This document shows positions 1 to 64,000 of a DNA stretch of 64,000 nucleotides, piece after piece. The DNA lies in NCBI GenBank assembly GCA_051294905.1, contig CM119384.1, positions 5,642,001 through 5,706,000 of the forward strand, read 5' to 3'. Source of the stretch: Botryllus schlosseri (taxonomy: Eukaryota). The translations under genes and the position numbers were made by a program. Position 1 is the first letter of the stretch, and every line of letters starts with the position of its first letter. Under the pieces are notes generated by a model. The model made no database searches and was not told where the DNA came from. It saw only the letters and a program-made list of their open reading frames with translations.

Positions 1-147
1 GGGTTGTGTAATTTCAGTATTCGAAAGTACCATCTCTCATTACTCGACTCGAATCATTACAATTGACACTCGTTTCAGATTCGAATACTATATTCATTGT
101 GTCAAGCCCTATTCACAACTCACATAAATCACTATAATTCTGTTAAG

Positions 148-585
148 ACCTTGATAAGCACGGTTGCGTATGGCGGCAATCTGCTGATGAACATGGGACC
201 TTGTCACGACGGAACTCTCATGGGCATTTTCCAAGAACGACTTAAGCAAACCGGTGCGTGGATGAAAGTAAACGGAGAAGCAATCTACGGAACATCTCCG
301 TGGAAAAAGTCACAAAACGACACGGTGAACCCTTTCGTTTGGTACACTACGAAAGAAGCCTCTGTCTATGCACTATTTTTGGAATGGCCCGCGGACAATG
401 TCCTGGTCTTGGGTGCGCCGACACCTTCGAGCTCGGCCTCAAAAGTGACCATGCTCGGAGTACAGCAAAGCGTGGCATTTACCAAAGGAAAACCGTCGGG
501 AATCAAAGTCACGTTGCCCACTCTCAATATAAAGCAAATGCCCTGCCAATGGGCCTGGACCTTGAAGCTGGACGGATTTCAGTGA
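148..585 (+). CDS. FUCA: Alpha-L-fucosidase (GH29) paralog A, last coding exon; rest of gene is upstream of the window
   Basis: Acceptor tgttaag| at 147. Translation [52 protein letters not shown]...[11 protein letters not shown] is the typical FUCA1/2 C-terminus. The 438-nt length equals the last exon of paralog B (30102-30539). Confidence 0.95.
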
Positions 586-1707
586 TAATTATCGTTACCT
601 ATTTTGGTTATCGAGCAATCAAAGAATCGAATGAAATCTAATAAATCAAGCCTTCGGAGAACAACACGGATGCAGTTATGATAAACATCTCATACAACTA
701 GGCTGTGAATGAATACCGTGTTCATGATTTATCACAATGCTTCCCAACCTTTTTCAGTTCAGTTATTGCAAGTTTTATTGTGCCACCCACATTGAGATAC
801 GACTTGCCAAATGAAAAACAAATTAATGAGAAAAGAAACAACACACGATTACACAATAGACAACACACATGCAGTTTACTAGTAATGCAAGTTGAGGTTG
901 CATATTAGATATTATCACATCACGTCTGTATGCTTGATTGGCTTGATGTTACTCAGAAAATATCCAGAAAAACCAAAAACTGAGGTACACATATTTTCAA
1001 CCAACCGTCTGATGTAAGATCGTCATTGTTTCAAAAGTATGTACCTATGAAATTGATATCATATCAATAAAGAATATTGATGCCATTCCATAGCAACCAA
1101 AACAAGTCCTCCATGACATATTGAATAGAAAGTTGCAATATTAAGAAATGCTTCGTGGCCCACCTGGAATAGCTTCGCCAACCGGTTGGGAAGCACTGCT
1201 TTACAGCCATTCGTCACCCTTTCTTGATATGCAATAAATTTGATGGAACTGAAACATTTTCGGAATGGCAGAGCGTGCACGAAAGTAGCCTGGCAATGGA
1301 GAGTTTAAAACAGCATCCTCTCTTATTCAGCATTCAGCACAAGAGGAAGTCGGAAGCATGTTTTGAGTGAGATAGCACTGGATGGCAAAATTGCAAAGAA
1401 AGGTATGCTGCGTTTTTGCATATGTTCCATACAATTACTCAGCGGCATTGACTGGCACATGGGGTCAGGGATGGTCAAAGAAGTCAACGTTGGTACTCTT
1501 GTAAAATCGAAATAATATTGAAGATTTCTGTTCAATTATAAGTATAAGTTTATGATTTCCAATAAATGTCAAAATTACTTCCAAGTGGAGGTTGAAAATC
1601 AAGGTCTGAAAGTTGGCTATACAAGTAATTACCCTAAAAAGTAGATTTGTTCGAAGAGTCGCAAACTTCAAATTTATATGTGGACATGACTACTGCTCAA
1701 TAAAAAA

Positions 1708-1728
1708 TCTCTCTCTCTCTCTCTCTCT
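1708..1728. repeat. (TC)n microsatellite
   Basis: About 10 TC units read directly from the sequence. Confidence 0.9.
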
Positions 1729-1802
1729 TTCAGAATTGTAGGGTAAATACTGGTGACCACAGTAAAATGATTACTATTGGCACTAAAAATAGGTGTAAAA
1801 AT

Positions 1803-2632
1803 CAGGGTTGTAATGACTCGAGTCACGATTTTTTGATGACTCGACTTGACTCGAGTCATTTTTTCAAAATACGGAAATGACTTGACTCGACTCGAGTCAA
1901 TCTTTGTACTGACTCGACTTGCACTCGAGTCATTGCGCATGACTCGAACCAAGTCATTGACTCGAGACTCAGACGGCCAAGACCGACATTTCATTGTAAT
2001 TCCGAAGCCAACACACTATTAGGATTTCGTCTGTTGAATATGCGACCAGAAAATGCTAAAAGTGAGGAAAATTGGTATATTATAAATGCGAAACATCCGA
2101 TATCACCAAACAGAGTTATAAAAAGTGAGTTTACCAAGACTTTAACTGGAAACTGAGCAGTCTATACAATGACTTGGACTCGGACTCGAGTCATAATTCC
2201 ATGACTCGGACTCGACCCTCTGCTCGCTGACTTGGACTCGGACTTGACTCTGTGGTGAATTGAAATGACTCGACTTGACTCGAGTCAAAACTATAAAAGT
2301 GAGATTGACTTGTGACTCGGCGCCTTGTGACTTGGTTACAACCCTGGGTCCTGGTACTTGAAAATTCGATCAGAAAGTGTTAATAAATGCAGACCATCCG
2401 ATATCATCAAACAGAGTTGTAAAAGTGGGTTTAACGCGACGTTAACTGCAAACTGAGCAGTCAACACAATGACTTGGACTCGGACTCGAGTCATAATACC
2501 ATGACTCGGACTCGATCCTCTGCTTGATGACTTGAACTCGGACTTGACTCGGCGGTAAATTGAAAATGACTCGACTTGACTCGAGTCAAAACTAGAAAAG
2601 TGAGATTGACTTGTGACTTGGTTACAACCCTG
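1803..2632 (+). mobile_element. hAT-type MITE (GACTCGAGTC family) with a tandemly duplicated right end
   Basis: Left terminal inverted repeat (TIR) cagggttgtaa at 1803. Right TIR ttacaaccctg ends at both 2346 and 2632. Perfect 8-bp TSD gtaaaaat at 1795-1802 and 2633-2640. Dense subterminal gactc/gagtc motifs. Confidence 0.92.
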
Positions 2633-2882
2633 GTAAAAATATATTCAGTTACTATGATAACGGAGCTATTTAGCTAATCGGTTTTGACAAATTCACTCCT
2701 AAGAGTAATGAAATACAAGTAATTTCTACTAAATCAATACAAGTCAGCCACCAATATTACCGGACCACAATCTGACATATCCAACTCGCCTACCGACACA
2801 TGCAGAATTCATTTTTGTCGCTTACTTTTATGGTATCCTTTCTTTATCCAGTATGTATGCCTCTTATATACATGCTATAGGC

Positions 2883-4399
2883 CAGAGGTCTCAAACACGC
2901 GGCCCTCGAGAACATTTTGTGCGGCCCGCGAAGGCATTTTTCTATTTCAACTGTTCGACAATATATTCTAGTGTCATATATCTTTTTGTAGATTTAGGAA
3001 CTTACAGTTCACTCTAAAACTACTACAAAAACCTGAAATCTAAACAAACTTCACTATCACATCACTTCCTAAAATCTACCATGCAGTGGAAGATCGCTAT
3101 TACGTCACATTTCAGGTTCATGATGACAAAGCATGAACCGTTGATGTTTCGTTACTGAAAATTGTGATTTTGTATGGTGCGACCTTTCGTCAAATTACTC
3201 GATTTTGAATTGACTGAGTGATAAACTAAAAATGACTCGAGTTGAGTAGGGTCGAACGTTAAAATCAGAGAAGGACTTGCCTCCCGGAATAGTGACTGGG
3301 CAATGGGGGAATAGTACTATATCAAAAGCCCGCAGCTTGCGTTGCGTAGGGTATATAGAATAGAGAAATCGAATCAGGTATGTATGGAAACCATTGGCAT
3401 TCTGTGGCCCCCGTGACGTATATTTGGTTACATCCTGGATGTTGTTTGCTCTCCCTGTCCATGTTATTATCAGTGACGAGTAAGGTAGTGGTACGCTCCA
3501 CAGCTGTAACACCAGTGGATTCTTCGGCGGATAGTCATTTCTATTCCAGGGGTTCTTAACCAGGGGTCCGTATCCCCTTCGTGGTACAAAGCACCACATC
3601 AGGGGGTACCAGATGCATTGTGGAAATTGGCCTATATGCTGTGGAATATTTTCTGGGCCAATTTATTCAACTGGAAAATATTGTTTGCGCTACGCGCGAT
3701 TTTATGTGAATGGGCTTTCTGATTTTTATAGGTCCCATCAGAAATTGTGTTGAAAATCGACAGGGGTCACTGGAAATCTAATTGAAAGTACAAGGGGTAC
3801 GATCGCTAAAACGGTTAAGAAACAATGCTATTACTATGGAGCAATAATGATTATATTTCAGTTGTTATTAATCTGTTCCAATATTAATCGAAGAAAACCT
3901 AACGCTGATTTAATTTGACTTTGGCAATGACAGTAACAATAGCCTATACTTATCACGTGTATATCAGAAACCCCGATTAGGCTACACCGCTCACAAGCTC
4001 TGATATCAGATCAATCTTTAGTGAATTCTAAAATATTCTACATAAAATTGTGGCATTTCAAAGGTCCAATAGCTGCAATATTACAACCCAACAGCTTTTA
4101 CGATATCATCATGCATCTTCCCGTATGATGTCTAAACTCATTATTTCTAACAAATTATGCCCGACACAAAAACTATTTTATTCAAATATTTAAAAATGTG
4201 ATTTGTTTGCGAAGCGTGAATAGTATAATAGTAAATTACATTTTTTCGGTGGTTGTGAAATGCCTGTCTGCAAGGTGCCATTAAATAAGGCCTAGTTGGA
4301 TATTATAGATTGAATACCCCTATTCAGTGATTCTGCGGCCCGCGGGTCATCACAAATTAGGAAATTGGCCCACGAGCACATTTGAGTTTGAGACCTCTG
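2883..4399. mobile_element. Non-autonomous hAT (Charlie-like) element
   Basis: TIRs cagaggtctcaaac / gtttgagacctctg with subterminal gcggcccgcg motifs. Perfect 8-bp TSD ctataggc at 2875-2882 and 4400-4407. Confidence 0.9.
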
Positions 4400-4716
4400 C
4401 TATAGGCCAAGGTGGGTGTCTGATTACAAGACCACTGCAAGTCGTTTCGGCACCACTTTCTACCGACAAATTCCAAAATATTAAAAATAAATGTTTTGCT
4501 TGATAAAACCGACAAGTAAGACTGGAAGTACTCCAAAGACATAACCAATTAAATTCAATTTATTACTAACAATTGCATCATTTCATTACACCACAAGACT
4601 GCGATGCAATGAAAGTACGCAAAACCTACTTGTGTAGTTTATTCCACAAAATTAGAGGTACTTTGTTACTGACCAACTCTGGGATCTCAACTCATAGGAT
4701 GCCAACAACTTCTTAC

Positions 4717-6560
4717 CTCAAAACAATTGTGATAGAAAATTCAAAAACCCTGTCCAAGCTGGTAAGTACATTGAAGCTTTTCCAACAGTCCACATAATCT
4801 TCTGCAACTGCTTTTGGCGCAAAGTTTTCTCAGGTGTGATATCCTGAAAGTAGAATACCCATGCATAATATTGATGCCCAATCAAATATACTGCACATAT
4901 CATTCTACATTCTTACCTAGATCGAGCGGGTGTGTGTGGCTTCTATGTCATTGAGAAGATAGCCTACATATCAAGAGTATTCTTGGTGTTGACTTATGAT
5001 GTTTACACAATCCAGGTGGTATCCAGCAGCAACTACGAAATCGATAATATTTTTGTGCTGAAATATAGTCAGGTTATTTTTGCTCCGATGAATTTGTATT
5101 AGGGAGAACCCCGTGCCAAGACTTCCAAATAATGAAGTCGATCTGACTTGCAGCTTATTAAACTGCAAATAAGTCTACTTTGAATTCAGTCAGGTTTTTG
5201 TATTGATTGCAATCATGAAAGCAACACAGATATACATGTGTACTTGTAAAACTATTATTTGTTCGATGAGTCTGCATCAGTGAATGTGTATAGATCTATA
5301 TTTATTTCGGTGTTTTTGAAAGGATGAAATTCCTAACAATAAACTGAATTGAATCGATGCAGCTATTTAAGATTCCGTGGTGAAAATTATCCCAGAAAGC
5401 GACTACTGAAACCACTGCTCTCGGGAAATAAAACTGACAGCCACGTGAATTTCATATTTTAGGCACTTGGTATCAGTTTTTTTTTCATTTCCAAAAATTT
5501 TCAAATTGTGTATTAGTGAACCTAAAGCCACAGTAATGATATATCAAACAAATGATATTTATACTTCAACATTATCGTCAGTTGCTCTGGAATGAGACAG
5601 ACGTTTTACACAATGGGCCCTTCATCCGATTAGTGCCTAAAACTAGTACACATTTTACTTCATTGATTCGTCGAGTTGTTATTCGACCAATTTATTTACG
5701 GAAGTTGGGTCTGTACTCATCGTGGCAGGAACGCATAAGATCTAACACGACCTACGGCTCTGCTGTTTGGAATTACTTTGCAAAGATTTACTCGTGAGGG
5801 TGTCTGCTTCCAAAGAGGGTGTTCTACAGGTTCTTAACTTGTTTTGACATAAATCAGTAGCTTTTTCGGCCGTTTTCAAAGGTCATTCTTTCCACAACTA
5901 CCTTTCCAATAGTCCAGATGACAAAATCTAAAAAAAATGTAAGGAACAATCAAACAACTGTGCAATGCAGTGTTACCCTCACAATTACTTTGAAACTAAC
6001 CTCACCCTCAACATCACAAGTCATTTTTTACTGTAAAGAGAGGCGATAAAGTGGTTGGATAAGATCAAAATAAAATCTAAAAATCAAGTGGTTGAATGTG
6101 GGACAATCATCAAGATTAATGGGAGAGATTGATTGCAAATCAACAATCAGTCAGGGTCATTTCATAAAATTTATACAAACATGTTTTTGCTATACTATAT
6201 ACTTTCACGAGACTGTCCCTAACGACTATAAAAACTAGCATGCCACAGATTGCCGACCCTTGGTTTAGCGGCACATGAAGAAGGTAGCTTACCATTGGAC
6301 TTTCAATATGGCAAGGAATATATTAATAACAGTTGTCAGGATGATTTCAGATATAAAAGAATCATGCATATCATAACCAATATTGTATTTGCAAAATTTT
6401 GAAAAAGCAATTAGTAATGCTTGTGCCATGGTCAATGGTTTGATCATGCTATTGAGGAGATCATGTACCTTGTTGCAAGCTCTTCCTTTTAACTTGATCT
6501 CGAAACAGCCTCGGCTGTTGTATTGATCGCGCTTATTCAATTTTCCCAGACATTCACGCT
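4717..6560 (-). pseudogene. Decayed partial duplicate of central ELYS/AHCTF1 exons
   Basis: Minus strand ctgctggataccacctggattgtgtaaacatca...tatcttctcaatgac matches the functional exon 34007-34117 (ctgctggatacttattacctggattgtgtcgacatca...tatcttctcaacgat). aagattatg...tcacaattgttttgag|gtaag matches exon 33810-33914. 5380-5425 matches the AVQWF exon (~34700), and 6290-6350 matches the exon at ~35630-35785. Indels and stops are present. Confidence 0.75.
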
Positions 6561-7298
6561 GGTTAATAATATCCAAGCTTAGCTGTTACTGGAGGTCACA
6601 GCCAAGAGTTTTCGTTAAGTTGGATACTCCTGGCTGTGAATTGCAGTAAGTTGCATACACGGTCACACAAAACTCAGTCGACTACCGTAACCGAGTTGTG
6701 AAATTCAATTTTGTGTGTCGCAATTTACAATGTTAATACTTGGGTAGTAGTGTGACTACCAACTAGTCATAGTACATAACATACATATTATTCTGATTGA
6801 CATTCAGGACACAAAAAGGATCAAATTTTAGAGTGGCAAATACGAAGAAGCGCGAAGAGCCAAATTTCATCGGGGAAAGGACGATCAATCCACATCAGAA
6901 CCGGCAATGAAACCTTACATTGTAGTACTCTACTGCGCTACAGGCCCCAGAAGTATTTACCAGTCGGGATTTTACATAAAAGGCCCGCAGCATTAGCGTG
7001 GCACTAAGACAGATAGTAAAATGCACCTTAGAGTTGATTTTCTGACTCCTGCTAGGACATGAGTTAGTGAGCGCACCCACCGCAATCTAGACACGGTCTT
7101 CCTTTCGCGCGTTACAAAGTAACAAAAATCACTCACAAGACACAGAACGGCTGTTTCAATTACAATGTATTAAAGGAGCTGCGAAACAGATAACTTGGCA
7201 GTTACGAGGCGATTTCAAAATTCAGAACTGCACCGCGAGCGCGCGGATGGTGGCGAAAGAAAACGTCACGTCGACGACAAGTCGGGAGGTGCGAAGCG

Positions 7299-10200
7299 TC
7301 ATTTTTTCTGGTCTGTTTCAGAAATTCGGACTTTCCTTCTGGTGCGCGTCGTGTAGCTCGCGGACGACCTCGCCGTCATCGTGGGGGTCTGCAAAGCAGG
7401 AATGGTACGGATGTTAAAAAATAACCAAGGGTTTGTACCATTTACTTGTGCGGGAATAGCAGATTGAATACCCCATTCACCAAACTTCTAAAGGCACACG
7501 CCAGCCCAATCGTTTCTGCATCATGTTTTGATGATAAATAATACAGTAGTTACTAGAGACCAACCAATATCAGATTGTTGAGCCGATAGCGATAACCCCG
7601 ACATACTCAGCCGAAATTCAAATGATATGGTATGCAGCTTAAAGGCACAATTCCAGATCTGCATAACATTTATTTCAACAGCTTTACAGCCGTTGCTAAC
7701 TTTTAGTACAAATAAACTAAAAAGGCTGCATCATAGTTCTCTACCAGTGTTGGGATCAAGTCACTAGCTTTGAGTCACAAATCAATTCGAGTCATTGCAA
7801 ATTTTGACTCGAGTCAAGTCAAGTCGCTCGATTACGACGATTACCCCTGACGAGCGTGAGCCCAAAATATTCGGGTGATTTCAATATGGATATAGCATAG
7901 TTGTAATGACTCGAGTCATCACTCGACTCGACTTGACTCAAGTGGGTTGGACCGGATTGAACTGAAAACTGACCAGTGAGCATAATGACTTGGACTCGAA
8001 CTCGAGTCAAAAGACTATGACTCGGACTCGGCCTCTACTGACTCGGAATTGGACTTGACTCGGTGGTGAATTGAAAATGACTCGACTTGACTCGAGTCAA
8101 AACCATACAAGTGAGATTGACTTGTGACTCGGAACCTTACGACCTGGTTACAACCCTGGAATATATATCATCCAATTGTGTCTAGATTTAGTACAAAGTT
8201 ACCTGACGCCGTTTTTTAAACTTTGTGTTCTTCTCATCTTCTTCCCGTAGCGGAGACAGCTCGGAGAGTTGCGAGCTTTTTCTCAAAGGAGATTTTACTT
8301 TTGCTGACACGCTGCGACGGGTCGGTGTTTTCGGACGCGCCTCGGCGCTGGAATTGTCCTCGCTGCCAATCGCAGAAAGTGAGAGTCCGGTAATTTTCAA
8401 GTAATACTGAGTATAAGTAGTACTATAAGTAGTACCTTATAGAACGTTTAGACATCCTCGCCTTTTTGAACGGACTCGACAATGTGGCGGCTGGCAGCTC
8501 AGGTTCGCTAAATACCGCGGCCGTGTCATCCGCACGGTCCACTTTGGCCTGGAATGTAACGTAATTTCCGTAATGAAATGTGTGGAAACAGAATATTTAC
8601 GGAAATGGGAGAATTGTAAATATTAAAGCTGGGTGCCGGTAACACATACAATACATCTCCCTTCCGAAATCATTGCAAACCTTCAATCTCTTGCTGCTCC
8701 TTGTGGGCGTTCCGGGGGTTTTCCCAGAGCCTGGTGGACGACCCCTCCTCGGCGGAGTCTTTGCAATGGACTGCTGTACCTCAGGCGTGCTACTAAATAG
8801 AATGTGAATTTCAATTTTGACACAATGGAATTCGCTCGCTAGCCAAAAGACGGCAGATTCATGAGATTTCTCGATACATTTACTGAGAACGGGCCGCATA
8901 TGGTACCACAGAGACCACAGAATTAATTGTGAGACAAGTATAATAAGGTAAAATCCGCTACAAGCGACAGTACTTGTAGAATTGTTCGTGCGTAGTAACA
9001 CATGTACCAAAATATACCGGTGTATTGAATTCACTTGGCGTACTTAAATCCAGCAGTATCAAAATTCCTGTCGCACTGATCCTTTAGAAAGCCAAAGTAG
9101 GACTAGACAAGAGCACGAGAAAAATACGGAAATCGCTTTCACCTTGGTGGTCTGACAGGCGACCCCATAGACTTGTCGCTGTCGCGTTCTGACAACGCCA
9201 CTCTTCTCCTAAAAAAAAGACTGGTAGAATCTCGGATGAAACAGTTTCACGTTAAACCAGTGGTCGGCAAGCCCTGTTCTGCGGACATCAGTGCCGGTTC
9301 GGGAGTTTGTTACTGGTCTACGAAACGTTCTTACACTCTCGCAAGTCAAGCGAAGGTTCATAATTATAGCAGTCATTGTCACTGATAACAATTTTGAATC
9401 CACGACAGCCTGATGATTGCGGCGTTAAAGTTACTGTTAATACAACGACTCTACCAACGGGTGAAAATGTTGCCAGAATATGGCTGGTCTTACAAGCAAT
9501 TAAACCTTGTCGCCATTCGCAACAACCTGGTTATGCAAGTTTGAAATTAGGCCTACTGTATTAGCAGCAACGAAGACAAACTACACAACACATGGGACGC
9601 AAAGGATTCATGGCTGTCAAGTTCTATAGATTATATTGTTTGGTTGATTAAAAAAACGTTGCACACCAAATTTGCCTCAATTCCAACCTGTAGAAGCGAA
9701 GCTATCAAAGTTATAAAATTCAGAATGAATTTCTTTTTTCATATTCTATTGGCTGCGCGATGAAATTGAAATTTGTCTCAAAAAACGATGCACAACATAT
9801 TTGGCTCGATTTTAACCCGTAGAAGCGGCGATATGGGTGTGAACAACTTTAAATTTTGGGAAATTCTTCAATTATTGATATTATAGCCACCCACCGTAAA
9901 TACTATTTTTGTCAAATCCAAAACTTTCTACTCCAATAACTTCCCTTCTACCAGGTAAACAATTTTATCAAATAGCCAGTAAAATTGGAGAAAAACATTA
10001 TTTTTGAACAACCCTTGTCTACAGCTCTCGGGTATTGTCGCAACAATATAGGCCTTTCAATGCTAAACATTTGTGTCTTTCAAGATCCACCAAAAACCTG
10101 ATAAAATAGACGACTTACGGGGATCGTCGAGTGGGCGACACCTTTTCGCCGTCAAGATCAGAAGATCTCGTCTTCCGCCTAAAACGAGAGAACAAAAAAA

Positions 10201-13200
10201 GTTCTGGTAAATGTGGCTCGGCACCAGTATCGCACGAAACGTAATTCGCAATTTCTTGAAAGGAAACATCAAAATTTAATATCTAGGCCACAAGTCAGGA
10301 ATGTTAAACCGCACTGAAAATGATCCCGAATTTCACACTACTACTAATAGACACGTTCACGTTCCATGTTGGTGCCGGTGGGACCTGTGCAGAGGTGGTC
10401 TAACTAGGCATCGTTGTTACTCAAACAAAATTAGAAATAGCTCTGCAAATTTCTACTGAATTACAGCTACAATTAACAATACCAAAGACACTACATAATT
10501 ACTTTAAATGGAAGTTGAAAATGAAGATCTGAAACGTACCGAGGTCAGTTTTAGAAATTCGATTTGGACAATGGGTCGCAGACTTTAAAAAGTTAATTTG
10601 AGGTGGGCGCACCATCGCGACGAACACAAAATTATCAATGACACTATAAACAGGTGCAATTTTCGAATATACATTCAGTTCACCGTGATAAACGAGCTCT
10701 TTAGCCCTGTGGCCATGACAATTTTGCTCGTACAGCCGATGGAAACATATCATAAACCTACTTTCCACATTACAAAAGCCAAAGCGTGGTTTGCCCATAA
10801 ACTGTGAAGTAAAAGTCTAAGTTGTCAAATAATAAGTAGGAAAATTAGTACTTGAAAGCATGAGTACATTGTTGCTAACCAGCAGCTCTGGCACGGTGGC
10901 ATTTGCACTAACCTCGATCTGCTGTTGGCGGCCCCGGGCACCAGCAAATGCGTGCTTTTAGCAGACGAGTCTTCGACCGTTCCTTTATTTTTCCTTGCCG
11001 ACCTCGTTCTTGTCACTGGCGGCGAGAAAACGAATGCCGGTCCCGGTGTCGCTGGAATAACAAAGTAGTGTTACCAAGATACTTTTGGAGGCACAAATCT
11101 TAAATACTGGTAGGCAATTGAACATTGAATTCATTTCAAAAATCAATTCGCTACAATTTTGTAAGTGAAGATACTCTTTGGAGGTACAGAACTGCAACAT
11201 ACTATTAAATACTATATTCATATTGATATTTTATTTTATTTTATATTATATATTTTATATTTTATTTTCGGCTGAGACTCGTCAGAGGTAATCATCAGCA
11301 ACTAGTAGACAATTCAAAAGACAACAGTCGTGTCACCAAATATAACATGTCTAACATAAAACTTCAGACAATCGAGGCATAAAGGTAAAGTTGGTCTAGG
11401 ATCTAAAAATTCGATATAGAACTTGAGCAATCCGTTCCGTTGGATTAATCAAATTTTCATACCGGTGATCAGGGGCGTAGCCAGGGGGGGTGTTTTGGGT
11501 GTCCAAACACCCCCCTTTCCAAACTAGAATATCCCCCCTTTTTTAATCCCAAATCTAGAGGTATTATTTCATGCCATAATCACGCATTCGTAATTGATGC
11601 ACGGCGAGTGTTTTCACTGAACGATCGATGCCAATGTGCCCTTTTTCTCCGATTCTTCTCTCGTCTGTGATAACGAGAGTGCTTCAGGTGTCATGTTACA
11701 ATTACAGCACAGCGGGAGATCTCGCTATTTCGCTATAAATAAATTGGCGACTCGGCTTGCTATCTTGCCATGTTTTAATCAAATGCCGAATGCGGAATCT
11801 GTTTGATACATGAATGAATTTGATAACTCGGTTATGTGAGTAACGACTGCCCGCCTTTTAGTGCTATGGTATCTCTTGTCCTGCTTTCACACATTCAGCC
11901 AAGAATAAAAATAATCATAATCATAGAGGCATCGGAGGCGCAAAAAACTAGATATTTCAGCGATTAGCTATGTATTACTGTAAGTGTCCGATGTAATGTG
12001 GTAATAACGTGACGATATATAGTCCTGGATAATCCGCATTTGTCTCTTATGCATCGTAATCCAATTAAGGAATGGTTTTTCGATTACGAGCCTGAGCCTA
12101 AGCCTGGGCCTGAGACGGACTACTGATATCAACGATTGCATAGCACTTCCGCACACATTGGTTTTTACTCTTTACAATACTAACATAGAAAAATGCTACA
12201 TCAATTTAGCGAACGATATTATGTTGAATCTAAACTCGTGGTGCATAATTTGAATCAATCCGGATCCGCAGAAACGATCTGTGAACAATTCATAGCTAAG
12301 GTGAAGGTGTGATTGCGCGGATATTAAACCAATGACAATCAGGAGATGTGTTAGAGGCTAAGCAACGATTAGCAAGACGGGCAGTCGTTTCTCCAACAAC
12401 CGAACTAATTCATCGCCAATTTCATCAATAAATAAGAGATTCCGCTTTCTACATTATCATTTTTTTAATCTGTTATGATATCCGACTCGAGGTCGCGTTC
12501 TTATGTGAGCGCGAAACGGCAATATCTCTGGCTGTACTGCAACTTGATCACACTGCTCACTTTTAGTAATTGCGGGCAAGTTATGTCTGGTTCGGCTGCT
12601 ATGTCGGCTTACCAGTTGTGATGCTATATCGTAGTAATACAACTGCGTTATGTGGATGAGTTACGGGCCGAAACAAAAAAGAACGGAACGTCGGACAGAC
12701 GTTACATCAAACTGAACTGAATCATGTCACAAGTCATCACGATGTAACAGATTCCGACTGCATTGCATATATTAACATTCGTGAATCTGGTTATGGTACG
12801 TGTCAAGTCGAGTCCGCTACTTATCTGAATGCGAAATCATAAGATCTCCCGGTGCTGCGTTGATTGAAATATGATCTGCGCGCGCGTGTTGTCGATTTCG
12901 TAACTCGCTCTTAGTAATTAGAGGCGCGCCTACGAAGAGGCGTACTGTGGCTGCTATCGATCGTAGCGTACGACATCGGCGTTATATTTTAATATAACAG
13001 GGCTATGTATAAGCGTATGGAGTTGTTAACACGGGCGAGATTATCCTATTCTTGTAGTAGAAGCATCTGTGCATACAATTAGCCCGATAAATCGGGTAGA
13101 ATTCAGAACATCCTTTGTTGACGAAACACCCCCCTCTACTTTAGAACACCCCCCTTTATCCTCGGCTGGCTACGCCCCTGCCGGTGATGCATGATATATG

Positions 13201-16200
13201 GTGATACGACTGTTGATATCAAAAGTTATTACCCTAACGAATGTCAAAATAATCAATTTATTTGGACATGCCTAGGTAGGTCAAGGTGGGTGTCTGATCT
13301 CAAAGACTACCCCAAATCGCTTTGGCACCTTCCTATCTTTTCATTGTATCGCAGTTTTGAGACGTTTTGCATTGAAGAAAATATTAATGAACTGACACTG
13401 ATGCATATAAAAATTCAGTCGAAAAAACACCCGACAAACATTCAAACAACCTACCTGGCGGGACGTTTTTCGAAGCCGATTCTCGGGTCGGTCTTGTCCG
13501 CGTCTCAGCTGCTCGTCTGGCCTTGAGTTTCGGCGTGCCTGCGACAAACGAAGAGAGAGACGCCAATGATAGGATTGACCATGATAGGCATGAGTATCTA
13601 TGTGAACAAATGGCTCAAGCACAATAAACTGTTTTAAAGGGGCGCCTGCACTCTAAAAATGATGTGGTCTCAAATTAAAGGGCAAACGAATAATAATTTT
13701 CGGCCGCATCCATTTTCTTCAGAATGCCACCGTAATGGAGCTGCAATCTATTGAAATTTCCACAAGTGTTTCAAGCTCCAGCAGTCACGCAGAGATCGAA
13801 CTTTATAAAGTTGTCAGCCGTTATGAAGGAAATATATATGTCGTACGCGCCAAGGTGGTTTGGATACCGCGTTCAACGGAAGATGTCCAGTCAGGAGATT
13901 TATGTCAAAACCGAACCTAGCGTATTCTATTACTTTAGGACAGAAATAGATCATGTCTAACAACGTTTGATACATAAGAATAGGACAGTCTATAGACAAT
14001 ACCGTACGGCACATGCAGTATGCGTGTTTTTTACAGAAATAACATCGTTACCGGCGAGAAACGCAGGTTCGTCGGATATAACCCCGGTCACGTCTCAAGT
14101 TCTATTCCTACTGGTCATCCCAAGGACCCAGTCTAGCATGAGAAAAAAACAGCGTGTATCCCAAGCGCGGTTAAACGGGTAGGGTTGCGGCATGATATGC
14201 GCCTGGCGTAAAACCTTGACCATCCATATTTCAGATCGTCGAGCACTGTTTCGCTGCGTTACACACGAAGACTCTCTCTCTCTCCATCTCTTGTCTATAA
14301 CTATTGCAATATAATAGTTTGGCAGAGCCCGCACACTCACACTGCGTCGAGCTGTCCACGCGGTTCTTCCTGCGCTGCCGCGTTGTCGGCGGCGACAACA
14401 CAAACACCGGCTCGTTCTGCACTCGACTCACAGAGGGAGGCTCGGAAACCTCAATTTTGGGAGCGACTCCTGGAAAAAAAAAATTTCTATTTACGTGCAA
14501 GTAAAAGCAGCCGTTTCCAAGTAGGGAAAGCATTCCAGTCCTAGTTTTGGTAAGACACTGAAAACTGGTAATTAGAGGTAGAAATAGTCAAAAATCACCT
14601 CTCGAACAAGCAAGCAAAATCTACTGGAGTACTTCGAGCAAATAGAAGGACTCGTTTATTGACCACCTCTGCCTAATCGTTACTGCTCCCTTCCACCCGT
14701 CGTAATTAGGGTTGGGCACAATGATTTTAGTGCGCGAATCCGAATCAAGTATTATAATTGTGATATCAACGTTATTATGGTTTTTCCGAGTCGCAGAAGC
14801 CTTGCAACCTCGATCAGACGAGTTGCAGTGTCCAAATGAAAGTGGAAATGACATATCCGTGAAGTCGCGATCGATCGATACGAAATTATCTCAGTTAGGT
14901 GTAAAAATGGCATTAGTCATAATGTGCGATCAGGGTTGTAATGACTCGAGTCATGTTTTTTGGTGACTCTATTAGACTGGAGTCAATTTGTGTATCGACT
15001 CGACTTGTACTCGAGTCATTGTGCACGACTCGAACCAAGTCATATGGCTCGAGACCAGGACGGCCAAGACAGACATTTCATTGTAACTCCGAAAAATAGT
15101 GACGTCCCCACGTTATGGTTATTTCGTCTATCAGTCCTGATACTTGGAAAATAGGGCCAGAAACTGTAAGCGCTGAAGAAAAGTCCTATATTACGAATGC
15201 GAACCATTCTATATCACTTGAGCAGAGTTTGATAAAGTGGGTTGAACCGGGTTGATCTCAAAACTGAACACAATGACTTGGACTCGACCCTCTACTCACC
15301 GACTTGGACTTGACTCGAGTCAAAACTACAAAAGTACGATTGACTTGTGACTTGATTACAACCATGTGTGGGACGCCCGAATGCTCGGCGCCTAATCGTA
15401 ATCTGCCAGCGTTAAAGTTACAAACCTTTGGAAGGCGACTCCATGGTCGCGTCGACTTCCCGGGCCGCATTCTCATCGAGACTGGCAGCCTCTTCCGTGT
15501 CCTCGAGTTTCCTCAAAGCCACCTCAGACTGCTCAGTCGTTTCTGGAACCTCCACGTTCAAAGGCGTCTCAATTCCCGGCGGGTCACGGGTAACCATGAC
15601 GGGCGTGTCCGTTAAAATCTCCACTTTACAACCCACCGATTCACTCTTCTGCAAGGTTTCGTCACCATCTCCAGGACTGGCGACCATCTCCTCCTGGGGT
15701 GAGGCTAAATCGGCGTGTACATCTTTCGCGCCGGACCTCACGTCATCAGCAGCCATTACATCTGGATCAGCGATCGGGATTTTAGCGTCATCCGCCGTAT
15801 TTTCCTCCAGTATCTCAGAATCACCAGGCATTTCCACGCTGGTGCGATGCGACTCCACCTGCGACACAATCTCGGACATGATATCTTCCGCAATGACACC
15901 GGGGTCAGGGCTATCGCCGGCCGAAATCCGATCGGCGGCCGCAGGACATTCTTCAAACGGCAAATCTTCATCCGCGTCAGATAAGCACAAATGCAAATTT
16001 TCATCTTCAGTATCCTCCGAAACAAATTCCTCACAGACGTCCTCCACCTCCGCCTCGCAGTCTGGGTCACTGACCGAGACCCGGTCCGCGTCATCTTCGA
16101 CGGCGATCAATTCTTCCTTCAAAACAGCCTCGACCGAATGGACCACTGCGGATTCCACGTCGGACGCTGAACTGTCCGGAGCTTCCAAATCGAGGCCGGG

Positions 16201-19200
16201 TTCGATATCTTCCTCGTGTTCGACGTGATATTGTGACGTCACAACGATCGCGTCGTCTTCGTCAGACGAAGGCACTTCGATGACATCGTCTTCCGAAACG
16301 TTTTCAATATTTTCTACCGAAATTTCAGCGTCTGGTTCTTCGACCTCGCTGCTTTCGGGGGAGATAAATAACTTCAAATCGTCGGCCGTCTCGTCGTTGG
16401 CGACGACATCGTCTGATTTGCAAACGTTTGACTTGTCTTCATCATTGTCCGATTCTTGCGCGGTCGTCTCAGCGGGTCGCCCAGCGTCTGGCTCCTGCAA
16501 AAACGGAGTTTTGAGTTACGTCTCCGACTTCATGGCAAATATTGTCGCTGTGGAATCAGAGTAGGCCTGCCACCTTATGTCCATTTGGAACACCTCGAAA
16601 AAATCAAGTTTTTGAAAGATTTTCATTTCCGCCATATCTTGGACATGTTCAAGTTTATGTTACAGACCAGTTGCTCTACTCATGGGTGCCACGAAAATAT
16701 CTGGCAAACAAGGTCGATGCATAATAAAAAATTAGGAATCTAAATCCTAAGTAATTCAAAGATAGGAGGATGCCGAAACTACAAAGTACAGCTTCTCAAT
16801 ATCGCACCGGTCTCAGCCTACTGCCCGTTGTAAAAGTAGACATTTTCAGACGGATATGTGTCCGAAATGCTAATCTATTAGATGTTTTCACAAGTTCACT
16901 CACATCCCAGAGAACCTGCATCGAGAGGGCCTGCGCAGTAAATATTGACCGATAGAATTGAGGAGAACATGTCGAATTCAGCATTCTCAAACGTACCGGT
17001 TGGGCCTCTATTGATTCCTGAAACGACCGACAAGAATTGAATGTGTCCTCGACATCTGTGTTTTCGGCCACGTCCCGTTGATCGCTTGCGGCGAAAATTT
17101 TCTCTGAAACAAAAATCATTGTTGCGCACCTGCGTGTAGAGCGGGTACTACGTCTTTCACGCCCACGAGAGCATGCATTCTTATTTGGTTGTTCGGTAGC
17201 CTATTATATAGTCAGCCGCAACACATTTGCGGAGGTAATAGAATAAAATAATCTAATAGAATAGCTCAAGTTCAGTAATCAAGATGCTACGATTATTTAA
17301 TCTTCATGAATAACACCAAATTGCCAGAAAGAAAACTTCATCAATCATCTGACCACTGGGTGCACATTTGCATCAGGCATAGGTAGGTTAAAGAAGTCAT
17401 TGTAGGTGCTCGAGTAGAAGTGGAAGCAACGTCCTAAATTTAAACTGATGTAGAAGAAGTGGGAAGTAGTGATCCCCAACGCAGGTTAAAGTAAGTATTC
17501 TAGGTCCAGTGTTTTACCTATAAAGCTGAAAACAGTTAAGCAGAAGTAGTAGTCTAAAAAGTCAATTACGACGTGGTCGTAACCCGCCTGCATCCTAACC
17601 CTCCAGTCGCAATGTGAGCTCAAAAGCCATGAAAATACAGAGATTACAAGTCAGCTGGTCAACGTTATCGAATATCTACCTGGCAGTTCGGGATCATGCG
17701 ACATATGCGGCTGTCCCGTCTCATTGCTCACGTCTCCCATCACATCCACTTCCATATCGTCGGATTCCTCTGCCTTCATTCTTACAAGTGTAGAGCCCTC
17801 GACTTGCCCGGTAGAAACATGTCTAAAGGGACGCACGTTAGACTCCACAAACTTTGCAGATAGCATGCTTTCTATATTAACTGGACATTAGCTAGCTTGT
17901 CCAAGTGATTTCAAGATTTTTACTACATTTCAAAGAATTTCGGATGTATGTATTAGGGATGGTGTGAACGTGAGGTTCACGTTCGTGTTCTTTGTGTGAA
18001 CCTCGGAAATTTTTAGGTACGCGTTCACAACAGCACTGCACTGTGAACCTTTTTCTTACATTACAATTTTAACTTCAATATAACATCTTTGGTTCACATT
18101 TATTGCATTTCAACTGCGAATCACTCTATGCATGGCACTGGCAGCAAAAACAATCAACACTAAACGAGCAGTTCGAGCATGCACCTTGACAATCTCAAAA
18201 ATTTTACTTGCCTTGTTACAAAATTTTGCTCGAAATATCCAGCTTTCCGTTTGTGAATACACTACATGTAGTCAGCGAATGATGCTCAATCAACCGATCA
18301 GTGAGATTGATATTGTTTTATGATGTAAAAATCTAGAAGGCGTACGGCTCAATCTTGACTTCATATGTTTACTGCATCATAATAAGCAAATCCGTGCAAT
18401 TAGGGTGTTGGCTACTGCTGTATAACTTCTTAATGGGGTAATATCGGTAGCAAGTATAGAAACCTGTTTTGCACTCTGCTCAAAATCCGTGTATATTGTC
18501 CGGTCTGGCCAAGACCGTTAAGGCGTAACCTTGTATTCCCTGGCAAGTCCTCATCGAAATTGTTGGCAAAGCGACAAAAGTTATTGAATTTATGGCATTA
18601 TTATATCATTTGATTGCTTCAGTTGATACATTTAGCGACGTTTAAAACGTCAATATATACTTCGGCATTGTGGCATTATGTGACACGAGTCGTCGCTAGG
18701 TATTGTGTACATTACTACAGGCTATCACTTCATTGAAATATAGGGTTGAAATTAGCAATATGACGTCACGAGGTTCACGTTCGCGTTCACACAGAACCTT
18801 TCAAAAAGGTTCGCGTTCACACGAACCTGAACCTTTCAGAGGTTCACATCATTCCTAGTATGTATACACTCCTGTAGATATGATTTCAAGTCGGCCTAAA
18901 ACCAGAAAATAGTTTACAGTACTTGATGTTAATGATGCTGTGAACATTGACATCTTTTAGCCCGCAGTGACATTCTTTACAAGCTCAAATTGCTTAAAAC
19001 TTGACAATCGCCAATGAAAATATAAATCAACTTACTCTACGATGCTCAAGTTCGATTCGTTAGCGCTCGAGTCCAACCCGGCAAATCTGATTTTCCTGGT
19101 GTTGTCCACACTGAAAACGTTGGCATAACAGAAGCAAATCAAAGCTGTATAGCAAGTAGCAACATACCTCTCGTCATCACAAATCGGATCGAGTTCAAAT

Positions 19201-22200
19201 TTCCGCAAGTTGGTCTTCACGATGGTAGGGGTGCTGATCATTGGAGGACGAGGCCTGAAACCAATTAGGTTCGCACTTATGTCTCAAGTTTACCGAGAAT
19301 GCAAAAATCTATTCAGTAAAACAGGAAAAGGGGAAAGAGCGGCTGGTTAGAAGTTTATGAAAGAAAAAATATGAAACCTGATATTAGCGTTAGGTGGCTA
19401 CATCTACCCAATCTTCGGCGAGGGCGATTAATTATGGCAATGCGATTAGTGAACATACCATCTAGATCAGTGGTTCCCAACCTTTTTCGACCCATCGCCC
19501 CCTTTTCAAGCTCAACACCGATCATCGCCCCCCAAATTTTGTGTACCGAAAATTGGGCATACAAACTGTCATCACCGGCGGGTTGACTAAAAAAAAAATT
19601 CAACTTTACCGCTCGAAGCCTAATTTGACAATTTTGTAACTAAATCTCCGTGGGTTGACTAAAAAAAAAGGTCAGCTGTTTTGACGCGTCATCGCCGCCT
19701 TCGCTACTTTCGCCCCCTTTGTCCATTTTCGCTCCCTTCGTCATGTTCGCCCCCCTAGACCGCCAAATCGCCCCCTGGTGGGCGATATCGCCCACGTTGG
19801 GAACCACTGATCTAGATTCAGGCAGGTTAAAAATGGTGAAATATTCATATTACAGAAATGCTGACGACAATAGCCCACATTTTTTTAGATCTTTTTCCGG
19901 AATGAGGCTTGAACCGCACTACTTAGTCGTAACGACAGCGCAACAGAAAACAGAACACGAGAGTCTACAAATCTACGTAAACGAAAAAACACAACACAGA
20001 CTCTGCTAGTCACGACTCATGCCGCTTATCTTACTCGCTGGAACTTTCTTCGACACTATCTTCGAGTAAGTCGCAAATCAGAGGGTCCCGTTTTAAGCGT
20101 TTAATGTACGGCGTTTTGATCACCGGTACGTAAACTCTGAAAGATATCGAATGCAATAGACAATAGAAGAATTGTCTAATCAGATTTTAAAGTTTTTTTG
20201 TCCGGGGCACAGTATATGGCGCAAATAACGGACAGATCGGTCAAATTTTATAGTTTCATCGTTTTGTCAAGGTGCGATAGAGAAAAGAATATAAAAACTT
20301 TATTTCGATAGACCGTATTGGGTTTGAGCCTATTGAGAGCACTGAACTTCACTCTCCATAACCTGCAAACAGATGCAATACCGGCATACCAACGATTTGC
20401 TTGCATAAACGACAGACTACCAGACTCGATCTTATAATACTAACTTTCATTCAGGGACATACGACCAAAGTCTCTTAAAATCACTGCATCAATACTGTTA
20501 TTGGCGAGCCCGTATGAAAAGGAACCATCCTCAATCTACCGCCATGTAGTCAAAAACTCAGCTAGCATGTAAATATAGTAAAGGAAAATAAATATCAAAC
20601 ATTACATCATGCATATCTGCTTGAGTAGAGCGACGTCACCCATGAAATGTACATCCTTGCAGATACGCCGAAGTGACAGCGCACGACTGAACAAAACTGT
20701 ACCAGAGCCCCTTTACCTGGGCTTGATCACGGACGGTTCCGCTGCAACGCTGCCTTCGACACTGCTGCCGTCTCCAAATAAATTGACAATTAACGGGTCC
20801 CTCTTCATCCGTTTGAAATGCGGCGTGCTGACCGACGGCACTTCATTTCTGAAAATACTCTTCTCTAGTGCACAACTCTACAGCTACACCTGAATACTTG
20901 AACTCAATAGATTCTTCCGAAAACATCTCAACACAATAACAGGACTAAAATTTTTCTTCGCCCTGACAGTCACTGAATACCCTCGTCTTACTTTCTATCC
21001 TTAGTATCGAGAGAACGGAAAAACGACTCGGACTCTATCGTGGTGCTGTGAAGCCTGTTTCCCGGGCCGAGCTGCCACGACAACCCGAGCATGGTGTCAT
21101 CCGCAGATTCCAGGCCGACGTCCGATATTATTCTATAAACGGAGCGCATTAGAATGAAAGTGAACAAACTAAATAAATTCGAGTCGCGATATCCGTTGAT
21201 ATCAAATCGCAATCGTGAATTTGAGTCATGATTGTCGGCGTTTAAAATCCCAGATGTGATATGTGAATTTCCATACGATTGCTAGAGAGTTAAGAATCAC
21301 GCGCAATGAAAAGTCTTCCTCAATATCGCTATCGTGAATTTATGTCGATTCGGGACGATGCTCAAAATCCCAAAGGCGATCTTATACATGATTTGTAGAA
21401 AATTGAGAATCGCACACTATAAAAATTATTCTGCAATATCAATTTTATATCGATTTCCGCTTCCTATCCAAATACCGGCACAAATTCGTACTTGTAACTA
21501 TCACCAGCGTCGCTGTCAATGTTATCACATTCATAGACCTTGTCGTCCTGCCGTGCATGGCCAGACAGTGGTGGTGACGGAGTACATTCCCTGCAAATAA
21601 GTACAAGTTAGCGGCCCCCCGACTCGCGTAGGCAATTTTCGTTACCGGTCTCTCTTCAGTAACTTTGGACGGACTTTCAAGATGGACTGCGGGGTCTGCG
21701 TGGGCGCAGAGAACTCGTTCTGCACAGACGGTTTCCGCCGAATTATCGGAGGCGTCTGTAGCAGCACGGCGGCCGCGGAAAGGGTCGACAACCTGCGTTG
21801 AAAACAGATCCGTTGCTTGCAGGGTCACCAGCGATTTCGGCAATTGGTGAATTCAACACATTGAATTAGACACTTGGCAGGCCATAACCTTACTTTAACC
21901 CGAATACATCAATACATACACACCAAGTGCCACATATCACAATCCACAGTCATATTCAGTGAAACTTTCATTATTGGATTTACGAATACACGATTAATGT
22001 GACTCTTTCATACCTACAAAGTTTTATCAATATCCTCCAACCTAGTTTGCATCAACAAAAGAAGTTCTTGTACAATCTAAAAGTGGTGCATTGACTTAAA
22101 AAGCCATCAATTTGCCTACCTTATTCGAATTTCCATGCCGGTTACATCATATTGGATGATACAGTTGTTGATGTGCATTGCGCAATGTTATTTTCAATTC

Positions 22201-25200
22201 TCTACCGTACCTAGTCGCTGGAGATTATCCCTCATGAGTGTCACCCAAAAACATTCGGGTTTATTTCAATATGAATACGTATATTATTCAATAGTATGGT
22301 AAAAATTCTAGTTATTAAATTTCCAATGCCGAATTCCCAGCTAAATTTCATGGCTATTAGGATGGCTAGGCGTCTTTACCTTCTTTCTCTTCTGACCGCG
22401 GGTTCCTTGGGCGTTTTCGGCGTCTCGGGCACATTTGACGACAATTCCGGTTTTGATCTAGAGTTGACAGCACAGTCTAAGTCAGCGGTCTGCATGAAGT
22501 GAGGAATGCCGACCGATAGTGGGTCCTACGAAAACTGGGTATCCAGTCAGTTTGATGTCATAACGCGACTTTTGGCGACACATATTCCGTGGGACTTACA
22601 AATTATTGGAGAAGGCCACAAATTATTTAGGTAATAACGGGAGAGTATAACTCCTAACATTGACACAGCAATAGCCAGATGAACCAGCTCCACCAAACCA
22701 CTTGATGGTGACTTAATTGAGAATAAAATTCTCATTACTAACAACGAAACCAGTGCGAAGACTTCTTCTATTACATGAAATAACACAGTGCCGTAGACGG
22801 AAGTAGGGAAGTTTGGTTGGCGATGCATACAGATTCATGGAATACAATACAACAGAATAAGATGGATGTATGAAGTTTGGTTCAAAAAATAATCATATGA
22901 CGGAACAAGTTTAGTAAATGAGTTGGACATCGACATAGAGTCATAAACAAATCGCCGCACTCCGCACAAACCTTTCGATAACCCCTGTTAAACCGATCGA
23001 ACTACGCCGCAACGCATTGGCGCGATATCCCGACGTGTTCCCTTCGACTTGACTCGACCTTGGGAAAGGCCTGCAAAATTGAAACGGTACGGCATAGAAA
23101 ACCAGCCCGCCAGCAGGGCACAAATTAACAGGTCGGCACCTTCGTCGTAGAGGCGTCATTGTCGGTTCTCTCTTTGAATTCCTGGTCTCTTCCATTTTGT
23201 CGATACTGCGCGCGATAATATCTGATTTAGACCGAAGCTCGAAATTCGAAGCCGGGCGCAACACGGCAGGAAGCGACGGCAGCTTGTGCACTGTACAAGA
23301 GAAAGTAGATAAATCGAAATGAGGCTTAGCCTTATTCATGCCATTTTAAATTCACCACCGAGTCAAATCCGAGTCCAAGTCATCGAGCAGGGGTTCGAGT
23401 CCGAGTCATGGTATTATGACTCGAGTCCGAGTCCAGTCATTGTGTTGACTGCTCAGTTTCCAGTTAAAGTCTTGTTAAATCCACTTTTTATAACTCTGTT
23501 TGGGGATATCTAATGGCTCGCGTTTATAATATACTAATTTCCTCACTTTTAACAGTTTCTCGTCGCATTTTCAAGTACCACTACCAGTAGACAAAGTCCC
23601 AATAGGATGGTTACTTCACTATTTTTTCGAAATCACAATGAAATGTTGGTCTTAGCCGCCTGAGTCTCGAGTCATATGACTTGGTTCGGGTCTGCGCAAT
23701 GACTCGAGTCTAGTCGAGTCATTTCCGTATTTTGAGAAAACCACTCGAGTCAAGTTGAGTCACAAGAATATCGTGACTCGAGTCTGACTCGACTCAAGTC
23801 ATGACTCGATTCATTACAACACTGCATTTGAATCCGACCACTGTTTATAATCCAATGGCCACAGTTAATTGTCACTTGCCTTCCTTGCGAACGTGGGCCC
23901 GCTGCGTAAACAGTCCGCGACCGTTCGGTAACAGTAAGTCTCTTTCGACTTTTGGCAGGACATTCGTGTAGGCTTGGATCAGATGCCCCAATCTCGCGTT
24001 GAGTCGGCGCGATTCTTCGCTTTGGTCTCTCTGCGCGAAACAAAATTATGTGAAGGTGCGTTTTAAATTGATGAATTATAGTCATCACGGATGGTATTGG
24101 ATAAGTTGGCAAGAATATTCGCTCATGTTGGGTACTGGTACTACAACTTCGAATTCAGCCTTGTCACACGAGACGAAGACGCAAGGCAAACACTTACCAT
24201 CAGTCTGATATGTTTTGTTTGAGAGTGGAGTTTGATGGCCTCGAGATACCTGTTACGTTGCAAATAAAATAGCACCAAAATCTGTGTAGCGTCCGATTCC
24301 TCGCTCTGTTGCATGTATTTCACAACCATGCTCTGTGAAACGAAAGAAGATATCAAGGGTGAAGGAGAGCAGACAATGCATTTGATTACGGGCCAATAAA
24401 TAACAACATGCATAATATGCACTATGTTAACAAGAGTGTAACATAACTTATGCCAAGCCGACAATGTCAATACTAACTATGTCCAGTCCATGAGCACTCC
24501 ATTATATCCAACAAGATTTCAATCAGCTTTATATCAGATAATCAGACAATCAGATACCGTAATCAGCTTTATTAATGAATATTTTTGTAGTTATGCAGTA
24601 CTAAGTGAGTACGCAGATTCATCGGCATTTACAGGGGAGTGAACGAAGTCATTGCCCCCAATTTTTTAATTAGGCATTACGACGTCACTTCAGTGTTTAA
24701 AGATGTTTGCCGTTGCAAAATTTCATCCACCCCTCCGAAATTTTTGCCCTGTGACTGGTGACTATCATCACAATGTCAAAATATGGCTTCAGCTACATTG
24801 GAACGGAACACAATGAACAATTGAACGTAAATTAACTCCATGTTTGTCGCAGAAATTTTGAAGTATGAAACAAAACGGAATATTCTTCATTCGCTGTACC
24901 TCTTCCTCTGCAGTCAAAGGCAATTTCAACAGTTGGTCGAGCAAAGAATGCTCCCGAGACAACGTGAATAAATGCGAAAATACGTGGTTAGCGCCATATT
25001 GTGTGTATGTGCGCTGAACCAAATCCCACGCCTTCAATACATCCCTGGAAAGAAATTGACAATAGATAATAATGGCGGTGGAGACAACTTGAAACATTAA
25101 TCTCGATATAACAACCAAGCCTGAATTCACAAATATATTTATATATTGAAAGTAGGGATGGTGTGAACCCCTGAAAGGTTCAGGTTCGTGTGAACGCGAA

Positions 25201-28200
25201 CCTTTTTAAAAGGTTCTGTGTGAACACGAACGTGAACCTCATGACGTCACGTGACGTCATATTGCTAATTCCAACCGTATCTTTCAATGAAGTGATAGCC
25301 TCTATTAATGTACACGATACCTAGCGACGACTTGGGCCACATGATGCAACAATTTTGAAGTACATATTGGCGTTTTAAACGTCGCTAAATGTATCAACTG
25401 AGGCAATCAAAGGATATAATACTACTACAATAAAATCAATATCTTTCGTCGCTTTGCCAGCAATTTCGACGAGGGCTTACCAGGGAATATACGCTTATCC
25501 CTTATCGGTCTAGGCCAGACCGGACAATGTATTCGGTGTCTGAGTATTGCTACATTGATATTGATCAGAGTGTAAAATGGGTTTCTATATTTGCTACCGA
25601 TATTACCACATTAAGAAGTTATACAACAGTAGGCTAGCCAACTCCTCAATCGCACAGATTTGGTTTTAATGATGCAGTAAAGATATGAAGTCCAGAGTGA
25701 CCCCATACGCCTTCTCGAATTTTTACATCAGAAAACGATATCAACCTTATTGATTGGTTGAATAAGCATCCTTCGCTGACTACGTATTTCGCTTGTGATG
25801 TTGTGTGATTGCGGGTCAAGCTCACAGCAGAGAGTCACTAAATATCCACAAACGGAAAACTGGATAATTCGAGCAAACTTTTGTAACAAAGCAAGTAAAA
25901 CATTCGAGATTGTCAAGGTGCATGCTCGTTTAGTGTTGATTTTGAATGCTGCCAGCGCCATACATGGAGTGGCCCGCAGTTGAAATGCAATAAATTTGAA
26001 CCAATGATATTATAATGAAGTGAAAATTGCAATATATGAAAAAGGTTCACAGTGCAGAACCTACCAAGGTTCTGTTGTGAACGCGAACCTCTAAATTTCC
26101 GAGGTTCACACACAGAACGCGAACGTGAACCTCATGTTCACACCATCCCTAATTGAAAGCGTCATGATCAGCAATCAGCATGGCTACTAAACGCGATTCG
26201 CAATCATTGAACATAATCCATTGAATGGATATGTTCAATAATGATTATGAGCAGCCACACTTTGGTAATAGCTTTAAATTTAATCACTGGCCTTCGCCGC
26301 AGACAACAATTCTACACAGTTACAAAGTTACCTGTTCGTGATATAAATAGTGATGTGCATCTTCACATCTTCGACCATCTCCAATTTCGGTTGGCACACC
26401 GACAGATATTTCAAAGCCATCGCGGGATGGTGTTGATACAGAAAAGCTCGTAATATCCTCCGTTGCTGCCACGCTTCGCGCGCCTGGCTGGTGCCCGGGT
26501 CCAGTAAAATGTTCAATGCTTCCTGCAGAAATATGGATCATGACAAAACAGAGAATATGAATGTGTCTGATATCAGCAATTCCATCATTTCAGTAGCACA
26601 AAGTGAACACTTGTGTTCCTAGTTTGAATATATTCCTTTAGATTAGCACTTCAGCAAATGCCAACAGACTTAAAATTCATATATTTACACAGATTGAAGC
26701 ATTTCATTTCTGTGTAGTTCATTGTGATTCATATCCTCAATTTCATATCCTCAATTATTTCCTTCCATCAGTGTAGGCTAATCTTTTAAATGTGTGATCC
26801 CACACAATGGGAGGTGTGTCAATGTACAAGATGATAAGGTATAAGTATAACCAGTCAGATTTTTGCCATTATTGAAGCTGTTCCTAAAATGATAGCGTGA
26901 CAGTGATAAAGAAAGCACATAGTGAAATCGCAGTTCAATCGCGTGTGATGTAATGAACGGCATCATATGACATGAGCTTTGCTCTTTCCGGGGAATAGGA
27001 ATTATTAATACATATCACTCATTAGTTCAGTCAAATACTCAAGACTTCACAATGAACTCAATATATACAGTTCACATCGGTACAGAACTAGAAAATATGG
27101 CCAGCAAATAAGCAAAATATTGTGATGACTTCACTCTACTGACAGGAGAACAGAAACTAGTCGATTCAGATGGATTAGGTGTGAACTGGCTGCAAAAAAC
27201 ACTGGTTCATTTCATCTGCAGCAATTGTTTACTGTGGTGAATGGATAGTGCTGTCATGCTTGAGAAACTGCTCATAAAAAAGAGAGAAACACAAGAGCAA
27301 TCTCTCTTCTTCTCCACAGCTTGCTATTATGAGCAAACAGTTTGACTCATAGGACATATTACCAATGGTAGCAGGCAGAGAGGGAAATAGCCTTACTATG
27401 AGTGCAATGAAACAGATTGTTAAGATAATTTGATTCAGTTACTACAAGAACAAATGCAATGAGAAGTATGATAGCATGTGAAAGTGTTATGCTTATAAAT
27501 CTGCATTAACATCAAACAGCTAGATACTTCAAGATGATAACATTGCTTAGATTGAGTGTGCTCATTGCCTTGTGCATAGTGTCACTGGCTACAGAGTTTC
27601 GCCATTTCGAAAAGGCGCACAAGGATCCTCAAGTGAAAAGGTACGAGCCCACATGGGACTCCCTGGACACCAGACCGCTGCCGAAATGGTATGACGAAGC
27701 AAAATTTGGTATTTTCATACATTGGGGAGTCTTCTCAGTACCAAGTTACGTTGATGAATGGTTCTGGAATTATTGGAAGGTAAGGAACGGCAATTTCAAT
27801 TTGAAGATTGTTCACTGCAGTTTTTAGGCATATATATGGCTTGAAATATTGCCAAATTACATGTTGAAAGCTCAAATGATAATACATGTATGCCTCGCAT
27901 ATTGCTGCCACTAACGTAGGTAACAATTAAAAGTCACATGAACAGAGGTTACAAGGTGTTATATATCACACATTGCAGATAAACAAACTGCGCCAGGCAG
28001 GAAGAGCACATCGTTAAATCTTCCATGTGATTATCAGGCAAATATGTACAGAAGAAATAATTTAGGGGCGAAAATAATAGACATACAGAAGTAGAGGAAT
28101 AGTGTACCTGTTCATTATCCACTGTACTATAATTCTGCTTTTAATAATCCAATCCACGTGTTTGTGTATTCTACATACCGGTACACAAAAACAATTGCAC

Positions 28201-31200
28201 CTCATTGATTTTTACACCGGATAAAGGGTACGAAGCAAAAAGCAAAATTCATGTTAATTTCACCACCGATACACCGAGCTATTCAGTCATGACAGAAAAA
28301 GTAGCCTTCAGATTCACTTCATACCTCTGAAACAAGCAAACCGGGATGGATAATATTGCGGGCTGCACCGTACATTTCCATTACTTATCCTTACAATCAA
28401 TTCTGTTCAGGGCCCAAATCCGAACGCAAAGGTGGTGAAATACATGAAAGACAACTATCCCCCGGATTTCACTTATGGCGATTTCGCATCCCAGTTCAAA
28501 GCCGAACTTTACGATCCAGATTACTGGGCAGATTTGATACAAGGTAAGCTTACCACTGCACTGACATACTTACACTACAGTGGAAACGGGCAATAATATC
28601 TGCCACTGTAGAAAATATTTTCTAGCATTGGGTTGACAGCTGGCCACACCACTACTGTTATTGGCATTAGCCTAATGAGAATATGGGTTTCTAACATACA
28701 TTACGAATTTAAGAGTCTGGAGCAAAGTACGTTGTCCTGACCACAAAGCATCACGAAGGCTTCACCAACTGGGGTTCGAAACATTCATGGAACTGGAACG
28801 CAGTCGATGTGGGGCCACACAAAGATCTTGTTGGCATGCTCGCCAATTCTATTCGAAACAGGACAGACGTTCACTTTGGTGTATACCACTCGCTTTTTGA
28901 ATGGTTCAACCCCCTATACCTCAAGTTAGTATGCATATTCGGACATGTAGTTGAGGCTTAAGTTGATTTTTATAATGTAAAGCGACACTGAATAACACTC
29001 GTTTAACCGCTATAAAATAGAAAACAATTGGATAATATATTCATATTGGAATTTGGCTGACACTTTCATGGTATAGTCAACAACTAGGAGATATTGAATT
29101 GAATTGTGTCTTTTCAATTCTGACAATTACCCATGACGAAAATATTTGAATCTATTTCAATATGAACATAGTATTCAATTGCATATCAGTACTGTATCTT
29201 CAAATACAAACTAGTAGCAAATTGATTTTCAAACAATTCTCACAGACGATTTCCAATTTCAGAGACGATACCAACAACTTCACGACTAGAGAATTCGTCG
29301 TGGACAAAACAATGCCGGAGCTTTACGAGTTGGTGAACAACTACAAGCCAGATGTCATATGGTCGGACGGCGCCAACGGACCTGATTCGTACTGGCAAGC
29401 GCCAGAGTTCATCGCATGGCTCTACAATGACAGTCCTGTTAAGGTTAGATTCTACGGTGCACAGAGATGGCAACAACGCAAAATCTTGAAATTTTCACAA
29501 TCAGGACACCATCGTAGTGAACGACAGATGGAGCTTAACCACGTCGTGCAAGCACGGTGATTTCTGGAATTGCGCCGATCGCTACCACCCGTCGTCCGTT
29601 CAGAATCACAAATGGGAAAACTGCATGACCATCGACAAGTATTCATGGGGATTTAGACGAGAGGCGGTCATCGCTGACTACCTCACAATGCACGAGATCT
29701 TACAGGTTGGCGAACAAAGAAGTTATTTTTCAATAACATGATTTACAAAGAGACAAGACTCAAAAATGCCTATTCATCGACAATTAATGTGTTCAGCTGT
29801 GAAAGTTACAGTCACATTACATTGATAGATATTTGGTCAGCTGTAAGTAGAAATTGGTTAACATACTCTGAACCACACATGACATTTGGCAATTACAGGG
29901 ATCGAAAGTCTTGGCATTTTGAGAATAGATGATACATATATTACACGTTTCATTCACAACACATCGCACGCAAATTGAAATATAAAAAATCTGGCTATCG
30001 CGATATCAAATACTAGCATTATGACCCATTAGTCCTCCGATCGATTTGTTAAAATTATTATTGCAATTGCAGCCTTCCTAACCAACCATTACTACGTTTA
30101 GACCATGATAAGCACCGTCGCGTACGGGGGCAATCTGCTGATGAACATGGGACCTTGTCACGACGGAACAATCATGGGCATTTTCCAAGAACGACTCAAG
30201 CAAACCGGCGCGTGGATGAAAGTAAACGGACAGGCGATCTACGGCACGGCACCGTGGGACAAGGCGCAAAACGACACGGTCAACCCGTCCGTTTGGTACA
30301 CTACGAAAGACGGCTCGGTCTACGCTCTATTTGTGGAATGGCCCGCGGACAACGTCTTGGTTTTGGGAGCGCCGACGCCTTCAAGTTCGGCCTCGAAAGT
30401 GACCATGCTCGGAGTGCAGCAAAGCTTGACGTTTGGGCCAGGAAAACCGACGGGGATCAGAGTCACGCTGCCCAGTCTCAACACAAAGCAAATGCCTTGC
30501 GAATGGGCCTGGACCTTGAAGCTGGACGGATTTCAATGATTTCAAATGTTACCTATTTCAGTTATCGAACGATGCAAAAATGAAATGAAATCTACTAAAT
30601 CGAACCATTGCTGAACAATACGGATGCAGTTTTGATATACGCCTCGTGCGACTAAGCTGTGAATGAACATTGCAGTCATGCCATTGTCACCCTTTTTGAT
30701 AGGCTATGCAATAAATTGATGATATTGAAATCGATTTTGTTGAGTCAAGATCGCAGTTAGCGAGAGAAAAATGATTCAAATGCGGAATTCAAATTTTACA
30801 TGACACAAAACTATCGACTGGATGCAGTACGCGAAATGCAGTTCATGAAAGAATTGTTATATACAATGGATATGATTATTATATAGCTACAGCAGGCGCG
30901 TAGCCAGCCGAAAAATAAGGGGGGGGTTTGAAATAAAAGGGGGGGTTTCGATTTTTTTTCGAATTTAGTAATGTAGCATCAATTCATTAGGGCTAAGTAC
31001 ATGCGATGCGTAAATAACAGTTATACGCAGGCCGTGTTATTTTTGGCATTTCAGGAGCCAGATGCCAAAACTGCCAAAAATAAAAATTTGAAAATGCCAA
31101 AAATAAGCAATTTTTGGCATATGCCAAAAATAACACGGCCTGCCAAATAGTGCATTTCGTTCATGGTGTTGTGTTAAAAGGACCGTTTTACAAGCGAGAA

Positions 31201-34200
31201 GAGCGTTTGTGAAAGGCAGGTTTCTTAATCTGGGTCCAGACCACCCATTAGGGGTGAAAGCATGACGTCCTAAATGGTGTGGGTACAGCGAGATTGAACG
31301 GTTGACTGCATTTGGTTTACGTCATACTTTCCATTTGTCCAAAGGCAATTTTACGACCACTTTTGACCGGCTTGTCGAGCGCTAAATTTGATGAAACGGG
31401 TATCAACGAGAAGCTGCCGCAATACTGATTATTAAAATATAAATTATATTCTGCTCATGGAACTGGAACCCCCAAAATCAACCACGATTTTTGCATCGCA
31501 ATCGAGTTGAACATGGTGACGCAATAAACTGTCTGGCTATTTCTGAGCTGCATAGTCTCGTTTTGCCAGACAGCCTTGTTGCGTCAATGTTCTTAAACAA
31601 TCTAACTTTCCCAGGACTCTTCCATGCGAGTTGGTAATATTAAAGCCACCTGAAGTGACAAAAGTCCTCCGAAAATATATCGGTAGACTGAAGGAGAAAT
31701 GATAGTCGGGCTACTAAACAAAATGTGTTAAGAAACAACACAGGAAACTCCTGGAAAAGGATCGGGAAGAATATTCTTTCCGCGATGAGATCGATGGCAC
31801 TGGCGTAGCGATCTCTTTTCATGATGCATGGAAGCCGGTTCGGCCCTCCAAAGATTTTGAAGCTCTGAAAACTTCTTGTGGATGACTGGCAACATTCTTT
31901 CCCTCAGCGGCTACTGTTGAAGCCGATATTTATCAGATTCGCTGGGCGAGAAATGAATTTAGGAGAAACTTAGCTGACATGAGTTTGGAAGCACTGTTAC
32001 AGTGCAAACGATTTAAGTCTATTCAACAGCTGTAATAATCAGCTGTTGAGCGTGTTTGTTAGGCTTTTCTTTCTTTTTTTTTTGCTCATTGGCACCGATT
32101 CCGGTGGATACTGCACATTTTGTGGTTTTGTTTGATATTATTACCTTATGAAATTGTTAGGTTTTTTCTTCTTCTTATTGTTCGTTGGCACTAATTATAC
32201 GTGGATGCCGCACATTTTGTGGTGTCTTTTGACAAACTAGCCCAAATAAAGCGTTTTTGTGATTAATTCGAGGCTGAAACCATCTATTTAGAGGACGATG
32301 CCAAAACTGCCAAAAATAAAAATCGAAAAATGCCAAAAATAAGTTATTTTTGGCAGTTTTGGCATATGCCAAAAATAACACGGCCTGGTTATACGGCATC
32401 CCCGTGTTGGCGATTATAGGCGTATGATAAGCTTGTCGACGAGTCCGGAAGTGCTGTTAATTAGCGACTCCCTGGTCTGTCTGAACAATGAAATACGCAC
32501 GCGTCGAACATTTGAATACGCGCGCTCACCAACGCGTCCAACAATTAAATATGCGCGCTTATCAACGCGTCCAACAATTAAATACGCCGGCTTATCAATG
32601 CGTCGTGCGTCTTACGTAGCCTCGGCGACGATTTGCGCATGTCAAAATGTACGAGTTTTTATGGAATATGTGCTATAATGACGCCGATTTCAGGTGGTTC
32701 AAACCTTACCTCTTTTATAACTCAAGCCTACTGGACTATAATTCAAGACTAGTGCAAATCAATTACGCATGTACGCACGACGTGTCGCGCATGATTGCGG
32801 ACATTCGATGTCATTCGGTTACGAGATGTCACTCTTTAATCACAATCGCTAATCAGCATATACTTAATAGCATTTTATCCAAGCCATCGAGAAATCATGG
32901 TAGGCCCAAGACGCGGTAGTTAGACTAGCGATATATTTAGTGCTAGGCCTATTGCAGATGCGATTGTGTAGGCCAGCGAAGATATCGTGCGCTCCAAGCC
33001 AATGCAGATGTGATTGTGTAGGCCAGCGACGATATCGTGCGCACAAGGCCTATTGCAGATGCGATTATTCAAGCCAGCGGAATTAGGCTTGTTGGAGAGA
33101 CGCGGTAAATCAGGCTAGCAACGATTGCGGAACGCGCGACAATGAGTGACCTGATTTCGCAATTATCTCAGCGGGAGATCGTGTCGCGTTACATTGTGCG
33201 CTAATTGGCAACACGCCTTTCGTTAATTGGCCGCGCGCAATACTGATAATACGACTTATTGAATTGCAATCGAGTATTAGCGTAAGAGCGCTCATTTGAA
33301 AAGGTTGGGGTTTCGCGTTAAAGGAGGGGGTTTCACGTTTCTAAAGGAGGGGGTTTCGACCCCCGAAATCCCCCCCTGGCTACGCGCCTGAGCTACAGTA
33401 ATTATGAGAGAGATTAAGCTGAAGCTGTGATGATGAGTGTTGGATCTATTGCATATTGTATACTTTGAAATAACACCGTGAACAGTCAATATAACATAAT
33501 ACAATGAGTACTTGAAAGGACTTGTCCAATTTTGTAATCAATATAAATATTTAAATAAAAATAAAAATACAACAAATGATGATTGAGGACATTGAGGCAC
33601 ATAATTAGTATTGACTAGGGAGTAAATATGTTAGCATTGTATATTATAAGTGCAGTATCTGGAAAAATAAGCTGTAGTAGTAGGAGTATTGGAGTAATTG
33701 AAGGTAATGCAACAATAGGTAACACATTGCCGATAAGCAACCTCCCTGACTAGCGTTCAAGCAGAAAAACGACTTCCATCTTCGACTGGTGTTAATCACC
33801 AAAACATACCTCAAAATGTTTGTGATCCAAAAGCCAAAATCCTTGCGTAAGCTTGACGAGACCAGTAGGGACATTGAAACTTTGCAAATAGCCCATAACC
33901 TTCTCCAAACGATTCTGACAAAGAGTTTTTTCGGGCGTACTGTCCTATAAACAGAATATGCATGCATGATGTCGATGTCTTGCCGTGTATCGTTCAACAT
34001 GTTTACCTCGCTTTGCAGAGTAGTGAGCATAGCGACAAGATCGTTGAGAAGATACATAACGAGACAATGCTTTGTCGTGATGTCGACACAATCCAGGTAA
34101 TAAGTATCCAGCAGAGTCTACATAAAAGTGGCACTGATTAGTACGCTGCGGCAAAATAAGGGTAGCATTTAAACTGAAAGCATATTTTCCTATTTACCGG

Positions 34201-37200
34201 AATTGAATAAGAAGTATACACTAAATGGTAGATGACCTCATGACGAAACAGTAAGCATCAATAAGTCGATTTCATTAAACCGCACATGAAAATTCGGCAG
34301 CTTTTTAGATCGAATCGACTTTGGTAAAACTACACAAGCCAAATTCAAATAAGCTCTCATTACAACAGAGACACACACTCATACTTCGGAGACATACCAT
34401 GATGTTAGGTGGTGGGTAATTAGGTTTCCCGTCATCGGACTTCTCCCATCTGGACGTTAAAGGCTCTCCGATGGCCTCAATCCATCCGTCGATAAGCAAT
34501 AAATCCGGGCATTCCAGCCTACAGAGCACATGAAATCCCATTGAATTCAGGCCGGTAAACGACGGTAAGCAGATTACCTTTTGAGTTCATTGCGCCGTTG
34601 ATCAAACACTTGTCTCAAGCGAGTATATTTATAAATAAAAATCCCGTTAGGCGTCATTGCGTCATCTTCGTTTTCCGCACCTTCGAGTTGTTCCGGCAGG
34701 AAGCCATTGCTAATGAACCACTGCACTGCCTGAAAATGAATTAATCATGAAATTATGATCAATAACAAATTTGCGTTAAATTCAGACGGTTTTTGATCAG
34801 TGGTAATATTAAGAACCCACTTGATTTATGCAGCTTGTGCGCATTGTCATTATTGAATATAAGTTACAGGAAAATCTGAGATTTAAAAATCAATTTTTCA
34901 ATAAAAAAATGATCCTCATCCCAATCAGATCCACTCCAACATTACTTCCTTTACAAAATCTCAATAGACCACACATAGAGAGAATCAAAGTTAATGATGA
35001 CTCAGCTAAATAACAACACATTCGATCCTTACCGCCACATATTACAATGTCTCATTCGTTTCACCAGCTTATAACAGAACTCAAATAAATGCTACTTTCA
35101 GAGAAATATATAAAAGTCATGGGATAAATTTGTCAGACATCATTTGATAACGCTCACTTTAAGGTATTGATAAATCAATGTAGTAACGCTCAGCTTTGTG
35201 TTGAGTTCTTCTTTGCTCTTTTCCGTCGCGTTTTCAGTGTATTCCAGCATTTTCTGGAAAAGTAATCGTGCAAGACATCCGCCAAAGTGTTAAAAATTTC
35301 ACAAAAAAAAATTATAACGGTTTTATAATGCCTACCTGAAACACAATCCGTAAATGATACATGAGAGTCGTGTTGAACCAGAGTTGATTCTTTATATGTA
35401 CATCAAGAATCGCAGTTGAACAGTCAAAAATAGGAATACCTTGAAAAATAGCATAATTATACAGATTTACGCAATTTTTTCACAGCGGGAATTATAAACA
35501 ACGCCATGGACTTAAAAATACCATACTTCAGTATAGTAACTGACAGCAATGTTCCACAAGACTTATGCTAAACACTATCACTAATGTACATTTCATATTT
35601 AGTTGCAGACAGGAATGGAACAGCAAAAAACTTACTCAAATCGTCAATTGCACTTTTAATATGGGCAACGCTTTTCCACGCCCACTCCATTACAAATTTT
35701 ATAGTGCAGCCGCAAGCTACCAGATGTCCTGTAGCCAGCTCCTTGATAACAGTCAGTAGGAAAGAAATTTGACCATGCTCCAACGCTGAAAGCAATAAAC
35801 ATTCGTAGTTCCAATTCCAGATTGGTAAATATACAGCTATACAGCTTGACTACCACAACAAATATAGTTGTGAAAGCCAACTGAATAGCTAAGCCGAGTA
35901 TTTACTGGCCTAACCTAAAGGATCGAGCATGGGAAAGAAATCCTTCAGAGAATCCCAAAATAAACCAGGAGCTCTGCCCTTGGTTCACTTGCTTCAGATC
36001 CCCAGTAAGTATCTAAATTTAGAGTGGCCAACCTATTGAAAACATACCTGCTGTGAACATGTTCTCTCTCATCATATCCGGCGAGAGAGCTTGGTTCCGT
36101 TTCAGAGTCGTGAAAAGGCCCGACAATTGCAATTCGTCGTGAATTTCTTGCGGGCTGACCAGACACATTGAATTCGCAGAACGCATGGCGTTCAAAACCT
36201 GAGAATGCCAATGAAAACATATGCCATATGTCATTTTGTAAACGCTGCATGAAACATGAATTTTCTTCCTGACAGCTTCAATATCGAGGGCTACCATTTT
36301 AATACAAATTGTGCCTTCAGTTATATTTCAACTCGAATACCAGTTCAATTTAATTTATTGCGAACAATTTCATCATTTCAATACACCACAAGATTGCGAT
36401 ACAATGAAAGATAGGAAGGTGTCGAACGACTTGGATTAGTCTTCGAAATTAGACACCCTCCTGGCCCAGGCGATGTAAAAAGGAGGCATGCACACTGAAT
36501 GAAAAGTAAAAGAAGATAATATAAAAGGACAGGCGACAAAAAGAGGTTGCAGGCGAGATAGATATGACAGGTCATGGTCCGGTAAACTAGAGGGCTGACT
36601 AGTATTGATATAGTAGAAATTGTTTGTATTTCGATTATGCTTGAAGACTGTCGGTTAGCCTATGAGATACTGTTCCACACCGCAGGTCCGGCACATTTGA
36701 TAGAGCGATAATATTTTATGTAACTGTTAAGTGGAAGAAAAAAATGAATATCTGAAAAGTACTCAAATATAAGTAGTTTCAAAAACTAGATTTAATCGAG
36801 CGCCCGCATACTTAAGCAGTTGATCGGAGGTCACTACTTTAAAAATGGCAGGGTTTATTTTTGCGACAAAAGCAAAATGATCAATGACACTGCAAATAGG
36901 TGCATTTTCCCAAAATGTATCCAGCAACGGGGGTACAGGGGCTATTTTGCTCAGTTGGTGTGATAAGGCGATGCAAACATGCCCCATACTTTTCGAAAGG
37001 TTTAGTTTGGTAAACTTTAGTATCCCAAAATACTATAGAGCGGAAGCAGTCCAAAGACATACCGGTAACCACTTGATTGAGTACTGCAAAGGGTACTCGG
37101 AAAATGTAGAAGTAATTCACTACTGACCACAGCTGAAAAAATTATGCAAGGCAGCAGGGGCGTAGACAGGGGGGTAGAATTGAAGAACGTTCTACCCCCT

Positions 37201-40122
37201 TCCAGGCTCGATTCTATCCCGAAAATCCCAAGTCAACGCTACTGCTATAACAACATTTCTTCACGTTATCGCCTAATTTCAATTTGCTGCGCGCGACGCC
37301 GATCGCCTACGCTGATTACATGCCTTTTTCTCGTGGATCTCTCGTCTATGGAAGCTCGTCTATGCAAGCGTGAAAGGGGCATTGTTACAATGTTACATTT
37401 TTCTCTTGGCGAGGGTTAGCAATCAGCTTAATCCCTTTATTCTGAATGCAGTCGTCGAGCAATAATAACATTTGTCGCGTCGTTCACGCGTTGTTTTCTC
37501 ATCAACAGTTCATTGTAAACGATAACGAACATTAATAACATGAAAATAACAACTTATAACTGAATGAAATCATGTTTTAAAGCAATCGCATCTGATTCGT
37601 GCTTTGCCGAACTCAAGCCTGTTCCCCAAAACAGCGTGAAGACACAATACATTCGATTCGCATTTTATTTTTGACGCCATTGTTGTGCACTGTCTTGACC
37701 TCAATGACCATCTATACGTCACACTAGATAATGCCTCACTAGATAATGCCTTTCGTGATCGGTATCCCACCGGGACGCATTCAGCCTTCAATAGCCGCGC
37801 CGAAACTTGTTTGAGATTCCCTCGCTTTGCGAATAAGTCACTATTCACACGCCGGTACAATTAGTATATGCGCCATGTTCGAAATGAATGGAATTAAAAC
37901 GCCGAGAAGACGTTACTCTTACACGCGAATTGAATCATGTCAAAATTTATGAAGATATAACAGATTCTGCGCTGTATAGATTGTTCGTCGTGAAATGTTG
38001 TTCTGGTATTGTTTCAAGGTCGATTACTTATTTGAATACAAATAATATCTCCTGCACTGTCACGGGATGAGCGCGTGCGCATCGTAACATGATCCCCGTG
38101 CAAGTTGTTGATTGCTAACAAGGATCCCGTGCAAGCTGTTGATTGCTAACTCGCTTTCAGTAATTAGATCCGCCAATTAGTTACGCTTTCAAAAGCGTAC
38201 GGAATACAGAAGTCGCTATCGCTAAAGGTATGACGCATAGAGGCTCATTCTGCCCCCTTTATTCAGTTCTACCCCCTTTTTAGCTCGGCTGGCTACGCCC
38301 CTGCAAGGCAGCATCAAGAATCCCAATATATTTCAGAGAGGCCACGAGTGTTTCATGCGCTTTTATGTAGAAGGGAATGGAATCGTGAACTTACTTGTCG
38401 CTGATGTCCATTCATAGAACTGGAATAAAACATTCGCTCCGTGAGACAGTCGAGCGTGAAACTGCACGCTGACGGGAAGATGAACTTTTCCGGCAAAGGC
38501 TTCCTTCCAGATGAGAACGGCCGAATCTTGCCGGCAGCAACAGACATACACTAAAACGACACGCAGCAGTGCTGATGTTGTCAATATGATTACTTGCAAC
38601 ATAAATACAAGCAAAAATTTCAACACAGGCTATTACTACTCCAGGGTACAGAAGTATAAAATGTGCCGTTTGCATTGAGAAGTGCTGTAAACGTGTCAAA
38701 TAGTATCATGAAATATGCAGTTCAGAACTATCAGGCACAAGTGACAAGTCATCCTCTGATACGATGATCTATTGTGGGTATTTAAAAAATTCGAAACTCG
38801 TTGCTGATTGAGGAACTTGAAAATCGTAAAATTCGGTTTTTCGACTGTGGCAATTACCCTGAGCACTTACGAAAAACATATGAAGTTTATAGGAACGTTT
38901 ACAATACTATTGAATCAGGCAGTGACCGGTGGAATAACTTTTCTCTCATATAGACCAGTGGCTCTTAAACAGGGGCTCACGGACCCCATGGAGGTACGAA
39001 GCACCAAATTAGGGGGTGCGAGATGCAGTGTGCAAATACACGCCATTTAATTACCTATATTATTTTGCAAATTAACATGAGGCGAATATTATTGGCCGGA
39101 TTTCTTCAACTCGAAAATTATATTCCAAGAGCATTCTTGCTTTAAATTTGGGTATGTCATTCCTCCGATAAAATAATAGTAGACTTACAATGAGAAACGC
39201 AACACAAGTTACAGAAATGAGTCTACACTTTTTCGCAATTATCAGAGAATGGTGCCATAAGGCTGTTAGGTTTCTTTAGTCCAGGGGCGTCAAAACTGCT
39301 GGGGAGGGACTGTCACACTCCCACATTAGGGCGTTGGCCGAACTTCCGCCCCAGAACACGCCAAGACCTGTGACATTTCGGTGCACCGCCGGCAGCAATC
39401 AACATTTGGAGCCTAAAATCACAGCACATCGGCGAAACCTTTGATAATAAAATCTTCACTCATTGAAATCCACACAAGTGTAGTTGAACTTAATTATGGG
39501 GGCGAGGGGGCCCAATACCAGCCTTTGGAGTGGCTTGACAAATTGCTGTTTTCATCCTGGATAGGGGGTACGAGGAACATTCCATGACAACTTAAGGGGT
39601 ACGAGCGCTAAAAAGTTTATGAAACACTGATATAGACTTACCAATACTTCGTTTCCGTTTGTTTCCGTTACTGCATCGTTATCGAAAGACCAGTATCCTA
39701 TGTAGAGATAATCGTCTTCATTGCCACTGGAAATACCGAAAGTTGTAATTCAACACCTTGGCGAATTTACGGAAATTGTTTACCATAAACGATGTGGCAT
39801 CTGTGCCATGTACCATCGATTGATGTCAAACACCAGAGTGTGAAGTTGTGACGTACATCCGTCTGCAAAGTAAAGTCATTCCTGTTGAATTCAGATTGCA
39901 CCATCAACTGATTTGTATAAAACAAAACAATTATAATTATACATCTCACCCGCAACCGCAACATCATGTTGCTTGTGAAATACATGCATAGTATATAGTT
40001 TGGATAACGGACTTCATCTAGTTTTGTGACTTGAGAGGATGGTCCCAGAATTATTCAGAACCACAATCACCTGTGTACAAGACGCAGCTATGTACAGAAT
40101 GCATTTTGATTTGGACACTTTT
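7299..40122 (-). CDS. AHCTF1: Protein ELYS (AT-hook-containing transcription factor 1), multi-exon; gene continues to higher coordinates
   Basis: Reconstructed exons give ELYS hallmark segments: [14 protein letters not shown] (39784-39862), [135 protein letters not shown]. These are followed by an acidic region and the AT-hook RRGRPP. Last exon 7388-7299 reads TPTMTARSS...TDQKK*. Splice phases agree at the junctions checked. Confidence 0.92.
7896..8158 (+). mobile_element. Internally deleted GACTCGAGTC-family MITE
   Basis: Degenerate left TIR catagttgtaa and right TIR ttacaaccctg. Flanks ggatatag / gaatatat match 6/8. Related motifs also occur at 7745-7830. Confidence 0.8.
8681..8792 (-). 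CDS. AHCTF1: ELYS exon encoding the AT-hook
   Basis: [37 protein letters not shown] followed by donor gtttgc. RGRP core lies within 8732-8749. Confidence 0.8.
11470..13180. mobile_element. Non-autonomous hAT element, caggggcgtagcc family (1.7 kb)
   Basis: TIRs caggggcgtagcc / ggctacgcccctg. Perfect TSD ccggtgat at 11462-11469 and 13181-13188. CpG-rich interior with no convincing ORF. Confidence 0.92.
14931..15366 (+). mobile_element. GACTCGAGTC-family MITE
   Basis: cagggttgtaatgactcgagtca ... ttacaaccatg. Flanks tgtgcgat / tgtgggac match 6/8. Confidence 0.85.
15426..16494 (-). CDS. AHCTF1: Large acidic low-complexity ELYS exon
   Basis: 360-aa Asp/Glu-rich ORF bounded by acceptor ttttgcag| and donor |gtttgt. 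It lies between the ELYS-domain exons and the AT-hook exon. Confidence 0.85.
17954..18857 (+). mobile_element. hAT-type MITE (tagggatggtgtgaac family)
   Basis: TIRs tagggatggtgtgaac / gttcacatcattccta. Perfect TSD gtatgtat at 17946-17953 and 18858-18865. Subterminal gttcac/gtgaac arrays. Confidence 0.92.
19468..19809. mobile_element. hAT-Charlie-type MITE
   Basis: TIRs cagtggttcccaac / gttgggaaccactg. Perfect TSD atctagat, the NTCTAGAN target typical of Charlie elements. Confidence 0.93.
23341..23824 (-). mobile_element. Truncated GACTCGAGTC-family MITE in reverse orientation
   Basis: Reverse-complement match to 1803-2346. One end, ttacaacactg, is at 23824; the other end is missing. Confidence 0.8.
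23880..26522 (-). CDS. AHCTF1: ELYS-domain exons 26522-26332, 25044-24900, 24332-24198, 24030-23880
   Basis: Exon lengths 191, 145, 135 and 151 nt splice in frame: EALNILLDP...[11 protein letters not shown]...[14 protein letters not shown]...[15 protein letters not shown].../RDQSEESRR...[10 protein letters not shown]. Confidence 0.92.
25153..26151 (-). mobile_element. Second tagggatggtgtgaac-family MITE, inverted relative to 17954-18857
   Basis: TIRs tagggatggtgtgaac / gttcacaccatcccta. Perfect TSD attgaaag at 25145-25152 and 26152-26159. Interior is the reverse complement of the first copy. Confidence 0.93.
27534..30539 (+). CDS. FUCA: Alpha-L-fucosidase (GH29) paralog B, complete, 6 exons, 469 aa, secreted/lysosomal
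   Basis: Exons 27534-27779, 28411-28543, 28714-28924, 29263-29443, 29505-29705, 30102-30539 total 1410 nt and are open. Signal peptide [19 protein letters not shown]. Motifs [36 protein letters not shown] (catalytic nucleophile) and KWENCMTID. Confidence 0.96.
31028..32387 (+). mobile_element. Nested hAT derivative with two right ends and a transposase remnant
   Basis: Left TIR caggccgtgttatttttggca. Right TIR tgccaaaaataacacggcctg ends at both 31142 and 32387. Perfect TSD gttatacg at 31020-31027 and 32388-32395. Confidence 0.9.
31610..32035 (+). pseudogene. Decayed C-terminal part of a hAT-like transposase
   Basis: Single frame with internal stops: [13 protein letters not shown]...[72 protein letters not shown]. 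This resembles the hAT dimerisation region. Confidence 0.7.
33810..39862 (-). CDS. AHCTF1: Central ELYS exons (including 39862-39784, 34117-34007, 33914-33810 and exons at ~39640-39728, ~38400-38550, ~36049-36199, ~35630-35785, ~35335-35430, ~35158-35259, ~34577-34728, ~34398-34510)
   Basis: Consecutive in-phase segments correspond to the ELYS propeller end and helical domain: [74 protein letters not shown]. Confidence 0.88.
37155..38303. mobile_element. Non-autonomous hAT element, caggggcgtagcc family (1.15 kb)
   Basis: TIRs caggggcgtagac / ggctacgcccctg. Perfect TSD caaggcag at 37147-37154 and 38304-38311. Confidence 0.92.
38956..39629. mobile_element. hAT-Charlie-like MITE
   Basis: Degenerate TIRs cagtggctcttaaac / gtttatgaaacactg. 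Perfect TSD atatagac at 38948-38955 and 39630-39637. Confidence 0.85.
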
Positions 40123-40473
40123 CTGCAGATTCAGTACTACTGATTTACAGCATTGCCAATATTTAAAATAATCACATTAGTAATAGTGAATAAGAAAACA
40201 AGATATTGAAATTTAACAATGGAGATGGATCTATATATTTCAGCTGAACAAAATCTATAGGAAGAGGAGTAATGAAAACAACCAATCACAATACAGTATA
40301 TCTGAAATTGGTCGCTGTGTATATCGTTTACCACCAGACCTGAGAGAAGACAATAGTAGGGCAACAGACAAAAGAAAGACAATTGTACAATGTACGTACA
40401 TACGGTCCATAACTTTCAGATTTTGTGCAACTCGTAGCAGTGCCTTGCGTGTGTTGAACACACGGATACCATC

Positions 40474-43400
40474 ATGGACTTGGATTTACTGCAAGATGTA
40501 ATCACACTAGTAAGAAATCAAATAGGTCAAGGAGAAGATACTTCTGAAGATGTTACACAAACTGGTAAGTTTTTTAATGTGTGATGTAATGACACAATTA
40601 TCACTAAAAGAAGGGAAGGGGTTGGGCAGGACACAGTGTAAAGGTAAACCTATCTGATTTTGCTACACCAATACATTCCCTATCGATAATAACAGCAAAA
40701 TTTGATTACAGGAATGATCCTTATGTCAGTGAATTTAACCTTCATGTAGTGTAGCTAGCCTCTTGTTCGTTTTGGCAAAATAACAATAGGTGTGACCAAT
40801 GTTCCCTCTAAGCTGCGCACATGCGCAAATGCACAGTGCTGACACGGTCTCTGCGCACAGAAAATTAAAGTTGCCCACAAAAAATCCGAAGTGATGACCT
40901 TTAATTTAGTCGTTACGCACTGTTTTCCAAGGGTCTCCGCAGTGACTTGGTGAGTGTGCGCAAACTCGTCAAAAATTTGTGGGAACATTGGGTGTGACAC
41001 TATTAACGTGGCGCCGGTTACATAGGCCTAGTCGATCAAGTTTAGCACTTTGCTTTGAAACTGCAGCTACCAATTGAAAAGTAATTATAAATATACTATC
41101 GGTATAAGAAATTGTAATTTACGATAAATTCAATTATTGACATAAAAATTGTCGCTCATATGATATGAAAGTTACCATTTAAAGTGCTCAGGCTGACAAA
41201 CAGAACACAATAGGGACCAAGTTAGAAGGCTACCGGGCGGCCCGGGTTCGATTCCGTGTCGGGGGTTATTCTGGGATCCTCGTCCACTGTGAAACGCACT
41301 CACAACAGAACCGCGGCATAGAGATTAACATCGTAAAAGAACTGTAACATCAGGCGCTAGGTCGAGGTGAATGCCAGTTTAAGAGACAGCAACTGGTCGT
41401 TCGGCATCCTCCTGTCTGTTCATTACATTGCATGGTGTCTTGCAACATTGTAAACTGTGTGTGTCTTGTTCAGATGAAAATACAATCTGACAAGTGACAA
41501 TTATTATTATTTACCTACTACATTTCAGAGAAATTGACGCAGATCTCAAGTTTGGATATTAATGAATCTTCTGATGTTGAATCAGGTAACATTATATAGA
41601 TTGCATCAATGACCATGAAATTTATTCTACATGTACAGAAAAGGACCTTGTAATGCAACGTGATTGATATCTCAACACAGTTTGTATCTATTAAGGCAGC
41701 AAAATGTACGAAGTACGCATGCTGAGGATGGTGATCCAAGATTTTGTTGACAATATGCGGTCAGAAGTAACAAATTTCGGCACCTCGCTCGCCCGCTCGA
41801 TCTACAAGATGAAGAAAGCCACTGAGCAAATTCAACAATACGCAGAATTGTATAAAGAAATCCAATTAGAAAGTTGTCACTTGAAAGACTTCTTTAGTGT
41901 GATCAAAGCAACCACACAGATGGATGTCACAGGGAAATCCATTCAGTTCCGTGCTAAGTGGAAAGCGTACAACATCATTTCTTTGACTCACTTACTACTG
42001 ATGTTGAATGAAAACAGAGTGGCAAAAGACGCAAGCAAATACGTCATATTCTGGCTACAGCAGAACATTGGCGCTGAGGCCAGCACAACCAATTTGCATG
42101 GCTTTTCATGTCATGTCTTGGCGATAATACATCAAGCCCAAAACAACGACGAAACCACAGTCCAGTATTATGAAAGTGCATTGGATGCATATCAAGGCGA
42201 CTACGATTGGATCGATGCAAATGCTCAAAAGAACCTGATTCAAGTTATTGATGCGAAACTGGAGCATGTCGGTACGTTGAAATGTATGATAATAGTGATA
42301 ATTTCAGTCGTACCAACCAGGACCACTGATACGGTCGCATGAACCTAACAAGTAAAGAATAACACTATGTGCTTGGTAGTAGAATCAAAAGAATATTAAT
42401 ACCGTCATTTTGCATGTATACTGCGCAAAATTTTACCGAATTTTTGTCCTAAAATCGGGGGGATGCGTATTATGCATGGATACAACAAGCCTTTAAAAAA
42501 ATCTCCTTCGAAATAAAACTTGAAATCACACCTTTCTTCATATTTGTTTTCAATTGCGTATCACATTCAGCCATCGTGCCCAGTAATTCGTATTATCAGT
42601 GTTCACTAGGGTTGTCGAAAATTTGGGAAATCCTAAAAATGCTCCGTTGCAATGTCTTATTCTATATATTATTGATAAAAAACAACAATGAGCCTAAAAG
42701 AAGCTCACAGGAAAGCCGTTAAGATTTCGTGCAAAGCGTTTGAAAGTAGCTGCCGAAAAATGGGCGTGCCACCGACCATAGAACGGCGAGAAGACTAGTA
42801 ATCACGAAACCAGGGCTTTTGATTGGGTAATCGGCTATGCTCCAATGATCACGACAGCAGCAGCTTGCTGGTTCGGTGATCCTGGAGGCGGCGATTCTGA
42901 AAGCGCACTGTAGGTAGGTAGGCAGATAACGATTTGGGATTAATTCAGTGCATGTTGAGGTATGAAATACATGATGAACAAACAACAGCTGTTTCACAAA
43001 GACGTCTTAAGCATGACCGCTTTATTGTGAAGGAAACCGCTGTAGCCTACATGCCTTGTTTTCATCATAGGAAGCAAAGGCGCTTATGCAAGTTGCGAAC
43101 GAATTCCTAGTTTCAGAAGGAATCGATCATCATCGAATACAAATAAACTTAACAATGACACTATAATTTGTGTGATCTTATTGGGATCAGGTTATTGTAT
43201 GTAGTTGAAGTTTTGAATTCTCTAGGGATCGGCTGAATAAGCCGGCTATACTTGGCACTTATCAGATGCTTACAGCAAATTGAATTCAATTGCAAGTGTT
43301 GTCAAAGTCCTTGATGATGACGTAAAAAAGAGGTGTAACCCTAGTAAGCACATACTATGCTGGATATGATAAGTCAAAGTCCTTAATGATCTCGCAGAAA

Positions 43401-46400
43401 AGAGGTGTAAAGGTAAGCACAGACTATGCTGCATAGTATCCAGCTTAGCTGGGATATCATATCCAGCATAGTCTGTGCTTACATTTACACCTCGTTTCTG
43501 CAACAACATTAAGGACTTTGAAAGCACTTACAAGTGATTGAAGTGAATTCAAATTGCTGTATGCATCTTATAAGTGCCAAGCATAACCCGTTGATTCTGC
43601 CGATCCTCAGAGCATTCAAAACTTCAACTATATACTACAACCTGAGCCCAATAAGATCACACAAATTATAGTGTCATTGTTAAGCTTTATATTTGTATTC
43701 AATGAAGATGGATTCCTTCTGAAACTAGGAATTCGTTTGCCACTTGCATAAGCGTCTTTTCTTTCCCTCGATGAAAACAAGGCATGCAGCCTACAGGCGG
43801 TTTCCTTCACAATAAAGCGGTCATGCTTTAGACGTTTTTGTGAAGCAGCTGTTGTTTGTTTACCATGTATTTTGTGCCTCAACATGCCCTTAATTAATCC
43901 TAAATCATTATCTGCCAACATACCTACAATGCGCTTTCAGAATTGCCGCCGATAGCAGATTCCTTGATCGACTAATCAGCAAGCTGCTGCTGTCGTGATC
44001 ATTGAAGCATAGCCCATTAGCCAATCAAGAGTCGTGGTTTCGTGATTACCAGTCTTCTCGACGTTCTATGGTCGGTGGCACGCCCATTCTTCGGCAGCTA
44101 CTTTCAAACGTATTGCACGAAATCTTAACGGCTTTCCTGTGAGCTTCCTTTCGGCCCATTGTTGTTTCTTATCAATGATCTATAGAATAAGATATTACAA
44201 CTGAGGATTTTAAAGATTTTCCAAATTTGGGACAACCCTGGTGTTCACGCACTATAAATAAAATTTCATAAGTTCCCTTATTTTATAAGTTTACTAGTAC
44301 CAAATAAAGGCACCCTCCTCGCCGGCCTGAACTATGGCGTCCCGGGCCTCACAGGCTTTGGCTGCTATCTACAATCGTTTAGAGACAATGCCGTTAAGTG
44401 TATAATGATTAGCGATGGTTATGTCATAATTGTTCAACAGTGACATTGCAAAACAGAATGATATCGAATACTAAAGCATAACCATCGCTGGCAACTTATC
44501 CCACGCGCAAGTTTGTCAACACGAGAAGCGAATGCAGGGTGCGTACTATACATTGGTACAGGCTTTTTACCAGAATTTACATGCCATTTTAAGAGTGCGT
44601 ATTATACATGGAGGGTGGAGGCGTATTATGCATGGAAAATTACGGTAATGGCATTTAGTATCCTTAGTTTACTGAAACTGAAAATTTTCCAAGTTACTTC
44701 CTAATCTCAACTCAAATACTTGACTCCCTGGTAATATCAATCAACCTTTCAACTTGAGATAAATCCTACTAAGGACAGGTACAATAGGTTTTTATCTATA
44801 AATGTAACATGTTATAAATATAATACCTCGCACCACAATAATTCTAAAATGCAATGATAGTATTGTGCTTGTAATATGTAATAGTATTGTGCTTGTAATA
44901 TGTAGATTTCCAAAATAGCCAAGTTGGATTCAAGTATACAATATTTCAGAAGCGTCCATTGGACCTGAGGGTGGAAGCCTTGGGTTGAATAGTTTCCAAG
45001 TACATATACCACAAGACGCGTTGTGTGACACGAAGCAATTTAATCTGAGAACTTCCCTGGTGGAGAATTATGAAGAAGACTACACACCAATAAGCGCTGT
45101 GCTCGAATGCGAACCTCCAACAAACTTTAAATCGGCCGTAAAAATCGCGCTGCCTATGTGGTGCGAAGTTGAGAGCGAAAATGTAATCGCAGAAGTTTTC
45201 TGTCTCCGTAATGAGTCGTCAGAGCCGGAGCTATTGGAAAGCATCGACTTACAAGACGTAAAAGGGGCGGTCACATTCAACAGTAAACACTTTTCATCGT
45301 TTTTCATGATGATCAAAAATACCTTTCTTCGAATGGCCAAGTTCAAGGTGACTATGAGTATATGGAAGAGTCCGGAAGGCAATTATAACTTCATACTATC
45401 GGCAAAGGACAGGACGGTGGAGAAAAAATGGCGCAATGACCTGAGATCACAAGGCTACAGTCCCACAAAAGCCATAATAAACCCGACTGTAGTGAAAAAC
45501 AAACAGAAGTTAACACTGATAATGACATGCGACAAGGGAAACTTTACGAGGTCTCGACAGACCCTGATGCTCGATTTCAACCACAATCCGATTTTCCAGA
45601 AAAATTTCGTTTTGAATTTGGAAGAAGAGGGGCTAAACGAAAGCAGCATAACAGTTACGTGTGAGGTGATGAGTCAGGACACAGTCATCGAGGAGGTTCA
45701 GTGGAGAGAAACAGTGAGAAGTATTGGTGAGACGACATTATCTAAGTTATGAGCAGCGATATCCGTCAGCATTCATAACTATTCATGTACTGCGAATGCA
45801 GGGTGCGTACTATACATGGGTGCAGGCTTGTCCCCAGAATTTACACGCCATTTTAAGGGTGCGTATTATACATGGGGACGTACTATATTCGTAAATTTAA
45901 GGTAATTCCCAAACTGTGTGCCGCCAGAATCTCCAGTGTGCCATGAAATTTTTGGCAAATTTGAAAAATTATGTGCTATATACCGGTATTTAATGAATCA
46001 ACTGAAACAAGAAATCTATCCGCAAATCATGGGCATATTGTCTGGAGTTCCGCTCGCACTGCAACAATGTTTTCCGGAATGTGCTAATAACAACTTTGGG
46101 CATAGTTAATCCATTTGAAAGCTAGGAATCACGCAATCTTTTTACAGAACAGCTCATTGATTTACGATAGGAACCTCTTCAAGGAAAATTGACTGAGTTT
46201 AGACTGTCTGCTTCAAATTCTATGACTTGATCGATGCAAAATCGAGCTAATTATGTAGTCGTTACATCTTCACAGCCACGTGAACGGAGCCGTAACTGCC
46301 TTGCCCATACCCCCTAACTGGAAGCCAAAATCTTTTCGCAAATCAACATAAAGCATAATATTTTCGGCAGACACTCAACTTGAACATTTCTTCGCCTTGG

Positions 46401-47471
46401 CAAGATTTTGTCCGACTGGTATTCTTGACTATTACCACCCCTTCCAGAAAATACAAATAATTCTAAAACAATACCCATAATTTGCAGTGACGACTCATTA
46501 ACCATACTCGCAATTATAAAAACAATACATTATTATTCGGCTATCCCTTGAGGAAGTTGGAATACTATATTCTTCATAATCTGTTGATTAGGGACAATAT
46601 AGAGTCGGCTTTTCGGGTCAGGAATAGTCTTGACTGTGTGGTGTGAACAACTAAGCATCATGATGCACAATTACGTGCCCTAAATTTTTGAAATCATCAC
46701 CTCCATTATTTCCATTAAGAATAAGACAGCCTTACCCTCTTCCACCCTCGAATCAATATAGTGAAGCGTCCATGGAAATAAACCATATGCTAAGTCCAAG
46801 TTCGCATAATTACTTCACATAAGGGTTGGGGTTGACTTATAATTCTACTCGAGTAGCATCACTGATTACTTTGACCACCTGCCCTTCACCATACCACGAC
46901 ACACGCTACAAAATTGTCAGTCAACGCCTCATCTGTTTTCCCATACATTTTACCTCTAAACAGGGGTCCGGTCGGTCGCAGATCAACCGTACGTCTTTGA
47001 AGATTTCTACAACTCAGACGAACCAGACAGTGGCGCTCGTAAGTACCGACTGGAAGACGTTTTCCAAGACGAGATTGTCAAAGAATTTCCCAACAATGCC
47101 ATGTGGAGACGGTTCGCCATTTCAACGCATGGGCTCTCGTTATCTACGAAAAGAGTGGACAATATCGAATCAAATTACCCGCGGGACGTAGAGCGTCAGA
47201 GAATGGCCATGCTGGAATTGTGGAAGGAATTGTGGAAGGACACAGGTCTATCAGCATTCGCAAAGCCTTCTTCAGGTACAGCACTTCAATATACAATTGA
47301 ATATAAGATACAAGCTTCTCTCTCTTTTGATTTGATAGAGAAACTTAGTAACAGGTTAATAATGAGCAATGTGCAACAAAATGCCTAAAGTATCTCTATT
47401 CAGAGAAAGACCTCATAACGAAGATAAGGAGAACCGTGAAAGGCTTTCGAGAACATGAACGGAGCCAGTAG
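40474..47471 (+). CDS. Helical/TPR-like - ZU5 - UPA-like - death-domain protein, paralog 1 (626 aa)
   Basis: Exons 40474-40564, 41529-41585, 41696-42271, 44950-45726, 46964-47275, 47404-47471 total 1881 nt, are open, and all introns are GT-AG phase 1. ZU5 signature IGPEGGSLGLNSFQVHIPQDAL...PISAVLECEPPTNFKSAVKIALP...KHFSSF. Death-domain-like WRRFA..GLS..RVDNIESNYPRDVERQRMAMLELWK. Confidence 0.85.
40797..40990. mobile_element. 194-bp hAT MITE
   Basis: TIRs caatgttccc / gggaacattg. Perfect TSD ggtgtgac at 40789-40796 and 40991-40998. Confidence 0.92.
41226..41515 (+). mobile_element. 5'-truncated tRNA-derived SINE-like insertion
   Basis: Pol III B-box-like gggttcgattcc at ~41244 and an (att)n tail near 41500-41512. 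The segment is absent from the homologous intron of paralog 2 (59530-59580). Confidence 0.6.
42400..44647. mobile_element. Tc1/mariner (Tigger/pogo-like) MITE split by the fold-back element
   Basis: Ends taccgtcattttgcatgtata / tatgcatggaaaattacggta with terminal TA. A further right-end fragment lies at ~45790-45905. Confidence 0.65.
42607..44240. mobile_element. 1634-bp fold-back (whole-length palindromic) element with hAT-type ends
   Basis: Ends tagggttgtc / gacaaccctg. Perfect TSD gtgttcac at 42599-42606 and 44241-44248. The left arm is the reverse complement of the right arm (roughly 85-90% by eye), with the axis at ~43446 (ccagct-t-agctgg). Confidence 0.92.
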
Positions 47472-48454
47472 CAGTACGTCCTCGGAAGACTCACAGTCCG
47501 TGACAATGTCGGAATTAACGACAATAATATGAACAAAATGATTGCCTTCATAATAAAAAAACTGTACCGTACTATTCCGTGTTTTGCCCGAGACATCCAC
47601 ATCTGAAAGGCTGAATCTTGACACACAAATAGTAAACATTGGTTCGCTACCGCAGCAATAGAGGAAGAGACAGAAGTTCACAAATTTGATATCACCACTA
47701 AACATCAAACTATCAGTTTTATATTCAATTTCATTGCAATAAATCGATTGGTTAATTCGATTACACGAGCAGTATCAACACCACACGTATCACTTATCCA
47801 GTGCTATTGAAATCAGTTGAAAACGAAAACAATAATTTTTTCAAAAATTAGACCTGGAAATACTATAATGATCTGTGAGGACAGTAATCATAAAATCTTA
47901 CCACAAATATAAAAAAAAGCCGAGGCTAGAATCCTAAAATCGCTTGAATTTTATATCACAGAATATCAGATACAGGGATGTGATAAGACTATCAGTAATC
48001 GAAACGCTGCTGAAATAAAATTCGGGAGCAAATTCACTCACTGAGAGATGCACCTCTGTGTGTATATAGCTAAAAAGTGCCTAGAACACAATAATTTTGA
48101 ATTTGGCTCTAAAGTGAAACTGCAGAAAAAAACCAGTCATTTTGATTATCTGTAGAATTCCAGTCGGCACTTTTTCAATGTAATTGTAATGTAATTGTAA
48201 TTGAAGTATTTTTATTTTGTGTAATTGTAATTGTAATTTGACAAAAATTTTGCTCAATTACAATTTCAATTACATTAAATTGCTATTGAGACCTGACAAG
48301 AACAACATAAAATAATTGACTTATAATGCATTCTCTTTAAATGTCGACAAGGAATTTGGTGGATCCATTCGCGGAAGCCCTTGACTGCGCCCTTGCGGGT
48401 GAAGTTTTTTATTTTTACCGCTATGCTGGCCTCGGCTGCCTTTGTATACAATTA

Positions 48455-49015
48455 TTAGATTACTAACCAACGGATGGATTCGCAACACGTGACTCACGAT
48501 TGAATACGCCGAGAAGCGAACTGCTGAGCCGGCTAAAAGCCGCAGAATTGATAGTCCCATAGCTGGCGATCCAAGCGTCGAAATTTGATATGTATGGTCC
48601 CAATCGAAAGCTAGTGTCGCACTGATTCCACAATAAAAGTATATTTCCAGGCAATGGTACCATCCCAAAATAGTCGTGAAAGTCTGGGAATCGGCATTGT
48701 TCTGAACAATCGCTGGGCGTAATTGGTCATTATTGTGGTCATGCTGCTGCGGCGCTCTTACTTTTCAGAACAGTCGGCCTTAAACGGCTCTTTTGGAGCA
48801 GTTACATTGCCCTGATGAGATTTTAATTTGTATTTTCGGAATTAGTACATCAATAGCTTACGATAAAGACCAGATGCATCAAATTTGGACGCTTGGATCG
48901 TCAGCTCTTGGACTACAAAGTTTGCTGCTTTTAGCCGGCTCTGCGGCACGTTTGTCGGTGCATTCATCCGTGACTCACATCTTACGCATCAATCCGTGGG
49001 TTGGCAATCTACAAT
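48455..49015. repeat. Old inverted repeat, arms ~200 bp (48455-48660 and ~48810-49015)
   Basis: Arms align at roughly 70-75% as reverse complements, e.g. gacgcttggatcg(c/t)cagct and gcttttagccggctc. Confidence 0.8.
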
Positions 49016-49738
49016 ACGATTTCAGATCACGATGCTGCATCGTTACTTCGTCTGGCTAACTAACCAGACGACTGGATATTATATAACGTCTTATCTGACA
49101 AAGCACGGTTTTGTTTTTACTCCTCATCCTAATTCCTACGTCCCTCGATAAAAATAATATTATTTCTCTAATTATATACTATATACGCAAATCCAACACA
49201 TGCATACTGCATATATTATAATACTTTTTTCAACGACATACCGCACCCTATCCTTAGTCCTGACCCATAGGAAATTAGGTAAATAACATTTTACATTTCC
49301 AATTACGTGAGCCATAATTACCGAGCATACAAAACACGCTTATATTACGTCACAATGACATCTTACATAGCATACTATGTACGCACATAAACGCATTTAT
49401 TACTTCACAATCTGAACTAGACTGGTCGCCAGCGACAATTACAGATATAACACTGCGATATTTCATACTGTCTTTGCTTGCATAGCCTACGAATGTATTC
49501 AGACTATGAATTGTCAGGCTCCTCGTGTTTCCTCCGCTGTAAGACCATCGAATGGATAAGGTTCGTGTCAGCTATCCTACTTAATAGTTCATACTTCATT
49601 ACTGTCGCTATTTATGTTAAATTACCGACTTTAATTACCGCTCTTCACTCCTATACTGTGGTAAACTGTTTCCGATACTTCAACAGCCACTGAAAACTTG
49701 GTAAATTACAATATAGTCTGAGTCTTGGTGTTTCAAAA

Positions 49739-51674
49739 ATGGATGAACAGCAAATGAGCTCTTCCGAAACCTGTGCGGAACCATTTCCTACGCCACTGTC
49801 AGAGTTCTTTAAATCTTTGACCAGAACTGAGGCTTGCTGCAACAATTGCAAAAAGAAATTGAAGTTCTCGACCAAGGCTTCATCTAACTTGATCACCCAT
49901 TTGAAGAGATGTTCTCCCAATCTTTACGCTAAATATATAAACCTCAAAGAAAACATGAAGAAGACAAAAGTAGACCAAAGTCAACCACCCATCAAGTCAT
50001 TTTTTCAAACTTCTTCTTCCCAGCGATTTGCTCCATATGATGCCACTCAAAAAGCATTAACCAAAGCTCTACTCAAATCAATAGCTTGTGATCAGTTACC
50101 ATTAAGTATTGTAAATAGCCAATCATTCAGAAATCTGTTGTTGACTGCTGAACCAAGATATGTAATACCAGGACGCTCCACATTTAGAAATTCCCTTATA
50201 CCAATGGTTATTCGGCAAATGGAAGAAGAGATGAGATGTGAAATTGCACGTATGTCAAATGTTTACTTGACAATTGATCTCTGGACTAATCGTAACATGA
50301 CAAGTTTTTTGGGCATCACAATGCATTTTGTTGATGCAGAATGGAAGCTACGCAGCTTTGTCCTGGCAGTGGACTCATTCTTGGAACGACATACAGCTGA
50401 AAACATCGCTGAGGCTTATGACCACGTAATAGAAAAGTATAGACTTACAACAAAAGTGAAAAAGGTTGTGTCGGACAATGCTTCCTCTATGATAAAAGCA
50501 TTTCAGGATTCCCTTCCTGAGTTCACTTTGCATAAAACTGGTGAAGAAATCAATGAGGACAATGAGAAAGAATTGAATCCTGATCCTGAACAAGAAATGT
50601 CTGATGAGGGTGCTGATTTGAATGCTCTTCTCACTTACTTACCAGAAAGAGTAAGCTGTTTTGCTCATACGCAACAACTTTGTATTAAGGATTGTCTGCA
50701 ACATTCGGACTTTGCTAAGTCTTATGTTGGGAAGCAGCTGGGAAAGGTGGCCAAAATTGTGAATTCAGTACGAAAATCAGTAAATGCTACCTCTTATTTG
50801 CAACGTAAAAAAATCACGCTAAGGGCACAGAATGTGACAAGATGGAATTCGCAACTTGTTATGTTGCAAAGTGTCTTAAAGGACCACGAAGAAGTTAACG
50901 CGGCTCTCACCTTGATCCGGTCACGGGAAAAAATAACAAATCAAGATTATTTGGCATTGAGTGAGCTCGTGAGTGTGCTAATGCCTTTCAAAGAAGCAAT
51001 GCAGCAAGTTGAAGGACAAAATATTGTAACATCCTCTTGCATTTGTCCGGTAGTGCTAGGCTTACTGAAAGCAATGGAACAACTAAAAAATTCTAATCTC
51101 CACTATTGTCAGAAATTGACAGTTGACAGAAAAAGACTGTTTCTAAAAGGTTGTTGCCATTTGTAAATTCCTCGGACAACAGACTTGCATCTCTTCTTGA
51201 TCCACGATTTAAAAACAGCTGGATTGAAGATGACTTTGAAAAAGAGGAAGCAATATGTTTGCTAAAAACTCATGTGGCAAGTAGACTTGGTCAGGATGAC
51301 GAAGAGAGCTGTAGCACAGAGGATGAAACCCCTGCAAAAAAGCCAAACCTCTTTAACTTTATGGCAGAAGGTCTGAAAAAAAAAGAACAAGAAATTCAAT
51401 AATTGAAGTCGACGGCAATTTGGGTGAAGAAATCTTGCATTTTGATGAAGACCCACTAATGTATTGGAAGAAGAAGTCAGAAGAATTTCCAACGCTTGCT
51501 GCCTTAGCCAAAGATTATTTGGGGCTAACAGCAACATCAGCCCCGTCAGAAAGAATATTTTCAATTGCGGGCAACTTTTATACGGCAAGAAGAAATTTAC
51601 TGGGGCCAGAAACTTTTCGCACCTTAATGTTCATTAAATGCAATCCAGCAGTTTTTGAACAAGTAAAAATGTAA
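49739..51674 (+). pseudogene. hAT transposase (BED finger, DDE core, dimerisation domain) with two frameshifts
   Basis: BED finger ACCNNCKKKLKFSTKASSNLITHLKRC. Core motifs TIDLW, DNAS, CFAH, TRWNS, LLDPRFK, DPLMYWK, ATSAPSERIFS. Frameshifts fall in A-runs at ~51140 and ~51376. Confidence 0.93.
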
Positions 51675-53413
51675 ATGCAAACAAAAAATTGTAATTTACG
51701 GTATCAGGAGCTTCTTTCCATTTGCATTTATCTGAATTTTACACACACTGACGTCTTGACAGCTACATTTCATTTGCGTTGCTCAGTTTTGTCTATTCGT
51801 TTGATTGCGTTTCATTGCCCGTCTTGCAGCCTATTCGTTGTTAGTCATTGCCAGTCGCTCAAACTTTTGGTTGTTAACTGTCGCTTAAAAACGTTTCCTA
51901 TGATTAGGAATAGTTCGAAAACGTTTTATCTTTTTATTAATTAACGGGTATTTGCGTATCATGAATGAAACATGAATACTTGAATTGTTGTTAATAACGA
52001 CGCTACGGTTGTCAAGGAGCACGGTTGAATTTATGATTATTCAATTACCTGTTCAACAGCCGCAATTGTAATTGTAATTATAATGTAATTGAACCATGCA
52101 CGGAGTAATTGTAATTGTAATTTGATATTTTTAGCATGGAGTAATTATAATTGTAATGTAATTGAAACATGCATGAAAGTAATTGTAATTGTAATTGTAA
52201 TTGAACTGAAATAATGTAATTGATCCAACTCTGGTTGGGACCCCGAAAAATCCCGATCCCGCGATCCCAGAATTTGAAGCAATCCCGTTCCCGGGATTAA
52301 TTCCAATGAAATCCCGGGATTTGTAAACAGCATCTACCAAAGGCTCAAGTAGCGCCACAAATCATATTTTGGTAATAAACCAGTGTCACAAAGACGTCCG
52401 ATTGTCTAAAACAATTCACAATTATCTGATATTAAAACCAACTATAGCTTCCGTCGTAGTCTACAGATCGAAGCAGTGTGACGGAGTAACGGAGCGTTAC
52501 AAAGACGGTGCTGTGGTGGTGAAATGTAGGTCGGAATTCGAAGATGTCAGGGCAAAGAGAAAATCAGATGTGTGGCAAAACTTTTTGGTTTGTATATCTA
52601 CAGAAAAAGCCAAATGCAACTTGGGTGAAGACGTTTTGAAAGCCTCAGGGTCTGGCAGTAAGGGACTGAAACGCGTTCAACGTCCGTACACAAGATAGTA
52701 ATTAAATCATGCATGACTCAATCGGACACGTCAAAGAAAGATCAGGCAAAATGAAGATGAAGATCGACTCATTTTATAAATCGCATAAGCCTCGCCTCGA
52801 TGAACTTCTTTCCCAGTTAACAGCTGTGGACGGGTTAGCATTTAATCAAATTGCCGAAAGTTAACGAATTCGTCGGGCCTTCAAGGCTGACGGCTATGAC
52901 TAGCCAAGATGTCACAAACGGATTCGGGACTTTGTGAAGTAGGCAACACAGTTCAACAATCACGTCTGATAACTCTACGTTAGTACAATGCTCTGCTCTC
53001 TAACATGGGCGACGGGCATAGTCACCATAAAAGAAATAATATTTTATTGAACAAACACAAATACAACAAAAAAATATCATGATCATCAAATTCATTATAT
53101 TTTGAACTATGAGCGGTGCACGATACCTGACAACACTCTGTATAGCAGCTAAAACAGGGGTGACCAAGATTTTTGCTATTCACTGATGCATCTCGATTAC
53201 TCATGTTGCCTGCGGCCGCATTCCGGTGCATAATCGTAATAAAATAACTGGAGGCCAAAAACCCACGTTAAACTGTCCATGGCCATTGTCGGAACACTCT
53301 GGACTAATCTATTTACTCATATCGGCTTACTATGCGCACCGAAATCGTGAGTAGTCATGCTATAAAATACCACAGGAATTCGTCACGTAGTCGCGCGAGG
53401 CGCACAAAATTTC

Positions 53414-56400
53414 ATGTTCCCGAGTTATATATCTCCAAGAGTGTACGCTGTGATCGAAGATCATGGCACGTTCGAATCTGCCATGCCACACCTAACGAAG
53501 TTATATCGGAAGAAAAAGACATCATGTATGCTCAATATTTACTCGCAACTGTTGAGCAAGACTCTGGTGAGACCGTCGCTGATTTCTCACAAAAGTTGAT
53601 CGCTCTATCGCGCGATTGCGATTACGAAGCTGTTGATGCTGAAGTGCATAAGATGGAGGCCGTGCGAGATGCCCGAATTACTGGCTTGCGGTCCTCTGGC
53701 ATTAGATTGCGTCTTCTCGAACATGATGAGTTACCACTCGAAAAAGCCACGCAGATAGCAGACTCTCTAGAACGGGCGCAAGCTTTTTCTTTGTCCTATG
53801 AAATATCGCCTCCTACCGCTAACATGGTTCCGGGCAATCAGAAAATGCAGTAGACTTCACATAAGTCTGATCAATCGCCTGTATTGTCTTGCGGCTCTGA
53901 ATTGGATGCATTACAAAAATCTCCTGAAAAGAAGAAGTGCCTATTTTGTGGCGGTTTCCATACGATGCTTCGCAAGTTCTGTCCAGCCCGAAACAGTGAA
54001 TGCCCGAGATGCGGCCGACAGGGTCACTTTGCCAAAGTTTGCAAATTCAATTTGGCTTCGCTAGCCGGTGTACCCGGTTCTTCGAGGCGTTCGACGTTGC
54101 AAGTTTTTGTTGCTGAGAAGTTGGTCAAAGTACTTGTAGATTCGGGAGCATACGAATGCTACATTAGCTCATCGTTCGCCAAAATTCTCAATCTCGTTCT
54201 TACTCCTTGGGATTACACTATTGCCCTTGCATCAAAGTCATCTTCTGCTCGAGTTATTGGTCACGCATACGCGACACTTCGTATTGAAGATCAAGATTAC
54301 GGCGCAACTCAATTTTGCGTCGTTGATGAATTGTGCGCCGACGTAATTATTGGCTTGGAAGTCCTCAAACAGCATAAGAGACTTATACTTGAATTCGGTG
54401 GGCCAAAAGGAGATCTTGTAATAGGACGCAAGCATTGTGCCGTAGCTGCCGCTAAAATGAGTGATCCGCCTGAAATATTCAAGTTTGTCGATCCAGCTGT
54501 AAAGCCTGTAGCTGTGAAGTCGAGAAAGTACAACTCAGAGGATCGATCTTTCGTACGAAGCGAGGTGTGGAACCTCCGGGATGAAGGCGTTATAGAGAAA
54601 TCGGTATCTCCCTGGCGAGCTCAAGTTTTGGTAACCAAGGACCTTCGACATAAAAAAAGGTTAGTGATTGATTACTCGCGGACGCTAAATCGATACACCC
54701 CTTTGGATGCTTATCCGCTACCGAAAATTGATGATATTGTCAATGAAGTTGCAAAAGGTGTTGTTTATAGCACGATCGATTTGAAGTCTGCCTATCATCA
54801 GGTGTCTCTCCCTGCGGCCGACCGACCCTTCACAGCCTTTGAAGCCGATGGTTGTCTGTATCAATTTCATCGCCTACCCTTCGGCATCACCAATGGGGTC
54901 GCTGCATTTCAGCGGTTCATTGATAAATTCATAGCAGACAACCACTTGAAAGGCACAATAGCTTACTTGGATAATGTAACTATATACGGAAGGAATCAGA
55001 AGGAGCACAATGAGAGGCTCTCTTCGTTCATGACCGCCGCTGATTCAACAAGATTCTAAATAAAAATAAATGTGCGTTTGGGGTTTCGAAGCTCTCACTT
55101 CTCGGCCATCTGATATCCCACAATGATATTTGACCCGATCCGGATCATTTGCGACCCTCAACGCAAATGCCGGCTCCAAGCGATACTCGTAGTCTGGAGC
55201 GCTGTTTGGGCATGTTTTCGTACTATTCAAAATGGATTCCGTCCTTTTCCGAAAAAGTGAAGCCCTTCTGTGAAAATGTCGTGTTCCCCTTGCTTGATAA
55301 ACAGAGAAACGCGTTTGAAACGTTAAAACAGAATCTACTTCTATCTACCTATGATGACGAACCGTTTCAAGTTGAATGCGATGCTTCCGAAGTTGCGATC
55401 GCCTCTATTCTAAGCCAAAAAGGCAGGCCTGTTGCGTTCATGTCTCGAACGCTATCAAAATGCGAAATGAAATACCCTGCTGTAGAAAAGGAAGCTTTGG
55501 TCATTCTCGAGTCTCTTCGAAAATGGGATTATCTCTTGAACCGAAATGAATTTAAATTGATAACGGACCAAAAGGCATTATCTTTCATATTTCAAAAAGA
55601 CCATCTGAGTAAGATTAAATATGCCAAGCTCACACTGTGGAAACTTGAGTTAAGTCCGCTAAAGTATCAAATCATTCATCGCCCTGGATCCGAGAATATC
55701 GGACCTGATACTCTGTCTCGGATTCGTTGTTCGTCCCCAGGCCAGCAACACATGAGCCTTAAAGAGATACATGAAGCGCTGAGTCACCCTGGGATTCGAC
55801 GACTTGATCACTTCATCTGATCCAAGAATCTACCTTTTTCCATGAAGGACGTTAAAAGAACTTGCGCTAAATGACAAATATGTGTAAAATTGAAACCTCG
55901 GTTCTTCATGTCTAATGAAACGAACAAGTTGATAAAAGCCACTCGACAATGGGAACGTATTAGCATCGATTTCAAAGGTCCCGTTGATGGACCCAGAAAG
56001 CTCGTACTTGTTATTATTGACGAATACAGTCGCTTCCTATTTGCTTATCCTTGTCGCGACATGACGTCGTCAATTGTCTCTCATCCTTGTTTTCGCTTGT
56101 CGGTGTACCGGAATACGTATACAGTGACAGGGGTGCCTAATTTCTATCGAAGGAAATCACTGACTTCCTGACACGCAATCGCATTGCCACCAGCAAGTCG
56201 ACTCCTTATCACCCCACAGGCAATTCGCAATGCAAGAGGCTTAATCAAACTTTGTGGAAATCCGTCAAGCTGCTTTTGGAAAGTAGGATATTGCCGGAGA
56301 AACATTGGGAATCGGTTTTGCTGGATGCTCTGCATTCCATCCGGTATCTCTTATGTACGGCGACTAATTGTTCTCCTCATGACAGGTTCTTCAAATCTTC

Positions 56401-57095
56401 AAGTTTGAAGGGAGATCCATGCTGGGCGACTCCATTCCGATTGACATTCCGAAATTTTGAGCGGGACAAAGGCGACCCGCTCGTAAATGAGGTAGAACTA
56501 TTGGATGCCAACCTTAAATACACCTTAACAATTTACAGAAACGGCGTAGAATCAACTGTTTCAGCTAAAGATCTCACACCTTACCCTGTTTCTACAAAGT
56601 CTTCTGAGGCGCTTGAAAGAAAGGAAAAAGAGTTTTCATCTGCCTGCGATACAACTTAGCTGTCATCCGATGAATTTACCACGTCGTCCAGCAGTGAAAG
56701 ATGGCTTGCTTGTTAAACATTTTCTCCACGCCGCGAGGAAGTAGTGCAGCCCAGTATCAGCGTAGATGTTAAAGAAATTCTGCTACGCCGATCCACACGC
56801 ATGCGGCACGCTTCCGAACGTTACGGGCAGTTAACCTCGTAAAAGCTAGTCCCTGTTTCTCATGGTGGGGGTGAATGTGGTGATTGTTGTGATTTTATAA
56901 GTGCTGATTACTGTAATTAGTTTATTTCGCTCTGTTCATTCTTTTCGTACCTCAGTTGCTGATATCTGTGTTGTGGAGTACATGCCTTAGTTCCGTGAAG
57001 TTGACTGTAGCCGAATTATCAATTAATAGAAACCTAGAAAGTTGTCAAGCAGTTTCGTCTACGTCTACGTACGCTTTCCTCGAAAGGTCACTACA
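53414..57095 (+). mobile_element. 5'-truncated, degenerate Ty3/Gypsy LTR retrotransposon
   Basis: Order is gag (YLLATVEQ..RDARITGLRSSGIRLRLLE; CCHC knuckle CPRCGRQGHFAKVC), protease (LVDSGA), RT (IDLKSAYHQ, LPFG, YLDN), RNase H (CDAS) and integrase (ISIDFKGP). Multiple stops and frameshifts. Polypurine tract ggtgggggtgaa precedes the 3' LTR. Confidence 0.93.
56876..57095 (+). repeat. 3' LTR of the Gypsy element (220 bp)
   Basis: Termini TGTGGTGA...TCACTACA directly follow the polypurine tract. No second copy was found upstream of gag. Confidence 0.8.
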
Positions 57096-58081
57096 TGTAT
57101 TTTACTACTTTGCTAATCCCGGGAAATCCCGGGTTTGGGAAGCGAAAATCCAGGGAAATCCCGATCCCCTGATTTCAAATCTGATCCTAAAGTCTTAACC
57201 CTAAACAGCACATCCCACATTTTGCATCAAATGTTGACCAAGCGATATTCATTAACAAAGAATTCCGAGGAAAGCTCTTGCCTAAATTTGCGACAAGTCC
57301 CCGAATTATTAGGGAGAAATGCCACAATTACTGTATAATGCAGAGAACTTGGTTTGATTTGGACACACTCAACAGATTCAGAAAGAGATAGATGCTTTCT
57401 CATGACTTAGGCAGGGGCGGGCAACCTACGGAAGTCGCAATACATTCATTCGGAAATTGGTTACTTTATAGCAGTGGTTATAAACCGGTGTTCAATGGAA
57501 CACAAGGGGTTTCCTCAGCCAGTCTCCGGAGTTTTCTGGAGGTCAATACGTACATTCCAACCATACATATGATTTGTGGTGATAAGGCCGTCTTGGCTAT
57601 CATCAGTTGCAGGTAGCTAGGCCTAGGGTGAGGTTCGAAACCCCATCTTTCTGAAATGCCTATTCTGTCTCCAAGAACATTTGTGGTTACCAGTAAGGAA
57701 TTGGTATCACGCTGTTGGGTTTCTACCATACAATACGATGACACTTTTCAAAGTAAAAGCCTTGCATTTCTGAACTGGTATCTGAAAGGGGAATGGCAGA
57801 AGTCACTCTCATTCGCAATAAATATTCATTGTAATGTTTTCGTTTTGTGTGAAAATTATATTTTAATGGTTTTGTTCTTTCGACACTCTGTGGATGGACA
57901 GTTCATTCGGTTTGTAAAGGATAAGAATCACTGCTTACCAGCTTACCACTAGACACAAGAGAAAACAATGGTAAGGCAAGAAACAAAAGAAACAAGATAT
58001 GTACATTTGTTCATACAATCAACTCTTCAAGATTTTTGTTTTATCAGTAGTGACTTGCACGTTGAATACGCCGACATCATC

Positions 58082-61000
58082 ATGGACTTGGATTTATTGC
58101 AAGATGTAATGACTCTAGTAAGAAATCAAATTGGTCAAGGTGCATTCAAGAATCTGGAAGATACTTCCGATGATGTTACAAAAACTGGTAAGTCTTTTGT
58201 AGTGTAATTACATATAGACAATTATCACCAAAAGTAGGGGAGTGGTAGGGTAGGACACAGAGAAGAAGACCTTAGGTCCTTTCAGTGTAAAGTAAAATTG
58301 AAGAAACAACCCCCTCTTCTCTATTAGATAGGCACTGATAGACACTATATAGTGCACACTGCACAGCGAACAATGAAATATCACATATGGCATTTCGAAT
58401 TTTAGCAGAGCAACACTAAATTACAAGGAATTCCAATAAAAGATCGCAGCTAAATTTGAGAGGATGGTCGTGAATCAAGAACTACAATCACTTGTGTACA
58501 CGAGGCAGCTATAGAATGCAGTTAGGGTTGGATATTTTTCTGCAGATTCAGAAATAAACATATGCTTTCTCATGATTTACAGCGGCGACGAATCTATAAT
58601 ATATAGTCACATTATCGATAGTGAAAGAAAAAACAAGGTATTGAAATTTAACAAAGGAGATGAATCTATTCCGGCAGGAAACTTCAATAGTGAAGAAGCA
58701 ATGAAAACAACGGGTGTCACAATACAGTTAATCTAAAATCGTTCACTATTTAGCTTACCACCAGACCCCGAGAGAAGAAAATAGTAGGGCAACAACAGAT
58801 TTACAATTGTACACCGTACGTAGACCCATACAGTCAGTAGTTCAAGATTTTGCTCAATCATTAGTGCCTTGGTAGTTGAATACTCTTATACTATCATGGA
58901 CTTGGATTTGCTGCAAGATGTAATCACAGTAGTAAGAAATCAAATAGGTCAAGAAGCATTCAAGAATCTACAAGATACTTCTGATGATGTTAAACAAACT
59001 GGTAAGTTTTTTGTAGTGTAATGAAAACAAGACAATCATCATCTAAAGCAGGGCAGTGGTTGGTAGGACACGACACAGTATAAATACAAACCTATCCGAT
59101 CAATTAATCTTCCCTCCATGTTGATGGTGAAATTCGATTACGGTACACGGATGAACCTCATATCAGAGAATGTAACCCGTACAAGGGGGCCAAGTGAGAG
59201 ATACTAGTGAAATCTATGGGTATATTTTGTAGGTTCAATTGCACCGAATGATTACTCCTATGAATCAAGCTGACAAATTCATTGTACAGTTTTCAAAGTT
59301 TTTGCTGGATGGATCATCTACTTTATGCAGTGTACCTAAACATGTATTTTTTATGGCAGAATGACGATTAGTGTGATATTACTAGATGACAGGTCACGAA
59401 GTCACTGAAGATTAGTACTTGGCTTTAAAACTGCAACTACGAATATGAAAGAAAGTATAAATCTGTGAGAAATTATAGTTTACGATCAAATCACCGGCCA
59501 TATGACATGCAAATTTACATTACCAACTGCTCAGGCTGACGCACCAACCAATAGTGCTGAAGTTGAACCTATTACATTTCAGAGAAATTGGCACAGATCT
59601 CAGATTTGGAGATTGGAGGTGCCTCAAGTGATGAATCAGGTAATGTGACATAAATTGCATCGATGATAATAATTTATTGTACTTTATATATTAATATACA
59701 TTGATAACCTTGTGATCACGCAACTTGAATGATATTACACCGCATTCCGTATCTATCAAGGTAGTAAAATGTCTGAAGTACGCATGCTAAGGATGGCGAT
59801 CCAAGATTTTGTTGACAACATGCGATCGGAATTAGCAAATTTTGACACCACGCTCAAGGGTGCACGAGCCGAGAAACACCAACTTCAAGTCACAGAGTCA
59901 GCGATCCAGGAGATAAAGAAATCAATCGAGCAAATTCAACAATACGCAGAATTGTATGAGGAGCTCCAATTAAAAAGTTGTCACTTGAAATACTTCTTCG
60001 ACACGATCAAAGCAACCACCCAAATGGATGTCGCAGCACAATCCATCCAGTTTCGTGCAAAGTGGAAAGCGTACAACATCCTATCTTTGGCTCACTTACT
60101 GCTGATGACAAATGAATACAAGGCCGCAAAAGACGCCAGCAAATATGTCATATTCTGGCTGCAGCAGAACATTGGTGCCGAAGCCAGGACGACTAATTTG
60201 CACGGATTTTCGTGTCACATCTTGGCTATAATACATCGCACCCAAAACAACTACGAAACCGCAGCACAATACTATGAAAGTGCCTTGGACGCTTATCGAG
60301 GCGACTTTGATTGGATCGACGCGAAAGTGCGAAAGAATCTGATTCAAGTTATTGGCGCGAAACTGGAGTATGCCAAAAGAAAGGTCAATTACGTCGGTTG
60401 GTGCAAAGTTTTTAATTGTGATCATTTCAATCATACCAACACGCTTGCCTAAACCCAATAAGCCAAGGATTAAGTCTGTGCTTGGTATAACTTTGAAAGC
60501 AAGAATGCTACACAACGGATTTAGTATCACAGATCACTGAAGGTGAAAAATTTCTATGTGGCTTCTAAATCTAAGAGTACAAGAGTACTAAGAGAGAACA
60601 ATAAGAATTACAACTTCAATATTAGACTTCATAGGTAAAATGAATCTGCTTTTCAACTGAAGACAAATCCTACTCTTTACAGACACACCAAGTGTTGACA
60701 ACATGTAAAACGTTACTGGTATAAATATAAAACCTCGACCGACAATAACTCAAATCCATGATAATAATGCGCTTCCAATATGTACATTTCATTTATAACT
60801 CAAGTTTATTAAAAATATCACTATACCATGCAGAAATCAAACTGATATTCCAATAAGCATCAAATTGCTCAATGATAATTTCTTATGCCGAATTATTTAG
60901 TACTAAGACAACATCGTAAGCTGCGCAGTTCACATTCATGTGCAATATTTCAGAAGCGTTCATTGGACCCGAGGGTGGACGTCTCGGGTTGAACAGTTGC

Positions 61001-62746
61001 CAAGTACAAATACCGCAAGGCGCGTTGTCTGGTAAGAAGCAATTCATTCTCCGAACTTCGCTGGTGGAGAACTACGAAAAAGACTACGCTCCGATAAGCG
61101 CCGTGCTCGAATGCGAGCCTCCGACCAGCTTCAAATCGCCCGTCAAAATAGCGTTGCCGACATGGTGCGAAGTAAAGGGCGAGAAAGTCATCGCGAAAAT
61201 TTTCTGTCTCAGCAACGAGTCCTCAAAACGGGAACTAATAGAGAGCGTCGACTTACAGAACGTGGAAGACGCGATCACATTCGACAGCATACACTTTTCC
61301 TCGTTTTTCATGATGATCAAAAAGACTTTCCTTCGAATGGTCAAGTTCAAGGCGACTATGAACATATGGAATAGTCCGGAGGGAAATTACAACTTCATAC
61401 TATCGGCAAGGGACAGAACGGTGGAGAAGAAGTGGCGAGAAGACCTGCACTCGCAAGGTTACAGTCCCACAAGAGCCATAATGAATCCGATTGTAGTAAA
61501 AAACAAACAGGAGTTGACATTAATCTTGACGTGCGACAAGGGAAACTTTGCGCCGCCTCGACAAATGCTGATTGCGGATTTCTTCCACAATCCGACTTTC
61601 CACAAAAACTTTGTTCTCAACTTGGATGAAGAAGGAACTAACGAAGGCAACATAACAGTGTCGTGTACGGTGATGAGTCAAGGCAGAGTTGTCGAGGAGG
61701 TGCGGTGGAAAGAAACGGCGACAAGCAATGGTGAGGGACAGAGTGACAAGGTCAATTAGTATTCACAAATGTAAACATTTGCTGGTAGTCGGCAACCTAT
61801 CAAACAGAATCAGCCTGTATGTCAATTTCTGACAACAATGCACCAATTTTCACTGTTATTCATACCCAGCAGTCTAACGATACTGACAGTTTTCTTCTGG
61901 ATAAGGTGACTAATTACGCAGATCTCAAGTTTCCTGGTTTCGGTTCAGTTTTTCTCATCACAAATTAATTGATTACTACTACTACCACCATTCTACTTGA
62001 TAATTTTCAAACAAAAATCATCATTTCTATATTTTTGATTTTGTGAAATAGGAAGTAATTTACAAACAGGTTTGTATCACTTCTACGAGTGAAATCGTCA
62101 TCAGCAACTATTTTTCAATTCGCAAGTAGCCCTAATCGATTGGCTAGCGCAAGTAGATTTCTACCTCACCTTCACTCGCAAAAAAGTGATGGAAACATCT
62201 CCCGAAATTACTTTCTACTTTACGCAATACAAAGCGTAAAATTAAGTAGTTTTGCATAGTAGTGGTTAAGTACTCTTAATACACACCCATTTGAGCAAGT
62301 AGGCTAAACCTATTTGGGTGCTACAAAGTCGAAGCACTTCGTTAGTGACCACATCTAATCGCAGGTAATCAGCGCGCCAGACTGGCAGACATTTTCCAAG
62401 ACGAGATCGTCAAGGAATTTTCCAGCAAAACGCTATGGAGACGGTTCGCTGTGTCCTCCCACGGGCTCACGTTATCCGTGGAAAGAGTGAATACTATCGA
62501 ATCGAATTACCCGGCGGACTTAGAGCGCCAGAAAATCGCCATGTTGGAATCGTGGAGGGACATAACTGGAGGAAGCGGTGAGAGAGACTTCTTCCTCTTT
62601 TGATTTGACACAGATATTTAGTAACAAGTTTATAATAATAATCGGCATGTTGTCAAAATTGCTAACCGACGTTCTATTCAGAACACGCTCTCATATTGAA
62701 GATAAGGACTACCGTCGAAAAATTTCGAGAGCACGAACAAACCTAG
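58082..62746 (+). CDS. Helical/TPR-like - ZU5 - UPA-like - death-domain protein, paralog 2 (617 aa), two candidate first exons
   Basis: Exons 58082-58187 or 58896-59001, then 59583-59639, 59761-60396, 60954-61730, 62365-62577, 62682-62746 total 1854 nt and are open, with all introns phase 1. Exon-for-exon homology to paralog 1. IHFSSF motif at 61292-61300. Confidence 0.85.
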
Positions 62747-63078
62747 TGGTACATCCTCAGAAGACTTGCAATCTGTTAAGACGTCTAAATTTCAAAGAGT
62801 ACCAACAAAATCACCTCTTTCATAATAAAGAAATTGTACCATACTATTCAGTGTTTTGTCTGAAGGGCTCAACGTATTAACTCTGAATTAGCGCAGATAT
62901 CGGTTTGATATTCAGGCATTGTCAACATGTCAAACTTGTCCATTACTATGCGGTGACATTGGTATTAGCTGTATACTGTAGTAGCACAATTAATCGAAAA
63001 TCGGTATATATGCCGCAAATAGATCTAGGAACAATATATCATGTCCTATTCTTATTTAATAACGACTATGGGCTAGAA

Positions 63079-63292
63079 TAGGGGTGGCCAACCTTTTTGC
63101 TATTCACGGCCGCATTCCTGACTATAGTCGGCGCCAAATACCCATAATAAACCGTCCTTGCCCATTATTGGTAAATTCTGGACTATATATGTTTTCATAT
63201 CGGCTTATGATACGCACCAAAATCGACGGCCGCCAACACATAGGCCTACTAATTGAATTACATGTTGACGGCCACAGGTTGGCCACCCCTGA
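63079..63292. mobile_element. hAT-Charlie-like MITE, no clear TSD
   Basis: TIRs taggggtggccaacc / ggttggccacccctg with subterminal ggccgc motifs. Flanks match only 4/8. Confidence 0.75.
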
Positions 63293-63355
63293 GCTGTATT
63301 TAATTCCGGTTCCGGGCGCATGCCGCGATCTTATCAATAGAAATTGACTGTCTAC

Positions 63356-63620
63356 CAAATGCCCAATAGTTTTTAGATTCGATATTGTTGTTCTCGATAC
63401 GAGTACGTCCAGGGTCCAGCAATCAAGTTTATCGGAATATAGAAGGTTTCCTGTTCAAAAGAATCTCTTGATGCATCAATATTTGACAATGGCATGACAT
63501 ACTGCACACATTGTGACATTGTGCGACAATTTCAGAGTACAAATATGTATCAAGCAGACCGGAAATATAGATGTTGGCAAACGAGAAAGCGTGTATTCTA
63601 TTCTAATCGGTATCGCCACG
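63356..63620 (-). CDS. AHCTF1: Probable ELYS beta-propeller exons (63450-63356 and one ending at 63560)
   Basis: Spliced reading RIHAFSFANIYISG/NLLYSDKLDCWTLDVLVSRTTISNLKTIGHL resembles, from memory, the vertebrate ELYS segment LHLLQLAFG..SGQILYEG..YTLDL..TSNTKLLG. Acceptor ttgaacag| and donor |gtagac; the upstream donor gtctgc is weak. Confidence 0.5.
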
Positions 63621-63859
63621 AATGGGTTTTGAGTCTGAAGTCTGAGTAGCTTTCGTCGCGACAATTGTTTTCTCAAGGCATATACCCTCTAATTTCGCGC
63701 TGCGATTACCAAGACTATCCTGAAGCTAGCTAGCTCAAGAATGGTTTAGTAAACGAATATGGGCGAACTGAATTTAGATTTTAGAAAAGCAGAACGTCTA
63801 TTTGGGTGCCTGGTCGGGAGAGGTGATCTATGATAGATGGTGAATTTCTCAACACACGC

Positions 63860-64000
63860 TAGGCGCGCAGCCAGTCGTAAAATTAGGGGGATTTGGATTT
63901 TTTCCAAATTTACCAATATCGCATCAATTCAATTCGGGTTAAGTACATGTGTAAATGACGATCATATAATCTCTTCTGGTTGACGATTTTAAGCGTACGA
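63860..64000 (+). mobile_element. Left end of another caggcgcgtagcc-family hAT element, running off the window
   Basis: taggcgcgcagccagtcgtaaaattaggggg resembles the 30893 left end caggcgcgtagccagccgaaaaataaggggg, and the downstream gcatcaattcattagggctaagtacatg-like motif also matches. Confidence 0.7.

What the first reader, a model, noticed from the sequence alone, without database searches (positions are those of the whole stretch)
40474..62746. Duplicated PIDD-like TPR-ZU5(HFS)-UPA-death-domain genes: candidate undescribed self-cleaving immune/cell-death sensor family
Seen: two intact 6-exon paralogs (626 and 617 aa), each with an N-terminal helical region containing a TPR-like motif (HGFSCHVLAIIHQAQNN.ET..QYYESALDAY), one ZU5 domain ending in HFS, a ~130-aa predicted beta region and a C-terminal death domain. 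HFS codons are at 45288-45296 and 61292-61300. Established: ZU5-UPA-DD is the supramodule of PIDD1, UNC5 and ankyrins, and in PIDD1 and UNC5CL the HFS motif drives Nup98-like autoproteolysis between F and S. Inference: a TPR-like input may replace PIDD's LRRs, and cleavage would release a UPA-DD fragment able to nucleate a death-domain complex. I do not recognise this architecture as a named gene.
Basis: partly seen in the sequence, partly recalled or inferred. Interest (0 to 1): 0.8.

Follow-up and report, generated by a model that had tools for sequence, protein, structure and literature searches.

The report
Tunicate TPR-like ZU5-UPA-death-domain gene cluster
Two neighbouring genes, part of a four-copy cluster in a sea-squirt-type genome, encode soluble proteins with a helical TPR-like head, a ZU5-UPA module carrying the conserved "HFS" self-cleavage motif, and a death domain; this is an unnamed, tunicate-restricted relative of PIDD1/UNC5CL-type cell-death and immune signalling proteins, and its self-cleavage has not been tested.

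Summary
Both genes have six exons with GT-AG introns, all in phase 1. All five junctions of gene B appear in spliced contigs of public runs, and two also appear in a few raw RNA reads. The HFS codons lie exactly where stated.

- **ZU5-UPA:** an AlphaFold model of the large exon (pLDDT 92) matches UNC5B, ankyrin-B, NLRP1-FIIND and CARD8-FIIND (Z 17-19).
- **HFS:** it lies just before the last ZU5 strand, at about the position of the NLRP1/CARD8 cleavage site.
- **Death domain:** supported only by several weak but consistent sequence signals.
- **Head:** all-helical and generically TPR-like.

dN/dS of 0.15-0.5 shows purifying selection. The genome holds four tandem copies (A, B, a fragment pseudogene and D), nested in an intron of the ELYS gene. 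Styela clava has the same nesting, and its relatives are all annotated "uncharacterized". Only nine relatives were found among 1.84 billion representative proteins.

Best reading: a tunicate-specific, PIDD1/UNC5CL-like self-processing death-domain signalling protein. Cleavage, binding partners and any immune role are inferred, not shown. I rate it a new variant of a known kind.

The parts
40474..40564 (+). Gene A exon 1 (ATG, MDLDLLQDV...; ends in phase 1, donor GTAAGT)
   Evidence: Sequence and homology to gene B exon 1, which is spliced in RNA contigs
41529..41585 (+). Gene A exon 2 (57 nt, 19 acidic/Ser-rich codons)
   Evidence: Aligned to gene B exon 2, whose two junctions are in spliced contigs
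41696..42271 (+). Gene A exon 3: N-terminal all-helical region with a TPR-like core
   Evidence: AF2 model is all-helix, pLDDT 73-94 over residues 62-191. TPR-like structural matches at Z 10-11.6. Pfam TPR families are below cut-off
44950..45726 (+). Gene A exon 4: ZU5 (about aa 243-364) plus UPA (about aa 372-500)
   Evidence: AF2 pLDDT 92.1, pTM 0.86. Foldseek UNC5B E 1e-10, TMq 0.73. VIA-align Z 18.7/18.6/17.6/17.1 to ankyrin-B, UNC5B, rNLRP1 FIIND and CARD8 FIIND
45288..45296 (+). Gene A HFS codons (His355-Phe356-Ser357), the putative autoproteolysis site between F356 and S357
   Evidence: The motif column is conserved in the family alignment. It lies before the last ZU5 strand in the model
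46964..47245 (+). Gene A exon 5: linker plus first part of the death domain
   Evidence: Pfam Death E 7.7e-4, below cut-off. Profile hits to solved death domains. The donor is placed by homology to gene B's RNA-supported junction
47404..47471 (+). Gene A exon 6: last death-domain helices and stop codon
   Evidence: The C-terminal peptide is homologous to those of gene B, copy D and Styela clava P0010
58082..58187 (+). Gene B exon 1 (distal copy, the one used in the RNA contig)
   Evidence: Joint 58187>59583, GT..AG, in a contig of X5
59583..59639 (+). Gene B exon 2 (57 nt)
   Evidence: Joints 58187>59583 and 59639>59761 in contigs of X1/X5
59761..60396 (+). Gene B exon 3: N-terminal helical/TPR-like region
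   Evidence: Joints. Pfam TPR_7 E 3.7e-5, 23.9 bits against a cut-off of 27.9
60954..61730 (+). Gene B exon 4: ZU5-UPA
   Evidence: Joints 60396>60954 and 61730>62365. 74% identical to the modelled exon of gene A. Pfam ZU5 E 0.015, below cut-off
61292..61300 (+). Gene B HFS codons (His380-Phe381-Ser382)
62365..62577 (+). Gene B exon 5: first part of the death domain
   Evidence: Pfam Death E 8.3e-4. Joint 62577>62682 in a contig of X1 and two raw RNA reads of X16
62682..62746 (+). Gene B exon 6: end of the death domain and stop codon
58896..59001 (+). Second, proximal copy of exon 1 inside gene B intron 1 (open, with a GTAAGT donor, but not seen spliced)
   Evidence: blastn shows the exon-1 region of A twice upstream of B. 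The only contig over it (X1 record 1) runs unspliced through the donor

Best explanation
These are two expressed or expressible members of a tunicate-restricted family of soluble cytosolic death-fold signalling proteins. Each protein has four parts:
- a short acidic leader;
- an all-helical TPR-like head, presumably a protein- or ligand-binding or regulatory domain;
- one ZU5-UPA module of the UNC5/ankyrin/PIDD/FIIND fold;
- a C-terminal death domain.

Proposed mechanism (inferred). The conserved His-Phe-Ser at the end of ZU5 undergoes Nup98/PIDD1-type N-O acyl-shift autoproteolysis between Phe and Ser (A: F356|S357; B: F381|S382). This would give an N-fragment of about 40-43 kDa (head plus ZU5) and a UPA-DD fragment of about 27-31 kDa, which stay associated non-covalently. 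A stimulus acting on the head would free UPA-DD, which would then recruit a death-domain partner for caspase or NF-kB-type signalling.

Shown: gene structure, transcription of B, the ZU5-UPA fold, position and conservation of HFS, purifying selection, and a conserved nested locus.
Inferred: cleavage, fragment release, binding partners and any immune or cell-death role.
For: - **Splicing:** spliced RNA contigs and raw reads cover all five junctions of B.
- **Open reading frames:** intact ORFs of 616 and 617 aa, with every intron in phase 1.
- **ZU5-UPA fold:** AF2 model of exon 4 has pLDDT 92.1. Foldseek top hit is UNC5B 3g5b at E 1e-10, TMq 0.73. Swiss-Prot models of UNC5A-D and UNC5CL match at TM 0.69-0.77, followed by SH3BP4 and MACC1 (about 0.6) and, more weakly, DTHD1 and ankyrin-3 (0.36-0.38). 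VIA-align gives Z 18.7 ankyrin-B, 18.6 UNC5B (rmsd 2.9 over 248 residues), 17.6 rNLRP1 FIIND and 17.1 CARD8 FIIND.
- **HFS position:** it is model residues 113-115, in front of the last ZU5 strand. The aligned ranges put rNLRP1 F968|S969 at about 113/114 and CARD8 F296|S297 at about 115/116 (cleavage sites from bioRxiv 10.1101/2020.08.13.250241 and PMC3210808). [quoted passage not shown]
- **HFS conservation:** HFS or HFT is kept in A, B, D, P0001, P0010, P0012, P0008 and P0015, despite only 17-40% identity for the non-window members.
- **Death domain:** Pfam Death is the only family hit, in 5 of 5 members (best E 5e-4). A profile search of the PDB puts ankyrin, FADD, PIDD, RIPK1, Fas and CRADD death domains in its top 25 rows, and TNFR1 further down. 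The nearest atlas clusters are Death.
- **Selection:** dN/dS is 0.15 (ZU5) to 0.45-0.5 (DD).
- **Solubility:** no hydrophobic segment was found.
- **Conserved locus:** the same architecture and nested locus occur in Styela clava, and the same exon order in a third organism's contig.
Against: - No experiment or peptide evidence for cleavage exists.
- All Pfam hits (ZU5, Death, TPR) are below the curated cut-offs, and Pfam UPA, FIIND and Peptidase_S68 gave nothing at E<=10.
- The death domain was not modelled.
- Some relatives lack the motif: P0014 has WVN, and the first modules of P0005 and P0006 have YHT and YHM. The fold therefore does not require it, and UNC5 and ankyrin use the same fold without cleaving.
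- The residue-level equivalence of HFS to known cleavage sites rests on range offsets, not on a printed structural alignment.
- Transcription of gene A was not tested. Its exon 4 is barely represented in the probable RNA runs (share 0.07).
- Expression of B in the two raw RNA runs is very low.
Confidence: 0.6

Rival explanations
1. A non-cleaving ZU5-UPA-DD scaffold or adaptor. The supramodule works as in UNC5 receptors and ankyrins, as a closed auto-inhibited binding platform, and HFS is kept only because the buried Phe and neighbouring residues stabilise the ZU5 sandwich.
For: The best structural matches are UNC5B and ankyrin-B, which do not autoprocess. Some family members lack HFS (P0014, and the first modules of P0005 and P0006). 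No Peptidase_S68 or FIIND profile hit was found.
Against: The full H-F-S/T triplet, not just the Phe, is conserved across members that are only about 30-40% identical. In gene B the His of HFS is the only His in the whole ZU5 domain. The motif lies at the position of the NLRP1/CARD8 cleavage site.
Confidence: 0.2
2. A fast-evolving tunicate co-orthologue of vertebrate UNC5CL (ZU5-UPA-DD with HFS) that acquired a different N-terminus. On this reading it is a lineage expansion of a described gene, not a separate family.
For: The core architecture is the same: a single ZU5 with HFS, then UPA and DD. Human and mouse UNC5CL models match at TM 0.71-0.73. Tunicate proteins are known to evolve fast (general knowledge).
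Against: A phmmer search of 1.84 billion representatives with the ZU5-UPA exon returned only nine proteins. Six are Styela clava entries and three are unnamed contig ORFs; none bears an UNC5CL, UNC5 or PIDD name. Structural identity is only 12-14%, no closer to UNC5CL than to UNC5A-D. The 240-aa helical head has no counterpart in UNC5CL, and there is no hydrophobic anchor. No phylogeny was made.
Confidence: 0.15
3. Decaying duplicates or mis-joined ORFs that make no functional protein.
For: The cluster contains a fragment pseudogene (copy C). Copy D has a phase mismatch between exons 2 and 3. Transposons lie between A and B.
Against: A and B have complete ORFs with canonical splice sites. B is spliced in RNA. 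dN/dS is 0.15-0.5 in every domain. The exon-4 module folds at pLDDT 92. The locus is conserved in Styela clava.
Confidence: 0.04

Closest known systems
UNC5CL (UNC5C-like, ZUD)
   Same: A single ZU5 followed by UPA and a C-terminal death domain. The HFS motif at the ZU5 end is reported to autoprocess (my knowledge of the UNC5CL literature, not re-read here). Structural match TM 0.71-0.73.
   Different: Only 12-13% identity in the structural alignment and no sequence-level hit. This family has a ~240-aa acidic leader plus helical TPR-like head and no hydrophobic segment, whereas UNC5CL is described as membrane-anchored (my knowledge). This family is restricted to tunicates so far.
PIDD1
   Same: HFS-type autoproteolysis motifs at ZU5 ends (F445|S446 and S588; PMC9162469). 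UPA-DD as the signalling fragment. A repeat-type N-terminal domain in front of the ZU5 module.
   Different: PIDD1 has LRRs and two ZU5 domains with two cleavage sites. Here there is a TPR-like helical head, one ZU5 and one HFS. No sequence-level hit was found.
FIIND of NLRP1 and CARD8
   Same: The ZU5-UPA fold (Z 17.6 and 17.1). The cleavage position is equivalent by offset. The logic is a repressive N-fragment plus a UPA-death-fold C-fragment.
   Different: FIIND uses SF|S plus a remote catalytic His (rNLRP1 H942, CARD8 H270; bioRxiv 10.1101/2020.08.13.250241, PMC3210808). No such His exists here: gene B's ZU5 has only the His of HFS. The output domain is a death domain, not a CARD. No Pfam FIIND hit.
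UNC5A-D netrin receptors and ankyrins (ZU5-UPA-DD supramodule)
   Same: The best structural matches for the ZU5-UPA module, with the same domain order ZU5-UPA-DD.
   Different: Those are large membrane receptors or cytoskeletal adaptors without an autoprocessing HFS. This family is small, soluble, carries HFS and has a different N-terminus.

Membership tests
ZU5-UPA-DD supramodule proteins (UNC5 / ankyrin / PIDD / UNC5CL) | ZU5 beta-sandwich fold | tested here: met
   Model residues 1-122 align to ankyrin ZU5 structures (Z 12.1-12.5, rmsd 2.2-2.8) and within UNC5B and ankyrin-B (Z 18.6-18.7). Pfam ZU5 is only E 0.015, below cut-off.
ZU5-UPA-DD supramodule proteins (UNC5 / ankyrin / PIDD / UNC5CL) | UPA domain directly after ZU5 | tested here: met
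   Model residues ~130-258 are covered by the alignments to UNC5B 547-828, ankyrin-B, rNLRP1 and CARD8. No Pfam UPA hit.
ZU5-UPA-DD supramodule proteins (UNC5 / ankyrin / PIDD / UNC5CL) | C-terminal death domain | tested here: inconclusive
   Pfam Death is the only family hit in 5 of 5 members but is below the cut-off (19-20 bits against 22.6). PDB profile hits are almost all death domains at E 0.013-1.6. The nearest atlas feature clusters are Death at score 0.86. No structure model was made.
PIDD1 | N-terminal leucine-rich repeats | tested here: not met
   No LRR hit. The N-terminus is all-helical and TPR-like.
PIDD1 | Two ZU5 domains with two HFS sites | tested here: not met
   One ZU5 and one HFS per protein.
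HFS-type autoprocessing ZU5 (PIDD1, UNC5CL; Nup98-like chemistry) | His-Phe-Ser/Thr at the C-terminal end of ZU5, before its last strand | tested here: met
   HFS is at model residues 113-115, before strand SFFMMIK, and is conserved in the family. Position criterion taken from PMC3210808.
HFS-type autoprocessing ZU5 (PIDD1, UNC5CL; Nup98-like chemistry) | Actual cleavage between Phe and Ser, abolished by Ser-to-Ala | not testable with these tools
   Needs protein expression and a mutant.
FIIND (NLRP1 / CARD8) | SF|S motif with a remote catalytic His (rNLRP1 H942 / CARD8 H270), followed by a CARD | tested here: not met
   The motif is HFS. There is no conserved His about 26 residues upstream, and gene B's ZU5 has a single His, that of HFS. 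The C-terminus is Death-like, not a CARD. No Pfam FIIND hit.
UNC5CL orthologue | Sequence-level orthology and an N-terminal membrane anchor | tested here: not met
   phmmer over 1.84 billion representatives found only nine proteins, six from Styela clava and three unnamed contig ORFs. Maximum Kyte-Doolittle 19-residue mean is 0.8-0.9, so no transmembrane segment. No phylogeny was made.
TPR repeat proteins | Tandem 34-residue helix-turn-helix repeats recognised by TPR profiles | tested here: inconclusive
   One TPR_7/TPR_14 match, below cut-off (B: 23.9 bits against 27.9). The AF2 model is helical with TPR-like structural matches at Z 10-11.6, a range that is common for helical repeats. Atlas features lean towards TPR.

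The most novel reading that the evidence does not exclude
The family is a tunicate 'tripwire' sensor that works by the NLRP1/CARD8 logic but with death-domain output. The TPR-like head would be a bait or binding surface whose degradation or engagement frees a pre-cleaved UPA-DD fragment, which self-assembles and triggers caspase or NF-kB-type signalling. It would be one branch of a wider ascidian toolkit in which the same HFS-bearing ZU5-UPA module is fused to NACHT-LRR (Styela P0006), to UBA repeats (P0015), and, according to an untested note from this scan, to RHIM-like tails. That would mean autoprocessing ZU5-UPA immune sensors diversified in the sister group of vertebrates independently of the FIIND.
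Probability: 0.2. Interest if true: 0.75.

Novelty: new variant of a known kind. Interest (0 to 1): 0.5.

Why it matters
ZU5-UPA modules that cut themselves underlie the PIDDosome and the NLRP1 and CARD8 inflammasomes. Where and how often this device was recruited outside vertebrates is poorly mapped. Here the module, with the PIDD/Nup98-type HFS motif intact and under purifying selection, sits in a small, soluble protein with an unfamiliar helical head and a death domain. It is amplified in tandem at a locus conserved between two ascidian lineages. If cleavage is confirmed, this would be a simple and tractable invertebrate-chordate model for release of a death-fold fragment by autoprocessing. 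It would also be an entry point to death-domain signalling in tunicates. The related NACHT-LRR-ZU5-UPA protein of Styela clava hints at NLRP1-like architectures outside vertebrates.

Tried and rejected
- **First gene models.** I started with four exons. They missed the 57-nt exon 2 and the intron inside the death domain, and wrongly made B's death domain look truncated. RNA joints corrected this.
- **Which exon 1 for B.** I first used the proximal copy (58896-59001). The spliced contig uses the distal one.
- **Pfam scans of single exons.** Only sub-threshold hits appeared, and there was nothing for UPA, FIIND or Peptidase_S68 at E<=10.
- **ZU5-UPA profile against PDB sequences.** Only marginal ankyrin ZU5 hits, E 0.02-0.05.
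- **Fold searches of the N-terminal model.** They gave only generic TPR-like, 14-3-3 and SMYD-C-terminal matches, so no specific family can be named.
- **Literature searches.** ZU5 plus death domain plus ascidian or amphioxus found no description of this architecture. A search for UNC5CL with HFS returned nothing relevant.
- **Pfam ZU5 against the window's own genome.** Only four exon hits at three loci, which is not enough to decide whether a separate UNC5CL or PIDD1 orthologue exists.
- **Not done.** I did not run complex prediction, because no specific binding pair is claimed. The first look-up of encoding contigs for P0001 failed on queueing and worked later.


Full report
**1. What is in the sequence**

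The window is eukaryotic, at about 40% GC. It lies at G000:C14:5642001-5706000 of a 495.5-Mb assembly. Open frames at 41.7-42.3, 44.9-45.7 and 47.0-47.4 kb are repeated at 59.8-60.4, 60.9-61.7 and 62.3-62.7 kb. blastn between the two regions matches exactly these blocks at 70-81% identity.

My first four-exon models were incomplete. Laying public runs on 57600-63500 showed GT..AG joints in contigs of two runs (X1, X5):
- 58187>59583
- 59639>59761
- 60396>60954
- 61730>62365
- 62577>62682

Two raw RNA-seq reads (X16) support the last joint, and two reads of X20 span the exon 4/5 junction.

Gene B therefore has six exons: 58082-58187, 59583-59639, 59761-60396, 60954-61730, 62365-62577 and 62682-62746.

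Gene A, built by alignment to B, also has six exons: 40474-40564, 41529-41585, 41696-42271, 44950-45726, 46964-47245 and 47404-47471. Its C-terminal peptide matches those of B, copy D and the Styela clava RefSeq protein P0010. This supports the spliced ending over read-through. Gene A's junctions themselves were not tested with reads.

All introns are in phase 1, so each domain-coding exon is a symmetric 1-1 module. The HFS codons are at 45288-45296 and 61292-61300, exactly as stated.

**2. Are they real genes?**

A and B are 73% identical in protein. dN/dS by domain:

| Region | dN/dS |
|---|---|
| Helical head | 0.16-0.22 |
| ZU5 | 0.14-0.15 |
| UPA | 0.23-0.52 |
| Death domain | 0.20-0.48 |

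This is purifying selection throughout. B is transcribed and spliced. The word index suggests A is rarer in the probable RNA runs (share 0.07 against 0.39 for B), and its expression remains untested.

**3. The cluster and its locus**

The genome holds four tandem copies and no others:
- A and B, both intact.
- A fragment (copy C, just beyond the window's end) with a frameshift and stop codons.
- Copy D, which is open for 568 aa from an ATG in exon 3 but has a phase mismatch between exons 2 and 3.

B also carries a second, apparently unused copy of exon 1 in its first intron.

The whole cluster lies inside an intron of an ELYS (AHCTF1-type) gene on the opposite strand. The ELYS domain is at window 33804-33995(-), and the ELYS beta-propeller exons are at C14:5721426-5724534(-). 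In Styela clava, three tandem paralogues lie within the span of its annotated ELYS gene in the same way. The locus therefore predates the split of the two lineages.

**4. Domains**

*ZU5-UPA (exon 4, 258 aa).*
- With a 14-sequence alignment, AlphaFold2 gave pLDDT 92.1 and pTM 0.86.
- Foldseek against the PDB: UNC5B cytoplasmic domain at E 1e-10 and TMq 0.73, then ankyrin ZU5-ZU5-UPA-DD, rNLRP1 FIIND and CARD8 FIIND.
- Foldseek against Swiss-Prot models: UNC5A-D and UNC5CL (TM 0.69-0.77), then SH3BP4 and MACC1 (about 0.6), and more weakly DTHD1 and ankyrin-3 (0.36-0.38).
- VIA-align: Z 18.7 (ankyrin-B), 18.6 (UNC5B, rmsd 2.9 over 248 residues), 17.6 (rNLRP1 FIIND), 17.1 (CARD8 FIIND). Isolated ZU5 structures cover model residues 1-122 and the UPA part covers about 130-258.
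- Sequence profiles alone do not show this. Pfam ZU5 reaches only E 0.015, and UPA, FIIND and Peptidase_S68 give nothing.

*HFS.*
- It occupies model residues 113-115, directly before the strand SFFMMIK that ends ZU5.
- From the aligned ranges, rNLRP1 F968|S969 (bioRxiv 10.1101/2020.08.13.250241) falls at about model 113/114, and CARD8 F296|S297 at about 115/116. This is an offset estimate, not a residue-level alignment.
- The triplet is HFS in A, B, D, P0001, P0010, P0008 and P0015, and HFT in P0012. It is lost in P0014 and in some modules of P0005 and P0006.
- FIIND proteins use SF|S plus a remote catalytic His (rNLRP1 H942, CARD8 H270). Here no such His exists: gene B's ZU5 has only the His of HFS. 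The motif is of the PIDD1/Nup98 type (PIDD1 F445|S446 and S588; PMC9162469).

*Death domain.*
- Pfam Death is the only family hit for the C-terminal pieces of A, B, D, P0010 and P0012, but it is always just under the cut-off (best E 5e-4).
- A profile of the five pieces hits ankyrin-1, FADD, PIDD, RIPK1, Fas and CRADD death domains in its top 25 PDB rows, at E 0.013 upward; TNFR1 follows among the last rows.
- Language-model features of P0010:436-531 are nearest to Death clusters.
- These are three weak lines that agree.

*Head (exon 3).*
- AlphaFold2 gave eight helices. The first 60 residues are low-confidence and residues 62-191 have pLDDT 73-94.
- Matches are generic TPR-like superhelices (PlcR, TSK, KLC, PcrH, SMYD C-terminal lobe, 14-3-3) at Z 10-11.6, which is within the range common for helical repeats.
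- Pfam TPR hits are sub-threshold.
- "TPR-like" is fair. No specific family can be named.

*Solubility.* There is no hydrophobic segment, so the proteins are probably soluble and cytosolic.

**5. Distribution and naming**

phmmer with the ZU5-UPA exon against 1.84 billion representative proteins found only nine proteins. Six are Styela clava "uncharacterized protein" entries and three are unnamed contig ORFs.
- P0010 and P0012 share the full architecture.
- One contig (L009) carries head, ZU5-UPA(HFS) and death-domain exons in the same order.
- More distant hits reuse the module in other settings: P0006 has NACHT-LRR followed by two such modules, and P0015 has UBA repeats followed by one.
- The nearest relatives suggest the window comes from an ascidian. 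I did not identify the species.
- Paper searches found no description of this architecture.

**6. Mechanism and rivals**

Best explanation (0.6): a PIDD1/UNC5CL-like autoprocessing death-domain signalling protein. Cleavage would occur at F356|S357 in A and F381|S382 in B, giving fragments of about 40-43 kDa and 27-31 kDa. The TPR-like head would be the regulatory or input domain and UPA-DD the output.

Rivals:
- A non-cleaving UNC5/ankyrin-type scaffold (0.2).
- A divergent UNC5CL co-orthologue rather than a separate family (0.15). This rival concerns classification and can be true together with the proposed mechanism.
- Non-functional duplicates (0.04), essentially excluded for B.

**7. Verdict**

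The architecture and the claim that the gene is undescribed are supported. Self-cleavage and an immune or cell-death role are plausible but untested. This is a new variant of a known kind, namely ZU5-UPA-DD proteins with an HFS site, and it is of moderate interest.

Noticed in passing
window 15418-16500(-), 33804-33995(-); G000:C14:5721426-5724534(-): An ELYS/AHCTF1-type nucleoporin gene on the minus strand spans the whole cluster. The ZU5-UPA-DD genes are nested in one of its introns, and Styela clava shows the same nesting (L008).
   Followed up: partly
window 49739-51674(+): A hAT-type transposase between genes A and B. It has a 475-aa ORF with zf-BED, and a separate ORF with the hAT C-terminal dimerisation domain (E 1.9e-17). 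The frame is broken between the two.
   Followed up: partly
window 53332-56659(+): A Ty3/gypsy-type LTR retrotransposon between A and B with aspartyl protease, reverse transcriptase, RNase H and an integrase core. These lie in several ORFs separated by frame breaks. I only described it.
   Followed up: partly
window 42607-44240 (intron 3 of gene A): Near-mirror ORFs on opposite strands (42922-43107 on + and 43628-43921 on -) indicate a large inverted repeat.
   Followed up: no
window 97-585(+) and 29162-30539(+): Two sets of alpha-L-fucosidase exons (Alpha_L_fucos and Fucosidase_C domains), suggesting a tandemly duplicated fucosidase gene upstream.
   Followed up: partly
window 47215-47238(+): A perfect 12-nt tandem duplication (two copies of GAATTGTGGAAG) inside gene A's death domain, giving ELWKELWK. 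It is absent from gene B.
   Followed up: no
Styela clava proteins P0006, P0005, P0015: The same ZU5-UPA-like module occurs after NACHT-LRR (P0006, two modules), doubled on its own (P0005), and after UBA repeats (P0015). These proteins end in Q/N-rich tails instead of a death domain.
   Followed up: no
G000:C14:5706925-5708324 (just beyond the window) and L007 (copy D): Copy C is a fragment with a frameshift and stop codons. Copy D is open from exon 3 onward (568 aa), but its 72-nt exon 2 does not join exon 3 in frame.
   Followed up: partly
Fold search, rows 1-2: The two best AlphaFold-DB cluster matches to the helical head are short uncharacterised proteins (A0A6F9DH46, H2ZJZ5). From memory, their accession series belong to other ascidians (Phallusia, Ciona savignyi). 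If so, the head domain may be present in phlebobranch ascidians too. This was not verified.
   Followed up: no
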